DNA from: Yuukianura sp. NJ FZ-2021
Taxonomy: Eukaryota
Direction of reading: 5' to 3'
Length of the DNA stretch: 64,000 nucleotides
Assembly (NCBI GenBank): GCA_046563655.1
Contig: CM102286.1
Location: forward strand, 10,354,001-10,418,000
Below are positions 1 through 64,000 of this stretch, one piece after another. The notes beneath the pieces were generated by a model. That model did no database searches. It saw nothing but the letters and a program-made list of their open reading frames with translations, and had not been told where the DNA came from. Numbering within the stretch: position 1 is the first letter of the stretch; the number at the start of each line of letters is the position of its first letter. A program made the translations under genes and the position numbers.

Positions 1-61
1 TATGTGGTTTTGAGACTGCGGCTTATGCGCGAGAGCGGCTTATCTGCGAGAAAATACGGTA
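1..61. mobile_element. Right end of a pogo/Tigger-like (Tc1/mariner superfamily) element, truncated by the window edge
   Basis: Repeated GCGGCTTAT subterminal motifs ending in GAAAATACGG followed by TA; a similar end (AAATACGG-TA) is seen at about 47712-47722 next to a pogo remnant. Confidence 0.5.
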
Positions 62-487
62 CATGTGCCCTAGTACCTAGTGGGGTTTTCTGCATCTGGT
101 TTTTTACATTGAAGCAACACTACAACGTTGCCAGCTCGAATTCGTTAGTTCGACACCAATCGTTAGGGGGAGTCGTTGCTTAAGGTTGGTGGGGACACAT
201 TTGTCCCCACCAAGTGGGGACACTGGGTGGGGACAATGGAAGCAGCGCGAAAATTTGAACGGGTGGGGACAATCATGTCTCTCAAGTTTACTTCAACCGT
301 TTTTTTCCTTTCAAATTGTAACAATTGCGTGAAATAAGTACAAAGTTGTGTGGTACTGTTGTTATTGAAGAGAACGAGAGTACAATCGGATAACGATCTC
401 CCCTCATAGTCGACGAATTCCTGGCGACTTGCGGTGGTGAACTATATAATCTTGGATTTAGGATTTGGATCGGTTATAGTCCCGTTT

Positions 488-3044
488 TATGGAGGGATTC
501 TGGTGGCTAAATTATTTTAAATTTTCGCGCGTTAAAAAACGTTTCGCGCATTAAAAACGACAGTTTCCGCCAATTAAAACAATGCGCGAAAACTCTTTTT
601 AATTGGCGGAACGTTTATTGCAGAAAAAGTAAATTGCAGGAAAAAATCAATTGCAGTAACTCTATTGCAGTAAAAACTCGTTTTTTTACCATTTCAAAAT
701 TTGTCTTTTACCATTTAAAATTTTGCCATTTACCATTTAAAGTTTTGTCATTTACCATTTAAAAGCTTGTTTTTTACCATTTAAAAATTTTGTTATTTAC
801 CATTTAAACTTGTTTTTTACCATTTCAAACTTTTGTAATTTACCATTTAAAAACTTGTTTTTTACCATTTCAAAATTTTGTAATTTACCATTTCAGTTTT
901 GTATTTTACCATTTCAAAATTTTGTAATTTACCATTTCAGTTTTGTATTTTGCCATTTCAAAATTTTGTAATTTACCATTTCAGTTCTGGATTTTACCAT
1001 TTCAACTCTTGTCTTTTACCATTTCAAAGTTTGTCATTTAAAATCTTGTTTTTCGCCAATTGATTGCACTAAAAGTCCCATATGGCCTAGGTACCCGTGC
1101 GCAGATGGGCAAATAAATTATTCCTGATTTTAATCGTTTAAGTTATATTAAGTACATCATAAATATAAGAATAATTTACTAAAATTAATGCTCAATTTTT
1201 GAATTAATTAAGTTAATACTTAAGGCGCCTTAGTGTTATTAAAAACAATGCTGGACTGTTTAGCAGTTTGAACTTGGACAATTTTACATTGACAAGACAA
1301 GGAGGAAGGCATTAGCCGGTTGAAGTAAGGTTTAACAAGAGTAAGTGTAGACACTAATTGTAGCCGCATGCGGCTACGTTGCGTAGCTACAATGGCTATG
1401 TTTCTGTGGCAACATTAATAGGTAAGTGTGGGAAAATTTGCCTTGTCGTCGCTCTGTTCCACACGCGTATGCTAAAGTAAACTGGCAACATATTTTTCAA
1501 ATTCCCTTTAATTAAGTGTGTAATATTTAATCCATTGAATTTGTTTTTCCTTTCCCGCGCCTTAGGCGCGATGTTAGTTACTAATCTTATCATAGTGCTT
1601 ACAGTTATTTGAAGTTGGAGTTCGTGAAATTACCCGTAGTCCCGGAATTCATGGGTGACTTGCTTGGGCGGCGACAGTTTCCGAATTCGATTCCCCCCCA
1701 CCTAAGGTGCGGTGTTAGGTAATAGGAATAGGGAAAGTGAATTCAATGAACGAAACAGTACAGGAAACACATCTATAGGGTAGGCTTCTATGGCGTTTCA
1801 TTCATTGAATTCCCTTTTCTTTTTCCACGACCAAGGCACGGTGTTAGGTTATTTTAGTTTGTCTCTTTTAGAAGAGTCACTTCAAATTGACCTTTAATGC
1901 CCAGTTCGTCCATTGCAGGTTAAGTTTTAACGGAGTTTAAATATTTAACCGGAGATTAAAAAATTTAACTGGAGAAAATCGGCCGGTTAAATTTAACCGG
2001 ACTTTAACCGGCGGAGGAATACAAGAATTTTGATACCTTGCATGTCAAAATTAATTGACGCATAATTAAGTTAATTGAGTTTAAAGGTGGAACTAGTTTG
2101 CACTAAACTCCGTTTAACTTTAACCTGCAATGGTAGAACTGGCCATAAGACAGAAATTATCAATTGAGAAATTTAAATTTTGAATTTCGTGGTGTTACAT
2201 TTAGGTCGTTAAACTTTACTTCAACCGGCAATTGACTTCGTCCTTGTAAATGTTCAAGTTCAAAATGGTGAACAGTCCAGCATTGTTTTTAATAACACTA
2301 AGGCGCCTTAAATGTTAACCTAATTAATTCAAAAAATTAAGCATTAATTTTAGTAAATTATTCTTATATTTATGATGTACTTAATATAACTTAAACGATT
2401 AAAATCAGGAATAATTTATTTGCCCATCTGCGCACGGGTACCTAGGCCATATGGGACTTTTAGTGCAATCAATTGGCGAAAAACAAGATTTTAAATGACA
2501 AACTTTGAAATGGTAAAAGACAAGAGTTGAAACGGTAAAATCCAGAACTGAAATGGTAAATTACAAAATTTTGAAATGGCAAAATACAAAACTGAAATGG
2601 TAAATTACAAAATTTTGAAATGGTAAAATACAAAACTGAAATGGTAAATTACAAAATTTTGAAATGGTAAAAAACAAGTTTTTAAATGGTAAATTACAAA
2701 AGTTTGAAATGGTAAAAAACAAGTTTAAATGGTAAATAACAAAATTTTTAAATGGTAAAAAACAAGCTTTTAAATGGTAAATGACAAAACTTTAAATGGT
2801 AAATGGCAAAATTTTAAATGGTAAAAGACAAATTTTGAAATGGTAAAAAAACGAGTTTTTACTGCAATAGAGTTACTGCAATTGAATTTTTCCTGCAATT
2901 TACTTTTTCTGCAATAAACGTTCCGCCAATTAAAAAGAGTTTTCGCGCATTGTTTTAATTGGCGGAAACTGTCGTTTTTAATGCGAGAAACGTTTTTTAA
3001 CGCGCGAAAATTTAAAATAATTTAGCCACCAGAATCCCTCCATA
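488..3044. mobile_element. Foldback-type non-autonomous DNA transposon with ~850-bp inverted arms
   Basis: 488-~1260 is the near-perfect reverse complement of ~2271-3044, extending with mismatches to ~1340/~2205. Arms contain arrays of ~22-bp TTTACCATTT-based subrepeats (~680-1050, mirrored ~2490-2850). Direct repeat CCGTTT at 482-487 and 3045-3050 flanks the element. No transposase ORF. Confidence 0.85.
1898..2145. mobile_element. PIF/Harbinger (Tourist-like) MITE nested in the foldback spacer
   Basis: About 45-bp imperfect TIRs (TGCCCAGTTCGTCCATTGCAGGTTAAG... / ...TTAACCTGCAATGGTAGAACTGGCCA) flanked by TAA at 1895-1897 and 2146-2148. Confidence 0.7.
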
Positions 3045-3437
3045 CCGTTTCCCGTATCCCGTCTCTTGTCCAGTACCCACCGCCACCACACGACACAGCC
3101 ATCAGTGACCAACCGGTTAGTCGCAGTCACAGTTCCCAACTGTCAGTAGGGGGTCACGTTTCTTCGACTGTTGTACAACATTCATTGTCGAGGATAAGTT
3201 AATCAGCTGAGTTGTTACCGTTATCCAGCTGATCGGTGTTGTTTATGCTCATTGAGCCTTTGATTTGAACGTACAGGTACTTATATTTACTTCTCCGAGT
3301 TATCATTACCTCACCTAATTATTATTTTTTCTACTTTAGCTTTTTCTTTACATTTTCAGCTCGACGGTTAAGCTAGAAGTGCTCACGAAGTATTTAGTTC
3401 ATTACTATTCGAGTCATCGCCCTTCCAAGCCGCAAAA

Positions 3438-4301
3438 ATGGGTGACGACCTGGTCCTTGACCCAGACATTCGTATGTACGTATTTGTACCAATCGTGATC
3501 ATCACGTTCTTGGTGGGAATCATTCGGCACTATGTGTCAATGCTACTCTCAACGCAGAAGAAAGTCGACGCTATTCAAGTCCAAGACAGCCAAGTTATGA
3601 TTCGAGCACGAATGCTCCGCGAAAACGGGAGATACTTACCCGAGCATAGCTATCAAATGAGAAGAGCATTCTTCAACGACGAGGACACGGGTTACTTCAA
3701 GACGCAAAAGCGACAAGCAGCCCAGCAAAATCCAATGACGGATCCAAGCATGATGACAGAGATGCTAAAGGGCAATTTAACGAACGTCCTCCCTATGATT
3801 GTTATTGGAGGATGGATCAACTGGACATTTTCGGGCTTCGTCACTACCAGAGGTATTCAAGCTACCAATACTTAAGTTAAAAATGTTAAACTTAAATTAA
3901 TGTTAATATCTGAAATTTTTTGGGTGAGATCGAGATGAATTGAATTAATAATTAGTTATTTATTTTCAGTTCCATTTCCTCTAACTCTGCGTTTCAAACC
4001 TATGCTTCAGCGCGGTGTGGAGTTGCAGAGTTTGGATGCATCCTGGGTATCATCAGCGTCATGGTATTTCCTCAATGTCTTTGGACTTCGAAGCATATAC
4101 ACACTTGTGCTAGGCGAAAACAATGCTGCAGATCAGTCACGCGTGATGCAGGACCAAATGTCGGGTGCTGCAATGTCAATGCCACCAGATCCAAAAGCTG
4201 CATTTAAAGCTGAATGGGAAGCGCTGGAATGTGCTAAGCATATATGGGTCCTCAAACATGCTGAAAAGAATTTAGCTGCTTCAATTTCAAAAATAGATTG
4301 A
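3438..4301 (+). CDS. EMC3: ER membrane protein complex subunit 3; coding exons 3438-3852 and 3970-4301
   Basis: Conserved motifs [35 protein letters not shown] and [23 protein letters not shown]. The GT-AG intron 3853-3969 restores [17 protein letters not shown]. Confidence 0.97.
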
Positions 4302-4810
4302 TAAACTCAATTGCTATATGTAATTTCGTAATTTCAAAAGTCCTAAATACAAAGAGTAATGATGTTCGTTGGCAAATGGAAGGTTTATAGCAAGTACATT
4401 TTATTTTATAAGATCGAACATTCTTCAGTTAATACAGAGTAGGGAATCTCAGCTTTCTTTTAAAGTCAGTCGAATAGTTTGTGTTTTGCGTATAAATTGA
4501 AATCGTAGCGTGAAGATTCAGTTTGGAGGGAAATAGTTTGTAAAGAATTTTCTCAGAAGAAATACAGCAAATTCATGAAAACAAAAGTAGTTCCACTCGA
4601 AAGTGTCTAAGAAAATGACAAAATAAAATTATCGTTAACTACATGTTGTTGGACTGTGTTACGGGAGCGGGATATTTCGATCATAAACTAATAGTCACCT
4701 TAGAAAATCACAGTGAAATGCTTAAATTAAGTTATGGTTGTGCAGTGGAATGTCATTGTAGCATCAGCACGAACTTTGATGAGTGGCATCTTCAACTAAC
4801 TTCTCCATGT

Positions 4811-7800
4811 TCAAATACTGTTGGTTTGTCCAGATCCTGAATCCATTCCTTCTATAATAGCATCAGCACTCTTTTCACTATCAGTGGAGGGGACGATGTT
4901 GGCTTCTTTTAGATTCTCGCTTCCGGTTCCGCTTCCAACTGAACTCGATTGATGAATCCAGTGATGAGAGTAGGAATCAATATGATATTTCAGAGTTCCC
5001 AATTCTGTCTCCGCCTATAACAACGAAATTAAACTAGGTAACTGAAAATAAAAGTACTCTACTAAGCTTTAGCAATAAGTGAAGTTCATGAATCGAATCA
5101 TGAGACCAAATGTGTTACATTGTAAAACACTCCGGGAATAATATTCACAAGTGCAGTGCAGGACGTACCTGTTTTAGTATTTTCAAAGCTGACAAAAGAA
5201 TATCATGCCATTTCTGTAACTCAAATCGATGCAAAACTTCTTGCTTCTGCAAAAGTTCCAGCCACTCCTGATGACTTAATTGAGTTCCCCTGAAACGATA
5301 ACAGTTGGTTTGGTGAGTACATTCATAATAATAAGTATTATTTAGCATTGCCCAATTATAATTCCAGTAGACAGTTTAGCGGTGTGAGTTAGGTTCCATG
5401 CCATTGGTTCGATTGAATGGGGGCAAAACCAAATGGTTCAAAAAATTAGTTTAATAAGCTAACCTAAAATACTCATTGAACCTGAACCTAATATTTTTGA
5501 ACCATTTCAGCTCTTGAGCCAATTCAAATTTGAACTAATGACGTGCTTCCGTGAGTTATACCTGTTGACAATTGGTGGCACCGTAAAAAACGTATTAGAT
5601 CCAGCACTTGTTTCCAGCCTTGTAAGTTTAATATAGAGAAACGCGTTGAGCACAAGAAGACTAGCGAGTACTGCAAGAATCACTTTCAAAATAACAGCGT
5701 TGTCCAGTGACAAAACGGATGTTTCTGCCGTAGCTGTTATTCTGTCACCAACGAGAGGAACTGGCGGCAAATTGACTGTAAAACATATAATTTTCAGTAT
5801 TATAGAATTTTAACATTTCAACATTTGCGCTGTATGGGATTGCCATACCATCCGCATCAGTTATCAATGGAACGCCAGTAGGAATACCGGGAGCTGGACC
5901 TTTCTTTCTAAGCGCACGTCGGCGTATTTGCGGTTTCCCTCTTGGAGATGGTGGTGGAGAAACGGCGACAGCAGTGGTTGAGCATTCCTCTTTCAAACTT
6001 CTTTCCAGACTAGAGTAAAATTCATCGATACCTGCCCAACTATTCTTTTCGATAAATGCTGTAATGATTAAGAAGTTTAGGTTTAGACTTTAGGTTTAGG
6101 AACTAGAAATAATATGCTGGACGAAATGAATACATCTTACACTTCGTAAGGCCCCAAATAGACTTTCTGAATCTCAATTGAGCGACGATAATAAGGCGGG
6201 ACTGGTTGGCAGCGACACGAGACATGCAAAAATGACACGTTACGTAGAAAGCGTCAGCGTAAGGAATACCAGCATTATTTGATTCCACATCCACGGCATA
6301 GAAATACCCAGGTTTACTTTCCGGTAATAAAATCTGCAGGGACAAAGACAGAAGATAAACTAACAAACAAACCCAAGCCATGGAAAATGTCTTATTAACC
6401 TGAGACTGTGTAACTTGAGAGTGCTTAGGACCCATTCGTTGATTCAGTGTCACTGTGAATGAAACCTGACGAGACGTTTTGCCATCTTTCTCCTGCCATT
6501 CCTCTGGTATGATATCTGAGCAAAATCGATTGAATTAATCATGCGAACATTTCATCATGCTATTCGAAGGAAACATTTTACAATTATTTACCGAATGTCT
6601 TCCGCATCGTGTGAAATTCTAAATAGAATTTGGAGTTCGTGAACAGCATTGTGAAGAGTGTGTTCACATCGCATGGAATGATTGTGTCTACCACAGTTTT
6701 TCCGTCGTCGTGTGGTGCTGGACAAACTGGAATAGGTGTAACACTTAAATCGTCAGGTACATGCACCTCTTCTTCGGAATCGCTCGTGTCGCTAAGATCC
6801 GTCGGATGGAGGTCAATATTTCCGGCGCCATTTACCAAACCACTCCCACCATTTACAACGACCGGGACATTGTCGGCAGTAGGAGTCAATCCAGACGGAT
6901 CCAAAAGTTGTTCTTGAAAGTCCAAGGTTCCGGGACAGCCCTGCAAGAGAATAAATAAAATCAGGTTAATGTAATCGTTATTTTACAAATACAAATGAAA
7001 CAGTTAACCATTTTAGAATTGCATTGCTGGATCCAGAATCTAAATTAACCACTTTTCACAACTAAACACACCGAGTATAAAACCGGCGATCTCTTCAGTT
7101 GTTGTGCTTTGCACGGGCTACATCTACGTTTTAAAAATTTTGGGTAAGTTATAATACGTATATAATATGTTTTTAATGTTTTTCCTAAAATACTAAATCA
7201 CTAGCAAAGAGAGTAATGTCCCTGTGTTAAATACTTGGTTGCCCATCAATCGATAAAATGCCTATAAACATGAATTTTTTAGTGTCCACAGAAGGAGCTT
7301 CCTAGAACTCAACACTAGACAATGGATGAAATTAGGCAAGTTGCAGTGCCTCAACGAAGAAATGAGAGGTGACTTCATTAAGTCAAGAACGCCACTTATT
7401 AAATCTCATCAACAACCTCGTATACCTTGGCCTGATGTTGCGCTGACATGCCAAAAAGAACAGAAAACTAACAGGCCATTTTGTAAAAACAAAAATCAAA
7501 TGTAAATGGATCAACTTTGTTAAATACCGCAACATTAAATTAATAGCGATCAAGATTTAGAAAAGAGCGGCACAGAAGATTTGGAAACAAGTTGAAGAAT
7601 ATATCTTCTGGAAATGGAGAACTCAAATTCCTTAGTTGCAAATCTTCAAAATCTTTAACTACACAACTGTTTGTCGCATTCTTTTTTCGATCGGGAGGAT
7701 GTAAAATAAGTTGATGAGGCATTCCTTGACCTTAATAGCAGCCATATTCGAAATGTTGGTTTCCTTTATCCAATCTGACACTGACTGCATCTTCTCGTTT

Positions 7801-10772
7801 TCACTTGATAGAAATCGTGTCGAGTCTGGGCAGTCCACAAAGTCACTGTTGTGCTTGTGCAGTTGGGATGGAATTCCTAGCAGATCTGAATTTAGTTGAT
7901 GAAATGCGCTTTCTAATAAGCTTAACCCATTGCTATTCACAGGCAACTTTAGACGAATGTCCTTTTCCGAAGATGGGCTATCCATCGGTGTCTTTACTCC
8001 TGTTTCGAATGACAGCGAACCTGGCTCTTTTCGATTTTGAAATGAAGAATCCATTATTAATCGGTTTTTCACTTTTCAAGGGCAGTAATTGTAAGACTTA
8101 AAAAGTATTACTCGAATATAAAAGACTTAAAATGCTTTTAAGCTTTTAAGTATATAATTCAGAGGTATTCTTCATTTATAGCTATTCGGAGCATTCGGAA
8201 ATTTAAATTTAGCTATTATTCGGAAATAAGGGAAGCCACAATTAAAGTTTATCCACCACAACGAACCGAATACACTAAAATAAAACTCTGTTAAAATAAA
8301 TCCCACAAAACTTCACGAAAGTTGCGTTTGATACTATTAAGATTTCCTCGTAGTAACTGATATTTGGTTTCGTTTTAAGTGTAGGTTCATGCAATTCCTT
8401 TTCCTACTGAATTTATAAACCCTATGCTAAAACGGATGACAACTTATGCTTTAATTATAATTTCCATAACTAGCATAAATGCGGCGTGACACACTGACAC
8501 TATATACATCCTTACACGCTTTACATGCTGAAACAAGCTCGAATATTTTTCTGACGTAATGAGATGCTCCAGTTTTCAATGCCACTTGTTGGATTAACGT
8601 TGAAAGGGAAAGGGAATTTAGCAACAGGTTTGTGGAAAAGTTATGAATATGCGCTGATGCTGCAGTTGAAACTGAATTGTACTCCAACTATTAATAGCTA
8701 ATAGTTAGATGATAATTATCGGGTTATCCAAACGCAAACCTTCTTTTTTTTTCTAGTAGAACATGGATGAAAAACACGCTTATGATCTCATTAATTACAA
8801 AAATTTAATATTACCTAAAACAAAAGAAGTCGGCGTCCTGATTTCGTACGTTAAAAAATCCAAACGAAAACAGTAGTATTTGGAAAACTTAACGGCTGAG
8901 TGCTTGTTGTTCTGTTATCAAACATGAAAATTTCGCTGCCATTATTAGGAACAAAAGGTAAAGTAAATACCTGCTGAACACTACGAGTTCGTTTCTCGCA
9001 ATTATAAAATGTAGCTTCCAACACCTCGTGATGATGATGCTGATGCTCGCCGCAGATACAAAGAGATAAACCTCGACGCTAAGATGTTTTAGCTTACCTT
9101 ATTAAATACCGTACCGCTTTTAAACCACTCTGTATAGGTTTAGGTTTCGGTATTAAGGTTTTAAGTCATAATTCTAATATGATGGTGAAATAGATATACC
9201 TGTTCAACGGACACGAAGCCCATATCCCCAGGTTTCAATGTCGACAGCCTGGAGGACGCTGCGATTATTGAACCTGGTGAGCTGAGCGATAGACAATCCT
9301 CGGTGGTTTCTTCATCTTCTTCGCTGTCAATTTCCACTTCCCCATAACACTCATGAACCAGCTTCCAAATCTCCTTCGGCGGCATATTCTGAGAATAAAC
9401 ATTATAAATCAATGAACCATATTCTGCATAGTGCATACGAGAAAAAGACGTAGATGAGAAAGTGACGCCATTTTATGTCTAAGTCATAAACGTGAAAAAA
9501 AAACATGAAGACACTTCGACCGCACAATACAAATTTCAGTGTTAAATGCAGCCTCACCTGATCACACAGGGCCGTCTGCCATAACTTGAATAGCATCAAG
9601 AACGTGGAATCTCGATTCACGAAAGTTGCAAAAAAGTATTTGTCGGTCTCAGTCGTAATTTGCACAGCGTTTGGAACTGAAACGTAAGTAGAATGTTACA
9701 TTTATAAAACAACTAAGATGCCGAATTGGAGGAGGTTATATTCAATGTTATATTTAAGGAGGCTGACATACTGACAAGGGCCGTGTTTTCCTTTGTTATC
9801 GCTAAAATGTCCTTGAATTTTATACTGATCGTTGTCTGCCATCCGAAGATGTTGGCATAAAACGAAACGTATTTCTGCGAAATGTACATCCGCCCTTGTA
9901 AGAGAATCTCTTTTTGCATGGCACAAGAGTAATCTACGGCAGAAAAATAAAACTTATGAGCCATTGAAGGAGTAGCACATTCGTGTTTGCTTTAATTTCT
10001 ACTTACCGACAATGAGTCGCTCATCAGCGGGTAGGTCTTTGAAATACTTCCTGAAGTCGTTGCTCCTTGTTTTATAGGATGGTGTAAAAACATGGTACCA
10101 CATTTTCTTCTTTCCTGGCTTTGTGTTATACGTACCAGGCTGAGGATTCAGTATTTCCTTGGTCTTAGTGTAATTACTCGAATTGTTTCCGCTGCTCACA
10201 GAACTGTTGCTTTCCCGTGAAATATTTGAATCTGTACTTTGAGTAAATTCTGATAATCTGCTCATGCTGCTTGGAGAGATAGACCCACCGGAATCTACAG
10301 GGGATGAAATCGTCACATCGATTTGACATTGGGTACTTGGAGTGGAAATGCTATCAGCCTTTTCTTTCTGTTCCAAAGCGTCAACCAAAGGAAGAGACGA
10401 TGGTTGTTTCCTTGGCTGACGACTTTCGTCCGATGCCTGACCTTGACTTTCATTTGGAAACTGGCTAGAATTCTGTGCTGCCTTATCTACTCTGAATCCA
10501 ATTTCAGATCCCACACCAGAGTCATCAATTTCGGTTTCTTGCGAAAGATTCTGTAGTGAAGCACTCGGAGTTTGAAAATCATCTGACTGCGCTTCACTGC
10601 GGCTCAAATCATCGCTACGAAAACTTTCGTCGTCCTCATCAAAGGATTTGGCAGTATCATTAATTGCCTCCGGAGGAATTTGGCGATCACTATCGGCATG
10701 AGGCAGAGGTTTCGGGTCGACCTGATTTTCACGTACGCAATCTTCACGACTTTCCGAGTTTACGTTGTGCAT
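4811..10772 (-). CDS. GRAMD1: GRAM domain-containing protein 1 / Aster (GRAM-VASt-TM sterol transfer protein), about 11 coding exons
   Basis: GRAM domain spliced from FRKYFKDLPADERLIV|DYSCAMQKEILLQGRMYISQ...FYANIFGW...ENTALV|IPNAVQI; VASt domain (LFTMLFTNSKFY, GIPYADAFYVTCHFC, FRKSIWGL); TM helix VILAVLASLLVLNAFLYIKL; C-terminal helix QKQEVLHRFELQKWHDIL. The start codon is uncertain. Confidence 0.92.
5392..5550. mobile_element. Short MITE (GG...CC ends, 8-bp TSD; Merlin/MULE-like) in a GRAMD1 intron
   Basis: Ends GGTTCCATGCCATTG / TAATGACGTGCTTCC; TSD GTGAGTTA at 5384-5391 and 5551-5558; AACCT-rich centre; same family as 22511-22757. Confidence 0.75.
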
Positions 10773-13619
10773 CCTGAATGTCTCAACGTCTTGTTTTGCC
10801 ACGATCCTTAAGCACTATGAGAAAACACGTAGCACAGCCTCCACTCTTGTGTATTACGAAAATCTGTAATAAGAGAAGACAAACAGAAAATCTTAATCAG
10901 TTAAATATTTTAAAATATGGCAAACTCCGTATACATTAAAAACAAGTAATCGATCAGTAACTTCACTTATGGTACGAACTCTTTACTTCAAAACAAGTTT
11001 CGAACTAGACGCAGATGCAAGTTTGTTTTGCCTTCATTAAAAATAATATGGTTTCTGTATTTATCGCTCATAAAATACAGCTGTCAGGTTATGGGGTTGG
11101 GGTGAACTGTGAACTGGTTGCCTATTGTTTTTGTTTGACAGGTTTTCCTTCAATTCCATAGACTTTATGCTTTACCGTCTTAAGTCAATTAAGTGAAATA
11201 TGAATCATAATCAAATTTCACATGTTTATCATCACCACAATCATTAATGGATTATGGCGAAGATTGGCAATGCCAATAAACCCTTAAACAAAAGTTCTCA
11301 AACCCATTAGTACATAATACAGGAATAGACGAATATACAGGATAACCCCAACCTAGGCTGGCAACAACTTGGGATGCCTTTCCCTAGCACAAAACGAACT
11401 GTTGGTTAATTTTGATGATAATCTAGAGCAAAAAATCACGCGCTATTTGTCAAACGTATTCGTTCATTCGTCCAAATAAATGTAACATCCAAAAAAAAAA
11501 AAAGGAAACAAGGAAAAAGAAATCACAGACCGACATGGGTAACCGAATCGTCATTAGCAATTAGTGAACCGAACCTAGTCTTCAAACCTATGGACAAATG
11601 ATAACAACTTACATTACAACATTACAACCCCACTTACTTACCTTCACTGTTAAATGAAGCCAAGATCCTGTTCACAACGTAGCATTGGTTACATACAATA
11701 AATTGACCACAGACAAAGAAAGTGAAGGAACTGTGAAATATTTAACCAATTAAGTGATGATCGATTACTGAGTGGCTGACCTTGCACCCGAGCCTGACAC
11801 GGATCACGTCCAAAATCCTTTATCCGATGATGATGAGAAGTGGACATATGCTGCAATAGCCCTTCTTATCACGAAGTGTGATGTACGATAATGAATGAAC
11901 AGCACTTACAGATGTAAACAAAGCGCGTGGATTTTATGAAACATAAAGATAGGATTGCTGCACTATTATTCAGTGACTCTTTTTCGATGAGAAGGAGGAT
12001 TTTAGTAAGTAAATGAAGAGTACCACTTACCACTACTGCCAATGCCAATTCCAAACCGAACACCAAATCACCATGAGAGGCATTTGGGCCATATCGATTC
12101 AAGTTAGTCGAGACCTGTTTACTAGGTCAAGGTTTTTTTTTTGTGGCGAACCAAACCACTTGCCAAAATTTGTAAACATTTAATTAAAGTTGTTGTAATT
12201 GATCTTCTTTAATTTTACTTACTGCATTTTGATAGTTGCCCAAATGTTATAAATTTCACCCTTTCGTTTTCTCTGTTGGTTGGGGTGGAATGGAACTCCA
12301 GTTATTGTTACCATGCACTTCAGTCGGTGGCCGCGTCGCGTTGGCCTTGGCATCATATTTGTCGCACACAAATGTAACTATCTGTTAATTTTGATTGTGT
12401 TAGAATGTAAAAAAAACTGTCGCTGTTATTTAAACCAATGAACTGTAGGCTGCGACTTTAACTGGTTTGGTGAAGTAAACTTCAGTTTAAATTCACGGCG
12501 GATACGCCGAAGATACAGTTGATGCACATTCGTGCTGCGTCAACCCGGCCGATCTGTCTTTCAATGTCAGCCACTTCAAGTTTTTTGTCTGCAAAAGTGT
12601 ACCGTACCATGTACCAACAGTATTGAATTGGTGTTCCGAATCCACCCGTTGTTGTCATTGGTACTGAACGTCAACAGAGCTATTGCTACTGCTGCCGATT
12701 GCAGAATTTATTAAATTCCAGAAGCGTAAGCGTCCGCTCCGCACGATACCAACGGTAACGGTTATTACAATATAGGGGTTAGCTGTTCACCAGCTAACTG
12801 CTGCTGTTGTGCTGTTGTTAGCACCTCATCATCATTGGTGGGAATTGGAGAAATGCATGTAATCAGTATCGGTATCCTTGGAGTTAATCAGTAGATTGCC
12901 AAGCAACGTTATGAATAATTGATGCAGTACGAGCCTTTCCATCCCGGTCTATGGTTGGGTAAGATGTATTTTGAGTCCATGAATAATTATTCCTACAATT
13001 CAATTCAATAATTATTATTAATTTCCTCAGATATCGGAGTTTGAAAAACCATTTTGATTTGAATTAAGGATGCATAGTTGAAGGATTTATACCTATTCAT
13101 CGTCTTCGGTCATCGGTGTGGAATTGAAGTTACTCACAATTCACGAATAGAGACTCAAGTTTGTGCTGGAGCGAAGTCGTTCACCGCAAGCATTCGAATA
13201 GAAACAGATGTACGTGACTCCTTTTTCAAACTTTGTCTAAATGGCGTTGCGGAAGCACAACGACAGGTATTTTATTCATCTGGATTGTAGAATTTTGTCC
13301 ATGCTTATTTTGTCGAAACCTGGCTCATGTAAACCTGCTCATTGTCGTATTTAGCTAAAGTTTCTGCATCCCTCAATTTCATTTTTGATAAAAACATTTT
13401 TTTTGTCCACTAGATAACACTGGGTATATGACGCGCCAATATTACCGAAGAATTCTCACGGAACAGTATTTTATCCAAATGTAGCATTCCTTGATAAGTG
13501 CTTCTTAAGTACCACGAGTATTCCCTCAAATATCAGGTTCATTTAAGGTCTGTTCAATACTTACAATAGGTAGTTCTTTGTCACATTTGTCAATTTTCCT
13601 TTTCATTTTTTTAAAGATA

Positions 13620-14724
13620 ATGGCGACTGCTCAATCAGCATTCTCAGCAATGTCAAAAATTGACGCATTTAGCTTCGGCAAATTAAACGAAGCCTTGGAC
13701 GAGCTCAGTGTTCTCAACACAAAAATTATGGTACCACCCGAAGCGGAGTTTCATAACACTTGCCACAGGGTCAGAGTGCGGTCCGGTTCCACCTCGAATA
13801 CTTTTCGCCAATGGAGGTTCGTTCTTTGTGTTAAATATTTACAGGTGCAAACACTGCCAATTGCAGGCAGTCAGCAGGGAATTATAATTATATACAATAT
13901 CAATATAACAAATATAGCAATTCGATTTGTAGTCACACTTGTAATTTTATAAGAGACGTAAATTCACCTTTAAACGGGTCGTTTTTATTGCGTGTTTCAG
14001 AATTGTATCTCAGCGACCGCTTCGACTTGATGTCGGCTTTATTACAAAGGAAAATATGGATGCTGGTGGCAGTGGTTCTCCTTGTGAATATGGATCTGAA
14101 GGCCTCGGTCCTAAACTGGTGAAAGCACGACCTCACCGAGCAAGGATAAATCCGTATTATCATCGAAAACCGCTTTATTCTCTTTGGGGTCGAGCAAGTT
14201 CTTTGCATGCTGGGCGGGACTCATTTCCAAATAGACTCAACGGTTGTCAAGTCGCCAACGGTGACTATTACCTTCGATCTCTCCGTTCTGTGAATTCGCT
14301 TCCTCGGCTCTACGAGTCAGATGGGAAAGCGATTATACGAATGCATACTACTAGTTTTGAGCCATCTTCACTTTTGTTTGAGGATGAGCTGAAGCGGAAG
14401 ACTGAGGACTACTGCTCCTACCCCATTCCAGTTCCTATGTTGACACGATCCAAGTCGCTGGAAGATCTCAGGGAGTCAGTTAAGCCCAAACTAAAATCAC
14501 TGTCAACGGATATGAGTAGCAGTGGGAGTTCATTTGATGCCTCACTTTCTCCTCGCCGAACGATTGCAACGAGGAACTCTCGTAATGGGAACCCAACTAC
14601 TTTCCCGATGTTATGTCCAAGACGAATTCTTGAAAATGGCAGCACTCATTCCCCAAGTCCCCGAATAACTTCCAGAGAAATGGACTCAATGTCGCTTTTA
14701 ATTGGGAACCTCGACGTTTCTTAA
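13620..14724 (+). CDS. Uncharacterised Ser/Arg-rich protein, probably two or more coding exons (main exon 14001-14724)
   Basis: Open frame of about 240 codons following acceptor TTTCAG at 14000; upstream candidate exon starting MATAQSAF at 13620; short linear motifs RARINPY and RSKSLEDL. Splice phasing is unresolved. Confidence 0.55.
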
Positions 14725-15192
14725 ACTGCTCACATTTAGGCTAACGTAATCCTATACCAAAAACGTTATACTTATCCTTTTTAAATTGAAAATGCTGCCT
14801 TTAAACTTCAACACTGCGTGTTATCTGACTAAATATTTAATCACCATTGTTTTAACCAACCAATAAAAGTGAAGCTTGAGACGGACGCATATGATTCTAA
14901 AGTTTTCACATAGTTCACATGTCCAGGGTATTCTTGTTTTAAACGGACGTTTTAAACATGTCGTTTGAAACACAAAACAAAGCACGTTGTATGTTGTTGT
15001 TTTTTTTAAAACGTGTTTTAAGGATACCCTGCATGTCACTAACAATGAATTCAACAGCATTTCGTTTTCCATGATCATTGTCATCAAAAATATGGATTAG
15101 TAATTAACAAAATAAAAATAAAACGATTAAGAGAAAATTAATACGTTTGGATTGCAAAATATGTTTAACAGAAATATGTATGCAAGCTTCGT

Positions 15193-17373
15193 TTATCCCT
15201 GTAACGTTGGTATTTCTTGTATGTCGAGATTTGGATTTGGACAATCGAAACGGGGACATTGTCTGTCACGTATTGCTGCAAATGTGTCTTCCAGGTCATA
15301 GAATGTCGTGAATGCCTCCGGCACACTAATAGATTCCATCAAAAGAAATTGGTTGACACCAAAATTAAGTTTTAGCTTGAAATTTGAATAGAAGCAAACT
15401 ACTTACAGCGTAGCTAGGGTCCACATGAACGTTTCAAAACGTGTAGCATTTGGATTTGAACCACGAATGGCCAGTTCACAAAGAGCCCGTTTCTGACAAA
15501 CATCGCTTTCATTTCTGTGGTCCACAACAGACGTTAGAAGACCCACCACAGGTCCATCCGGAGACAAATCAAATTGCTTCAGCAAATTATTGCTGCTAGA
15601 ATGTGTTGTGGGTGGAGTAATGTTTTCGCTTAGAATCTGAAGAAGTTTAGGCTCACGTTGAAACAACGTCGATGATGTTGAGGCAGAAGATTTCGAATCG
15701 ACTGAGCGAACCGTCGTTGTTTGTATTGTTGGTTTAAATGTTACCGCCGTTGATGCATTCGGAGTTGTAATATTTGTACTCCCGTTCTTTGCAGACGCTG
15801 AGTCCTTGAATGACTGCACAACACCCGACGTTTTCTGGTAATGTGTTGGTTTAATGTCGGACTTTATTTTGGCGCTGGGAATTGCGTGTACTCCGTCAGT
15901 TTTTTCCGGTGTTGTGTCATTCTTCGTGGCTCGTAGGAGAACACGCAGTTTTCTACCCTTACGTCTCTCCCTCGAAGGAGTCAGGTCAGTCGGTGTCACT
16001 GAACTGTCAGTTATGATTGATTTTTCACGACTTTCAGCGCTGTGTACTTGTGTGATTTCCTTCGAGAAGGCTATTACTTTGCTTTCTTGAGATTCGGCCG
16101 AGTCAAGCGACTCATCCTGCGATTTCGCGTTTATTTCTGATGAATATTCAGAACTACCTCGGATTCTTCCAGTACCCATTGGCCTTTGAACAATTCTTCT
16201 GACAACAGAGGAAGACGAAGTTAGCATTCGCGCATGTGTTTCCGGTTTTCCATTTAGAGTTTGTGGATTCCCGCCGTTTTGAAGTTGACGGCGACTTTCT
16301 CTCCCTAAAACTACCGGGAGAATTCGTTCAAAGCGTTCGGCTTCTGGGTCACCACCTCCAGCGGTGAAATCATAATGATGAGTTGATCGTTTTGGTCTAT
16401 TAAGGATGTCACTAGGCACGACAAATCTTGTTAGCATAGTGGTTAATTTAAATGTGGGACACGATTAAAGTATACTTACGATGGATTTGTTGGGACTTTA
16501 ACTTTTTGTGGAAATAAGACCGAAGCTCCAGTGAGCAGCAATGCCGCTGGAATCCAGAATTTCAAGGATTTGCTAACCGCTTCCTTTAAACCATTGTCAT
16601 CAGAATTGTGACTTCTGTGAAAAACCCAAGACAAATAACATCAATTAATTAAACCTTCCTCCTACTATGTTACTATCTTTCTTTCTATTGCGGTAAAAGT
16701 AAGCAGAATCCACGAGAACTTGCAATTGATAGTTGGTTTGCAAATGCTCGTGGTGTCCTTCGATATGATTCGGAGAATGCTGCGGATGCTCAGAATGATG
16801 GACATGGTAATGCGGAGAGTCTTGATGCCGCATGGCTGCTTGTGATACGTAGTGAGGGTTCAATATTTCATTTAGTGCTAAAGGCGGATAGTATCCTGTT
16901 TGCGCATTTGCGTCCTCAGAGTAATGACGAAAAAGCGGATGCAGATGGGAACTTGCAGCTCCGTAGCGAATTCTTGCGTCTTTAGTGATTTTGTCCATAG
17001 CCATTTTGTGTTGGTTGGCGTATCCATTGACCACGCTTACAGTAGCTGTGATATTTGGCTTTTGTGGAGTTGCAAATATTTGGAATATACTTGGCAGAGT
17101 TTCATCGGATGGAAATCGTGGCGAATTACCGCTGTCAAATTTTCGAACCGTTCCAAAGCCTCCCTGCTCCGTTGCTGGTTCTGAACCGTTGTGGATTGCG
17201 TCTTTGTAGCCAACGGAGAGGATCCTAGCGAAGTCTGTCGATGGCTGAAAACCTTCGTCGCCTCCATTTTGGGCAGTGAGTTGAAATACTGACGAAATCT
17301 TGGATTCATTTTCCTTAGCTAAACAAGGACCAAGAAGAAGAAGAGTGAATCCTAGCGATATCGACTTCTTCAT
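15193..17373 (-). CDS. Secreted/membrane protein with low-complexity body and C-terminal Cys-containing DM4/DM12-like arthropod domain (about 4 exons)
   Basis: Signal peptide MKKSISLGFTLLLLGPCLA; His-rich segment; internal hydrophobic stretch FWIPAALLLTGASVLFP (~16500-16565); C-terminus CQKRALCELA...|VPEAFTTFYDLEDTFAAIRDRQCPRFDCP. Confidence 0.65.
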
Positions 17374-19504
17374 CTTCAACAAAGTGTATGGTGTAGTTCA
17401 AAGCAGTTCTTGATTAACCATGTAGATGAATATCTTAATGAAAACGCATAATAAACGATTAGTAAAATGTAGTTTATGTAATTTCTTCCCACATTTGTGA
17501 TAATGGCTACTTTCTTTTCTGTACAGAAAAGATTTACACAACAATAAAGCCACTTCCTTCCGCTAAACTAACAATGCATAAGAGTAAGAGTAAAACTTTA
17601 CTTGCGTGTGCAAAAAAAAATTAATATATTTGCATTTAATTTGTTTGCACTTGTAAATGGGAAATCCAATGTTGTTGTCAACCTGCCTGCTGTGAGCTTG
17701 AATTAAATATTTCACTTTATAAAATGTTTGGTTCAAAACTGCTCGCTAAAAAGTTATTGACAAATAAAAGCAGCATTCGTATTTTTTTTTATTAAATGCC
17801 TTAATTGTTCCATAGTTACAGTCAGTAGTCTTGAAAGAAAAAAGTCTTTTTAAGGGCGATGAATTCTTCGTTCTTAAATATTCCTACACAGCATTTACAC
17901 ACGTTTTCCAACAAAATCTACACTGCTTTCTCCCAATTATTTTTAATTTTGGCATAGGTTGGTCGAGTAGATAAGAAAAGATATAGATAAAAAAAAACAT
18001 GAAATTATGAACCCGGAGAAAGGAACTTTTCCAACTCAATTTTTTTCCGGAAAATAATTTGCATTTTTATTCTCATGATTTATACTGTTGCTGCTATGTT
18101 AAATCGCTTCCATTTTCTCAAAATGGATTTTTTTCAAAAGATTCGCAACAGATTTCTTCTCAACTCGTTATGCTGAATATTAAAATTTAGTACTACCTGG
18201 ACCCCGCTGTGTATTTTTAGTTTGCTTCGTTCGTAAACATACACATTATTTTTAAATTTTATATTGAACGGACAACAGCTAACCTAAACATCGTACGGAC
18301 ACAAAAACATTTGTTGTATTTTTCAGAAAATACGTTTTGAACAATTCTGAGCAAAGCGTTTGTCAAATTTTATAAGCCAGAATATTTTCAATTTTGTGAA
18401 CGTTCGTTAATGAAATGCCGTGTAGCGTACTTTTTCCCCTTATAAATACACAACAGTTACACAACAAAGAAGTTATTATAAATTATCTTACAAAAATTAC
18501 CGCTAGAAACAAACACGTTCTCCAATCTCCGGAACTTTTATACACACCAATTGGAATTGAAAAAATTCAGGGCACACTGTAAACTATTAGACGTAAGAAT
18601 GTTGCTAGTTTGCTTTAAAATGTTCAGAACTGAATGAGAATTGTAGACTTGGATCAATTGTTTATACGTTTCTGCGATTTCTCTTTTGGAGTGATTACAG
18701 ACAGTCACACTCGAGTCACTAGTCGCCCCTTTGTAATTAACAAAGTGACCCCTCATGTCACAGGGATGTGGTACCCTCAGACAATTCACTTTATTTAATT
18801 GTTATTGTTTGCGGTTTCTCCTTAGAGGTTGTAACAATAAAAAAGAAAAGAAATCGTTTAGGTTGATGTTCTGGAATCATGCAGTAGTTTAGTAAATACG
18901 AAGGGAGTACAGCGTTATCGACCTCGCATAAAAATTTTTGCCCTATTTCAATGTATTTTTTACCTAACCTGTATGTAATTGTCATAACATCTTTTGCTTT
19001 TAATTCGGAATTGTAAAAAGTCACAGTATGTAGTTTAACATGTCACCCACAGCACAACAAAGAAACCAAACACATTAATTTGAAAATGAAATAATGCAAG
19101 CATGACTCCTGCGACAGAGGATGTGCGTTCTTCTGCGACTTGCACTGGAAACAATACAATTGGGCCGACAATTGGAGTAGCAACAATGACAGACTTAAAG
19201 CTATGACGACGTTCTTTTGTTTAATGTATTTCTAATGGCCACTGATGCAATAATCTAAAGAAACCGTGACTTGAGAGAAATTTTATTTCTCTTTTTAAAC
19301 ATTCCCATCCTGAGTTTTACGGAATGTTGGACGAATTGAAAAGGTCAAAGCAAAGACTGTTGGAGAACTTCCACTTTAATTAGATTAGCATTCTTTCCAC
19401 GAGTATTTGAGGGTGTTAACTTTGTTGGCATGTCGTACATTGCTACTGAGACATGACTTCATGTCACAAGGTAATACATTTTGTGAACCGTCGAACGAGT
19501 GATA

Positions 19505-19955
19505 TCAAAACGGCGCTTCGATTTTTTAGGATTAAAAAAACCGTTTTATTTCAGATTTCGGGCATACATTCCGAATCTAAAATCCGTTTTTGGCAGTCAC
19601 GACTCCTTCTTGATAGGATTGATTAATTAATATCCTAATTAACAATGGGAATTTCACATAAACAATGAGAGTTCTAGTACAAGCAATGGATACCAACCAT
19701 TGGTTTTTGTTATATCTCCGCGCCAAAGGGGGCGTTTAGGTTTGATTAGCATATAAAAACTATTGGTTACATAATCAAAAAATCTCATTCTCTTTGTGAA
19801 ATTCCCAATGTTAATTGGGGCTTAATTAATCAATCCTGCCTTACCAAGATGGAGGTACGACACAAAAACAGATTTCAGGCTTAGAATCTACGCCCAAAAG
19901 TTGATATAAAACGGTTTTTTAATTGTTAGAACTAAGAAATCGAAGCTCCGTTTGG
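19505..19955. repeat. Old palindromic MITE-like element
   Basis: Degenerate inverted arms throughout, for example AAACGGCGCTTCGATTT / AAATCGAAGCTCCGTTT and AGGATTGATTAATTAA / TTAATTAATCAATCCT. Confidence 0.6.
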
Positions 19956-21630
19956 CCGAGTTTGTTCCATCAGTTGCCGTTTAGTATGAGCGGAACTAAA
20001 CGTACTTGGTTGAAATTCATAACTGGCCTAAATTTTTTGAAGGTAGTCGCTTAAATGATAAACTTTTATAGAACCTAATCTTTCATAACAATGATATCAA
20101 AAATGTCTATTGCTGAATTTCCAAAAACTGCTAGAATCATACAATATTAGCAATCAATAGTAATTCCAACCATAGGTAATGGTAATTTATTCATAATCCT
20201 GTAGGAATTTTTATTAAGCTTTATTTTTGTTCTTACATGCTTATTACTAACCTAACCTAATAAAGCGTTGTGTATTTCCGGCCAAACCGAAAACGGATTA
20301 ATCACCCTCAAATCATGAGGAATTCATCTGTGAAGACAGACTGGAAATAGGTACAGTTGTAGTGGTTCCGGAGGTATAGACGGTTGCATGAGCGACGCCA
20401 TTTTGCAAAATGTGACGTTTATAACTCCAAAACCGTAGGTCAAGGTCATCTACACAAAAGTTGCTTGTCACAACAGAGTAAAAAAACTCTGTAATTTTTT
20501 TCACTTCCGTTAAAAACATACGTGACCTTGGCTTTTGATCGGGAAGAGGTCGGCAAACAGATTAATCACCCCCGCACCGTGTGGAGTTTGTGGTTGAAAA
20601 CAGATTGAAAATCGATCCATTGGGTTCCAGAGTTATGGTGATCAGCAGACGTACAGAGAGACTGACTCGGGGAAAAACATAAAGTGTCCTCATGCTTTTG
20701 CTACTTGTTAGTGATGTAACCCTTTTTCAAAACACCTAACTTTCTTATTTTGTTCATTTGCAATTGACGTAGTGAAGCTGGGTTTTCCGCCTCCGATTAT
20801 AATTAATCTGCTACGTAACCTCCTTGGGAACAAAACGAAAAAGCTCACTTGTTCAAAAAAAATGTTCATTTCCAATTAATATAACTATTGTAGTTAATGT
20901 AACAACTTAGAACTTTTTCAACCTAACAGTTCTTGTCAATGGAAGTTGTGGTGGGAAATTTTTAAAACCGTCATGGTAAAATAGTTAAACTCAATTTTAC
21001 ATTGCTACCTAATTAATTATACCTTAAATAAATAGTAAGCAACGTGAGAAATTTGCAAATTTGAGTAGATTCCGAAAATTCTACATGATTTTTAATTAGA
21101 ATTGTTTGGGTTTGACGTCAATACAGGCACGTGCTGCAGTTATCAGTATAAACGATATTATCTCAGCCTTGTTCTAATTAAGTTTTTCAGCTATAAATAC
21201 GATCCAAACTTTGCTTCAACGGAAAAGTACTTCAAAACGTCAGTTACGATTTAAACAAACTTTAACCTGTACCTATCCAAAACGTCTAATAAAACTTTGA
21301 ATTAGTTTCAATTAATTAGAAAAGGATTCATATTTTTGAATCGTCACAACAATGAGGGGTAAATTATTGTTACATTTTGAATTCCGCCACACTGAACCAT
21401 ATTTATAACATTAGTTTGGTATTACTTTAATGTTTCTTCATTTAAACTCTTTTTAGGTGTTGGAGCCGAGTGTTGGGTGACTTTGTCGGGAAGCGATGAA
21501 GAAGCTTGGGCAGCATTGGTCCTTGCCAGATCCATTCGAAATTCGATGACAACTAGATCATTAACAATTGCCATTTCTGAAGATGTTTCGAAAGAAATGA
21601 AGTAAGGTCTTTGTTTTAGTCACATAAAAC

Positions 21631-22371
21631 CAGGGTGTCGTTGGTTTAAACCACGGTTTAAACCACTTGGTTTTTTTAAAAAAAAACCATTGGTTTAAAC
21701 CAAATCAAGAATTTCATGCAAAATGATAAAGAAAATTCAAAATAGTTTCACAGGAGCTTTGTTTTTCTCATTTTCTGTCAAAATATTTTTAGTTTTGCTT
21801 GAAAAAACGAAACCTCCTGCTGTTGCCAGTGTATTTTCAGAATTAGACCGCCTTAACGCGCATTTAAAGTTATTCTTCTATCTTACTGTTCAATACGCCA
21901 CTTCGTTGTAAGGCTAAAATTGTTCGTAGTTTTGAGTTAATTGAACAATGAGTAGCGGTAGGGAACGCGAAATCGTTTGGTTGAGCTTCCAGGAAGTAAT
22001 TTCCCGTGACCAAAAGGGCTTTTTAGCAGTCTTTACGAAGTACAGAGCACAAGCGGGACCATTCCAAAAAGTTTTGTTTTCTGACACTTTTTGACGACAT
22101 GATATATCTGCTTCTGATTGTTGGAACAAATTTATATTGTTTTAGTTTAGTTTAATTTGATTCGAAAGGGTACCTAATGTAAATATACCAGATATCCTTG
22201 GCACCCATTTTAGTTTACTTCTAGACCATACTTACTCGCGCATCGCGCATGAATTTACAAGCTTTGGTTTAAACCAAAAAAAAAACCAAAAAAACCTTGT
22301 TTAAACAAAAAAACCGTTTTTTTTTTGTTTGTTTTTTTTTTTCAAAAAAACTGAAAAAATCCGATACCCTG
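21631..22371. mobile_element. hAT-type MITE in intron 2 of PKS copy 1
   Basis: TIR CAGGGTGTCG / CGATACCCTG; 8-bp TSD CATAAAAC / CATAAAAA; GGTTTAAACC subterminal palindromes; absent at the homologous site of copy 2 (~50625). Confidence 0.8.
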
Positions 22372-22510
22372 CATAAAAAACTTTTTAAAATACATGTAAC
22401 ACAAATATAATGGTTCAGAAACAAAACTGAATTGACTAAAAAAAGCAGCGAAACTTATAACAAAATTTTACGAAAATTTCCTTATTTTATCTTTCCACCG
22501 TATTCCAGAA

Positions 22511-22757
22511 TGTTCCATGCCATTGTTTCAAATGAACTGTTTCAAATCCGAATTGTTTAAAAAAAATTGTTTCAAAAACCTAATTTTCATACCTAAACCT
22601 AACCTAACCTTAAATTACATAACTAACCTAAACTCAATTATTCTAATCCAAATTAACCTAATATAAGCCTTAAACCCTAACCAACTTGTGTTTTGAAACA
22701 ATTTTTTTTAAACAATTCGTATTTGAAACAATTCATTTGACACAATGGCGTGCTTCC
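22511..22757. mobile_element. MITE inserted across the acceptor of PKS copy 1 exon 3
   Basis: About 65-bp inverted arms, AACCT-repeat centre, TSD TTCCAGAA at 22503-22510 and 22758-22765; absent in copy 2; same ends as 5392-5550. Confidence 0.8.
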
Positions 22758-24745
22758 TTCCAGAATGTTATTACACCGAGAATTTGATGCTGTGCTGCGG
22801 TATGAGTCCACAGAGGTTGGAAACAAGGAGCATGGGATGCTTTGGCTCTGGAACCTACGGACGTGGAAGAAATGTGTTTATGTTGACCCCAAATCCTACG
22901 TAAGAAATTGTTAATTGTTGATTTGGAATTAAATATTTTATGTTTTTTTTTTTCAAAAAGTTCAATTTAAGGTTAAACCATAGTCTTATCCACTTTTACT
23001 AATATGAGCTTCATTTTCTCCCCGCAGATGCAAACAAATTCCGATGAACTGTTTCTGTATCCTTCATTCTCGTCGACAGTCGAAGATGCTACTGACGGTT
23101 GTATTAAATTTTCATTGCGCATCGCAGTTTTTAAGCCGAATCTTCAGGAATTTGATCAACTTGTTGAACTAAGCCAGCAGCTACAAGGTACGTTAATCAA
23201 ATGAAAATAAACGTCTTTTATTTTTAAAAATTTGCATTTTAGGAACCATAACGGACATTTTCAACGCAAAGTTTTCCTCTGAAGTGTTGAATCCAAAACA
23301 TCAACTGCCGCCATCAGCTATAGTAAATCTTTGTGAACTCCAGGGCGGAAACTTGTAGGACTTAAAAATTAAAAAGCTCGTACTTTCGCAATGCATAAAA
23401 CTTTCAAATTTTTCAGGAAAACGATAATGAATAGTAAAATTGTCAATTGGAATCGGTTTGAATTCGAAAATATATCTATCAATGAAACGCCTCATCAAAC
23501 TTCCGTCTCTACAGTGGAGAGTAACAACTCTGTTTTTGCACATTCACCTTACACAACGTGCGCCTGCGAACAAGTTCGGGAAAGCTGGATGACAACTTTT
23601 GAAACGGAAGTAATACCACAAGTTCTCCAACTGAACGTAAGATTGCTTCCAAATGTAATTTTTGCTTTTAAAAAAATGACAAAGTTGACCAAGTCTTTTT
23701 TTCTTGCTTTGTTTAGGATGACAATACGAAAAGATATCTATTGCAGTCTATAAAAAATAACTTTCCAAAAACTTCAGCCAGATCTATCCCTACAGCATCG
23801 TTTTATAAACAACAACATCAGGAAAATTTGGCCGGTGCGATTGCTGTAGTAGGCATAAGTTGTAGATTTCCTGGCGCAAACGATCCCGAAGAATTTTGGG
23901 ATTTGTTAGTAAGTGGAAGAAATCCCATTGGTCCGTACCCAGCTAACAGACCACGCCCTCTGAACGATGAAGCGGGAAACTTTAAGGCGGGCTTTTTGGA
24001 TTGCCCGGTAGATGAATTCGATACTAATTTCTTTGGAATCAGTCCTCGCGAGGCTCCGTTCTTGGATCCTCAGCAACGAATTCTTCTGGAAGTAGTTTGG
24101 GAGAGTCTGGAAAATGCTGCTGTTAATCCACAACACTTGCGTGGCACTAACTCAGGCGTGTTCGTAGGAATTTGGCGTCAAGATTATAACACTTTGTTTC
24201 CAAGACATGGGCTGGATTCAGTTGACTACAATCAAGTTTACATGGGAAATGCATTCAGTGCAACAGCTTCTCGAATTTCGCATTTTCTTGGACTTTATGG
24301 GTCAAATATTTCTGTCGAGTAAGACTATTGTCAATCATATTACTTAAATTGAATGTCAAACTAAAAGAACATTATGTTTAGGAGTGGTTGCTCAAGTAGC
24401 GCAAGTGCTCTGCATCTTGCATGTCAAAGCCTTCGTAACGGCGAAACAAACTTGGCAATTGTAGCGGGGGTGAATTTAATATTTGATGGCTTATGTCCCC
24501 TCGGTGGAGGAAGACTGCAAGATTCGTCTGTGTTTGCAAAGGATTTCAAATGCAAGACTTTCGATGAAAGGTATTAAATTGCAATTGCTAAAATTTTCGA
24601 TTCTTTGGTCATGTTATTGTATGTTAAATTTTCAGTGCTGACGGTTATGTTCGAGCAGAAGGTTGTGCAGCAGTTATACTGCGACGGTTGGAAGACTCAG
24701 TTCGAGAGAATGACAACATCGTCGGAGTTATACGTGGAACTTCAT

Positions 24746-25228
24746 TGAGGGGAAGTCGGATGACTTTCCCGACGACTGGCTCAAAGGCCACTCGACAGCA
24801 ATAAATGGTGGGACGGTGGGACACACGGCTACAAGGATCAATTAGTTTATTTGAATAAAGTAAAGATACGTTTACGTATGAATAGCCGATGAATTTGTAG
24901 TGGAAGTGTCGAGAGGTCCTGGCACGATCAACCAGGTATCTTCTTGGTCTGTCCAGGGTCCAGGAGAGATGAATTGAGGTCAAGTCCGGGTCAATCGAGG
25001 CAGTAGCGTGTCCAGACACGAAGAAGGAAAATGGCTGCTACTGGGAACTGGAGTGACGAGCAGATGGGATCCTCTCTGTGTGAGTTGTTGTGGACGACTG
25101 TGTCCAGAGAAGATGGAGGAGGAAGAAGAAGATGATGATGCAACTGCCAGAAGAAGCGGAGGAGTACAGGAGCGGAGGAGTACGGGGAACCACGAAGGCT
25201 AGAGGGGTTTTGGGGATACCTCCCCACA
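24746..25228 (-). repeat. 3' LTR
   Basis: TGAGGGGAAG...CCTCCCCACA; no mismatch found by eye against 35083-35565. Confidence 0.95.
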
Positions 25229-25294
25229 GATTCCCAGCGATCAAGGGAGCCGCCACGGCGACAAACCGAGGAACTCCGAAGCGATTCGGGGAAG

Positions 25295-26506
25295 CTACTG
25301 AGATGGTGGAGGGGGATCCTTGGGATGATTCTTCTTAGGTGGTGGGGGACAATTGGCCGAGTTCTCTGCCCACCATCTAGCACGTCGCTGTTGGCGATTT
25401 GGGGCTTGGGGCAAACGTCCTTGTGCAGGAGCTGGGGGAAAACGTCCTTGTGCAGGAGCTGGGGGTACCGGAGCAGCGTTTGAAGGTTCCTGGGGGGTAT
25501 TCCACGTAACGGTGACTGACGTTGCGCTGGCTGGAACGTAGGCGTGAATGGGGATCAGTCCAGGGGGAACATTCGTTGCCTGGAACGTGGAGCTGGAAGC
25601 TGCTGCTGAGATGGGGATGGTGAAGGAACCGGAAGTGGCTTGGGGAACTGATGAGGAGGCTTGGGGAGCTGCTTGAGCTTGGGGAACTGGTTGAGCTGAG
25701 GAAGTAGAAGAACCAGAGGCAGAATTTTGGCGGGAATTTGAAGAATGTGGCCGAATTGATGAAGATGGAGCCGAATTTTGAGCCAATGGAGGACGAGTAG
25801 AGTACGGAGCGGGACGATTTGGGCGAGTGAGAATCCGAATAGGTGCAGCCGATCGTGATGAAGTGCTCGGTCCAGGGTTTTGGGGGGTTTGAGAGTTCAG
25901 AGTGACTTTTGCCATGTCACGAACCAAGACGGAGGGGGAACTGGAACGGGAATGACCAGCTACGGGGGGTTTTGGAGGTCCATCGGGGAACTTCAAATCC
26001 ATAAGCGGGACGACCTTGGCTGCAGCAGACTTCTGGACTTGCGAATTGGATTTCGGCGCAGGAGCAGAGGGACGACGAAACATTCCAGATTGCTGAGACG
26101 AGTTGGGGACAACGACGACGACCGAAGCTAACTTTGGACGAGGTGCTGGGGCCGAAACCATCTCCTGGAGGCTCTTTTGAGGGGAACGGGGGTTGAAACT
26201 GCCAGAGCTTTGGGGGGACTGACGATCCGGCTTCTTCGGGGATTTTGGAGGAGAATCAGCAGCGAGTGGCATGTCCCAATCATCCGGAATCGGATCCACA
26301 CGACGAGGAGTAATGGGCGCAGCGATGACAGTCGTAGGGGGCGAAGATGACGAAGATGAAGACGACGATGAAGAGCCAGGAGAAGCAGTATCACGCGGAG
26401 GCGGAGAATTCAGGAGTTCGTCTTCTGCAGCCAAATCAATTTCCGCAATTCCCTCAGAAGCGTCATCTTCTCCTTGTTCCATCAGATCCTCCGGTGGTTG
26501 GTCCAT
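25295..26506 (-). CDS. Retroelement ORF3: Pro/Ser-rich low-complexity protein (~403 aa), probably from a spliced subgenomic RNA
   Basis: Lies between pol and the 3' LTR; strong acceptor TTTTTTTATGATTTTCAG|G immediately before the ATG at 26506; no signal peptide or TM segment. Confidence 0.7.
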   Translation of the reverse strand: MDQPPEDLMEQGEDDASEGIAEIDLAAEDELLNSPPPRDTASPGSSSSSSSSSSSPPTTVIAAPITPRRVDPIPDDWDMPLAADSPPKSPKKPDRQSPQSSGSFNPRSPQKSLQEMVSAPAPRPKLASVVVVVPNSSQQSGMFRRPSAPAPKSNSQVQKSAAAKVVPLMDLKFPDGPPKPPVAGHSRSSSPSVLVRDMAKVTLNSQTPQNPGPSTSSRSAAPIRILTRPNRPAPYSTRPPLAQNSAPSSSIRPHSSNSRQNSASGSSTSSAQPVPQAQAAPQASSSVPQATSGSFTIPISAAASSSTFQATNVPPGLIPIHAYVPASATSVTVTWNTPQEPSNAAPVPPAPAQGRFPPAPAQGRLPQAPNRQQRRARWWAENSANCPPPPKKNHPKDPPPPSQ

Positions 26507-26555
26507 CCTGAAAATCATAAAAAAACACAGTATGAGTATTAAATAAAACACTCAG

Positions 26556-29500
26556 TCAGCGCTTTTTAGGTTTAGTAAGGCGGGAAATCAGTGACAGAGC
26601 TTTCGTACGCGCCGCACGCATGGGTTGAGCAGAAATCGCGGGATTTACGCTGGCAGGGGCGCAAATTACGGGGTTTTCGCTCGCAACAGGGAGCAGGGAA
26701 TCCTGTGCGGGTAAAACTGGTGGAACTGGGATTTCTGGGGCGGGGCTTTCAGGGGGAGCATTTTCGACAACATTTTGGGGGTCAAAATTTAGGATCATCT
26801 CGGGAAGCGTAAAAGGGACAATTTCGGGAATTTCTATGGGCAAGTTCGGAATTTCAAGGGGAATTGGATCGGGGGTAATTTCTGGAGCCTGTAACGACTG
26901 AGGGGGTTCAGAATCATCGTCAGACGACTCACGGGAACTACTGTCAAAATCGGAAACATCGTAAAGACGCTGGTGGTAAGGTTTTAATCGTTGTACGTTA
27001 ACGACTGTCTCGTGAGGTTTTCGAGGTGGGATCGAAGAGACACGAACAGTTCCATTGGCAAGGACGTCAATGACCTTGTAAGGGCCAATCCATTTCTTGG
27101 TGAATTTTCCAACGTGACCTTTTTTCCTCTGAAAGTTCCGGAGTAGAACTTTCATACCAGCAACGTAGGTGGGGAATCGGATCTGCATTTGAGCTTTTAC
27201 TCGTAAGAGCTGTTGCTCACGAGACAACTCATGGGCTACGTTGTTGGCGACGAATAATCTGTCAAAAGAATCATTAGGGGTCAAATAATCTTGGGGAAGG
27301 GGAAACAACTTATCTACCGGCAAAACCGGCTCCCGACCAAAGACAAGAAAATATGGGGAGAAGTTTGTTACCCGATGTACAGAACAATTGACGGAGAAAA
27401 CTGCTTTGGGAAGATGGAGATCCCAATCCTTATGATTTTCACTTACAAATTTTGCGATGACAGATTTTACCGTTCCGTTATGTCTTTCGCAGACACCGTT
27501 TGACTTGGGATTATAGGCAGTCGTAGAACGGTGGTCAATAGAATGGAGGGCAAGGAAATCCTCAAACTCTTCGGACTGGAAAACCGTGCCACGGTCTGAG
27601 AGAATCATCTTGGGAATACCATGACGATACAGGACATGTTTGGTAAGGACTTTGATCGCTTGAGCAGAATCTGCTGAGGGAACGGGCCAAGCTTCAACGT
27701 AGCGGGTATGGAGGTCAACTATGGTTAGGATATAGGTATTTCTCCTCGCTGTGATGGGAAATGGGCCAATGTAATCCACAGCAAGTGCGTTGAAGGGAAT
27801 GGCGGGAACGTCAAGGCCAACGCTATTAGGGGGAAGAGCGAAGTTCCGTCTATTATGTACTTGACACAAGTGGCAAGAGGTGACAAATTTGACTAAGTCA
27901 CGGTACATCCGGGGCCAGTAAAACCGGGAACGAAGGAGATGCCAGGATTTGTGTAGACCAAGGTGACTAAGGGAATCGTTGTGGACGGATTCCATCGAGG
28001 ATTTCCTAAGGGACTTGGGAAGACAAAGACGCCAAAGGTTACCAAATTCAGAGTAGTTCATTTTGTACAAAACTCCATCACGCAGACTAAATTCGCTCAA
28101 CTTTTTCGGTTCCGCTAAGGAGTGGGGTTTACCTAGCTGCTCTGCTTTCAAGTACTCAATTATGGGTAGCCATTCTGGCTCTTTAAGTTGGAGATCCTTC
28201 AACTTTGACTCACGAACTTTCCGGGGAGCTTCAGGGGAAACCGCTAAGGCCAGAAGATGATGTGTAATGGCCAAATGGTCTGTGTCAGAAGGGGCGGGGT
28301 CAACGGGGTTTCGGGATAGCGGGTCCGCATCCGTGTGGATACGGCCACTTTTATGGACAACCGTAAAGTCGTAGGGCTGGAGGGCTAAGGACCAACGGGA
28401 AATTTGGCCATAAGGGTCTTTGAATTTTAGCATGTCACAGAGGGAATGGTGATCAGTGACAACTTTAAAATGACGCCCGTATAAATACGGACGAAATTTC
28501 TCGACAGCCCAAACAAACGCTTTCATTTCCAATTGGGGGGTTCCAAACTTCGACTCGGAGGGGGAAAGAGCTCGCGAAGCAAAAGCTACAACTCTCTCTA
28601 CACCATCTTGAATTTGACAAAGCGTTGCTCCAAAACCAAGTCCAGACGCATCACAATGGACGGACGTCTCTGCTTCTTCGTCGGGAAACGCTAGGACTGG
28701 GGGAGAAGTCAACTTGTCTTTTAACGTTTGGAACGCTACCTCGGCTTCAGGGGTCCAGAAAAATGGGGTACCACGCTTTGTAGCGATGAGAAGATGGAGG
28801 GGACGGGCAATCTCCGCGAAACCTTTAATAAACCGTCTGTAGTAACTGCAAAGACCAACAAAGGAACGGACATTTTTAACAGTCGTGGGGGTAGGGAAAT
28901 CACGAACTGCTTGGGTTTTCTGGGGATCAACTGCAATTCCTTCACGGGAGACAATGTGACCAAGGAATTTCAAAGAATCTTCGGCAAAGTAACACTTTTT
29001 GGGTTTTAAACTGAGACCAGCTTTACGGAGAGCACAGAAAATCTGCGCTAAGTGGTCTAAGTGCTCTTCAAAGGAACGGGAGTAACAAACAACATCGTCT
29101 AAGTAAACGAGCGCTATGGACCATTTTAAACGACCAAGGACATTGTCAATAAGACGCTGCCAAGTCGCTGGGGCATTGGTTAATCCAAAGGGCATGACGA
29201 CGAATTCGTACTGTCCGTCGGGGGTAACGAAGCTTGTTTTCTCTCTGTCCTCTGGTTCCACCTCGACTTGGTAATACGCCTGGTCACAATCCATGGAGGA
29301 AAAGTACTTGGCACCATTTAAACGATCCAGGGTGTCGTCGATTCGGGGAAGGGGATAGGAATCCTTTCTTGTCACTGCGTTGACTTTGCGAAAGTCAACG
29401 CAAAACCGCCAACTTTCGTCGGGCTTTTTGACAAGAAGGACTGGGGAACACCAAGGGCTATCGCTGGGGGTAATCGCCTTAAGATCCAAAAGACGCTCGA

Positions 29501-31587
29501 CTTGATTTTGGATTTCTCTCCGCTCCGTGAAACCGGTTCTATGGGGATTGGATGCTATCGGTTTCGCAGTTCCTGTGTCAATTTTGTGGGTCGTTAAATG
29601 AGTACGGCCAAGAGTTGATGGATCGAAATTAAAAACATCCAAATTTGATACAAGAAAATCCTGCATCTTTTGGCGCTGTTCAGGGGTTAGGGTTTTGGAG
29701 ATCTTAAACGCCTCAATCCTCTTTTGCAGTTTCAGAGACGCGATGTCATTATCATCATCAACTGCAAGTCCGAGGATTTCGTGCGCTGGGAGAGAGGAAT
29801 GGGACAATTTGGAGCTCACATGACCGAATTCGTCTAAGTCACAGAGCACTGAGGACTCTGCGAAGGGTTCGAAGGTGCCTATGGAGATATTTTGCAGAAG
29901 TTTTACTGGTCGGTCTCCTAAATTCCACAGGAAAGTAACTCCTGCGCCATCCTTGAGGGTGGAAATAAAATTTCCAATGGCGATATGTTTTGCATACTGG
30001 AGTTCCTGACGAGGGGAAACAAGAACATCCCCGGTGAAAGGGAGATCTGTCTTGACGCTTACGCGTTTCATAGTTCTTGGGTTGATGATAATGGACCTGA
30101 CCAGTCGTAGGCACGGAGGGGGCGAAGATTTTTGTGACAAATTCGAATTACTGACGAAGGAAACTTCAGAGTCAAGTAACGAAGGGGATTTAGGGGAATC
30201 AGACGAATTCTGGGTCATGTCATGAACTAGTTTAGGGGGATTGGCCGTACAAGGGGGATTTGACACAGGTTCCGGATCCGACGCGATGGGAGAGCTCGGG
30301 GTATCTGAAACTTGTTCAGTTTCAGACAATGTTAATTTGTTTAGAACAGGGACTTGGGATTTAGGTACACAGACATACTCATTTCTGAGGTCTGTGCAGG
30401 GGAGTTCACCTTTTACAAGGCGCTCGTTAGCGGGATCCAAGAGAAAACGTTCTGAACGGAGAAAGTCAGAACCCAAAACGATTTCATTTGAAAGGTGCTG
30501 GAAAATATAGAATGGGTATTGGAAGGGGACACCATCAATGGAGAAAGAGATCATTGTAGTTTGGGGGGGAATTACAACGAACGTACGAACCAAAGGACAG
30601 TTTCACACGAACGGGTTCCACATCAACCGCTTGGGACACAATATGGGGGAATTTCCGTAGAAAATCGGGGTGGACACAACAAAGGGAAGCACCTGTGTCA
30701 CACAGGACTCGGAGTGTTTGGGTACCGAAGACTACATCAGTGTGGAACGTAGAATGTTGGGTAGAATGGATTTGGGACATGAATTTAGCCACAGAAATTC
30801 CCATAGGAAATTCGGACTCGGGGACTGGGGAATTGAATAGGGACCCATGTTCAAGGTTTGAATCTGGGGTACTGGAATTTGCAGCTAGGATCTCTGGGGA
30901 ACTATTAACCCAGTCAGCAGTTCTGCCTTGGATCGAGGGGGGATTTCCAAATTTTGAAGTGAGCGAAACAGCTTTAGGATCTGGAGCAAAACGACAAATT
31001 TCGTCTTTGGGATCTGTTTTCGGATCATAGGGCCAATGAGCAGAGGTACCAACACAAACAGAAGCAGCTTTTGGAGCGGGAACGGAACTTTGAGCAAATA
31101 TTTTCGGATCAGTAGCGTCAGTTTTCGGATCTGGAACATAAATAGGAGCAAGATTAGAACTAGGATCAATTTTAGGAGCCGACTTAGGAGCAAAATTAAT
31201 TTTAGGATCAGTTATCGGAGCAAAATTAGGATCAGAATTAGGAACTATTGGAGCGTCAGAACAGGGAATAGGTAACTTGGTTGTAAGGTTCCCAGCGATC
31301 AAAGTTGAAGTAGGGCTGGGGGTACAACATTGGGAACATTTCTGCTTTTGGACAAAAAGAGCTTCAAGTTTGTTAAAGAACTCTTCTATGGAAAATGGAC
31401 TTTGAAATTGGGGCTTCCTGCCAAAAGCCTTGCAATTTCTGTGGGTTTGGAAAGTAGGGGACTTGAATTTTCGAATTTTGGAACGTTTGGGACAAGCTCT
31501 TATAGGAGCTGGGACCAAATTTTTAGGGACTGAAATTGGGGTGGGTAGAGGCTGTCGTCCCTGCAACGGCAGCTCTACTGGTTTTCC
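26556..31587 (-). CDS. pol: Gypsy pol polyprotein (linker-protease-RT-RNase H-integrase), with a 1-nt frameshift at the G7 run 30563-30569
   Basis: Protease LCDTGAS and IVLGSDFL; RT RFCVDFRKVN, MPFGLTNAP, YLDD; RNase H CDASG, TDHHSL; integrase HHCC (H..SHLG..CHLC) and DDE core (AVDYIGP, SDRG, CERHN). Confidence 0.93.
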
Positions 31588-32896
31588 GGAGGCGGTGTTT
31601 GTTTAGGAAGGACGGCTGCAGCGATGTTCTGGAGAAGATCCGTCATTGTTCCAAAGGCAGTCATCATCGTCTTGGTCCAATCAGCATCCGGACGAGGAAC
31701 ATTTTGAGACTGTGCTGGAGGGTTTGGACTGGTTTGCAATGGGCGAGTGTCAATATTTGGGTAGGGACGTTGAACAGCCTGGCTATAATAGCCTTGCTGC
31801 TGGGGGATACAGGCTGAGGGGAATGGTCTGCTGGGAGTGCACGCTGAGGGCCATTGTAACCCGGGAGCCGCCAAGTAGGGGTGTGACAGTGTTTTCTAAT
31901 GTGCCCACTTCGGTTACAGCGATTGCATATCGGTCGTCCTTCTGCATCCCGACGATTCACGAAACTGGTTGGTTGTGAAGCCGTTTGACCAGCAGCTTGA
32001 GGGGTAGCAGGAACATTGGGCTGTTGTTGGATCTGGGGAGGGGACGACTGAGGGAACTGCATTGGGGGGTTAGGGGCAGCTGCCATTTCAAAAGCCTGCA
32101 TAGAGACTACAGGGGAAGAGCCATCTTTGGGACGGGTATGGACTTCTGCAACTCGTCGTAGAATTTTCTGAAAGTCGGAGGGGGTTTGGATATTGAGCAT
32201 TACAAAACCTTTTTCAAGGTCTGCTGGGAGTCCACGAATGAGATATTCAACCTTTCGGCTGTCACTCATCTTGGGATCCAAACGAGACAAAATAACAATT
32301 TTGTCCGCTACGTATTTGTCAATACAGTCACCCAATTTGTAACGTAGGGACTTATTCTGGGCTCTGAAATCATCTCTACGCTCTTTAAGGGAAAAATGGG
32401 AAATGAACTGAGTTCCAAATTCAGTCCAGACAGCCTCAGGATCTTTAGTGGGATCTTCCAGTTGTTCTCGAAAGTGGGGCCAAATTGAGATGAACCAAGA
32501 GCTAGCGACTCCAGTCAAAACTCTGTCGAAGTGGCTCAATGCTCCATAAGATCCGAATCCAGTTCCTCTCAGATCGTATTCGTAGCGTGCAAGGAATTCT
32601 GCAGGGTCACTCGTTCCATCGTACTTCCGGATATGCTTGAAAATTTTAATGTCCTGGGTACAAGGGAAGGGGGCATTGGGAGCCATATTGGCTTGTGTAC
32701 CATCGCTGTACACAGAACCAGGAGTAGCTGGTTGCTGCGGATTGTTAGGAACTGGAGGGGGCATAGCAAAAGTAGGATGGTAGTTTTGTTGTGCTGGTTG
32801 CATGGGGATTGTGGACTGGGATGGGGAAGGGCCTTGTTGTTGCGGTTGACCTTGTACTGGAGGGGAAGACCTGGGTCTCGCAAAATATGTCAACAT
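31575..32896 (-). CDS. gag: Gypsy gag, with an apparent 1-nt frameshift at the G5 run near 31802-31806
   Basis: Capsid-like region (KYDGTSDPAEFLARYE, YLIRGLP); zinc knuckle CNRCNRSGHIRKHC; the C-terminal Q/P-rich frame (31575-31874) ends ENQ-stop over a GGAAAAC slippery-type site. Confidence 0.85.
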
Positions 32897-32907
32897 TTGG
32901 GAACTCC

Positions 32908-33321
32908 TTAGTATCTTCGTTCTTGCAGACGGGGATTCTCGTATTCAAAGACAAGCCAGCCTTGGGTACTTGCGTAGTATTTGAAACACCAGCGGTAAAT
33001 GGGACTGAAGAAGCTCCAATGATAGTACAAGAGTCTAACCAAAAGAGCTAGACAGTAGTAGGTTTCAGTTCCGACAAGGACTCCAAGTAGTTCTGCGTAA
33101 GCTCGAGGATTTCGTCTTAGGTAGAGTACAGGGGCAACGTGTAGGGCCAAAAAATCAACAAAGACGGAAAAAGTCGATGCTACACAGGACTGGGTAATTT
33201 CAGCAACCAGTAGGGAGAATAGGTACAGGACTTCGGATAGGAACAGGATTAAACAGCTTGCAAAAAATAAAGCTGTTCCAGCAATTAGAATAGTTCGGAT
33301 TAGGGGCCAAGCGATCCACAT
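32908..33321 (-). CDS. Hydrophobic 137-aa ORF upstream of gag (putative multi-pass membrane protein)
   Basis: ATG-initiated; several long hydrophobic stretches; ends 11 nt before the gag ATG. Confidence 0.45.
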   Translation of the reverse strand: MWIAWPLIRTILIAGTALFFASCLILFLSEVLYLFSLLVAEITQSCVASTFSVFVDFLALHVAPVLYLRRNPRAYAELLGVLVGTETYYCLALLVRLLYYHWSFFSPIYRWCFKYYASTQGWLVFEYENPRLQERRY

Positions 33322-33368
33322 TTGCAGTGGGTTTCACTTAAACCACAACCACTTTTCAGCGTTTGGGC

Positions 33369-33485
33369 TTATTGTAGGAAGTTGAGCAAAATAGAAATCA
33401 AAAAGAATAGTGTAAGGTACTGGACAACAACTGCAATAACTGCTATGAGTATGATCAGAACGATGGCAATGAAGGGGTGGGACAT
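33369..33485 (-). CDS. 38-aa hydrophobic small ORF in the retroelement leader
   Basis: Manual translation MSHPFIAIVLIILIAVIAVVVQYLTLFFLISILLNFLQ-stop; below the ORF-track cutoff. Confidence 0.35.
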   Translation of the reverse strand: MSHPFIAIVLIILIAVIAVVVQYLTLFFLISILLNFLQ

Positions 33486-35082
33486 CTCTCGGGTCAGTTC
33501 AGGGACTTTCTACAATACTTAAGAAAAGAATTAATAAACCAAAAACTATTAAGAATTGCAAATAATTTAAACTTACACCTAAAAAAAAGAAATATGGAAT
33601 TCAAAATTTATGGGAGGGTTCTTTAGAAGCTGCTGTCTAGGGCTATGGATTCAAAACGAAACCAAAATCCACCAAACAGAACTTAAAATCGAAGAAAGAA
33701 TAGAACAATAAACAAAAAGATAACGAGCTGAAGTGACGGAGCAGCCAAGCCAAACCAAATTACAAAACCGTAGAGCCACAAAGTTAATTCAAAAATTGTC
33801 ATTTCTGAATTATTTTGAACCACATTGGAAGGAATAGGGTATAGGGTACTTGGGTAACTTCAGTTGCGTTGAATGCGATTGAAATTCGCAAGGGCGGGAA
33901 AATCTGCGAAGTCCGAGGTTTAGGTAGACCTCACATTAACATACTATTTCTAGTAGCTGTAGGAAAGTTCAAAGTTTTTCAACTTTTCAGAAATTTGGGC
34001 AGGGGTTTGGGGTAGCAAAACAACTTCTGAATTTGAAAGGTGGACAAAAATCTTTAATTCTAATTAATCAGGACGAAAACGCAACGTATTTTGAATTTAG
34101 GGAACGATTAGAGCCGGTTTCTGAAAAATCCGACTAGTCAGGGGAAAAGTGAAGCCTGCGTACGGTTGTAGTTGCGGGGTAATTGGAAATCGGAAAAATC
34201 TGCCGACTCTGGGGAATAGTCACTTACGCAACAAAATTTGCAAAAGCGCGAAAATTTCAAACTGTTTTAGATTTCAAAAAAAATTTGACAGGGGGGTGTT
34301 AGGGGGTTCAACTTTTTTAATTTAGGACGTTTTCAAAAAAATTTTCAAACCAAATTTTCAAAAATTTTCAATTTAAGGGACAGGGGGCAATAACTTTTTG
34401 AAAAGGGGGGCCAAAAGCTATGGGGATAAGGGACTACGTTGTAGGGGAGCTGCTTTTAGGTAGCTGGGGCGCTGCGCTATTTTTAAAAAAACTTTGAATT
34501 TCGAAAAAAACGCTTATTTTGAAAAAAAACGCTAAGTTTTTGAAAATTTAAAAAATTTTGACAGGGGGACGGGGTATTTTTACCAAAAGTTGCTGGGGAG
34601 GGACACGTTTGCTCAAAAAAAACAAAAAAACAAAACGCGCAAAGAAAAACGAAAGAACGCTGACCTTGTGTGACCTTGTCACAGGCAGACGAAGGACGAA
34701 GAAGATGACGTGGTCCGAGGTGACGTGGCCAAGTGATGTGTAGCGTGGAGAGGGTGTGGAGCGTGGAATTCGGCTCTACGGCTGCTTTGGCTGGTGATGT
34801 GGCGTGGATGGAGCGTGGGTGGAGTGGCTTTGGCTCTGGCTACGGCGTGGCTTCTGCTCCAAACTCGCTTTCTCTAGAAAAAACTGAAAAAAATCGAAAC
34901 AAAATTAGAAAATAACGAAAAAAACGATGAAAAAAAAAAATGAAAAAAATGAAAAAAATTAGGTAGGGGTCACGGGTGGGACTTGGGTGGAGCCGGTTGG
35001 CTCCAATTGGTATGATTCCGCTTCGGCTGTGTAGAGGTCAAGGTGAGGTCACGGGCTTCGGTTCCCGGCTGTAGCGCCCACT

Positions 35083-35565
35083 TGAGGGGAAGTCGGATGA
35101 CTTTCCCGACGACTGGCTCAAAGGCCACTCGACAGCAATAAATGGTGGGACGGTGGGACACACGGCTACAAGGATCAATTAGTTTATTTGAATAAAGTAA
35201 AGATACGTTTACGTATGAATAGCCGATGAATTTGTAGTGGAAGTGTCGAGAGGTCCTGGCACGATCAACCAGGTATCTTCTTGGTCTGTCCAGGGTCCAG
35301 GAGAGATGAATTGAGGTCAAGTCCGGGTCAATCGAGGCAGTAGCGTGTCCAGACACGAAGAAGGAAAATGGCTGCTACTGGGAACTGGAGTGACGAGCAG
35401 ATGGGATCCTCTCTGTGTGAGTTGTTGTGGACGACTGTGTCCAGAGAAGATGGAGGAGGAAGAAGAAGATGATGATGCAACTGCCAGAAGAAGCGGAGGA
35501 GTACAGGAGCGGAGGAGTACGGGGAACCACGAAGGCTAGAGGGGTTTTGGGGATACCTCCCCACA
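35083..35565 (-). repeat. 5' LTR, followed on the minus strand by a PBS-like sequence (AG-TGGGCGCTACAGCCGGGAAC)
   Basis: Direct repeat of 24746-25228; TGG begins 2 nt inside the LTR boundary. The priming tRNA was not identified. Confidence 0.93.
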
Positions 35566-38500
35566 TCATTAAATAACAACGCCGCGGAACAAACATTTGG
35601 AAGTCCAAATTCAACAGCACTTGAAAGAGTATTTCGAGAAGCACTGGAAGATGCTGGAGTTAACCCTGCCAGGGTTAGCTTAGTTGAAACTCATGGGACA
35701 GGAACAAAAGTTGGAGGTAAGCATTACTACTTTCAAATTTGTATTGTTTGCATTCAAATTTTGATCAAAGGCAATATTAAATTTGGCATTATACCTTTCT
35801 ACTTGTTGTTGACTTTAAGATCCAGTAGAAATGACTGCAGTGGAACACGTTTATTCTCGAGGAAGATCAACTGATGACCCACTTCTGGTGACTTCTGTAA
35901 AAACAAATATAGGGCACTCTGAAGCCTGTGCTGGTTTGGCGGGATTAATCAAAGTCCTCCTCTGCTTCAAACACAACCGAGTCCCACCGAATCTTCATTT
36001 TCAAAAATTGAACCCCAACATAAATATTCACAAAATTCCGGCGATCATTCCTGTGGAAGCCACTGAATGGAAAAATGAAAACCGATTTGCTGCGGTTTGT
36101 TCATATGGCATGAGTGGAACCAACGTCCATATAATCCTTCAAGAGCCACCGACAAAGAAGAAACTGATGAAAATTGCCGAAGAAAAACCTGCAGCAATTG
36201 AGATAGAAATGATTTGCATTTCTGCAAAAACAAGGGAGGCATTGGAAAATATGTGTCAGAAATACATATCACGTTTTGAACAAAATCCGAAACTAGCTTT
36301 GAGCGACATCGCATTTACTCTGAATACTGGAAGAGCAAACTTTCCTCATCGGATTGCAGTTGTTGCCAAAGACATGGAGCAACTCATCACAAAGCTGAAG
36401 CAAAAGAATTATGTCACAGGAAAAACTTCTCTACAAGAACAGAAAGTTATATTTTTGTTCACAGGTCAAGGGTCACAGTACTTTGGAATGGCCAAAACCC
36501 TGTACGAAGCCAACTTAATCTTTCGCAAAGCCCTTCAGCGATGTGAAACGCTGTTCCAGAAGTACTTGGCATGCTCACTGAAGGAAGTTCTGTGGGGAAA
36601 TCCTGCTTTATTGGACAAAACAATTTACTGCCAGCCTGCAATTTTCGCAGTTCAATTTTCTCTGGTCCAGTTATGGCATTCGTTTGGAATTTATCCTGAC
36701 ACTGTCTCAGGCCACAGTGTTGGTGAATTCTGCGCAGCTGTTTGCGCAGGCGTATTAACACTGGAAGATGGAATGAAACTGGTCGCCAGCAGAAGTAAGC
36801 TCGTAGATTCTCTTGAAGAAGGAAAAATGTTGGTCGTAAAAACTTCGCTTGAAAGTGCTCGGAGTTTGATTGAAAAATTCAGCCAATCTATTCCCAATGC
36901 TTTTATTGATATTGCCGCCGATAATTCTGGCGAAGAAGTCGTAGTTTCGGGAACAGTCACAAACGTAAAGGAATTTGCAATCTATTGTGAACGGCGAGGA
37001 CTTAAAGTCCAATTTATTGCCGCATCTCATGCATTCCACTCCCGTCTAATGGACATGGTTTTGGCAGAATACGGATTGGTTGCAGCGAGCGTGAAACCAC
37101 AAAAACCGAAGTGTCGTTACATTTCTGGTACACTAGCGCGTGAGTTGAAGCAAGATGATTTTAGTTCCAGTTATTGGTTGCATCACTTTCGAGATACTGT
37201 CAGGTTTCGTGACGCCGTTAAACTTATCGAAAATATCTTCGCCAACGACAAAAGAGTTTTTGTAGAAATTGGAACCCAACCAATTTTGTTGAGCCTGACT
37301 ATGGCAAATCAGCCCAATCCTACGGACGACGTGTTTTGCCCTTCACTACGCAGGACTGAACACGACATGTCTTCTATTTTAAATTCTTTATCAAAGATGT
37401 ATGTGACTGGAGTTGACATTTCATGGAAAAATTGGTTCCTTCAAGCAAACAAATTGAATCTCCCGACGTATCCATTTCAGCGTCGAAAGTTTTGGTTTGA
37501 ATGGACAAACGTTGATGCTGAAATCGAACATTCATTTTCACTACATCCAATTCTTGGACGTCGGCTACCGACAGCAGGAGTAGAAGCTGTGTTTAGTCAA
37601 ACCTTGACTAACAAGGCTATACCATACATCACAGATCACCGTGTTGCAGAGCGCATAATTTTTCCTGCGGCAGCATACTTGGAAACCATAATGGCCGCTG
37701 GGTGGCACGTTATACAACGCGGAGAAGGCGAACTCCAGTTTTCTGTACAAAATTTCAGAGTAGAGGTTCCACTGGAACTGAACAAGTCATGCCGCATTCA
37801 AACAATCGTTCGGCCAATAGGAGATAATGATTTCAGATACGAAGTTTCAATTCACAAGCAATCTCCTCATGATCCGCAAAATTGGAAGCGACATGCATAT
37901 GCGACGCTTATTCCGAATCATGCGGCTTCTTTCGTCACTTGCGTTGACATAAATGCGATGCAACAAGAGATGGAGTTGGTAGACTCGATGAACAAGATTT
38001 ATTATGAATTAGCTAAGGTCGGGTACCAATTTGGGCCTAAGTTCAGGTCAATTTCTCGAGTTTGGATTGGAAAGGATAGACTTCTGGCGGAAATTGAAAT
38101 GCCAGAAAAACATGACAGTTACATACGTCACCCAATTATTCTGGATACGATGATACAAACAGTCATCGTCAAACAAGTAGCGATACATAAAGAAAACGCT
38201 ATTCTGAAACTTCAATTACCAATTGGAATCAAACAGTTCACGTGGAATTCGAAAACATTTTCTCCAAAGGTTTTCGCATACTTGGAAAATTTTCAAGAGT
38301 CGAGTACAGTAACCTTGATGAATGATGTTGGAAAAAACATGGCGGTAATGGAAGGGGTGGAATTCATTGAGACATCGTTGTCAAGATTCCTGCATATGTT
38401 AAATCCACAAGCAGATTCGCCGCCGACATTTTTACAAGAAGTATGGCGAGCAAGGGATGGAATCACGCGGAACCGAATTGACACTCAAATATTTCAATTG

Positions 38501-41500
38501 GACTCATTTCATTTTGTAAATTCTACCTTGGAATCTATTGCCGAAATGGAAGACAACTTGACGAGTAGTGTCGAGATTATTGACAAATTATTTGTCCTGT
38601 TTCTTCTAAAGGGAATTTCAGAATCTGCATGGCCCTGGCCAAATATTGGAGAAAACATTATTAGCAGCGATTGGGCGAAATTGGCACCAGGACTTGAAAT
38701 TGTAAAATCGGGAAAACTTATGGACATCCTTGCACAGTTTTCCTATTTGAGAAAAAATAGAGACGCAACTTATCAAGTTTTGCAAATACTCCCGAATTTG
38801 GAAGAAATAGAAAAGCAAGTTTTGAATGAATTGGAGCAATACAAAAAATTATCAAGAAGCAAAGAAAGTGTGATATTGGAATTTGCAAAACGGTGTGGTT
38901 TCCATCTTCCAAATCTCTTGCAACAAAGAATGACGCCAGTTTCATACATGTTCCCAGATGATCCGAAAGAAGTTGGTGCTTTAAGTCTACATTCAGAAGG
39001 TGAGAACTTGTTTACGAATTGCATGTACTATATTCCTATTGTGTTTCTTAATCTCCAGAGGAAAATCTTTAACCATTTTTTTTTTCGAAATTTAAAATTT
39101 TAGGAGAAGGGCTTAAGGAAATTGTTTCGGTGGCAACGTCTTTGCTTCTGGATTGCACATACAATTCAGCAGAGCGAAACGGAGTTTTGAGGGTTCTTGA
39201 AGTTGGCGCTGGTTCGGGAATCAGTTGCAGTGTGATTCTAGAAGCCTTCGCAAAGCTCAAAGTTCCTTTCAAATACAGTTTCACTGATATTTCACCACAC
39301 TTCCTAAACAAGGCGAAAAAGAAATTCAAAGATGGAGTTACATTTGCTTTGTTCAACATCGAAGACGATCCTCTTAGTCAAGGGTTTGCTCCAGAAGAGT
39401 TCGATGTCATCATTGGGATCAACGTTGTTCATGCAACTGCGGATATTTTGCAAACACTCAAAAACCTAAACATGGTACTTCGAGATGGCGGAATTCTCGT
39501 GCTCGGAGAGATGTTTGTGGATCTCACTTACATAAACTTGTCGTTTGGATTTTTGGACGGTTGGTGGAGGTCAACGGACGGGAGAGCTGGTTCACCACTT
39601 CTCACTCGAGATCAATGGAAGAGCGCTTTTGAACAAAGTGGACTTGTTCAAACAAAAATTTTTTCGTTTTTGAACGAAAGTTTCGGAGCTATAGCAGGAC
39701 AAAAAAGGCGTGAAAAATATCGGATCAATTCTGCGCTAACTGCGCAAACAGACATGGCATGTTGGCTAATTGCTACAGACGGAACCGAATTAGTGTCAAA
39801 ATTGTCACTAATGTTGCGCAGCGTTGGGCGTAGTGTGACACAATACGATTCATCGCAAAGTATTCCACATGGACTGGAGGGAGTGGTGTTCTTCTGGACG
39901 CAGGTTCGCAAAGAAGATGAAAACCAAGAAAGATGCAAACTGCTTCTGAGTTTGGTCCAGAAACTCGATTCTGCATATCAGACTAGCATGGTGAAGCCAA
40001 AACTAATTGTGGTTACACGAGGAGTCAATTATTTGTTCGATGCTAGTCCGGGAAATCCGAATTCTGCTACGGTGACTTCCTTTATTCGATCTTTTGCAAA
40101 CGAAAACAGAGACTTTAAAGTCACCGCAATTGACCTTGATCAGGATGAGGTCAATTTTGAAAGGGAGGCAGAGGAAACATTTGCCATGCTGTGGTCACAA
40201 GAAAACGAAATGTTTAGAGCAGTTCGAGAGGATCAAGTTCTTGTGCAGAGATTGACATTTGCTGACACAGCGAAGGACAAACTTTCATTTCCAAAGTCGA
40301 GTCGAATTCATGTAATTAAACCTGTCACTAACAATTTGAATGACTTGGAAATTTCCGTGGCTTCAAAAGTGACTCCAGTTGAGGATGAAGTTGAAATATC
40401 AGTGAGAGCAACGGGACTAAACTTCAGAGATCTCTTTCTTATTCTTCAACCAGAGGGATTTGTAGATCCAATAACTTACAATCCACAGCCAGGTTTAGAA
40501 GTTGCGGGAATAGTCTCGGCTACTGGACCATCTTGTACGAGATTTAAAATCGGCGACCCCGTTTTTGGAGCTGTACTAGGAAATGGACTGGCTTCACACG
40601 TCACAGTTTCCTCTCAATATTTGATTCGAAAACCCGACAATATGACATTTACATCTGCTGCAACTATTCCTGTTGCATTCCTCACATCTTTCTATGGACT
40701 GCTGGAACTGACAAAATTGAGGTCAAAAGAGCGAGTTCTCATTCACGTTGCCACTGGAGGAGTCGGGCTCGCAGCGATTCAAATTGCCAAGCATATTGGC
40801 GCTGAAATATTTGCAACAGCAGGCAGCAAACGGAAGCGAGCATACCTTAGATCCATTGGAATCCAACATGTCTATCACTCCAGAACCACGGACTTTGGTG
40901 ATGAAATTTTGAACGACACCAATGGCGCAGGAGTTGACGTTGTGCTGAACTCACTCACAGGTTGCGGTTTTAAAGAAGCGTCTCTTAAAGCTTGTGCTCA
41001 AAATGCTCGATTCATAGAAATTGGAAAAGTGAATATTTGGAGCAAAGAAGAAGTGCAAGCGTTACGTTCTGATGTAAAATATTTTATTCTGATTCTACCT
41101 TTGGGAGTTAAAAAAGAACAGCAAACAATATCAGAGATTATGGCTACAATCGAAACAGAATTGGGAAACGGGTTATACACTGCACTTCCCAATCAATCGT
41201 TTTCGCTGGATCGAGTTGGTGAAGCATTTTCATTTTTTCAAGGAGCAAAACACATCGGTAAGCTTGTTGTTACGATTCCGGAAACGAAGATTTCTCCAGA
41301 TAATGAAATTATCTTTGAACAACGAATTTTCCATCCGCAAAGTACATACCTCATTACGGGAGGGTTGGGTGGAATCGGCTTGGAAGTTGCTAAGTGGATG
41401 AGTAGATTAGGAGCCACCAACCTTGTTCTCGTTGGACGCAGTAAACCATCAAAATATGCCAACGAAGTGCTGTCGCTACTGAACAAAGAAGGATGCCGAA

Positions 41501-44169
41501 CAGTAGCACTTCAAGCAAATGTCGGGATTTATGAACACGTTGTGTCTCTACTTAAATACCTAAAAACTTCGAATTTTCCACCACTTCGGGGAATTATGCA
41601 TGCAGCAGGAGTACTATCTGATGGAGCAGTGGCGAATCAGTGTTGGAAAAATTTCGAAGAAGTGTTTCAACCAAAAGTTAATGGAACTTGGAACTTGCAC
41701 AATTTAACCCTCGGTTACGACTTGGAATTCTTCGTCCTGTTTTCCAGTGTAGCGTCAAATTTTGGAACACAAGGGCAGAGTAACCATTCAGCCGCAAATC
41801 GATTTTTGGACTCATTTGCACAGTACCGTCATTCTTTAGGTCTTCCTGCTTCTAGCGTTAATTTTGGCGCATGGGCTGAGGTAAGTACTTCTTAAATTGC
41901 ATGTTACTCAAATGGAAAAATATTGCAATATTTTATAAGTTTTTGATCTCAAACTTTTCCTAGGTTGGACTAGCAGTGGAGGGCGACATTCTTCGGAGTG
42001 AATTGCTTGGTATTCGCAGTTTTTCTCCAGAGCAAGGTTTGGCAGCTCTGCAAGATGTGATTCAAGAACACAGAGTCCAGTGTGGCATTTTGAATGTTTC
42101 CGATTGGGCCACAGTTAAAAATGCTTTCAAACTGGGAAACTACTTGGATGAAATTAGGTCTGGCAATCCAGTTTCAAAAAGCACAACTAGTGGGGAAATA
42201 TTGATCCAAACGGAAATCGCAGAAGCTATCGATGCAATAGAAAGACGGAAGAAGATTGAAGAATTTGTTCATACAGTTTTAAAAGAGACGATTCGTGTTG
42301 ACGCTGACGAAGAGTTGGACCCAGATAAACATTTTGCGGAGTTTGGAGTGGACTCTCTTATGACAATTGAACTGCGCAATCGTCTTCAAACTATTCTTCC
42401 AAAGAACCAATTACTTCTCAGCTCGATTCAAGCAAATCGTACAATTCGAAAACTTTCGAGTCACTTGGAAAATCTAATGACTTCTCAAGTTCCCGTTTCG
42501 CCACTGGAAGACATTGTTAGGCGTGATTCGGATTTACCGGAAGAAATTCAACCCACCGAAGTTTCACCTTCTAAACCAAGCGAATTCAAAGAAATTCTGG
42601 TAACAGGAGCCACAGGTCACTTGGGGGTCAACTTCATTCCAGCCCTACAAAAAGAAAATCCAAACTTGATCATCCATTGCATTGTGCGTGGAAAAAATTC
42701 AGCGGAAGCTAATGAACGATTAATGGAAACGCTGCGCTTGTATTCTTTGCTTCCTAAAATCAATTTCGAAAAAATCAGAGTTCTTGCGGGCGATTTGTCG
42801 AGAACAAATTTTGATCTTGCCGAGGAAGTTTATGACGATTTGACACGGCGTGTCGACGCAGTAGTGCACTGCGCAGCTAAAGCCAACCATGTAGAAGAGT
42901 ACGATGGACTTGGAGAAGATAGTGTACGCACGGTAAATGTGTTTGGTACCATTAACGTGTTGCGTTTCGCCACAACCGGTAAAACCAAAGCTATTTTGCA
43001 TGCATCTTCGATGATTACAATAACAACTGCTAACGCAGCAAGAATTTGTATGGAAGATTTCCCGGACAAAAACGACAATGGAATGTTTTTAAAAAATGGG
43101 TATGCGCTAAGTAAGTTTGTTTGTGAAAAATTAATGTCACAAGCTTTGGCTCGCGGCATACCGGTAACTGTCATACGCTATGTCAGTGTTTTTGGAGACA
43201 GCAAAACTGGATACATGCGCAATAACAACGATCATGGTTTGGCTATCTTGGCTTCGTGTATTCGTGTTGGCATGTTTCCTCCGTTGTGGAATGGAGGCTA
43301 TCCAATCATGCCCGTTGACGCAGCAGTAAATATTTCCGCCAAAATATTCTTGCGAGATTCATCTGAGACTGGAGTTTACAATTTGACGAGTTCCTCCACC
43401 ATATCGCGAGATGAGGTCAAGGAGGTTTTTGCTAAATTTGGAATACATGGAGAGTTTGTTCCATTTTCTAAATGGGTTGAAACTGTCTTCGCAGAAACTG
43501 ATTCCCGGAAGAACGACCTTTCTCCATTTCTGGAACTGTACCGTCACGATAACAGTCAAAAAAGCTCTGTAGTGAATATACATCCCCTTGGAACTGAATT
43601 GGCTACGCTGCAACTGAATCGTATAAGCGATAAGGTGCTCATCAACTGTCCAGAAGCTGCATCTGAAATAATGCCTACAAAACAATTCTTTGAACTAATT
43701 CTTCACTATTACGTTAATAATCGGAAAGATAGAGCTTAGAGTTACGAAAATGTGGTTTAAGAAAAGTAGATATGCAACCTTTAGTGTCACTTTCTATTAC
43801 GTACATTTTCCGCCAGAGTTTCCCGTCTCTTTCCGAAAAATTCAGTGGAAGCTTCAAACGTAATTTTACTTCTAGAGGTTTGCAGACTCAAATTTTGTCT
43901 CCAACTTGGATCGGTTTCATGTTAAATGGTGCTTGAACGAATTTGCTTAGGAAAATCGATTTCTATCGCATGTAATAACCAATAAATACGAAAGTGTTAC
44001 CCAATACAACTGAAACTTTTATTCAATATGTTGTTGCCGTTCCTCACAAATTGTCACAATAAAAAAAAAGTTTTCTCATGGAATTTCTGTAATTAGCACG
44101 TCTATAAACTGTATATAAGTGTTATAATAAACTTCTTGTAAAGACGATGTAAATAAATACCGTCAGGTC

Positions 44170-44600
44170 AATTATAGAGAGTTCCCGCGCAGGATATTGT
44201 TAACTTTGACCTCTGATATTGTTTGAGGTCACTGGAGGTCAAACAACAATCGGGATTTTAGTCCTCGCGTCGTTAAACATCCATTCCCGGAAACCATTTC
44301 CGCATCGGTTCATCCGTTCCAGAATTATAGAGAAAACGATGGCCTTGCGCCATGACCCTGTTAGAGGTCACTCGAGGTCATCAAAAGTCCATCAATGCAA
44401 ACCGCTTCCGAGTCTGTCCATTCGTTTCCGTATTGTAAATGGAGCATGACCTTGACCTTTGACATTTAGTGAATCCAAATCCAATTAGTCATCTGGTCAG
44501 TAGTTACTAATTAAAGAAAACCGCTTAAAAAACAGTGTAGTGGTTATCAAGGTATAAGCGTTACACATGGACGGACGGACGGACGGACGGCCAAGACGAT
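44170..44600. repeat. Interspersed repeat with TGACCT motifs and a (GGAC)n tail; possibly DINE/Helentron-like
   Basis: Multiple TGACCT/AGGTCA motifs and a GGAC microsatellite at 44569-44590; absent from unit B; resembles fragments at ~20290-20700 and ~49030-49260. Confidence 0.4.
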
Positions 44601-44772
44601 CCCTATAAGTATCTCACGATACTTAATAAATGGTCATCATGATCAGTGAGGATATGCTCTTCTGAGTGATCTACACTCGTAACAATAGAATACAATTGTA
44701 AAACAATACAACCGTAAGAGTTGCAAAATGACGCCGTAAACCATTGAGATGTATTTTGTACAACGTTTATTA

Positions 44773-47290
44773 CATAGTTATCAACTGCTGTGATGAAAGA
44801 TTTAGGATGATATGTACGGTTATGAACAATGTACGTTCCTTTTCTTGTTGAGGTAGTATTTTCTGAATAAGCCCCGATTTCATTTGGCATTGAACTGAAA
44901 TACGCGATATTGTGTTCAATAATTGAAGAGTAGATGAAAAGGTGATCCACGGTGCTCAAGTAGTGAGGTAAAAGCCAATTTAATCGTTGGACAGACGATT
45001 TCACACAATCACGTTTTTTCAATCCGAAAATGTAACGGATACACCGTCGAAATGTTTTGTTCACATAGTTGAATTTGTAATGCTTTGCTTTTGACCAAAG
45101 TACTATTAAGTAGCGTATTACTGGATATATGTATGCGCTGATCATTAGTTTTCTGTTCTGGAACGACAATAGGTGTTGAATTGGATGGAGAGACCATAGT
45201 ATTTTGTTACACTTTTTAACAACGCTGGTTATGTGCTCAGTCCATGAAAGAGTGTTGTCCAGTATCAAGCCAAGCGTTTTAAAAGAATCGACGTTCTCAA
45301 TTTCGGTGTTACGTACTTTGACTTGAAATCGACCAATACTTTTTATTTGGCTTGCTTTCCCAATAAGAAGCACTTTTGTTTTCTCTAAACTCAGACCCAT
45401 GTGGTTGTGATGAGTCCAGGAAGTTATGGAGGAAATTGTTTCTTCAGCTCTTCTGATTAATTGACGAAACTGGTCTGGCGGGCTTCCCATGACGATGTTG
45501 TTGTCATCCGCGAAAAGCACTGGTACTCCGTCTTTAATTGCAAGTGAGAGATCGTTTATCATAATGGAGAAAAGGAAAGGACCCAGTACTGAGCCTTGAG
45601 GAACTGATAAAATTGTTTCTCTGGATTGTGAAGTCACACCATTTACCTTTACACTCTGAGATCTGTCGTTCAAATATGATTCAAACCACGAAGATGAAAC
45701 GTTGTACCATCTCAGTTTTTCACAAAGAATGCCTTTGTTCACACTGTCGAAGGCTTTCTTTAAATCCATTGAAATAACCATACACAAATCACCGCGATTT
45801 AGATGGCTATAAATTAGTTCGGTGAGGGCTATTTGTGCCATTGTGGTAGAATGATGATCACGAAACCCAAATTGTGCACTACTGAGTAAACTGTGGCGAT
45901 TGAAGAATAATTTTAGCTGATTGAGGGCGAACTTTTCACATAATTTCGCAATTACTGGTTGTAGAGAAATTGGGCGTGTTTCGTTTGGATGTGATGGTTT
46001 GGGTACTTTAGGTAGCGGTATTACTGATGAATGTTTGAGACATTTAGGAAAAGTTCCACTTCTCAGCGTTTTGTTGATAAGGTAGATGATCTGTTTTTCA
46101 ATATTAGGTGATCCAAGGCAGTGTGCTAATATCCAGTTTGACATTCCAAAATTATCTTTGCTTTTGCTATTCTTGTTTTTTAGATTCTTCCAAGTTTGCT
46201 TGAACATTGAAGTGGTTACGTCGGAGAAACTAAACTGATCAGCGGGTGTGATGATGAGATCTGGTTTCGTTGGTAAAAGAGTAGAAACAAATTGTGGTGT
46301 GGTAATTGAAGTGAAATAGTCATTAATTTCGTCTGCTGAGAACTGCAGAATTTGATTTTTTGAATTTGCAGGTGAACGGATCTTTGCAATCGCTTTGAAT
46401 GGGCCAAGCTTTTTTATATCAATGTTGAGTGCGTCTCTCCTGTCTTGAGCGATTTTTAATTTCAATGACTTCGTAAGTTTTCTCAGATGTGCATGCTGGA
46501 CCTGGGACAGTGGTTTCATACTTTCTAACTTTCTTCTCTCTGTCATAAGCATTTTAGTGTGATCAGAAAGTACGAGTGGTAGTGGTCGCGGAACGAAGGA
46601 AACATTACGTACTTTAACTGTAGATTCAAAATTAGAATTGATTTTTGACATGGACGCAGTGAAGAGAGAGTCAAGATCATCTGTTTCTGAATTGTCAAAT
46701 GTTGTATAGATTGATTTCAATCCAAATTCTTCAAAATCAAAGTTGTTGTAGTCGTGGTATTGGAATGTCGTGTTTTTACTTTTGGTTTTGACAGATTCAC
46801 AGACACCGATGTAACACTGTGATCAGAAATGGACGGATCAAAGATCTTAACATCAAGTACAAGATCCGGATGATTGCAGAAAATTAAATCCAGAACAGAG
46901 TCACCACGGGTCGGAATTTTAACTAATTGTTTGAAGATAGCATTAAGGTGTTTCACTCCGTGTTTACATCTCTGAGGAATGTAAGAAGGGTTAAGGTTAA
47001 AGTCACCAAGCACAAACGAAGCATTCTTGATAATATTAAGTTCACTAAACAGTTTCACAATAGTGTCAAGGTCACAGTCAATGATTGCATGGTTGTAGTT
47101 TGGGATTCTGTAGACACTGCTGATTAATATAGATTTGTTGTAGTTTAATTGAATTTTTGCTGTGATCACTTCCATGTTCTTGTTTTCGGGTAATTCAATG
47201 TTTTTTACGTTAAATTTTAAAGATGATCGTAGGAGGATTCCGACTCCTCCTTTTCCTTGCCAGTCGCGATCTTTATAACAAAGACATGAC
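44773..47290 (-). mobile_element. Truncated non-LTR retrotransposon (LINE, CR1/L2/Jockey group) ORF2 with APE endonuclease and RT, frameshifted near 46740
   Basis: APE: GKGGVGILL, SSVYRIP, LGDFN, PTRGDSVLDLIF, ISDH. RT: RPISL, QFGFR, SMDLKKAFDSV, VPQGSVLGP, FADD. No ORF1 or poly(A) seen; absent from unit B. Confidence 0.9.
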
Positions 47291-47619
47291 AAAGTCGGCA
47301 GCTGTACCGTCTGTAGTACGTTTGGGGGCAAGCTTGTTTAACTCGAAATTTTGTGTAAATCGTCATTTGTATAAATGGCCATTTGTTTCTTTTTATTATA
47401 ATACGCCATTTGTATAAATGGTCGCTATAAAAATCTTGGTTTGGGGGCATATCCGATGTAACTTAAAGCTAAGGTTAAACGATCTGCGTTTTTGTTTCCG
47501 CGTTCAAAATTTTATCTTAGCTTAGTAATGGTTACTGTTAGATTTCAAAACAAACAGGTAGTTACAGGATTTTAATCTAGAATCGTAGAATTCACTTCTC
47601 CATTTAACTTAAATTGGAA

Positions 47620-48510
47620 ATATATACCGCGCTTATATCGCATTTTCACTCTTCGGAACCGCGCTTGCATTAGAGTGTGCGCTTCTATTAGAATGCGCGC
47701 TTGCATTAGAATAAATACGGTACTTTGATTGTACTAATTTGATTCAAATCAAAGTGTAGCACTTAAATACAAGTTTTAGAAAAGACGATCGTTTGATCTC
47801 AGTTTTAAGTTAAAAGTGGTTCAGTACACTTCTATTAATACCACGGATGGTACCGCAGCTCACTTCGGAATACACCGACAACAAGTCTTCAGTTGGCTGA
47901 AGTAACAGCATAAAATCCGTAAAAATTTAGCTAATTTTAGCTTTCGACTCGAGAAAACAACTTTCTAAAGAAGCAGACAAAATGGTTTACGACTGGATTT
48001 TAAATCAGCGCACCAACCAGCAACGTGTCTCCTTCAAATCTATTCGTGTGAAAGCTAGGGAAATTTATTCAGCAGTGCTCCAAACACACGAAGTTCAGGC
48101 CAGCAGTGGTTGGCTACAAAAATTTATGAAGTGCCATGACCTCAGTTTGAGAAAGGAAACGTCGTTGGCACAAAGGGATCCACATTCGCTGTTTGAAAAG
48201 CTTGTTGAGTTCGTCATTTACACTTCCAACCTCGCTGTTACGAATAAAATTCTATTTCACTCAAGACTACCATGTTAACTATTTATAACTATTGCAATTC
48301 TCGACTTTTCATATTTCAAATTTCATTTTTTAAGGAAATGAAAAGGCTTACTGAAGAAAGCAACAGTGACACCAGTAACGAAGGGGATCACTATTAATTG
48401 AATTTAGGCTCACTTAAAACTTATTAATTATTCCGGTAATAAATAGTGTTCTAATAGAGGCGCGTCCGAAAGGTCGAAAATTCTTATAAGCGGCGCGCTT
48501 ATATTAGAGC
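47620..48510 (+). mobile_element. Degenerate pogo/Tigger-like transposon remnant
   Basis: ORF 47982-48278 encodes a CENP-B-type HTH (VYDWILNQR...IRVKAREI...ASSGWLQKFMKCHDLSLRK); GCGCTT..ATTAGA subterminal repeats at 47660-47712 and ~48445-48510; no DDE domain. Confidence 0.8.
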
Positions 48511-48523
48511 ATTTACATTTACT

Positions 48524-48733
48524 TATCCGCTGTGACAATGGAACCTATTACACCAATTCCATTTCTAGAAGAGAAAGTTCGCTTCCCCAGTTTTTGGAGA
48601 ACGGCATCGGCAGCTATCGAAAAAATCCACACTAGGGATGTAGCAACAAGTCCAACAAAATTGCAACGCCAACAGGAACACCAATCAACTTCCCCAAATT
48701 CGATTCGGACCCCGCTTCACGTCCAGACTACAT
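48524..48733 (-). pseudogene. Inactivated paralog exon of the small membrane-protein gene at 62195-62672
   Basis: Colinear with 62468-62672 but ATG is followed by TAG (TCG in unit B). The homologous last-exon acceptor near 44721 reads CAA instead of CAG, and the intron is filled by the LINE and pogo remnant. Confidence 0.5.
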
Positions 48734-49347
48734 TCTGCAACAAAAGAAAATTAGCGACAACCTTTAACCGTGAACCGAAATATACTAACAAACATAGTCG
48801 TATTTGACGTTTACAACTGACCTAAGTTTGGTTGAAAATAAGTTGGTTAAATGCCGTACGTCCAAAACCAAACACTTTCATAAATGGTGACTTCGTTAAC
48901 ATAATTTGCTAAAATTGGCCAGTCAACGCCTTGTTGTAAAATTATTTCTCTAGAGAAGGATTTAGGATTGAGTACCACAGAGTTTGTAAACCTTATGCTT
49001 TTGAATGATAGCGTCTAAAACTTTAAAGAATCAAATAGAGTGAAAAACTCTTTCAGACTTAATTTTTTGATTTCCGTTAAAAACATACGTGACCTTGACT
49101 TTTGATACGGAAGTTGTCGGCTTCCTGTCAAGCCGGAAACCGATTAACCACCCCAACATCATTTGAGTGGGTGAAAACAGATTGAAAATCGGTCCAGTGG
49201 TTCCAGACGGACGGAGAGACTGACTCGTGGAAAAACATAAAGTATTCCCATGCTTTCACTACTTAATGCAACCCTTGTTCAAAACACCGCAATCAACATT
49301 AATATTTTGTTCATTTGAGATTGACGTAGTGAAACTGGGTTTTCCGC

Positions 49348-49758
49348 TAGTGCTTCAAGTTCGGGCCCAAAGTGAAAAGTTCGAACTTCGAACCTAAGTT
49401 CGAACTTTCTGAAGAGCAAGTTCGAACTTTCGAACCTTTTTTCCGTGCAAAAAGCAAGGGGCGGTGAAAAAAATGGTGAGGGTGATAAATTTCGCAATTC
49501 ACATCCGAAGTGCATTTCCCTCTGTATTTGAATTCTTTTTCAAAAACTAACCTAAAATAATAGGTTTAAAGTGCACTAAAGCTACTTTCAGTGGCAATAT
49601 ACTACGGCTTTGGTTGAAATACATGTATTATTGGATATTTGCCAATATTGACGTGTAAGTTCGAAGTCTTTTAAGTCAAGTTCGAACTTCGAACCTGGAA
49701 AAACAGCCAGGTTCGAGTTCGAAAGTTCGAACTCTAAAGTTCGAACTTGAAGCACTAG
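49348..49758. mobile_element. hAT-type MITE upstream of PKS copy 2
   Basis: TIR TAGTGCTTCAAGTTCG / CGAACTTGAAGCACTA; many GTTCGAAC palindromes; imperfect 8-bp TSD TTTTCCGC / TTTTCCCC; absent in unit A (~20785). Confidence 0.75.
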
Positions 49759-50355
49759 TTTTCCCCCTCCGTTTATGAATCATCGGCTACGTAGCCTCGT
49801 TGGGAAAATCGAAAAAGCCCACGTGTTGAAAAAAAAAATGTTCATTTCCAATTAGCATAACTACTGTAGTTGTGCGATAAATTAAAACGTATTCAAAAAT
49901 TTTTAAGTTCTTTTCTTGGAAGTAGTGGTGGGAAATTTTTAAAACCGTCTTAGTGTAATAGTTAAACGCAGTTTTACATTGGCGCATAATTAATTATACG
50001 TTAAATAAAGAGTAAACAGCGTGAGAAATTTGCGAATTTGAGTTGATTTCAAAAATTCTACATGATTTTTAATTAGAATTGTTTGGTTTTGACGTCAACA
50101 GAAGCAGACGTGCTTGTATTATCATCTTCATCAGTATTAAAGATATTATCTCAACATTGTTCTAATTAACTTTTGAGGTATAAATAAGATCCAAACTTTG
50201 CTTCAACGAAACAGTACATTTGCGAAAGGTTAAAACTTCAAACATCAATTACGGTTTAAATAAAATTTACATTGTACATACCCAAAACGTATCACAAACA
50301 TTGAATTAATTTCAATTAATTAGAAAGAAATTCATAGTTTCGAATCGTCACAACC

Positions 50356-53300
50356 ATGAAGGGTAAATTATTGTGCCATTTTGAATTCCGCCACACTGAA
50401 CCATATTTATAACATTAGTTTGGTATTACTTTAATGTTTCTTCATTTAAACTCTTTTCAGGTGTTGGAGCCGAGTGTTGGGTGACTTTGTCGGGAAGCGA
50501 TGAAGAAGCTTGGGCAGCATTGGTCCTTGCCAGATCAATTCGAAATTCGATGACAACCAGAACATTGACAATTGCCATTTCTGAAGATGTTTCGAGTGAA
50601 ATGAAGTAAGATATTGGTTTTAGTCACATAAAACACTTTTTACAACACATGTAACACAAATATATTGTTCAGAAACAAACTGAATTGACTAAAATAACAG
50701 CAAATTTGAAACTACAAAATTTTACAAAAATTTATTTTATGAACATCGTATTTCAGAACACTATTACACCGAGAATTTGATGCTGTGATGCGGTATGAGT
50801 CCAATGAGGTAGGCAACAAGAAGCATAGGATGCTTTGGCTCTGGAACTTACGAACGTGGACGAAATGTGTTTATGTTGACCCCAAATCCTACGTAAGAAG
50901 TTGTTAATTGTTGATTTGGTATTTAAATATTCCATGTTTTTTGAAAAAGTTCAATCAAATTGAAACCATAATCATCAGAGATCGGATAAGTACGTAAAAA
51001 CTTTTTTTTAGCACTTTTAGCACTTTGCGGACTTTTCAAAACTTAACAAAGTTTTAAAAACTTTTTCGACAATAAAAACTTTTTACGACTTTTTCACTTA
51101 AATATGTCAAATTATGCCAATTTTTTCATCAAAAATGGCAAAAGTTGTCAAAAATTAGACAAATTTGATCTGATTTGAAAAAAATCACCGAAAAACACAA
51201 GTCCAGCTTCAGAAAAAATTTTAGACAAGGAATATCAGGTAACCGTCGCCATCGTTTTGCCATTCAAAACCTTGAAGGTTTTGAATTTTGAGCTTGTCAC
51301 ATGAATTAGGGGGCAATAAATTAGTGATATTTCTTATTTTTTGGGACTTTCGTGTACATGTTTTTAGAACTTTCTTGGAACTTTTTTTGACTAATTTTTA
51401 AGAACTTTTTAAGCGCTTAAAACGTTTTTTTTTGGAGCGTACTTATCCGATCTTGGAAAATCATATCGACTCTTCTAATGTAAGCGTCGGTTTGCTGCTC
51501 GCAGATGCAAACAAATTCTGATGAGCTGTTTTTATATCCTTCATTCTCATCGACAGTGGAAGATACTACTGACGGTTGTAGTAAATTTTCATCGCGCATC
51601 GCAGTTTTTAAGCCGAATCTTCAGGAATTTGATCAACTTGTTGAACTAAGCAGGCAGCTGCAGGGTACGTTAATCAAATGAACATAAACGTCAAATTTTA
51701 TTTTTAAAAAGTTTCATTTCAGGAACCATAACGGACATTTTCGACGCAAAGTTTTCCTCAGAAGTGTTGAATCCAAAACACCAACTGCCGCCGACAGCTA
51801 TAGTGAATCTTTGTGAACGCGATGGCGGGCACTCGTAGCACTTTTATTACCAAAAATTTAAAAAGTTCTTACTTTCACAATGCATTAAAACTTTCAAACA
51901 TTTCAGGACCACGACAATGAACTGTAACATTGTCACTTGGAATCGGATTGATTTTGACAATATATCTATTAATGAAACGCCGGATCAAGCTTCGGATTCC
52001 ACAATAGATAGCAGCAATTCTGTTCTTGCACATTCACCTTACACAACGTGCGCCTGTGAAGAAGTTCGGAAAAGCTGGTTGACAACATTTGAAACGGAAG
52101 TAATACCACAAATTCTCCAACTGAACGTAAGGTTGCTTGCAAATACAATTTTTGTCTTTAAAAAATGACAAAACTTTTTTTTTCAAATAACTATTCTTTC
52201 CAGCAAGTTTACCACGTCTTTTTTCCTTGCTTTATTTAGGATGACAATACGAAAAGATATCTATTGCAATCTATCAGAAATAACTTCCCAAAAACCTCAG
52301 CCAGATCTATCCCTACAGCATCGTTTTATACATCAAAACATCAGGAAATTTTGACCGGGGCGATTGCTGTGGTAGGCATGAGTTGTAGATTTCCTGGCGC
52401 GAACGATCCCGAAGAGTTTTGGGATTTGCTAGTAAGTGGAAGAAATCCCATTGGTCCGTACCCAGCTAACAGACCACGCCCTCTGAAGGACGAGGAGGGA
52501 AACTTTGAGGCGGGCTTTTTGAATTGCCCGGTAGATGAGTTCGACGCTAATTTTTTTGGAATCAGTCCTCGCGAGGCTCCGTTCATGGATCCTCAGCAAC
52601 GAATTCTTCTGGAAGTAGTTTGGGAGAGCCTGGAAAATGCTGCCGTTAACCCACAACACTTGCGCGGCACTAACTCAGGCGTGTTCGTAGGAATTTGGCG
52701 TCAAGATTATAGCACTTTGTTTCCAAGACATGGGCTGGATTCAGTTGACTACAATCAAGTTTACATGGGAAATGCATTCAGTGCAACAGCTTCTCGAATT
52801 TCGCATTTTCTTGGACTTTATGGGTCAAATATGTCTGTCGAGTAAGACTATTGTCAAGCATTTTACTTAAATTGAATGTCAAACTAAAACAAAATTATGT
52901 TTAGGAGTGGTTGCTCAAGTAGCGCAAGTGCTCTGCATCTTGCATGTCAAAGCCTGCGTAACGGCGAAACAAAATTAGCAATTGTTGCGGGCGTGAATTT
53001 AATATTTGATCGTTTAAGTCCCCTCGGTGGAGGAAGACTACAAGATGCATCTGTGTTTGCAAAGGATTTCAAATGCAAGACTTTCGATGAAAGGTATTAA
53101 GTCGCAATTGTTTAAATTTTTGATTCGCTGGTCATGTTATTGTATGTTCACTTTTCAGTGCTGACGGTTATGTTCGAGCAGAAGGTTGTGCAGCAGTTAT
53201 ACTACGACGGTTGGAAGACTCAGTTCGCGAAAATGACAACATCGCCGGAGTTATACGTGGAACTGCATTAAATAACAACGGCGCGGAACAAACATTTGGG

Positions 53301-56300
53301 AGTCCAAATTCAACAGCACTTGAAAGAGTATTTCGAGAAGCACTGGAAGATGCTGGAGTTAATCCTGTCAGTGTTAGCTTAGTTGAAATTCATGGGACAG
53401 GAACAAAAGTTGGTGGTAAGCATTATTACTGCGTACATTCAAATTTTACGCAAAGGCTATATTAAATTTGGCACTATAATTGCTACTTGTTGTTGACTTT
53501 AAGATCCAGTAGAAATGACTGCAGTGGAACATGTTTATTCTGAAGGAAGATCAACTGCTGACCCACTTCTGGTGACTTCTGTAAAAACAAATATAGGGCA
53601 CTCCGAAGCCTGTGCTGGTTTGGCGGCATTAATCAAAGTCCTACTCTGCTTCAAACACAACCGAGTCCCACCGAATCTTCATTTTCAAAGATTGAACCCC
53701 AACATAAATATTCACAAAATTCCGGCGATCATTCCTGTGGAAGCCACTGAATGGAAAAATGAAAATCGATTTGCTGCGGTTTGTTCATATGGCATGAGTG
53801 GAACCAACGTCCATATAATCCTTCAAGAGCCACCGACAAAGAAGAAACTGATGAAAATTGTCGAACAAAAGCCTGCAGCGATTGAGAAACAAATGATTTG
53901 TATTTCTGCAAAAACAAAGGAGGCATTAGAAAATATGTGTCAGAAACACATATCACGTTTCGAACAAAATCCGAAACTAGCTTTGAGCGACATCGCATTT
54001 ACTCTGAACACTGGAAGAACAAACTTTCCTCATCGGATTGTGGTTGTTGCCAAAGACATGGAACAACTCATCACAAAGCTGAAACAGAAGAATTATGTCA
54101 TAGGAAAAACTTCACTCCAAGAACAGAAAGTGATATTTCTATTCACAGGTCAAGGGTCACAGTACTTTGGAATGGCCAAAACCCTGTACGAAACCAACTT
54201 AGTCTTTCGCAGAGCCCTTCTGCGATGTGGAACACTTTTCCAAAAGTACTTGGCATGCTCACTGAAGGAAGTGCTGTGGGGAAATGCTGCTTTATTGGAC
54301 AAAACAATGTACTGCCAGCCTGCAATTTTCGTAGTCCAATTTTCTCTGGTTCAGCTTTGGCATTCATTTGGAATTTATCCTGACACTGTCTTAGGCCATA
54401 GTGTTGGTGAATTCTGCGCAGCTGTTTGCGCAGGAGTATTAACGCTGGAAGATGGAATGAAGCTGGTGGCCAGCAGAAGTAAGCTCGCAGATTCTCTTGA
54501 AGAAGGAAAGATGTTGGCCGTAAAAACTTCGCTTGAAAATGTTCGGAGTTTGATTGAAGAATTTATCCAATCTATTCCCAATGCTTTCATTGATATTGCC
54601 GCCGATAATTCTGCCGAAGAAGTCGTAGTTTCGGGTACAGTCACAAACATAAAGGAATTTGCAATCTATTGTGAACGGCGAGGACTTAAAGTTCAATTTA
54701 TTGCCGCATCTCATGCATTCCACTCCCGTCTAATGGATAAGGTTTTGACAGAATACGAATTGATAACAGCGAGCGTGAAACCACAAAAACCGAAGTGTCG
54801 TTACATTTCTGGCACACTAGCGCGGGAGTTGAAGGGAGATGATTTTAATTCCAGTTATTGGTTGCATCACTTTCGAGATACTGTCAGGTTTCGTGACGCC
54901 GTTAAAGTTTTCGAAAATATCTTCGCCAACGACAAAAGAGTTTTTGTAGAAATTGGAACCCAACCAACTTTGTTGAGCCTGACTATGGCAAATCAGCCCA
55001 ATCCTACGGACGACGTGTTTTGCCCTTCACTACGCCGAAATGAAGACGACATGTCTTCCATTTTAAATTCTTTATCAAAGATGTATGTGACTGGAGTTGA
55101 AATTTCGTGGAAAAATTGGTTCCTTCAAGCAAACAAATTGAATCTCCCGACGTATCCATTTCAGCGTCGCAAGTTTTGGTTTGAACGGACAAACGTTGAT
55201 GCTGAAATCGAACATTCATTTTTGCTACATCCAATTCTTGGACGTCGGCTACCGACAGCAGGAGTAGAAGCTGTGTTTAGTCAAACCTTGACTAACAAGA
55301 CTATGCCATACATCACAGATCACCGTGTTGCAGAAAGCGTAATTTTTCCTGCAGCAGCATACTTGGAAACCATAATGGCCGCTGGGTGGCATGTTATACA
55401 AAGCGGAAAAGGCGAACTCCAGTTTTCTGTAGAAAATTTCAGAGTCGAAGTTCCACTGGAACTGAACAAGTCCTGCCGCACACAAACAATCGTTCGACCA
55501 ATGGGAGATAATGATATCAAATACGAAATTTCAATTCACACGCAATCTGGAGATGATCCACAAAATTGGAAGCGACATGCAAATGCGACGCTTTCTCCGA
55601 ATCGTGCGGCTTCTTGTGTCACTGGCGTTGACATAAATGCGATGCAACAAGAGATGGAGCTGGTAGACTCGATGACCAAGGTTTATTATGAATTAGCTAA
55701 GGTCGGGTATCAATTTGGGCCTAAGTTCAGGTCAATTTCTCGAGCTTGGATTACAAAAGATAAACTTCTGGCGGAAATTGAAATGCCGGAGAAATCTGAC
55801 AATTACATTTGTCACCCAATTATTCTGGATGCGATGATCCAAACAATCATCGTCAAACAAGTAGCTATACATGAAGAAAACGCTATTCTGAAACTTCAAT
55901 TACCAATCGGAATCAAACAGTTCACTTGGAATTCAAAAAATTTTTCCCCAAAGGTTTTCGCATACTTGGAAAATTTTCAAGAGTCGAGTACAGTAACCTT
56001 GATAAATGATGTTGGAAGAAACATGGCGGTAATGGAAGGGGTGGAATTCATTGAGACGTCGTTGTCAAGAATCCTGCATATGTTAAATCCACAAGCGGAT
56101 TCCCCGCCGACATTTTTGCAAGAAGTATGGCGAGCAAGGGATGGAATCACGCGGAACCGAATTGACACTCAAATATTTCAACTTAACTCGTTTAATTTTG
56201 TAAATTCTACCTTGCAATCTATTGCCGAAATGGAAGACAACTTGACGAGTAGTGTCGAGATGATTGACAAATTATTTGTCCTGTTTCTTCTAAAAGGAAT

Positions 56301-59300
56301 TTCAGAATCTGCATGGCCCTGGCCAAATGTAGGAGAAAATATTATTAGCAGCGATTGGGCGAAATTGGCACCAGGACTTGAAATTGTAAAATCGGGAAAA
56401 CTTATGGACATCCTTGCACAGTTTTCCTATTTGAGAAAAAATAGAGACGCAACTTATCAAGTTTTGCAAATACTCCCGAATTTGGAAGAAATAGAAAAGC
56501 AAGTTTTGAATGGATTGGAGCAATACAAAAAATTATCAAACAGCAAAGAAAGTGTGATATTGGAATTTGCAAAACGGTGTGGTCTTCACCTTCCAAATCT
56601 GTTGCAACTAAAAATGACGCCAGTTTCATACATGTTCCCAGAAGATCCGAAGGAAGTTGGTGCTTTAAGCCTGCATTCAGAAGGTGAGAACTCGTTTACG
56701 AATTGCATGCATTATATTGTACCAGATTCCTATTGTATTTCTTAATCTTCAGGGGAAAAATCTCTTACCATTTTTTTCCAAAATCTAAAATTTTAGGAGA
56801 AGGACTCAAGGAAATTGTTTCGCTGGCGACGTCTTTGCTTCTGGATTGCACATGCAATTCAACAGAGCGAAGCGGAATCTTGAGGGTTCTGGAAGTTGGC
56901 GCTGGTTCGGGGATCAGTTGCAGTGTGATTCTGGAAGCATTGGGAAAGCTCAAAGTTCCTTTCAAATACAGTTTCACTGATATTTCACCACACTTCCTAA
57001 ACAAGGCGAAGAAGAAATTCAAAGACGGAGTTGCATTTGCTTTGTTCAACATCGAAGACGATCCTCTTAGTCAAGGGTTTGCTCCAGAAGAATTCGATGT
57101 CATCATTGGGATCAACGTTGTTCATGCAACTGCGGATATTTTGCAAACACTCAAAAACCTAAACATGGTGCTTCGAGATGGCGGAATTCTCGTGCTCGGT
57201 GAGATGTTTGTGGATCTCACTTACATAAACTTGTCGTTTGGATTTTTGGACGGATGGTGGAGGTCAACGGACGGGAGAGATGGTTCACCACTTCTCACTC
57301 AAGAACAATGGAAGAGCGCCTTTGCACAAAGTGGACTTGTTCAAACAAAGATTTTTTCATTTTTGAACCAAAATTTTGGAGCTATAGCTGGACAAAAAAG
57401 GCGTGAAAAATATCGGATCAATTCTGCGCTAACGGCGCAAACAGACCTGGGATGTTGGCTAATTGTTACAGACGGAACCGAATTAGTGTCAAAATTGTCA
57501 GTAATGTTTGGCAGCGTTGGGCGTAGTGTGACACAATACGATTCATCCCAAAGTATTCCACATGAACTGGAGGGAGTGGTGTTCTTCTGGACGCAGATTC
57601 GCAAGGAAAATGAAAACCAAGAAAGATGCAAACTGCTGCTGAGTTTGGTCCAGAAACTCGATTCTGCATATCAGACTAGCATGGTGAAACCCAAACTAAT
57701 TGTGGTTACACGAGGAGTCAATTATTTGTTCGATGCTAGTCCGGGAAATCCGGATGCTGCTACGGTGACTTCCTTTATTCGATCTTTTGCAAACGAACAC
57801 AAAGACTTTAAAATCACAGCCATTGACCTTGACCAGGATGAGGTCAACTTTGAAAGGAGGCAGAGGAAACATTTGCCATGCTGTGGTCACAAGAGAACGA
57901 AATGTTTAGAGCAGTTCGAGAGGATCACGTTCTTGTGCAGAGATTGGCATTTGCAGACACAGCGAAAGACAAACTCTCATTTCCAAAGTCGAGTCGATTT
58001 CATGTAATTAAACCTGTCACTAACAATTTGAATGACTTGGAAATTTCCGCCTCTCCAAAAGTGACACCAGTTGAGGATGAAGTTGAAATAGCAGTGAGAG
58101 CAACGGGACTAAACTTCAGAGATGTCTTTCTTATTCTTCAACCAGAGGGATTTGTAGATCCAATAACTTACAACCCACAGCCAGGTTTAGAAGTTGCGGG
58201 AATAGTTTCGGCTACAGGACCATCTTGTACAAAATTCAAAATCGGCGACCCCGTTTTTGGAGCTGTACTGGGAAATGGACTGGCTTCACACGTCACAATT
58301 TCTTCTCAATATTTGATTCGAAAACCAGACAATATGACATTTACATCTGCTGCAACTATTCCGGTTGCATTTCTCACATCTCTCTATGGACTCCTAGAAC
58401 TGGCAAAATTGAGGGCAAAAGAGCGAGTTCTCATTCACGTTGCCACTGGAGGAGTTGGGCTCGCAGCGATTCAAATTGTTAAGCGTATTGGCGCTGAAAT
58501 ATTTGCAACAGCAGGCAGCAAACGGAAGCGAGCATACCTTAGATCCATTGGAATCCAACATGTCTATCACTCCAGAACCACGGACTTTGGTGATGAAATT
58601 TTGAACGACACCAAGGGCGCAGGAGTTGACGTTGTGCTGAACTCACTCACTGGGCCCGGTTTTAAAGAAGCGTCTCTTAAAGCTTGTGCTCAAAATGCTC
58701 GATTCATAGAAATTGGAAAAGTGAATATTTGGAGCAAAGAAGAAGTACAAGCGTTACGTTCTGACGTGAAATATTTTATTCTCATTCTACCTTTGGGAGT
58801 TAAAAAAGAACAGCAAACAATATCACAAATTATGGCTACAATCGAAACAGAATTGGGAAACGGGTCATACACAGCACTTCCCAGTGAATCGTTTTCGCTG
58901 GATCGAGTTGGTGAAGCATTTTCATTTTTTCAAGGAGCAAAACACATCGGTAAGCTTGTTGTTACGATTCCGGAAACGAAGATTTCTCCAGATAATGAAA
59001 TTATCTTTGAGCAACGGATTTTCCATCCGCAAAGTACATACCTCATTACGGGAGGGTTGGGTGGAATCGGCTTGGAACTTGCTAAGTGGATGAGTAGATT
59101 AGGAGCCACCAACCTTGTTCTCGTTGGACGCAGTAAACCGTCGAAATATGCAAACGAAGTGCTGTCGGTCCTGAACAAAGAAGGATGCCGAACAGTAGCA
59201 CTTCAAGCAAATGTCGGGATTTATGAAGATGTTGTATCTCTACTTAAACACATAAAAACTTCGAATTTTCCACCACTTCGGGGAATTATGCATGCAGCAG

Positions 59301-61458
59301 GAGTACTTTCCGATGGAGCAGTGGCCAATCAATGTTGGAGAAATTTCGAAAAAGTGTTTCAACCAAAAGTTAATGGAACTTGGAACTTGCACAATTTGAC
59401 CCTCGGTTACGACTTGGAATTCTTCGTCATGTTTTCCAGTGTAGCGTCAAATTTTGGAACGCAGGGGCAAAGCAACCATTCAGCCGCAAATCGATTTTTG
59501 GACTCATTTGCACACTACCGTCACTCTTTAGGTCTTCCTGCTTCTAGCATTAATTTTGGCGCATGGGCTGAGGTAGAACTTCTTAACTTAATATTTCATG
59601 TTAGTCAAATGGAAAAATATTGAAATATTTTAGAAATTTTTTCATCTCAAATTTTTCTTAGGTTGGACTAGCAGTGGAGGGCGACTTTCTTCGGAGTGAA
59701 TTGCTTGGTATTCGCAGTTTTTGTCCAGAGCAAGGTTTGGCAGCTCTTCAAAAGGCGATTGAAGAACACAGAGTTCAATGTGGCATTTTGACTGTATCCG
59801 ATTGGGCCACAGTCAAAAGTGCTTTCAAACTGGGAAACTACTTGGACGAAATTAAGTCTGGCAACCCAGTTTCAAAAAGCACAAGTAGTGGGGAAATATT
59901 GATCCAAACGGAAATTGCAGAAGCTATCGATACAATAGAAAGACGGAAGAAGATTGAAGAATTTGTTCATACAGTTTTAAAAGAGACGATTCGTGTTGAC
60001 GCTGACGAAGAGTTGGACCCAGATAAACATTTTGCGGAGTTTGGAGTGGACTCTCTTATGACAATTGAACTGCGCAATCGTCTTCAAACTATTCTTCCAA
60101 AGACCCAATTACTTCTCAGCTCGATTCAAGCAAATCGTACAATTCGAAAACTTGCGAGTCACTTGGAAAATCTAATGACTTCTCACGTTTCCGTGTCGCC
60201 ACTGGAAGACATTGTTAGGCATGATTCGGATTTACCGGAAGAAATTCAACCCACTGAAGTTTCACCTTCTAAACCAAGCGAATTCAAAGAAATTCTGGTA
60301 ACAGGAGCCACAGGTCACTTGGGTGTCAACTTCATTCCAGCCCTACAAAAAGAAAATCCAAACTTGATCATCCATTGCATTGTGCGTGGAAAAAATTCAG
60401 CGGAAGCCAATGGCCGATTAATCGAAACGCTGCGCTTCTATTCTTTGCTTCCTGAAATCAATTTCGAAAAAATCAGAGTTCTTGTGGGCAATTTGTCGAG
60501 AACAAATTTTGATCTTCCCGAGAAAGTTTATGACGATTTGACACGGCGTGTCGACGCAGTAGTGCACTGCGCAGCTAAAGCCAATCATGTAGAAGAGTAC
60601 GATGGACTTGGAGAAGATAGTGTACGCACGGTAAATGTGTTTGGTACCATTAACGTGTTGCGTTTCGCCACAACCGGTAAAACCAAAGCTATTTTGCATG
60701 CATCTTCGATGATTACAATAACAACTGCTAACGCAGAAGGAATTTGTATGGAAGATTTCCCGGACAAAAACGACAATGGAATGTTTTTAAAAAATGGGTA
60801 TGCGCTAAGTAAGTTTGTTTGTGAAAAATTAATGTCACAAGCCTTGGCTCGCGGCATACCAGTAACCGCCATACGCTATGTCAGTATTTTTGGAGACAGC
60901 AAGACTGGATACATGCGCAATAACAACGATCATGGTTTGGCCATCTTGGCTTCATGTATTCGTGTTGGCATGTTTCCTCCGTTGTGGAATGGAGGCTATC
61001 CAATCATGCCCGTTGACGCAGCAGTAAATATTTCCGCCAAAATATTCTTGCGAGATTCATCTGAGACTGGAGTTTACAATTTGACGAGTTCCTCCGCCAT
61101 ATCGCAAGATGAGGTCAAGGAAGTTTTTGCTAAATTTGGAATACATGGTGAGTTTGTCCCATTTGCTAAATGGGTTGAAACTGTCTTCGCAGAAACTGAT
61201 TCCCGGAAGAACGATCTTTCTCCATTTCTGGAACTGTACCGTCATGATAACAGTCAAAAAAGCTCTGTAGTGAATATTCATCCCCTTGGAACTGAATTCG
61301 CTACGCTGCAACTGAATCGTATAGGCGATAAGGTTCTAATCAACTGTCCGGAAGCTGCATCTGAAATAATGCCCACAAACCAATTTTTGGAACAAATTCT
61401 GCATTATTACTTTAATAATCGGAAAGATGGAGCTGAGAGTTACGAAAATGTGGTTTAA
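50356..61458 (+). CDS. Glycogenin-like(GT8)-KS-AT-DH-cMT-ER-KR-ACP-R polyketide synthase, copy 2 (12 exons; first six 50356-50362, 50461-50605, 50757-50892, 51505-51664, 51723-51834, 51907-52126; KS exon from 52240). One 1-bp frameshift at ~57856
   Basis: Same exon structure and motifs as copy 1 with an uninterrupted KS. The only lesion seen is GAAAGGAGG versus GAAAGGGAGG in copy 1, so this copy is either a recent pseudogene or an intact gene with an assembly error. Confidence 0.88.
50976..51456. mobile_element. hAT-type MITE in intron 3 of PKS copy 2
   Basis: TIR CAGAGATCGGATAAGTACG / CGTACTTATCCGATCTTGG; TSD ATAATCAT / AAAATCAT; absent in copy 1 (~22980). Confidence 0.75.
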
Positions 61459-62194
61459 GAAAAGTAGATAATGCAGTTTTTGGTGTCACTTCCCGTTACG
61501 TTCCTATGTTTTCATTCTATCTCCGAAAAATTCAGTAGAAGTTTCTGGCGTAGTTTTACTCCTAGAGGTTAGCAAACTCAAATTTTATCGCCAACTTGGA
61601 TTTCACTCTGGATGAAACTTTTTTCTTCTCCGATGATTCCAACAACTCACCTCTCGGTTTCATGTTAAATAGTGCTTGAATGAATTCGCTAGGGAAAGCA
61701 ATTGCCGCACCTTTCTATCGGATGTCGTATATTACATATTAGTGATACCCAATACAACTCAACTTTTGTTCAATATGTTGTTGCCGTTTTCTCTCACAAA
61801 TTGCCACAATAAAGAAAACGATTTAGAAATCGGTTTTCTGGAATTTTTGGAATTAGCATGTCTATAAACTGTATTTAAGTGTTGTGAATATGATAAGCCT
61901 AAACTTCTACTCCATTTAACTCTACTTTATGCCAATCCTTTCTACAATTAGCATGTTAATTGCACCATTTACTTTTTCCGCTTCAAAATTTTCATAACCG
62001 ACGAAAAATTAATTCAAATAGTATCTATCATAATTTGCTGTAGTGCCGAATCATAAAAAGTCACACTCTGTATTTTAATTTTAAATGTAATTTTAAACTA
62101 ACAAAGGGAATGAACACAATAAAATAAATAAATGGTGATCACGATCGGTCAGCACAGAGGATGCGCTTTTCTGAGTGATCTCCACTCGAAACAA

Positions 62195-62672
62195 TTACAA
62201 TTGGTCAACAATAAGAGCTGCAAAAATGACGCCATAAACCATTGAGATGTTTTTTGTAAAATGTTTATTAAATGTTTTAGTTAGCACTGTTACAATAAAT
62301 TAAGCAACATGACTCCAGAATATTCTCAATTTAAGCAGTTTCGTCATGAAATTTCTTTTGCACAAGTTCAATGGCTGTTTTAGAAAAAACAAACGTTAAG
62401 AAAATTAAATTCAGTTCAAAATCGAAAGCAAATTGTGTCAAACCGTGAAATTCTTATATGTACTTACCTGCTGTAACAAGGGAACCAATCACACCAATTC
62501 CATTTTTAGAAGTAAAAGTTCGTTTTCCCGGTTTTTGGAGAACGGCATCGGCAGCTCTCGAAAAAATCCAAACTAGAGATGTAGCAACAAGTCCAAGAAT
62601 TGCAACGCCAACAGGAACACCAATCAACTTCCCCAAATTCGATTCGAACCCTGCTTCACGTCCAGACGACAT
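62195..62672 (-). CDS. Putative 75-aa small membrane protein; exons 62468-62672 and 62195-62217
   Basis: Acceptor TTTTCTTTTGTTGCAG|A-ATG, donor CAG|GTAAGT, second acceptor TTTTTGCAG. Product MSSGREAGFESNLGKLIGVPVGVAILGLVATSLVWIFSRAADAVLQKPGKRTFTSKNGIGVIGSLVTAALIVDQL. Candidate 5'UTR donor at 62755. Confidence 0.5.
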
Positions 62673-64000
62673 TCTGCAACAAAAGAAAATTAGCGACCAC
62701 CTTTAGCCGTGAGCCGAAATATACTACAAAGTCGTATTTGACGTTTACAACTGACCTAAATTTGTTTGAAAATAAGTTGGTTAAATGCCGTACGTCCAAA
62801 ACCAAACACTTTCATAAATGGTGACTTCGTTAACATAATTTGTTAAAATTGACCATTCAACGCCTTGTTGTAAAATTATTTCTCTAGAGAAGGAATTTAG
62901 GATCTGAAGATTACCATGAATCTGTAAACGTTTGCTTTTTGCACGATAGAATTTAAAACTTTAAAGAAATTCGACACCTTCACGGAAAAAGGCTCATGAA
63001 TAATAAGGTGGAGAACTTGTAATTATTTGAACGAAAGGCTTAATGTAGTTTGTGGTTTAGTGTGTAAATGTTTTAACCATGTTTTTGTCTTTTGCCGCTT
63101 TGATTCATATTAAATCCATTCCTAGCTTCGTAATCTAGTGACAGGGAGTGCAAAATTTAGGATAGCATTGAAAGCATTAGAACCATGATAGATACAGCCT
63201 TACTAGATGTTGATATAAATTACCGATGTGAACCAAAATATTGCTCAACTAGACAATTTGCATGAATCTCCTATTCAAAAACGTTTCACAAAAAATTAAG
63301 CCAAGAAAAAACTAATTCCGCATAAAACATAATGAAACTTTGAAGACATTCACTTCATTCCAGCTGAACTTTGTAGTGATAAACTCCAGCACTTCGAAAT
63401 AGATTTTCAGTGTTCTCCAACAGTTTAGAATTTTTGCTATTAAAGGACTTGAGGTACCAAATCTGCCGGCAGCGTTACCGTACTACATAACATGGGTACG
63501 GTTTGTGCTTTTTTCAATCCCTGAGTAACCGGACAGTTTATGATTTTGGAGCAAAATTTTTATGGTTTAACCCTATTTAGTGAAAACTTAAAATCTCCTT
63601 GAAAGTGTTCTCAATTCGAAAACTACCACCAACAAAACAATTGTTTTCACTAGTTGTGACCCATTGTTACACTTAAGTGAGGCACACCTTTACTTATTGT
63701 CGTCATTTAGCAAGGCACTGCTGGATGTGTAGGAAGAGTTATAGCGTGTGACACGCTCTCTTGAAATTGTTGACACAGAATCCCTAAGACCTCTTGCTCC
63801 CACATTTTTCCAATTTTCTACGCCATTCAAATTAATTCGAGGACAATGCCAACAAAAGAAAATCATGCTCCTCTTACATCTAATCCCAGAAGTAAATCCA
63901 TTTTCCGTTGTGTAAAGTCAATTAGTGTTTTAATAGTATTAGTGCAGCGGGCAGAAAAAGTGTATTGGCAAGGAATGAAGTAAAAGATTTCGTGACAAAA

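Follow-up and report, generated by a model that had tools for sequence, protein, structure and literature searches.

Glycogenin-like exons ahead of a highly reducing polyketide synthase: a putative old fusion gene in two tandem copies

Does a glycosyltransferase-like segment that precedes a polyketide synthase (PKS) belong to the same protein and, if so, in what capacity? The question is raised by a window of 64,000 nt (the whole stretch of DNA that was analysed), for which a sequence-only reading had proposed that six short exons upstream of a KS exon encode a glycogenin-like (GT8) domain fused in frame to the synthase. The preferred answer, held with a probability of roughly 0.6, is a single old glycogenin-PKS fusion gene in two tandem copies, the N-terminal part of which would be a pseudoenzyme module maintained by selection.

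Six upstream exons and their glycogenin kinship

The six exons of copy 1 (21352-23636) have canonical GT-AG splice sites and compatible phases and add up to 780 nt or 260 amino acids, as proposed. Their predicted junction to the KS exon, which begins in phase 0 at 23717, was found as well (Table 1). The same open exons had been claimed for a second copy between 50356 and 52126; all six are present there and intact, and 222 of the 260 encoded residues are identical to those of copy 1. Between the copies no indel occurs in the 780 nt of exon sequence, as against indels in five of the six introns, and dN/dS over the N-terminal exons is 0.313 with a significant synonymous excess (binomial P = 4e-6). 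The absence of indels from the exons only, the dN/dS ratio and the recurrence of the exons on a metagenome contig (L001) mark this exon set as more than chance.

Table 1. Features of the two gene copies in the window (positions are those of the window)
Feature	Position	Strand	Evidence and remarks
Copy 1, exon 1	21352..21358	+	7 coding nt (ATG and four more); donor GTAAAT in phase 1; first coding exon of L001 also 7 nt
Copy 1, exon 2	21457..21601	+	Glycogenin-like N-terminal segment; PDB matches at glycogenin residues ~3-47
Copy 1, exon 3	22764..22899	+	Ends in degenerate DxD position (D-P-K); splice sites and phase; 21/45 columns invariant across copy 2 and L001
Copy 1, exon 4	23028..23187	+	Glycogenin-like, residues ~107-157; PDB profile search and orthologous exon of L001
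Copy 1, exon 5	23243..23354	+	Low conservation; splice sites
Copy 1, exon 6	23417..23636	+	Low conservation except last ~20 residues; phase-0 donor
Copy 1, first KS exon	23717..24318	+	PF00109, E 4.5e-41; starts in phase 0; first Met is residue 175
Copy 1, second KS exon	24382..24570	+	Contains GCSSS stretch
Copy 1, third KS exon, left piece	24636..24745	+	Cut by transposon
Ty3/gypsy-like LTR retrotransposon	24746..35565	-	In KS coding exon; Pfam RVT_1, RNase H, integrase
Copy 1, third KS exon, right piece	35570..35716	+	Joined to 24745, restores the frame as uninterrupted in copy 2
Copy 1, large exon, KS C-terminal part, AT and DH	35820..39024	+	Pfam; 3′ end approximate
Copy 1, large exon, cMT, ER and KR	39101..41880	+	Pfam; 5′ end approximate
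Copy 1, last exon, ACP and NAD_binding_4 reductase, then stop codon	41964..43739	+	Pfam
Copy 2, N-terminal exons	50356-50362, 50461-50605, 50757-50892, 51505-51664, 51723-51834, 51907-52126	+	Intact, all GT-AG, 260 aa
Copy 2, PKS body	52240..61458	+	1-nt deletion near 57856 (GGG to GG), frameshift in cMT-ER linker

Kinship with glycogenin is seen in exons 2 and 4. Searched against the PDB as a single sequence, exon 2 returns glycogenin in all 19 matches (E 0.1); as a three-sequence profile it again returns 19 matches, every one of them glycogenin-1 or -2, with a best E of 4.9e-5 at residues 3-47. For exon 4 of L001, glycogenin-1 accounts for 17 of the 18 PDB matches, at residues 108-154 and ungapped over 47 residues, each match being weak in itself (E 0.65-1.3). 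The window exon 4 profile gives 11 weak matches, of which six are GT8 proteins or glycogenin at colinear positions. Because the single matches are weak, the kinship of exon 4 is argued from family exclusivity together with colinear position. Exon 3, in three query forms, matches no glycogenin in the PDB and nothing in Pfam, and exons 5 and 6 alone give no glycogenin or GT8 alignment in the PDB.

The Pfam domain Glyco_transf_8 (PF01501) is found in none of 16 single-exon translations at E <= 10, the queries being single exons and not the spliced protein. Against an HMM of 30 cyanobacterial GT8 proteins (hmmsearch), the spliced proteins score no higher than 900 shuffled sequences do, and hhalign against a cyanobacterial GT8 alignment (30 loci) gives E 0.26 and a probability of 0.2%, colinear over 194 columns. 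In a protein-cluster atlas exon 2 leads, if weakly, to a cluster (score 0.89) in which 21% of the members have PF01501; exon 3 provides nothing usable.

Gene structure offers a further likeness. The exons of L001 end at coding nt 7 and 143, and c.7 would be the last base of exon 1 of the glycogenin gene GYG1. The listing of c.7G>C as a cause of frameshift, in a table of PMC7046021, fits this position, and exon 2 of human GYG1 ends at c.143 according to PMC13737462 and PMC5735306. Both exon ends of L001 therefore agree with those reported for human GYG1 in these sources. Further GYG1 exon boundaries (c.481+3276 and others) were not found in the literature. The PDB matches of the exon 2 profile, all to glycogenin, and those of exon 4 of L001, nearly all to glycogenin-1, support the proposed descent of the six upstream exons from glycogenin.

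Conservation and the junction to the KS exon

On L001, colinear N-terminal exons lie directly upstream of a KS exon (tblastn sum E 7e-23). They form an intact spliced ORF of 229 aa, the shared exons have phases 1, 2, 0, 1, 2, 0 in L001 as in the window, and the introns are found at the same positions. The in-frame domain arrangement deduced from the window thus recurs in a second lineage. PKS identity between window and L001 is about 45-58%, with 58% for the KS exons. Because so distant a relative shares the exons, the intron positions and phases and the KS junction, the fusion is evidently old. Another PKS fragment (L004) has 6.8 kb of upstream sequence in which neither a KS nor the N-terminal exons are found.

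Within the N-terminal domain, window and L001 share 49 of 93 residues over positions 1-96, 17 of 49 over 97-150 and 14 of 86 over 151-260. In this last part the window genes carry an extra low-complexity stretch and L001 has a different number of exons. The colinearity with glycogenin that had been claimed over the whole domain is accordingly supported for about glycogenin residues 3-154, the last third being barely conserved. Between the two window copies, dN/dS for residues 1-187 is 0.26, equal to the level of the PKS domains (0.238 for the KS exon, 0.311 for KS-C/AT/DH, 0.266 for cMT and 0.203 for ER-KR). Judged by these ratios, the first ~100-150 residues of the glycogenin part appear to experience purifying selection of the same strength as the synthase domains do.

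These figures bear on the possibility that the exons were captured just for a promoter, a start codon and a leader, and that the peptide they encode is a functionless, slowly decaying scar that happens to be translated. The divergence of residues 151-260, the low-complexity insertion and the unequal exon number are what such decay would leave behind, and catalytic positions are lost in both lineages. A decaying peptide would hardly evolve under the constraint seen in residues 1-187, nor would its first 96 residues be conserved to this degree when the KS exons themselves are only 58% identical. The frame is also intact in all three genes and the exons of the two copies are free of indels, so that this explanation is considered unlikely.

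The spacer between the last N-terminal exon and the KS exon measures 80 nt in copy 1, 113 nt in copy 2 and 63 nt in L001. Two adjacent genes could be imagined here, a small glycogenin-like gene that ends in the apparent intron after exon 6 and a PKS with a start of its own. Read-through past the last donor does meet a stop codon, after 38, 13 and 11 codons in copy 1, copy 2 and L001, respectively, and the KS exon of L001 contains methionines upstream of the KS core from which separate translation could begin. The read-through tails are not conserved, however, and none of the three short spacers contains a poly(A) signal (AATAAA/ATTAAA). In the window the KS exon has no methionine usable as a start: the first one, residue 175 (copy 1) or residue 46 (copy 2), already lies within the KS core. 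All three genes have their donor and acceptor at homologous codons, in phase 0, and the proteins remain similar across the junction. Separate genes are therefore very improbable, and we infer that the glycogenin-like exons and the PKS form a single in-frame fused gene. The duplicated unit of the window covers both.

Catalytic positions of the N-terminal domain

Asp102 and Asp104 are taken here to be the metal-binding DxD motif of glycogenin, Asn133-Ser134-Gly135 are presumed to contact the sugar nucleotide, and Asn12 and Tyr15 are likewise assumed to be functional residues. When the first residue of exon 4 is placed at glycogenin residue 107, the Asp102-x-Asp104 positions read D-P-K in both window copies and D-P-T in L001, an assignment made by ungapped back-extension across the exon junction and not by scored alignment; the motif falls at the same spot when the domain is aligned locally, though not significantly, to a bacterial GT8 HMM. 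Asp102 of glycogenin is named in PMC13737462. Asn133-Ser134-Gly135 pair with Y-P-Q in L001 (exon 4 PDB alignment), and the positions of Asn12 and Tyr15 are occupied by Ser and Glu in exon 2 (single-sequence PDB alignment).

The fusion gene departs from glycogenin in three further respects. Exon 3 has a deletion of ~14 residues. The C-terminal half of the domain, which in glycogenin provides the acceptor Tyr195 and the His212 ligand, cannot be aligned. The domain also runs directly into the KS, so that a free C-terminus and the synthase-binding tail are lacking. Of the GT8-KS-AT-DH-cMT-ER-KR-ACP-R architecture that had been proposed, the PKS domains are confirmed by Pfam; a working GT8 is made unlikely by the DxD and, in L001, the Asn-Ser-Gly positions. 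The N-terminal domain is read as a pseudo-glycosyltransferase and not as an active GT8 enzyme. The least probable of the readings considered is that of an active but unusual glycosyltransferase, which would use altered metal-site residues to glycosylate the polyketide or itself, or to tether the synthase to glycogen: the nucleotide-binding half is indeed the best conserved part, and the Lys at the Asp104 position in the window could in principle replace the metal ion, by analogy with metal-independent GT-A enzymes, but this Lys is Thr in L001, and the Y-P-Q triplet of L001, the Ser and Glu of exon 2, the unalignable half with its acceptor Tyr and His ligand and the missing tail all speak against it.

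In the preferred reading, that of one fusion gene in two tandem copies, the first six small exons would stem from a host glycogenin gene and be joined in frame, by splicing, to a highly reducing type I PKS of bacterial type. An intron-poor PKS gene may have acquired its promoter and 5′ exons by capture from a glycogenin paralogue. The glycogenin part would since have lost its glycosyltransferase activity and persist as a pseudoenzyme module, to which the synthase would owe its start codon and a folded N-terminal domain. Glycogenin itself is a dimer, and by analogy the module might cap the KS dimer as a dimerising or scaffolding element, a suggestion that is offered tentatively. A more elaborate and less probable scenario is that of an ancient, selected chimera in invertebrates of soil or freshwater: a PKS of bacterial type, acquired horizontally, would have become a working animal gene by taking over the promoter of a glycogenin paralogue together with the exons for its catalytic domain, and the inactive GT-A half-domain would have been re-used as a new N-terminal PKS module, either as a dimerisation cap or as a binder of the nucleotide handle that helps to select the acyl-CoA starter.

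The synthase body and known relatives

The Pfam domain order of the synthase is KS-AT-DH-cMT-ER-KR-ACP-R (PF00109, PF02801, PF00698, PF21089/PF14765, PF08242, PF08240/PF00107, PF08659, PF00550 and PF07993). Neither window copy has an uninterrupted PKS reading frame. The segment 24746-35565, taken for an intron of copy 1 in the sequence-only reading, is an LTR retrotransposon of 10.8 kb that has inserted into a coding exon of the KS. Its LTRs (24746-25228 and 35083-35565) are ~483 bp long, 100% identical and have TG..CA ends; the target-site duplication is TCAT, and the pol ORF on the minus strand (26556-30602) is ordered RT, RNase H, integrase. Copy 1 is broken by this very young element. Copy 2 is frameshifted by a 1-nt deletion that could be an assembly error.

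In protein searches with the KS exon, the nearest named proteins among the matches listed are bacterial type I PKSs (42-51% identity). PF01501 is absent from all 120 matches listed for this exon among proteins of up to 2000 aa, and from all 120 listed for the 1094-aa exon, which are mostly bacterial multi-module PKSs. An exon 2 alignment has no match at E <= 10 among proteins of 84-2000 aa, a size range that ends below the ~3200 aa of a full-length fusion. Exon 6, the least conserved exon and thus uninformative on relatives, gives two matches among 1.84 billion representatives; these are repeat proteins with no relation to GT8 or PKS. A scan of viral contigs with a short glycogenin motif yielded 52 loci, none glycogenin-like by context. 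A description of a glycogenin- or GT8-PKS fusion was not found in the main text of open-access articles, where the papers listed were, by title and opening of the abstract, genome or transcriptome surveys.

A glycogenin-derived domain joined to a PKS is judged to be a real and conserved architecture that is apparently undescribed so far. If the fused protein is made, it would carry a domain type not seen before on polyketide synthases, and it would show how a bacterial-looking, intron-poor biosynthetic gene can be fitted to a eukaryotic genome by recruiting 5′ exons from a housekeeping gene. It would also provide a natural example of a glycosyltransferase that has become a pseudoenzyme and is still under selection, and it poses the question of what the retained nucleotide-binding half contributes to the megasynthase.

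Known N-terminal accessory domains of PKSs include SAT domains, GNAT loading domains and docking or dimerisation elements. They resemble the present domain in their place ahead of the KS and perhaps in serving to stabilise the dimer or to handle the starter; none is known to be related to it in sequence or to have a GT-A/glycogenin fold. Animal PKSs, such as the mollusc and arthropod AFPKs and the PKS of the springtail Folsomia candida, are comparable in being synthases in a probably invertebrate genome. The Folsomia gene is presumed to be horizontally acquired, and arthropod PKS genes may stem from horizontal transfer, according to PMC10764717; AFPKs differ in being FAS-like and mostly equipped with a TE domain. 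The words 'glycogenin' and 'glycosyltransferase' do not occur in the main text of that paper. In domain content the present gene, with all eight domains in order, resembles the highly reducing type I PKSs with reductive release of bacteria and fungi. It differs from these in having introns, a probably glycogenin-derived N-terminal extension and a location among retroelements in a eukaryotic genome.

The upstream exons and the two gene copies

The DNA of the window is AT-rich and eukaryotic and carries retroelements. A polyketide synthase (PKS) unit is duplicated there as a whole (20496–44123 versus 49063–61883, BLASTN self-comparison), and tblastn found no third copy within the 64-kb window. 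Six small exons precede the first KS exon of copy 1; they sum to 780 nt, encode 260 aa and join the KS exon at 23717 in phase 0. The sequence-only reading had proposed exactly such exons and such a product, and its coordinates, splice sites and phase-0 junction all agree with ours; the same open exons that it saw in copy 2 are indeed present, all six intact, with 222 of the 260 residues the same as in copy 1. Intron 2 measures 1162 nt in copy 1 versus 151 nt in copy 2. An extra stretch of ~0.75 kb in the copy 1 intron (21630–22372) is without counterpart in copy 2; GGTTTAAACC-like motifs recur close to either end of it, along with A/T runs, which suggests a small inserted element.

Coordinates of features in the window and on contig L001
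Feature	Coordinates	Strand	Remarks
Copy 1 N-terminal exons	21352–21358, 21457–21601, 22764–22899, 23028–23187, 23243–23354, 23417–23636		AG acceptor after pyrimidine run, GT donor
Copy 2 N-terminal exons	50356–52126		
Ty3/gypsy-like LTR retrotransposon	24746–35565 (10,820 bp)	minus	full-length; pol with RT, RNase H and integrase on minus strand
Open frame, 739 aa	44603–46822	minus	RVT_1 (E 1e-28); between the two PKS copies
Open frames, 250–353 aa	9999–10814, 15403–16464, 16645–17397	minus	region 9999–17397
Open frame, 250–353 aa	13945–14724	plus	region 9999–17397
L001 N-terminal exons	604–610, 691–826, 889–1024, 1117–1270, 1345–1450, 1518–1602, 1665–1727		seven, GT-AG, read from DNA

When the N-terminal exons of the two copies are compared, 42.5 differences are non-synonymous against 34.5 that are synonymous (dN/dS 0.313, Nei-Gojobori), the synonymous changes exceeding the neutral expectation (binomial P = 4e-6). 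Corresponding dN/dS values for the synthase are 0.238 (first KS exon), 0.311 (KS-C/AT/DH), 0.266 (cMT) and 0.203 (ER-KR). Indels in the N-terminal part are absent from the 780 exon bases and present in five of the six introns. With comparable dN/dS and exons free of indels, coding constraint on the N-terminal part therefore equals that on the synthase.

The third KS exon runs uninterrupted across 53269 in copy 2, whereas its copy 1 counterpart is cut after 24745. The retrotransposon that follows has two LTRs of ~483 bp that are 100% identical, TG..CA ends and a TCAT target duplication; its GC content is 0.44–0.49 versus ~0.35 around it, and its plus-strand GC skew is strongly positive. The frame is restored when 24745 is joined to 35570. 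What had been read as a large intron of copy 1 is accordingly a transposon that entered the KS coding exon very recently and most likely disables this copy. In copy 2, a single-base deletion near 57856 (GGG to GG relative to copy 1) causes a frameshift between cMT and ER, within their linker; because the old frame continues downstream without stops and with a dN/dS of 0.20, the deletion is either recent or an assembly error. The open frame between the copies probably belongs to a non-LTR element, and the open frames in window 9999–17397 have no Pfam match.

A related gene and the origin of the exons

P0126, a PKS protein encoded on the metagenome contig L001, is the closest to the large PKS exon among the matches listed (45% identity, 96% coverage). 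In tblastn the spliced window protein matches L001 colinearly at 678–827, 887–1072, 1117–1263 and 1617–1718 (sum E 7e-23), and these N-terminal matches lie directly before a KS exon (1791–2405) that is 58% identical to the window KS exon. The seven L001 exons give an intact product of 229 aa. As in the window, the first coding exon consists of ATG plus 4 nt, and the phases after the shared exons (1, 2, 0, 1, 2 and finally 0 at the KS junction) are the same, with one additional intron in L001 within the last N-terminal exon. L001 and the window agree at 49/93 positions across residues 1–96, at 17/49 across 97–150 and at 14/86 across 151–260. The precomputed Pfam list of P0126 comprises KS, AT, DH, MT, ER and KR, and an ACP exon follows. 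The 3.4 kb 3′ of that exon yielded no reductase domain (L001 9167–9793 and downstream), and the synthase appears to end after ACP. L003, a separate contig of the same collection, encodes ACP plus reductase, and the terminal domain therefore differs among relatives. Another related PKS fragment, from DH to KR, lies on L004; tblastn found no KS, AT or glycogenin-like exons in the 6.8 kb upstream of it (L004 1–6861).

We infer that the N-terminal exons and the PKS form a single ORF, because the spacer before the KS exon is short (80, 113 and 63 nt in copy 1, copy 2 and L001) and no poly(A) signal was found in any of the three, because the read-through tails past the last N-terminal exon (38, 13 and 11 codons, respectively) are unconserved, because in the KS exon an in-frame Met does not occur before residue 175 (copy 1) or 46 (copy 2), at or beyond the start of the conserved KS core, and because protein similarity runs on across the junction. 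The L001 KS exon has earlier Mets than the window copies.

The first two coding exons of L001 finish at nucleotides 7 and 143 of the coding sequence, and window exon 2 aligns to full-length glycogenin-1 (chain 7zbn_E) with zero offset. In human GYG1, exon 1 presumably ends with c.7. PMC7046021 tabulates GYG1 c.7G>C with a frameshift consequence, which fits such an exon end, and PMC13737462 and PMC5735306 give c.143+3G>C as a splice-donor variant with exon 2 skipped. Since both exon ends match GYG1, the N-terminal exons share intron positions with the vertebrate glycogenin gene, a structure that points to a host glycogenin gene. The PKS body is intron-poor (three large exons of ~1070, ~930 and ~590 codons) and its nearest named PKS proteins, among the matches listed, are bacterial. 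Because the shared-intron exons contrast with such a body and such relatives, we infer that the 5′ exons of a host glycogenin gene may have been captured by the PKS gene.

Glycogenin homology and catalytic positions

PF01501 was matched by none of the 16 single-exon translations in Pfam, a search for which exons taken one at a time are too short. In searches of all PDB chain sequences (177,635 sequences; matches at E <= 10 counted for window exon 2), window exon 2 alone gave 19 matches, all to glycogenin-1 or -2 and aligned to residues 4–46; a three-sequence profile of this exon (copy 1, copy 2, L001) again returned glycogenin in 19 of 19, with a best E of 4.9e-5. For L001 exon 4 alone, the top 17 of 18 matches were glycogenin-1 (E 0.65–1.3 each), ungapped over 47 residues (native residues 108–154), and 6 of 11 matches of the window exon 4 profile were GT8 proteins at corresponding positions. 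Because two exons independently lead to one small family among 177,635 sequences, and do so with the expected order and spacing, these alignments establish descent of the predicted N-terminal part from glycogenin over roughly residues 3–154. The likeness had been claimed as colinear over the whole domain; it stands for this stretch (exons 2 and 4), while exons 3, 5 and 6 have no glycogenin or GT8 match in the PDB searches. Against a profile built from 30 GT8 proteins of cyanobacteria the spliced proteins did not score above shuffled controls, and hhalign gave a colinear, non-significant alignment (E 0.26).

In glycogenin, Asp102-x-Asp104 is the metal-binding motif, Asn133-Ser134-Gly135 contacts the sugar nucleotide, and Asn12 and Tyr15 have functional roles as well. 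Asp102 is named in PMC13737462. The PDB alignment of L001 exon 4 equates its residue 1 with glycogenin residue 107, and exon 3 ends in phase 0; an ungapped count back across the junction pairs Asp102-Ala103-Asp104 with D-P-T of L001 and with D-P-K of copies 1 and 2. A bacterial GT8 profile puts the DxD at the same spot in a local alignment of non-significant score. In the PDB alignments, Asn-Ser-Gly 133–135 faces Y-P-Q in L001 exon 4, and the Asn12 and Tyr15 positions are Ser and Glu in window exon 2. These losses are common to both lineages and the first ~100 residues are about as conserved as KS, a pattern of a pseudoenzyme with a structural role and not of a decaying relic or an active transferase. 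The domain is thus probably a former enzyme that has lost catalysis; the GT8-KS megasynthase of the sequence-only reading would keep its glycogenin-derived N-terminus on a PKS and lose the catalytic features examined.

Comparison with described systems

No description of a glycogenin/GT8-PKS fusion was found in full-text literature searches, matching genome and transcriptome surveys being judged by title and abstract start, and glycogenin and glycosyltransferase are absent from the main text of an animal PKS survey (PMC10764717). As predicted from these genes, the glycogenin-PKS architecture is real and conserved, and apparently undescribed so far. The PKS part of the window gene is an ordinary member of the highly reducing type I PKSs with reductive release. 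The domain added at the N-terminus of the predicted fused protein would be degenerate: glycogenin is its closest known relative, and it fails those of glycogenin's defining catalytic features that were examined.

Follow-up and report, generated by a model that had tools for sequence, protein, structure and literature searches.

The closest described relative of the gene reported here is HGT-chimera cluster 11 in the datasets of Kapoor et al. (2026, PNAS; PMC13389597). As listed there, its representative, Folsomia candida XP_035703129.1, has a metazoan GT8_Glycogenin interval at residues 6-111 followed by an HGT PKS_KS interval at 250-350, and the cluster includes 22 genes in F. candida and members in Orchesella cincta and O. 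dallaii, spanning Entomobryomorpha with a minimum age of 242 My. In the parts of that source covered here, the main text has no mention of polyketide, glycogenin, intron, or exon, cluster 11 appears in the datasets only, and neither main text nor datasets gave an intron mapping, catalytic census, or domain-loss analysis of it. A literature search on PKS-glycogenin fusions and springtail HGT returned no paper describing the fusion by title or abstract. The fusion is already catalogued; new here are the intron evidence, the catalytic loss, the selection, and the repeated loss.

Animal glycogenins (GYG1/GYG2, CAZy GT8) share a GT-A fold, N-terminal motifs, and introns with the fusion, but it lacks their DxD motif, Tyr195, Gln164, and synthase-binding tail, and is joined to a synthase. 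Its best structural-database matches are to cis-AT PKS modules of cyanobacteria and myxobacteria, CurL for the KS-AT region and MxaA for the reductase, and Nostoc proteins have the KS-AT-DH-cMT-ER-KR order and a His-type KR motif in common with the springtail PKS. Unlike these bacterial modules, the springtail enzyme is a lone single module that carries a cap derived from glycogenin and is encoded by a spliced animal gene. The animal FAS and AFPK enzymes (Lin et al. 2024, PMC10764717) show a similar single-module iterative reducing layout in an animal, but the springtail KS is 31 to 37% identical to host FAS-like KSs, compared with 48% to a cyanobacterial KS, it has a reductase instead of a thioesterase, and the AFPK EcPKS scores far below bacterial modules. 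Folsomia candida is reported to have about 30 type I PKS clusters (PMC5490193), with no product assignment found in the portion of that report covered here.

Two interrupted fusion genes

The window, a 64,000-nucleotide stretch of Yuukianura sp. contig CM102286.1, contains two copies of the gene, both on the forward strand. We liken them to cluster 11 by their layout and the published intervals, a GT8_Glycogenin domain near residues 6-115 and then a KS from about 250; in the window model the GT part occupies residues 1 to 260 and the KS starts at about 300. None of the listed Folsomia or Orchesella proteins could be recognised among the matches of the sequence searches made here. In copy A, six predicted exons run in frame onto the synthase: a 7-nt coding exon 1 (21352..21358, phase 1), exon 2 with a glycogenin-like N-terminal strand and helix (21457..21601, phase 2), exon 3 (22764..22899, phase 0), exon 4 (23028..23187, phase 1), exon 5 (23243..23354, phase 2), and exon 6 (23417..23636), the final glycogenin-derived exon, which is followed by the phase 0 junction intron. 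The 7-nt exon and the phase series 1,2,0,1,2,0 of the preliminary description were re-derived from the sequence, and its placements agree with the model: intron 2 splits the codon after E-M, and intron 3 follows the second residue beyond the degenerate DxD equivalent (D-P-K). All six introns of this predicted gene model have GT...AG ends, and the reading frame stays open from exon 6 into the KS exon at 23717.

The linker and KS continue in predicted exons 7, 8, and the start of 9 (23717-24318, 24382-24570, and 24636-24744). Exon 9 is interrupted by a recent insertion, a 10.8-kb Ty3/gypsy-type LTR retroelement on the reverse strand (24746..35565) with identical 483-bp LTRs and a 4-bp target duplication. 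The remainder of the synthase, from the end of exon 9, is at 35569..43739 on the forward strand, with exons that domain searches assign to KS-C, AT, and DH (35820-38999), to cMT, ER, and KR (39104-41880), and to ACP and thioester reductase (41964-43739). Copy B has glycogenin-derived exons 1 to 6 (50356..52126) with the same lengths and phases and 85% amino-acid identity to copy A, and a PKS body (52240..61458) whose frame is broken near 57855, where a run of G is one nucleotide short; this frameshift may be real, but is possibly an assembly error. Neither copy encodes a full protein in the current assembly. The preliminary description mentions neither these interruptions nor the published listing of the chimera.

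The predicted layout, KS-AT-DH-cMT-ER-KR-ACP-reductase, is that of a highly reducing type I PKS with reductive release, and active-site motifs are present in the KS, AT (malonyl type), DH, cMT, ACP, and reductase. The KR carries a His where the catalytic Tyr is usual, and full reduction is therefore uncertain. The GT part has 7.7 introns per kb, the PKS body 0.57. The body had been called intron-poor, and its large exons of 3180, 2777, and 1776 nt are confirmed, but it has five introns, three of them in the KS. Because host FAS-like loci also have long stop-free frames (1.5 to 1.9 kb), we regard the large exons as weak evidence for horizontal transfer and reject them as proof of it.

Intron positions and descent of the first six exons

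When these introns are mapped onto animal glycogenins, as the preliminary description had proposed, positions 2, 3, and 6 are exact and positions 1, 4, and 5 approximate. Intron 3 has the exact position of an intron in the host glycogenin and of human GYG1 c.318, and intron 6, at the junction, lies exactly at host intron 6; intron 2 (phase 2) corresponds to human c.143 and has no counterpart in the host gene. Intron 4 of the window copy aligns 4 codons downstream of host intron 4, which is itself 4 codons upstream of the column used by most fusion genes, and intron 5 differs from host intron 5 by 1 column in seven models and by 4 columns in the window copies, within a poorly aligned region. 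Intron 1 (phase 1) is 6 codons before a conserved aromatic residue in the window, compared with 3 in human and 2 in the host gene, which has a 13-nt first exon and an extra intron at codon 17 that is absent from the fusion. Candidate 7-nt first exons occur in 8 of 17 fusion genes examined, and exon length alone was rejected as proof of homology. Of the human boundaries, c.7, c.143, and c.318/319 are present in published papers; the preliminary description also names c.481, c.608, and c.828.

All 12 genomic fusion models have introns at column 52 (phase 2) and column 110 (phase 0) and a junction intron (column 291 in 11, 290 in one), and introns 4 and 5 are each present in 10; this count includes a metagenome contig of another organism (L095), and both it and the 14-domain census described below omit L059, L062, L070, and L074 of the 14 modelled non-window fusion domains. 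The unreliable L073 model was omitted from the GT alignments. Under a uniform null, whose probabilities would be pushed up by proto-splice bias, P is 1.6e-4 for at least two exact matches to the three paper-confirmed human positions, 7.6e-4 for at least two to the six host glycogenin introns, and about 1.5e-5 for the three exact coincidences with animal glycogenin genes.

Profile comparisons point the same way. Searched against the PDB, the exon-2 profile has only glycogenins as significant matches (19 of 21 rows; E of 7e-8 to 1.5e-6), and the fusion-domain profile gives the host glycogenin 137 bits and animal glycogenins as much as 155. A host GT8 protein of a different type (L001) scores 20 bits, last of 173, and was rejected as donor. 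The proposed GT8 phylogeny was more equivocal (tree supports throughout are SH-aLRT or SH-like): a mixture model places the domain inside animal glycogenins (95), but LG+G4 trees, in which the fusion branch is long, reject neither a springtail-sister (p-AU 0.37) nor a non-animal placement (p-AU 0.62). The host glycogenin groups with those of Folsomia and Orchesella.

Introns and profiles thus support the earlier suggestion that an animal glycogenin gene was the source of the first six exons, although the donor differed in detail from the glycogenin gene that the host has today. Since intron 2 matches the human gene and is absent from the host gene, the donor was probably an older form of the host glycogenin gene. 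The capture is old and family-wide, and not peculiar to the window locus.

Pfam PF01501 returned no score on single exons or on the sequences P0027 and P0241. In P0027, a contig of 1488 nt, the reading frame runs from GT into KS unbroken, as it would in a spliced transcript. No usable match came from a feature search with P0027, none of 128 pattern matches from a metagenome scan with the P0241/P0027 alignment was confirmed, nor were any of 193 from a prokaryote genome scan with the Orchesella glycogenin. In a representative search with P0241, none of the top 150 of 861 matches could be recognised as a full-length fusion, and a Pfam scan of six long or odd P0241 matches found no PKS domain. Between DNA upstream of the host glycogenin and seven fusion genes, the best match was 30 bp (E 0.019), which we judge to be chance; this comparison lends no support to the suggestion in the preliminary description that glycogenin also supplied the promoter.

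Catalytic loss, selection, and domain loss in the family

In glycogenin, the DxD motif and His212 have Mn2+ roles. Among 14 fusion domains, none has an intact DxD, Tyr15, Trp128, Gln164, or Tyr195, one has His212, and two have Asp163, although nine or more of the 12 aligned glycogenins have each of these seven features; the metal and donor positions have no conserved replacement. Tyr195 is described as the self-glucosylation site, and Y195, Y197, W128, and D160, all lost or rare in the fusion domains, are among the nucleotide-binding, acceptor-arm, and dimer-contact residues discussed in the portion of PMC12267440 covered here. The lid and acceptor arm are shortened, and the glycogen-synthase-binding tail is absent: homology stops at intron 6, and the host tail exon is further downstream.

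The glycogenin-derived domain is nonetheless under purifying selection, with dN/dS of 0.14 to 0.37 (upper bounds below 0.6) in seven of seven paralogue pairs, compared with 0.06 to 0.24 for the KS. Identity between paralogues falls to 53 to 58%, and there are family-specific conserved residues, such as a Trp in helix 1. The predicted structure of a relative, P0241, modelled on a glycogenin-rich alignment, has a GT-A fold (pLDDT 85) with a Z score of 27.5 to glycogenin (218 residues, rmsd 2.9); the single-sequence model of P0027 (pLDDT 33) was useless.

The family has 21 loci, of which 16 are headed by the glycogenin domain. In the KS tree, the family falls into a single clade with two host PKSs that lack glycogenin and have few introns (SH-aLRT 99), and the five copies without the domain are scattered over three positions among copies that have it. 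These five look like secondary losses, and their placement suggests that the domain was lost about three times. The cap is most likely helpful yet dispensable.

Origin of the fusion and role of the cap

We propose, with a probability of about 0.7, a joint account in which a bacterial-type PKS was joined to captured glycogenin exons that now form a dead, structural cap. A bacterial-type, single-module reducing PKS would have entered the springtail lineage and later been joined to a duplicate of the host glycogenin at its sixth intron, so that exons 1 to 6 are now spliced to the KS exon, without the tail by which glycogenin binds glycogen synthase; the junction position is observed, and the order of events is suggested by the glycogenin-free sister PKSs. 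The fused gene has expanded to about 20 copies in the host genome. Its glycogenin domain has lost residues for sugar transfer and presumably the activity, and would persist as a folded but non-catalytic cap at the N-terminus, the place of the docking domain in bacterial modules. The cap most likely aids folding, stability, or assembly, and may have brought a usable start exon. Judged by domains and motifs, the synthase is most likely iterative, with malonyl-CoA extension, SAM-dependent methylation, full reduction, and reductive release, and would make a long-chain alcohol or aldehyde with methyl branches, plausibly a lipid of the body surface or of defense.

That the PKS was horizontally acquired, as first suggested, is likely from sequence similarity and from the published HGT assignment of cluster 11 (PMC13389597), although KS trees fail to reject a place beside the host FAS. 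In the PDB, its KS-AT scores 391 bits against CurL, 146 against fungal LovB, and 126 against the slug EcPKS; source-named matches among the 120 listed are all bacterial; the His-type KR motif is found in 5 of 194 microbial KR motifs, three of them from Nostoc; the sister host PKSs have stop-free frames of 6.5 to 6.7 kb; and Lin et al. (2024, PMC10764717) regard a PKS of Folsomia as acquired by horizontal transfer. These observations make it improbable that the PKS is an old animal lineage lost elsewhere and the gene an ordinary fusion of two host genes, even though AU tests of the family plus host FAS as a clade give p-AU of 0.78 and 0.35 (the latter with 30 of 77 KS rows, where the best tree nests the family among bacteria), the trees, built without ascomycete HR-PKSs and echinoderm-type animal PKSs, resolve no specific bacterial donor, and the published HGT interval is just about 100 residues. 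Arrival of the GT8 domain from a microbe with the PKS, followed by intron gain, is scarcely credible and is largely refuted by the intron coincidences; profile scores also favor animal glycogenins, and PF01501 is annotated on none of the 240 PKS matches listed, against which stand the unrejected non-animal placement on a long branch and a language-model feature search giving bacterial and viral GT8 clusters, and no glycogenin, among the matches listed.

The role of the domain is where the proposed structural cap has its strongest competitor: a true new function in binding or targeting, by analogy with the oskar OSK domain, through one specific partner, which could be a tailoring enzyme, a membrane protein, a glycan, or a glycogen particle. 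Such a role could explain the purifying selection, the family-specific residues, and retention in 16 of 21 loci and for at least 242 My in the published cluster 11, but we consider it rather unlikely given the loss of the nucleotide-binding, acceptor-arm, and dimer-contact residues and the synthase-binding tail, the repeated domain losses, and the divergence of paralogues. Slightly more doubtful is a fuller version, with some 20 bacterial-derived iterative synthases making methyl-branched surface lipids under a pseudo-enzyme cap that has a new targeting or partner-binding job and keeps introns the host glycogenin lost. An active glycosyltransferase of altered chemistry, glycosylating a released polyketide alcohol, is very improbable: the modelled GT-A fold is kept and the terminal reductase would provide an alcohol acceptor, but none of the 14 domains retains an intact DxD, and the metal and donor positions carry no conserved substitute.

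The fusion would be a clean case of foreign-gene domestication in an animal, with the join exactly at a host intron and with captured exons that date the event before intron loss from the host glycogenin. A row in a published chimera list becomes a set of testable statements, namely that the cap is dead, constrained, and dispensable, and the family leaves room for new animal polyketide chemistry to be found.

Structure of the tandem fusion genes

Copy A of the two tandem glycogenin-polyketide synthase (PKS) fusion genes begins with six exons at 21352 to 23636 in the predicted gene model. As in the preliminary description, the first of them is 7 nt long and the intron phases are 1,2,0,1,2,0; the splice sites are canonical, and the frame stays open from exon 6 into the KS exon at 23717. 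The model codes for 3186 residues with no internal stops once the LTR element in exon 9 is passed over, and Pfam matches in the PKS portion are KS, AT, DH, methyltransferase, ER, KR, ACP, and, at the C terminus, an NAD-binding reductase. Copy B (50356 to 61458) has identical exon lengths, and both copies are interrupted in the present assembly. The Ty3/gypsy-type element in copy A (24746 to 35565, minus strand, 10.8 kb) is flanked by a 4-bp target duplication, has LTRs of 483 bp that are identical in sequence, and is an insertion of very recent date; it codes for gag-like and pol frames, followed by a 418-amino-acid Ser/Pro-rich frame with no Pfam match. Copy B lacks one G from a G run near 57855, possibly through assembly error, since similar single-base frame gaps lie in or beside homopolymer runs in four paralogues (L059:4779, L062:4652, L070, and L074). 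Two of the single-base breaks in the PKS copies fall at one common site, and errors in the assembly consensus may account for such breaks across the copies.

The end of copy A intron 2 carries a foldback element (22503 to 22769; 76-nt arms, 87% complementary) flanked by a 12-nt duplication containing the splice acceptor; because the acceptor is thus present twice, the element can be spliced out. Between the copies are a LINE-type endonuclease and reverse transcriptase (44603 to 47337, minus strand) and a transposase-like fragment (about 47900 to 48250, plus strand), which we take to be pogo-type, and two small inverted-repeat elements lie near or in copy B (49347 to 49758 and 50968 to 51464). 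An inverted duplication of 850 bp that itself contains repeats (488 to 3044) and an EMC3 gene exon (3372 to 3875) are also present.

Intron positions and descent of the N-terminal domain

We put the probability that the N-terminal fusion domain is a captured glycogenin gene at about 95%. The chimeric origin proposed in the preliminary description is borne out, for its glycogenin part, by intron positions and by profile similarity to animal glycogenins. Gene models were predicted with a custom spliced aligner that was not given intron positions, and 12 genomic models (the two window copies, nine paralogues, and L095, a metagenome contig from another organism) entered a joint alignment. The introns of the stand-alone glycogenin gene of this genome (L075; G000:C2, 6138908 onward) follow codons 5 (phase 1), 17 (phase 2), 107 (phase 0), 158 (phase 1), 204 (phase 2), and 264 (phase 0). 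Three of the human GYG1 boundaries given in the preliminary description (c.481, c.608, and c.828) are presumed here. The others appear in the available portions of published papers, with c.7 as the donor of exon 1 and c.319 as the acceptor of exon 4 (PMC10792954), and c.143 as the donor of intron 2 (PMC5735306, PMC4809457); the terms sought had no match in PMC13737462.

Introns 2, 3, and 6 coincide with those of human and/or host glycogenin, and introns 4 and 5 lie near those of the host gene. All 12 models have intron 2 at column 52, which is that of mammalian Arg48 and where host glycogenin has no intron, and all 12 have intron 3 at column 110, a position common to host and human. Intron 4 lies at columns 168 to 170 in 10 of the 12, versus column 163 in host glycogenin, four codons upstream of the usual fusion-gene position; column 168 is presumably the human intron 4 position. 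Intron 5 is at columns 213 to 216 (10/12 models) versus 212 in the host, and intron 6 matches the host at columns 290 to 291 in all 12. The fusion domains were trimmed at intron 6, and its position was therefore checked separately: it comes after a conserved Phe position, at a distance of 12 residues in the host and in every model but L095, where the distance is 11. The best acceptor of the first intron is in phase 1 in 16 of 17 fusion genes, eight of the 17 have candidate 7-nt first exons, and two (L067 and L095) have the exact human offset.

Under a uniform null, the chance of such matches is 1.6e-4 for at least two exact of the three published human positions, 7.6e-4 for at least two exact against the six host introns, and 1.5e-5 for three exact coincidences with animal glycogenin genes. 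The paralogues are related by descent, so agreement among the 12 models reflects conservation rather than independent events. One intron is common to fusion genes and human only, and one extra (codon 17) is confined to the host; this mosaic identifies an ancestral form of the host glycogenin gene as the donor. We note that an additional intron, in phase 0, precedes the last GT-domain helix in L063, L065, L067, and L095; host glycogenin does not have it, and it either goes back to an older glycogenin gene or was gained within the family.

The significant structure matches of a profile of 13 exon-2 translations are to glycogenins only; they make up 19 of 21 rows, and the remaining two are at E ~1. 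Fusion-domain profile scores reach 155 bits for animal glycogenins, 137 for host glycogenin, and 122 for an aphelid, with the most distant GT8s at 20 to 79. A related protein, P0241, retrieves glycogenins; 13 of the 22 matches looked up bear names (10 animal/holozoan glycogenins, one aphelid glycogenin, one charophyte GT protein, and one hypothetical). The fusion domains form a single long-branch clade (support 100), and the metazoan placement anticipated for the GT8 phylogeny is recovered under a mixture model, inside animal glycogenins, whereas under LG+G4 the placement is not settled and all alternatives tested stay unrejected. A language-model search leads to GT8, but with bacterial and viral clusters among the rows listed, and descent from animal glycogenin is thus argued from introns and similarity, not from the tree.

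Host glycogenin groups with those of Orchesella and Folsomia (support 98 to 99; 90 in one tree), by which the host would be a springtail. Orchesella dallaii has a divergent glycogenin-like protein that stands alone (P0276) and likewise has no DxD. The 98.7-Mb genome (22 contigs) also has a GT8 gene with almost no introns that differs from animal glycogenin (L001; G000:C3:3424574-3425401), possibly another transferred gene, as well as L002 to L008, GT8 genes clustered on C4 with further ones on C2 and C6, presumably resembling xyloside/glucoside xylosyltransferases.

Origin and predicted product of the polyketide synthase

The PKS itself is very probably of bacterial origin. KS-AT scores are 391 bits for CurL, about 285 for DEBS, at most 199 for fungal enzymes, and 126 for a slug PKS, and bacterial enzymes also rank first for the KS N-half. 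The fusion family forms a KS clade (support 99) with L071 and L102, far from five host FAS-like KS, yet trees that place it next to FAS stay unrejected; no specific donor lineage is recovered, and the trees were sampled without ascomycete HR-PKS and true animal PKS. The earlier suggestion of horizontal acquisition thus gains from the bacteria-like scores, but the phylogeny leaves a position beside FAS open. L071 and L102 are intron-poor host PKS genes with stop-free frames of 6.5 to 6.7 kb, and as these sisters have no glycogenin, they suggest that the PKS came earlier and the fusion later.

Folsomia PKS genes are treated as transferred in the available portions of Lin et al. 2024 (PMC10764717) and of the Folsomia genome paper, which reports 30 type I PKS clusters (PMC5490193); those of PMC10531068 hold nothing further on the fusion family. 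Kapoor et al. 2026 (PMC13389597), as excerpted, already list the chimeric layout in a dataset: cluster 11 combines a metazoan GT8_Glycogenin interval with a bacterial KS interval, numbers 22 genes in F. candida, has further members in two Orchesella species, and is at least 242 My old; the main text does not mention it. Intron evidence, a catalytic census, a selection estimate, and repeated losses were not found in the literature searched, whose scope excluded the SI Appendix of PMC13389597. The chimera is therefore known, and these four lines of evidence are apparently new.

The AT is malonyl-type, cMT and ER are present, and the reductase is MxaA-like, a combination for which the predicted product would be an alcohol or aldehyde with methyl branches. 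The 2,4,6-trimethylhexadecanol ester reported from the springtail Anurida maritima (PMC11321324, in part) is a chemotype that fits, without amounting to a link with the synthase; this species is not among the three given for cluster 11. Sarekensane is ascribed to a fatty-acid pathway in the accessible text of PMC10825826.

Probable loss of catalysis and retention of the fusion domain

As judged from its residues, the fusion domain is catalytically dead yet retained. No intact DxD is found in any of 14 fusion domains, Tyr15, Trp128, Gln164, Tyr195, and Tyr197 are absent from all 14, and His212 is kept in one. Y195, Y197, W128, and D160 are described as acceptor-site and dimer contacts of glycogenin (PMC12267440, in part), and with the loss of such residues the fusion domain probably no longer forms a dimer of the glycogenin type. 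Retention is seen in the domain's presence at the N terminus of 16 of 21 family loci (both window loci and 14 of the 19 others retrieved). No fusion domain was found within 3 to 4 kb upstream of the other five, which nest at three separate points of the KS tree among domain-bearing loci and are thus read as repeated losses. Outside the host genome, L095 has a gene structure equal to that of the fusion genes, and protein P0027 is a GT-KS reading frame without interruption. Fusion-domain dN/dS is 0.14 to 0.37 in 7/7 paralogue pairs, with intervals below 1 and values above those of KS. A specific binding role for the domain is rather unlikely; the reading we favor, with some reserve, is that the fusion domain would act as a passive structural cap.

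Follow-up and report, generated by a model that had tools for sequence, protein, structure and literature searches.

Does the polyketide synthase (PKS) of microbial style that lies among animal genes in this springtail genome belong to the animal, where did it come from, and what may it make? We consider it somewhat better than an even bet that the locus represents a springtail PKS family (type I, highly reducing, iterative) whose members make methyl-branched fatty alcohols or aldehydes behind a glycogenin pseudo-enzyme, and that the copy described first, copy A, is null.

Structure and state of the two copies

In the window, the whole 64,000-nucleotide stretch that was analysed, the first-pass annotation took positions 35,820-43,739 as the gene. 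A real PKS with two GT-AG introns (39,000-39,103 and 41,881-41,963) was found there, and the claim of spliceosomal introns thus held; however, the span covers only the 3' two-thirds of the gene, and six small glycogenin-like exons from 21,352 had been overlooked. In the genomic model, copy A starts at 21,352 and stops at 43,739 on the forward strand, comprises 12 GT-AG exons and encodes 3,186 aa in the order degenerate glycogenin (GT8)-KS-AT-DH-cMT-ER-KR-ACP-R, with the glycogenin-like N-terminus in frame with the KS. Exons 1-6 (21,352-23,636, with GT-AG borders and an open frame) encode the degenerate glycogenin/GT8-like domain, aa 1-260, and lie at 21,352-21,358, 21,457-21,601, 22,764-22,899, 23,028-23,187, 23,243-23,354, and 23,417-23,636. 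Exons 7 and 8 and the 5' part of exon 9 (23,717-24,745; Pfam ketoacyl-synt, E 4.5e-41) encode a linker and the N-terminal KS, and the 3' part of exon 9 (35,570-35,716) carries KS His602 in HGTGT (35,692). Exon 10 (35,820-38,999; Pfam) holds the KS C-terminus with His642, AT, DH, and the N-terminal part of the C-MT; exon 11 (39,104-41,880) the C-MT core, ER (GGVG), and KR; and exon 12 (41,964-43,739; Pfam PP-binding and NAD_binding_4) the ACP and the thioester-reductase R domain. Since the first Met of the copy A KS exon occurs only at or after residue 436, the KS needs the upstream exons. The possibility that the glycogenin exons form a separate gene was rejected, as no in-frame stop precedes the exon 6 donor and the KS exon has no usable Met.

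The KS coding exon of copy A is split between Cys464 and His602 by a Ty3/gypsy-type LTR retrotransposon of 10,820 bp on the reverse strand (24,746-35,565). The element shows TG...CA LTRs (24,746-25,228 and 35,083-35,565) with 0/483 differences between them, an exact 4-bp target duplication, TCAT, at 24,742-24,745 and 35,566-35,569, a gag-like ORF (31,664-32,944), and an ORF in the Ty3/gypsy order RT-RNaseH-integrase (26,556-30,602). Other genome copies of this LTR family are 74-94% identical. Copy A has no uninterrupted chimeric reading frame; once the element is excluded, the 3,186-aa frame is open with canonical introns. Because the element interrupts the KS exon, copy A is very likely a null allele knocked out by a recent insertion, and it cannot be regarded as the working enzyme first proposed. 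Copy B or other paralogues probably fill its role.

Copy B (50,356-61,458, forward strand) is a tandem duplicate in which all 12 exons recur and the LTR element is absent, the insertion site being uninterrupted. The two copies are 93% identical in nucleotides over 8.65 kb, and dN/dS between them was 0.18-0.42 across seven domains, ACP and R not being among these. The ACPs of the two copies carry no synonymous differences. Besides the insertion, no decay of copy A was seen over 702 conserved columns, from which copies A and B each depart at 6/702. In this assembly, exon 11 of copy B has lost 1 bp near 57,855 and is frameshifted, and a B-type public contig covers the equivalent of this site without a gap.

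Single-base indels in copy B and in several paralogues of this assembly could raise the suspicion that the LTR insertion, or the join between PKS and animal sequence, is an assembly artefact. We consider this highly improbable, since the target duplication is exact, the element has TG...CA ends, the site is empty in the paralogue, introns occur throughout, relatives lie on large contigs, and exons derive from glycogenin. Among the public contigs listed, none crosses the junction of element and PKS, and contig data of this kind cannot show absence. Contamination or a mis-join of the PKS region to the animal genes was likewise rejected. Integration into the animal genome, as first claimed, is borne out by the introns and by approximately 20 family loci on eight contigs of 6.6-15.5 Mb. 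Contiguity with two host genes was claimed as well. EMC3 (3,438-4,301, forward strand; Pfam EMC3_TMCO1) and a GRAMD1/Aster-like gene (5,507-10,814, borders approximate, reverse strand; Pfam GRAM and VASt) are indeed on the same contig, but the distance to the gene start downstream is 10-18 kb, and further ORFs lie in that interval.

Catalytic domains and probable bacterial affinity of the PKS

The Pfam E-values of the main domains range from 1e-13 to 1e-59, so that the matches are not due to chance, and that of the ACP is 7e-8. All three KS residues of the first description are present, namely Cys464 in ESGCSS (24,389), His602, and the second His, His642 (35,915), but the Cys and the first His fall outside the span then given. 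The other motifs were confirmed at their positions: GHSVG (Ser at 36,716) and HAFH (37,028) in the AT; His1216 (37,637) and Asp1385 (38,144) in the DH; EVGAGSG (39,199) and NVVHA with His1779 (39,430) in the C-MT; the ER; GVDSL with Ser2726 (42,354) in the ACP; and TGATGHLG (42,603), HCAAK, YALSK (43,101), and RYV (43,176) in the R domain. The C-MT also has the dyad partner Glu1805 (39,508), and its SAM motif and His/Glu align with the C-MTs of CurJ, PsoF, and DisA, the best PDB matches; the dyad is as described in PMC9821293. Near the MT N-subdomain, copies A and B read LHS where several paralogues carry Tyr, and to judge from this difference their MT may be weaker. The R domain follows the ACP, contains GxxGxxG and the Ser/Thr-Tyr-Lys set (Ser2943, Tyr2975, Lys2979), and is best matched in the PDB by the MxaA R domain (E 4.7e-38). 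The RPG position varies over the family (RYV, RYA, RYP, RIP, RLP, RFP), and RYV is therefore not taken to mean an inactive R domain. The gene is upheld as a reducing PKS of one module, whose C-MT looks intact and whose R domain resembles that of MxaA.

One feature was absent from the first-pass annotation. The KR has TGGLGGIG and LSD, and His2564 (41,785) replaces the catalytic Tyr. This His was found in 48/56 non-springtail-type modules with an MT and in 6/376 without one, and most bacterial C-methylating modules near the family share the change. A literature search for a CurJ ketoreductase with histidine in place of the catalytic tyrosine found no paper.

From sequence comparison, the family is a bacterial-type PKS and not an animal FAS, in agreement with the first description. 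Animal FAS ends in a thioesterase and its MT is a pseudo-MT; the springtail PKS, by contrast, has the SAM motif, the His/Glu MT, and a terminal R, although the core domain order is the same as in animal FAS and AFPKs (EcPKS1/2). In the KS+AT+ER+KR tree, the springtail clade groups with Nostoc, Scytonema, Chloroflexi, and other cMT modules at 100 SH-aLRT, and a springtail+FAS grouping was rejected (p-AU 0.009), fungal, animal-PKS, and AFPK rows not being part of these trees. Identity between the family and the genome's own FAS-like loci is 23-38%, and the trees place the two far apart. The KS exon matched bacterial modular PKSs in the PDB at 100-130 bits, LovB at 80, and human FAS at 74, and the MT-ER-KR exon had mycocerosic acid synthase (MAS) as its best overall match (339 bits), compared with 170/126 bits for EcPKS1/2. 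A few arthropod AFPKs end in R, according to Lin et al. (PMC10764717).

A bacterial origin of the PKS part is favoured by these comparisons. Alternatively, the family may be an old vertically inherited animal PKS lineage that was lost elsewhere. The KS phylogeny is equivocal here: the family does not fall within animal FAS, yet the KS alone is not nested in bacteria, as the springtail clade branches next to the other sequences instead of among them (support 0.55). Of the single-domain trees, AT nests the family in bacteria, and KS, ER, and KR do not. The stem is long with no close bacterial sister, and the GC content of the gene resembles its surroundings. Against vertical descent stand the nesting among bacterial cMT modules in the concatenated tree, the KS exon ranking, and a homologue search in whose best 120 matches the named eukaryotes were all springtails. 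A search with exon 10, dominated by multi-module bacterial PKSs, returned no named animal relative among its best 120, and no fungal name occurred in the best 120 of either search. A bacterial donor is also given in a supplementary table of Kapoor et al. 2026 (PMC13389597, Dataset S7). We therefore regard vertical inheritance as improbable, and the horizontal origin first suggested as possible gains, with bacteria as the donor, from the tree, the KR His, and that table.

Among known systems, the bacterial cis-AT C-methylating modules of CurJ and DisA share the KS-AT-DH-cMT-ER-KR-ACP order, the malonyl-type HAFH, and the His/Glu MT dyad; myxalamid MxaA has a similar NADPH R domain, and the KR His is common in bacterial cMT modules that have not been studied. 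The CurJ and DisA modules are, however, single assembly-line steps, whereas the springtail gene is a stand-alone module with introns, an ESGCSS KS, and a glycogenin head, and for this reason we only infer iteration. Fungal HR-PKSs (LovB and R-terminated HR-PKSs) are likewise single modules with the KS-AT-DH-cMT-ER-KR-ACP set and iterative SAM methylation, the latter being presumed here, but LovB is less similar to the springtail PKS than the bacterial modules are.

A degenerate glycogenin in springtail chimeras

The N-terminal domain descends from glycogenin. The PDB matches of exon 2 are all glycogenins (19/19), though weak (best E 0.1); the GT8-like domain scored 170 against the host glycogenin by Smith-Waterman, compared with a shuffle maximum of 51; and the O. 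dallaii protein P0139 showed glycogenin homology at E 1e-13 and was called GT8 by language-model features (0.96). Introns 3 and 4 of copy A share position and phase with their counterparts in the host glycogenin gene, intron 2 corresponds to human GYG1 c.143, and the fused domain has the intron phases of glycogenin (GYG1/GYG2, GT8), 1,2,0,1,2,0. Nothing beyond glycogenin exon 6 is included in the fusion, and the chimera accordingly lacks the C-terminal tail with which glycogenin binds glycogen synthase. Pfam did not detect the domain in single exons or in proteins P0139 and P0141, and a PF01501 genome search returned nine other GT8 loci and did not recover the fused exons. The best of these loci proved not to be glycogenin.

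The catalytic residues other than Tyr195 are those that we presume from glycogenin structures. Tyr195 is catalytic according to PMC11046441. The DxD of copy A reads DPK (22,885), as does that of copy B, and Lys87 is Met in both. None of the 17 aligned PKS-fused domains retains the second Asp of DxD, hardly any has Gln165 or Lys219 of the host enzyme, and His213 and Tyr198 are each kept in 1/17, the C-terminal half of this alignment being uncertain. Compared with glycogenin, the fused domain has thus lost the DxD, the metal-binding His, the acceptor Tyr, and most other active-site residues. Could it still be an active or substrate-binding glycosyltransferase, which glycosylates the released alcohol to alkyl glucosides? 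Purifying selection acts on the GT-A-sized domain as a whole (dN/dS 0.31 between copies A and B), three named species keep it, and the language-model features of the O. dallaii protein are still those of GT8. Given the active-site losses, we find such an activity very improbable; the domain appears instead to be a pseudo-enzyme with a presumably non-catalytic role, in dimerisation, stability, or tethering.

The chimera is shared by the family. All 15 genome matches to the glycogenin-like exon sit 0.7-2.8 kb upstream of a KS match; the exon is present at 13 of 19 other KS loci, and the GT8 exons are missing at 6/19. Two loci lack the MT (C3:2.596 Mb and C4:1.145 Mb) and two lack the R (C2:1.588 Mb and C4:11.02 Mb). 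The same architecture occurs in proteins of O. dallaii and O. cincta (Orchesella) and F. candida (Folsomia), with 22 chimeric genes each in F. candida and O. dallaii. The loci of this genome form their own clade, with approximately 45% KS identity to Orchesella and Folsomia.

The glycogenin-KS chimera is already catalogued in springtails, and copy A is a further member. Kapoor et al. 2026 (PMC13389597) list it in their supplements as HGT-chimera cluster 11, with F. candida XP_035703129.1 as representative and CAL8085358.1, ODM98078.1, and XP_021946548.1 among the members. As here, an N-terminal GT8_Glycogenin interval of metazoan descent precedes a PKS KS, inferred there to be of bacterial descent, in the tabulated cluster, which is multi-copy in springtails (Datasets S2, S6, S7, S14); Dataset S12 marks the representative's metazoan interval as without support. 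Six of the homologue proteins that we retrieved are listed members, and the copy A KS falls in one clade with listed members (KS tree 0.91; four-domain tree 100 SH-aLRT, a clade that also includes two more distant loci of this genome). The main text does not contain 'polyketide', 'PKS', or 'glycogenin', and cluster 11 appears in the supplementary datasets as table rows only, with no RT-PCR row and no functional-commonality row; the SI Appendix may say more. Unlike the present analysis, these tables do not treat the downstream domains, dead active site, shared introns, KR His, or product. For F. candida, Faddeeva-Vakhrusheva 2017 (PMC5490193) reports 30 type I PKS clusters with most cluster genes called HGT, and Lin 2024 (PMC10764717) lists OXA62418.1 as a horizontally acquired PKS distinct from AFPKs; as far as available, neither gives architecture, mechanism, or product, and 'glycogenin' does not occur in the main text of PMC5490193. 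Among the papers listed, literature searches found no glycogenin-polyketide synthase fusion by title or abstract start, and only unrelated titles for Collembola PKS/ketosynthase.

Predicted product and significance

In the scheme that we favour, with its presumed iteration, methylation, product, KR gating, and GT8 role, a bacterial C-methylating cis-AT module with its R would have been placed downstream of a duplicate of the host glycogenin gene and been spliced to its sixth exon. A PPTase would prime the ACP (a PPTase-family locus is present in the genome), the AT would load malonyl-CoA, and the KS would extend an acyl starter. In every cycle or only in some, the C-MT would use SAM to methylate the beta-keto thioester, possibly given time by the His-type KR, before full reduction by KR, DH, and ER. 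Finally, R with NADPH would release the chain as an aldehyde or alcohol, as R domains do (PMC8024701). What is released would be saturated, a fatty alcohol or aldehyde with methyl branches at positions 2,4,6..., and would serve in cuticular or signalling lipids; judging from the chemistry predicted here, our best guess is the polymethyl type found on springtail cuticles, where 2,4,6-trimethylhexadecyl esters and a hexamethylnonacosyl methyl ether occur (PMC11321324). Polymethyl lipids are known from Poduromorpha (Anurida, Xenylla), and the named homologues come from Entomobryomorpha. The F. candida cuticle bears mainly terpenes despite the 22 chimeric genes. The predicted polymethyl chain resembles the products of mycobacterial MAS, an enzyme without C-MT or R that takes its methyl groups from methylmalonyl-CoA.

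The same family may instead make a small defensive or antimicrobial polyketide, for instance a branched aldehyde of short chain length or an incompletely reduced chain, with the paralogues as a diversifying chemical arsenal. The roughly 20 loci here and 22 in each of the two other species, with domain loss and broken copies as under rapid turnover, fit this possibility, as do the few compounds on springtail cuticles. However, a complete KR-DH-ER set plus R favours saturated chains in PKS logic, and this set, the MAS match of the MT-ER-KR exon, and the polymethyl alcohol moieties of springtails speak for the lipid; we regard a defensive product as possible, if unlikely. The lipid reading can be extended, tentatively and with far less assurance than the family assignment, to the 1,3-polymethyl-branched cuticular alcohols, esters, and ethers in which springtails differ from insects: captured bacterial modules would make them with SAM as the methyl source and release them reductively, in place of FAS with methylmalonyl-CoA. 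The His-KR would then time reduction after methylation, and the dead glycogenin would serve as an N-terminal dimerisation element or glycogen-particle tether.

The surprise is limited in that the flagged copy A is a broken allele and the chimera was already catalogued. The association of the KR His with the C-MT may help PKS engineers, if not already known. An iScience survey ascribed the springtail polymethyl alcohol derivatives to the fatty acid pathway. Springtail genomes carry dozens of such synthases, and their cuticles carry polymethyl alcohol derivatives that have no assigned enzyme; the anatomy described here joins the two in one testable claim, with apparently intact loci named. It would also illustrate how a transferred gene is domesticated, here through fusion to a host gene that brought its introns along and has persisted as a pseudo-enzyme.

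Interrupted PKS gene and its tandem duplicate

Copy A, the flagged glycogenin-like (GT8)-KS-AT-DH-cMT-ER-KR-ACP-R gene, is a newly found and recently broken member of a springtail chimera family that is already catalogued. The KS C-terminus, AT, DH, MT, ER, KR, ACP, and NAD_binding_4 (R) domains were encoded at 35,819-43,739 across three long frames (35,819-39,103, 39,073-41,895, and 41,964-43,739). The first-pass annotation had quoted the PKS motifs from 35,820..43,739; all were found there except two, the KS Cys and the first KS His, which are outside that span. The remaining KS part, including Cys464, was located at 23,717-24,745, and the sequence upstream of 35,566 was a minus-strand Ty3/gypsy element with RT, RNase H, integrase, and a weak gag match (E 0.0025). 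Its LTRs (24,746-25,228 and 35,083-35,565) had TG...CA ends and were identical over 483 bp, and TCAT flanked the element on both sides. The element thus interrupts a coding exon, with the codon for the catalytic Cys on one side and that for the catalytic His on the other. When the element was omitted, copy A had 12 exons, GT-AG introns, and a single 3,186-aa frame from the ATG at 21,352 to the stop at 43,739. The insertion is very recent, because the LTRs differed at 0 of 483 positions (95% upper bound, 0.6%). Judged from its sequence, copy A should be null, because the antisense 10.8-kb element in the coding exon splits Cys464 from His602 and His642. Downstream of pol, the element also held a 418-aa Pro/Ser-rich ORF (25,295-26,551, minus strand), which had no Pfam match and was not recognisable as env.

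The tandem duplicate, copy B (50,356-61,458), shared 92.9% identity with copy A over 8.65 kb; it had the same exons, an empty insertion site, and a 1-bp deletion near 57,855. The dN/dS values between the two copies were 0.31 for the N-terminal domain, 0.24 for KS, 0.27 for AT, 0.42 for DH, 0.20 for MT, 0.26 for ER, and 0.18 for KR. Each copy departed from the consensus at 6 of 702 conserved columns, so that, apart from the insertion, copy A has no sign of decay. The copies were unusually similar around the ACP and the R start (approximately 42,200-43,100; 5-11 differences per 300 nt), with zero synonymous differences in the ACP, and this likeness may reflect gene conversion.

The two copies were separated by a non-LTR (LINE-type) element at 44,603-47,337 on the minus strand, whose endonuclease ORF (46,717-47,337) and RT ORF (44,603-46,822) were in different frames. 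A fragment with a Tc5/pogo-type transposase DNA-binding domain was present at 47,931-48,278 (plus strand). A 713-nt inverted repeat (488-1,200 and 2,332-3,044; 99%, with subrepeats of approximately 22 nt) enclosed around 1.1 kb and resembles a foldback or MITE-type element. Two long ORFs without Pfam matches, at 13,945-14,724 (plus) and 15,403-17,397 (minus), separate GRAMD1 from the PKS, the latter ORF having a signal-peptide-like start.

The stretch was contained in five runs from two studies, all of them DNA and none RNA, and contigs from four of the five were aligned to 22,500-42,400 at an 88% likeness threshold. Among the contigs listed, one joining 24,742 to 35,567, i.e., an empty site, was present in all four runs compared. 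In X1, one of the public DNA sequencing samples, this contig was of the copy-B type, since its 67 differences are as many as separate A from B and it has the copy B intron; it is thus no proof of an empty copy A allele. In sample X2, A-type letters occurred at equal depth (85.5 of 316.3) on either side of the insertion; it is suggested that X2 holds one A-type contig without the element. Record 28 of sample X4 spanned 39,787-40,431 with 27 other letters (A and B differ at 33) and no gap; since it is gap-free and B-like, there is a B-type allele that lacks the frameshift.

Springtail chimera family and its glycogenin-like head

When the KS exon was compared with the 98.7-Mb genome, 31 matches were obtained among 40 scored candidates, and 17 had E<1e-56. 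The glycogenin-like exon had 15 matches, each with a KS match 0.7-2.8 kb downstream, and such exons lay within 5 kb at 13 of the 19 other KS loci examined; the domain is dispensable in some paralogues. By tblastn, four loci (C4:1.155-1.166 Mb, C3:14.818-14.833 Mb, C5:4.367-4.379 Mb, and C7:4.502-4.514 Mb) were apparently complete, without frame breaks, and of the remaining ones some lacked the MT, some lacked the R, and some were broken. The full architecture was also found in Orchesella dallaii (CAL8085358.1 and others), O. cincta (ODM98078.1), and Folsomia candida (XP_035710254.1, XP_035712782.1, XP_035707663.1, and XP_021946548.1). In a long-protein search with the chimera N-terminus, the 9 of 47 matches that spanned 97% or more of the query were all from O. 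dallaii, and the bacterial matches covered mainly the KS start. On these grounds, the host is probably a springtail.

Such genes have been recorded before. In F. candida, 30 type I PKS clusters have been described, with most of the genes in them called HGT (PMC5490193), and Lin et al. treated one F. candida PKS as horizontally acquired (PMC10764717). In the HGT-chimera survey of Kapoor et al. 2026 (PMC13389597; Datasets S2, S4, S6, S7, S9, S11, S12, S13, S14, and S15), cluster 11 comprises genes of F. candida (22), O. cincta (3), and O. dallaii (22) with a metazoan GT8_Glycogenin interval, an HGT PKS_KS interval, and Bacteria as the donor. A term search of the main text found no discussion of cluster 11, and the cluster is absent from the F. 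candida RT-PCR rows of that survey.

Exons 1-6 of copy A encode the 260-aa glycogenin-like domain. With exon 2 alone as the query, each of the 19 PDB matches at E<=10 was a glycogenin (best E 0.1), and the alignment score with the host glycogenin (L082, C2:6.139 Mb) was 170, compared to a maximum of 51 in 500 shuffles. The intron phases of this part were 1,2,0,1,2,0. Intron 3 occupied the same alignment column as in the host glycogenin gene; intron 4 shared a Gly codon with it pairwise, with an offset of 7 columns in the multiple alignment; for introns 5 and 6 the phase was that of the host gene, but in a poorly aligned half. Intron 2 (codon 51, phase 2), in the register set by the PDB alignment of exon 2, coincided with human GYG1 intron 2, which falls after c.143 (PMC5735306), and the host glycogenin has no such intron. 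It follows from the introns common to the PKS head and glycogenin genes that the head was fused on as a duplicated genomic copy of glycogenin.

The DxD position reads DPK in this domain. Among 17 fused domains, the second Asp of DxD was kept in none, His213 in one, and Tyr198 in one. These positions belong to the glycogenin active site. The role of Tyr195 has been described (PMC11046441). The dead glycogenin would most likely be a structural or tethering part. Nine GT8 matches other than glycogenin (L073-L081) were also seen in the genome, including a cluster of four at C4:1.288-1.294 Mb; L073 (C3:3,424,574-3,425,401), the best match, has two exons and keeps DADML.

Relationship to FAS and bacterial PKS modules

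In the PDB ranking, the KS exon scored up to 130 bits with bacterial modular PKSs, 82 with the Dictyostelium-type Pks16, 80 with LovB, and 74 with human FAS. In a KS-only FastTree (164/656 KS domains), the springtail clade (0.91) was apart from FAS and was not nested in bacteria (0.55), and the single-domain trees placed it among bacteria in one of four (AT only). In quick searches under LG+G4 and LG+C20 on the KS, AT, ER, and KR concatenate (1,190 columns; 44/66 rows), the 17-row springtail clade was nested with Nostoc, Scytonema, Chloroflexi, KSB1, and Acidobacteriota modules with an SH-aLRT of 100, in a clade that leaves out the Streptomyces, Streptosporangium, Sorangium, and Polyangium rows. 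The springtail+FAS grouping was rejected on the concatenate (p-AU 0.009, LG+G4). In these trees many 'bacterial' rows are unnamed, FAS is represented by partial projections of three host loci, and the rows comprise neither fungal nor animal PKSs. The separation from animal FAS proposed earlier was borne out by the KS phylogeny, and bacterial nesting was missing from the KS-only tree. As a whole, the first-pass annotation, which read an iterative PKS of possibly horizontal origin, was confirmed in part as an observation and supported in part as an interpretation.

Two more distant PKSs (C5:7,113,853-7,121,698 and C7:5,608,801-5,615,139) were the family's sister in the trees; they had the KR Tyr and an altered or missing MT SAM motif, and no R domain was seen within the stretch fetched. 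Eight JGI/Logan metagenome proteins (P0333, P0337, P0339, P0347, P0349, P0156, P0140, and P0005), several labelled 'thioester reductase-like', carried the springtail ESGCSS KS motif or grouped with springtail PKSs; their source is probably springtail rather than bacterial DNA in the environmental samples.

KR histidine, C-MT, and predicted product

The KR catalytic Tyr position is occupied by His. Among non-springtail-type modules, which are related rows retrieved with this query, the KR His was present in 48 of 56 MT-bearing and 6 of 376 MT-less ones, one row with Asn being left out; given how the rows are related and were gathered, a p-value for this contrast carries no meaning. The 26 public springtail-type proteins, all with an MT, had His in 18 and Tyr in 8. 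In the own genome, every MT-bearing paralogue had the KR His, and of the MT-less paralogues one had Tyr and one His. A literature search found no report of this association between the KR His and C-MT, which may already be known.

HAFH indicates malonyl selection, LxD is the mark of a B-type KR, and a full PKS module that stands alone with a release domain is expected to iterate. The MT aligned with the C-MTs of PsoF, CurJ, and DisA (E 1e-33 to 4e-30) and retained the His and Glu of the C-MT dyad (PMC9821293). The closest match of the R was MxaA, and MxaA-like R domains release aldehydes or alcohols (PMC8024701). One PPTase-family locus was found in the genome. From these motifs, the product would be a saturated chain that bears alternating methyl groups and leaves the enzyme as an alcohol or aldehyde.

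In a survey of 23 springtail species (PMC11321324), Anurida maritima had 2,4,6-trimethylhexadecyl 2,4,6-trimethylhexadecanoate and Xenylla maritima 1-methoxy-2,4,6,8,10,12-hexamethylnonacosane; the survey assigns these lipids to the fatty acid pathway. The Anurida and Xenylla polymethyl lipids match the predicted product, but these species belong to a different order from the named homologues, and the F. candida cuticle is rich in terpenes. We hypothesize that the polymethyl cuticle lipids of springtails are made by the chimera PKS family.
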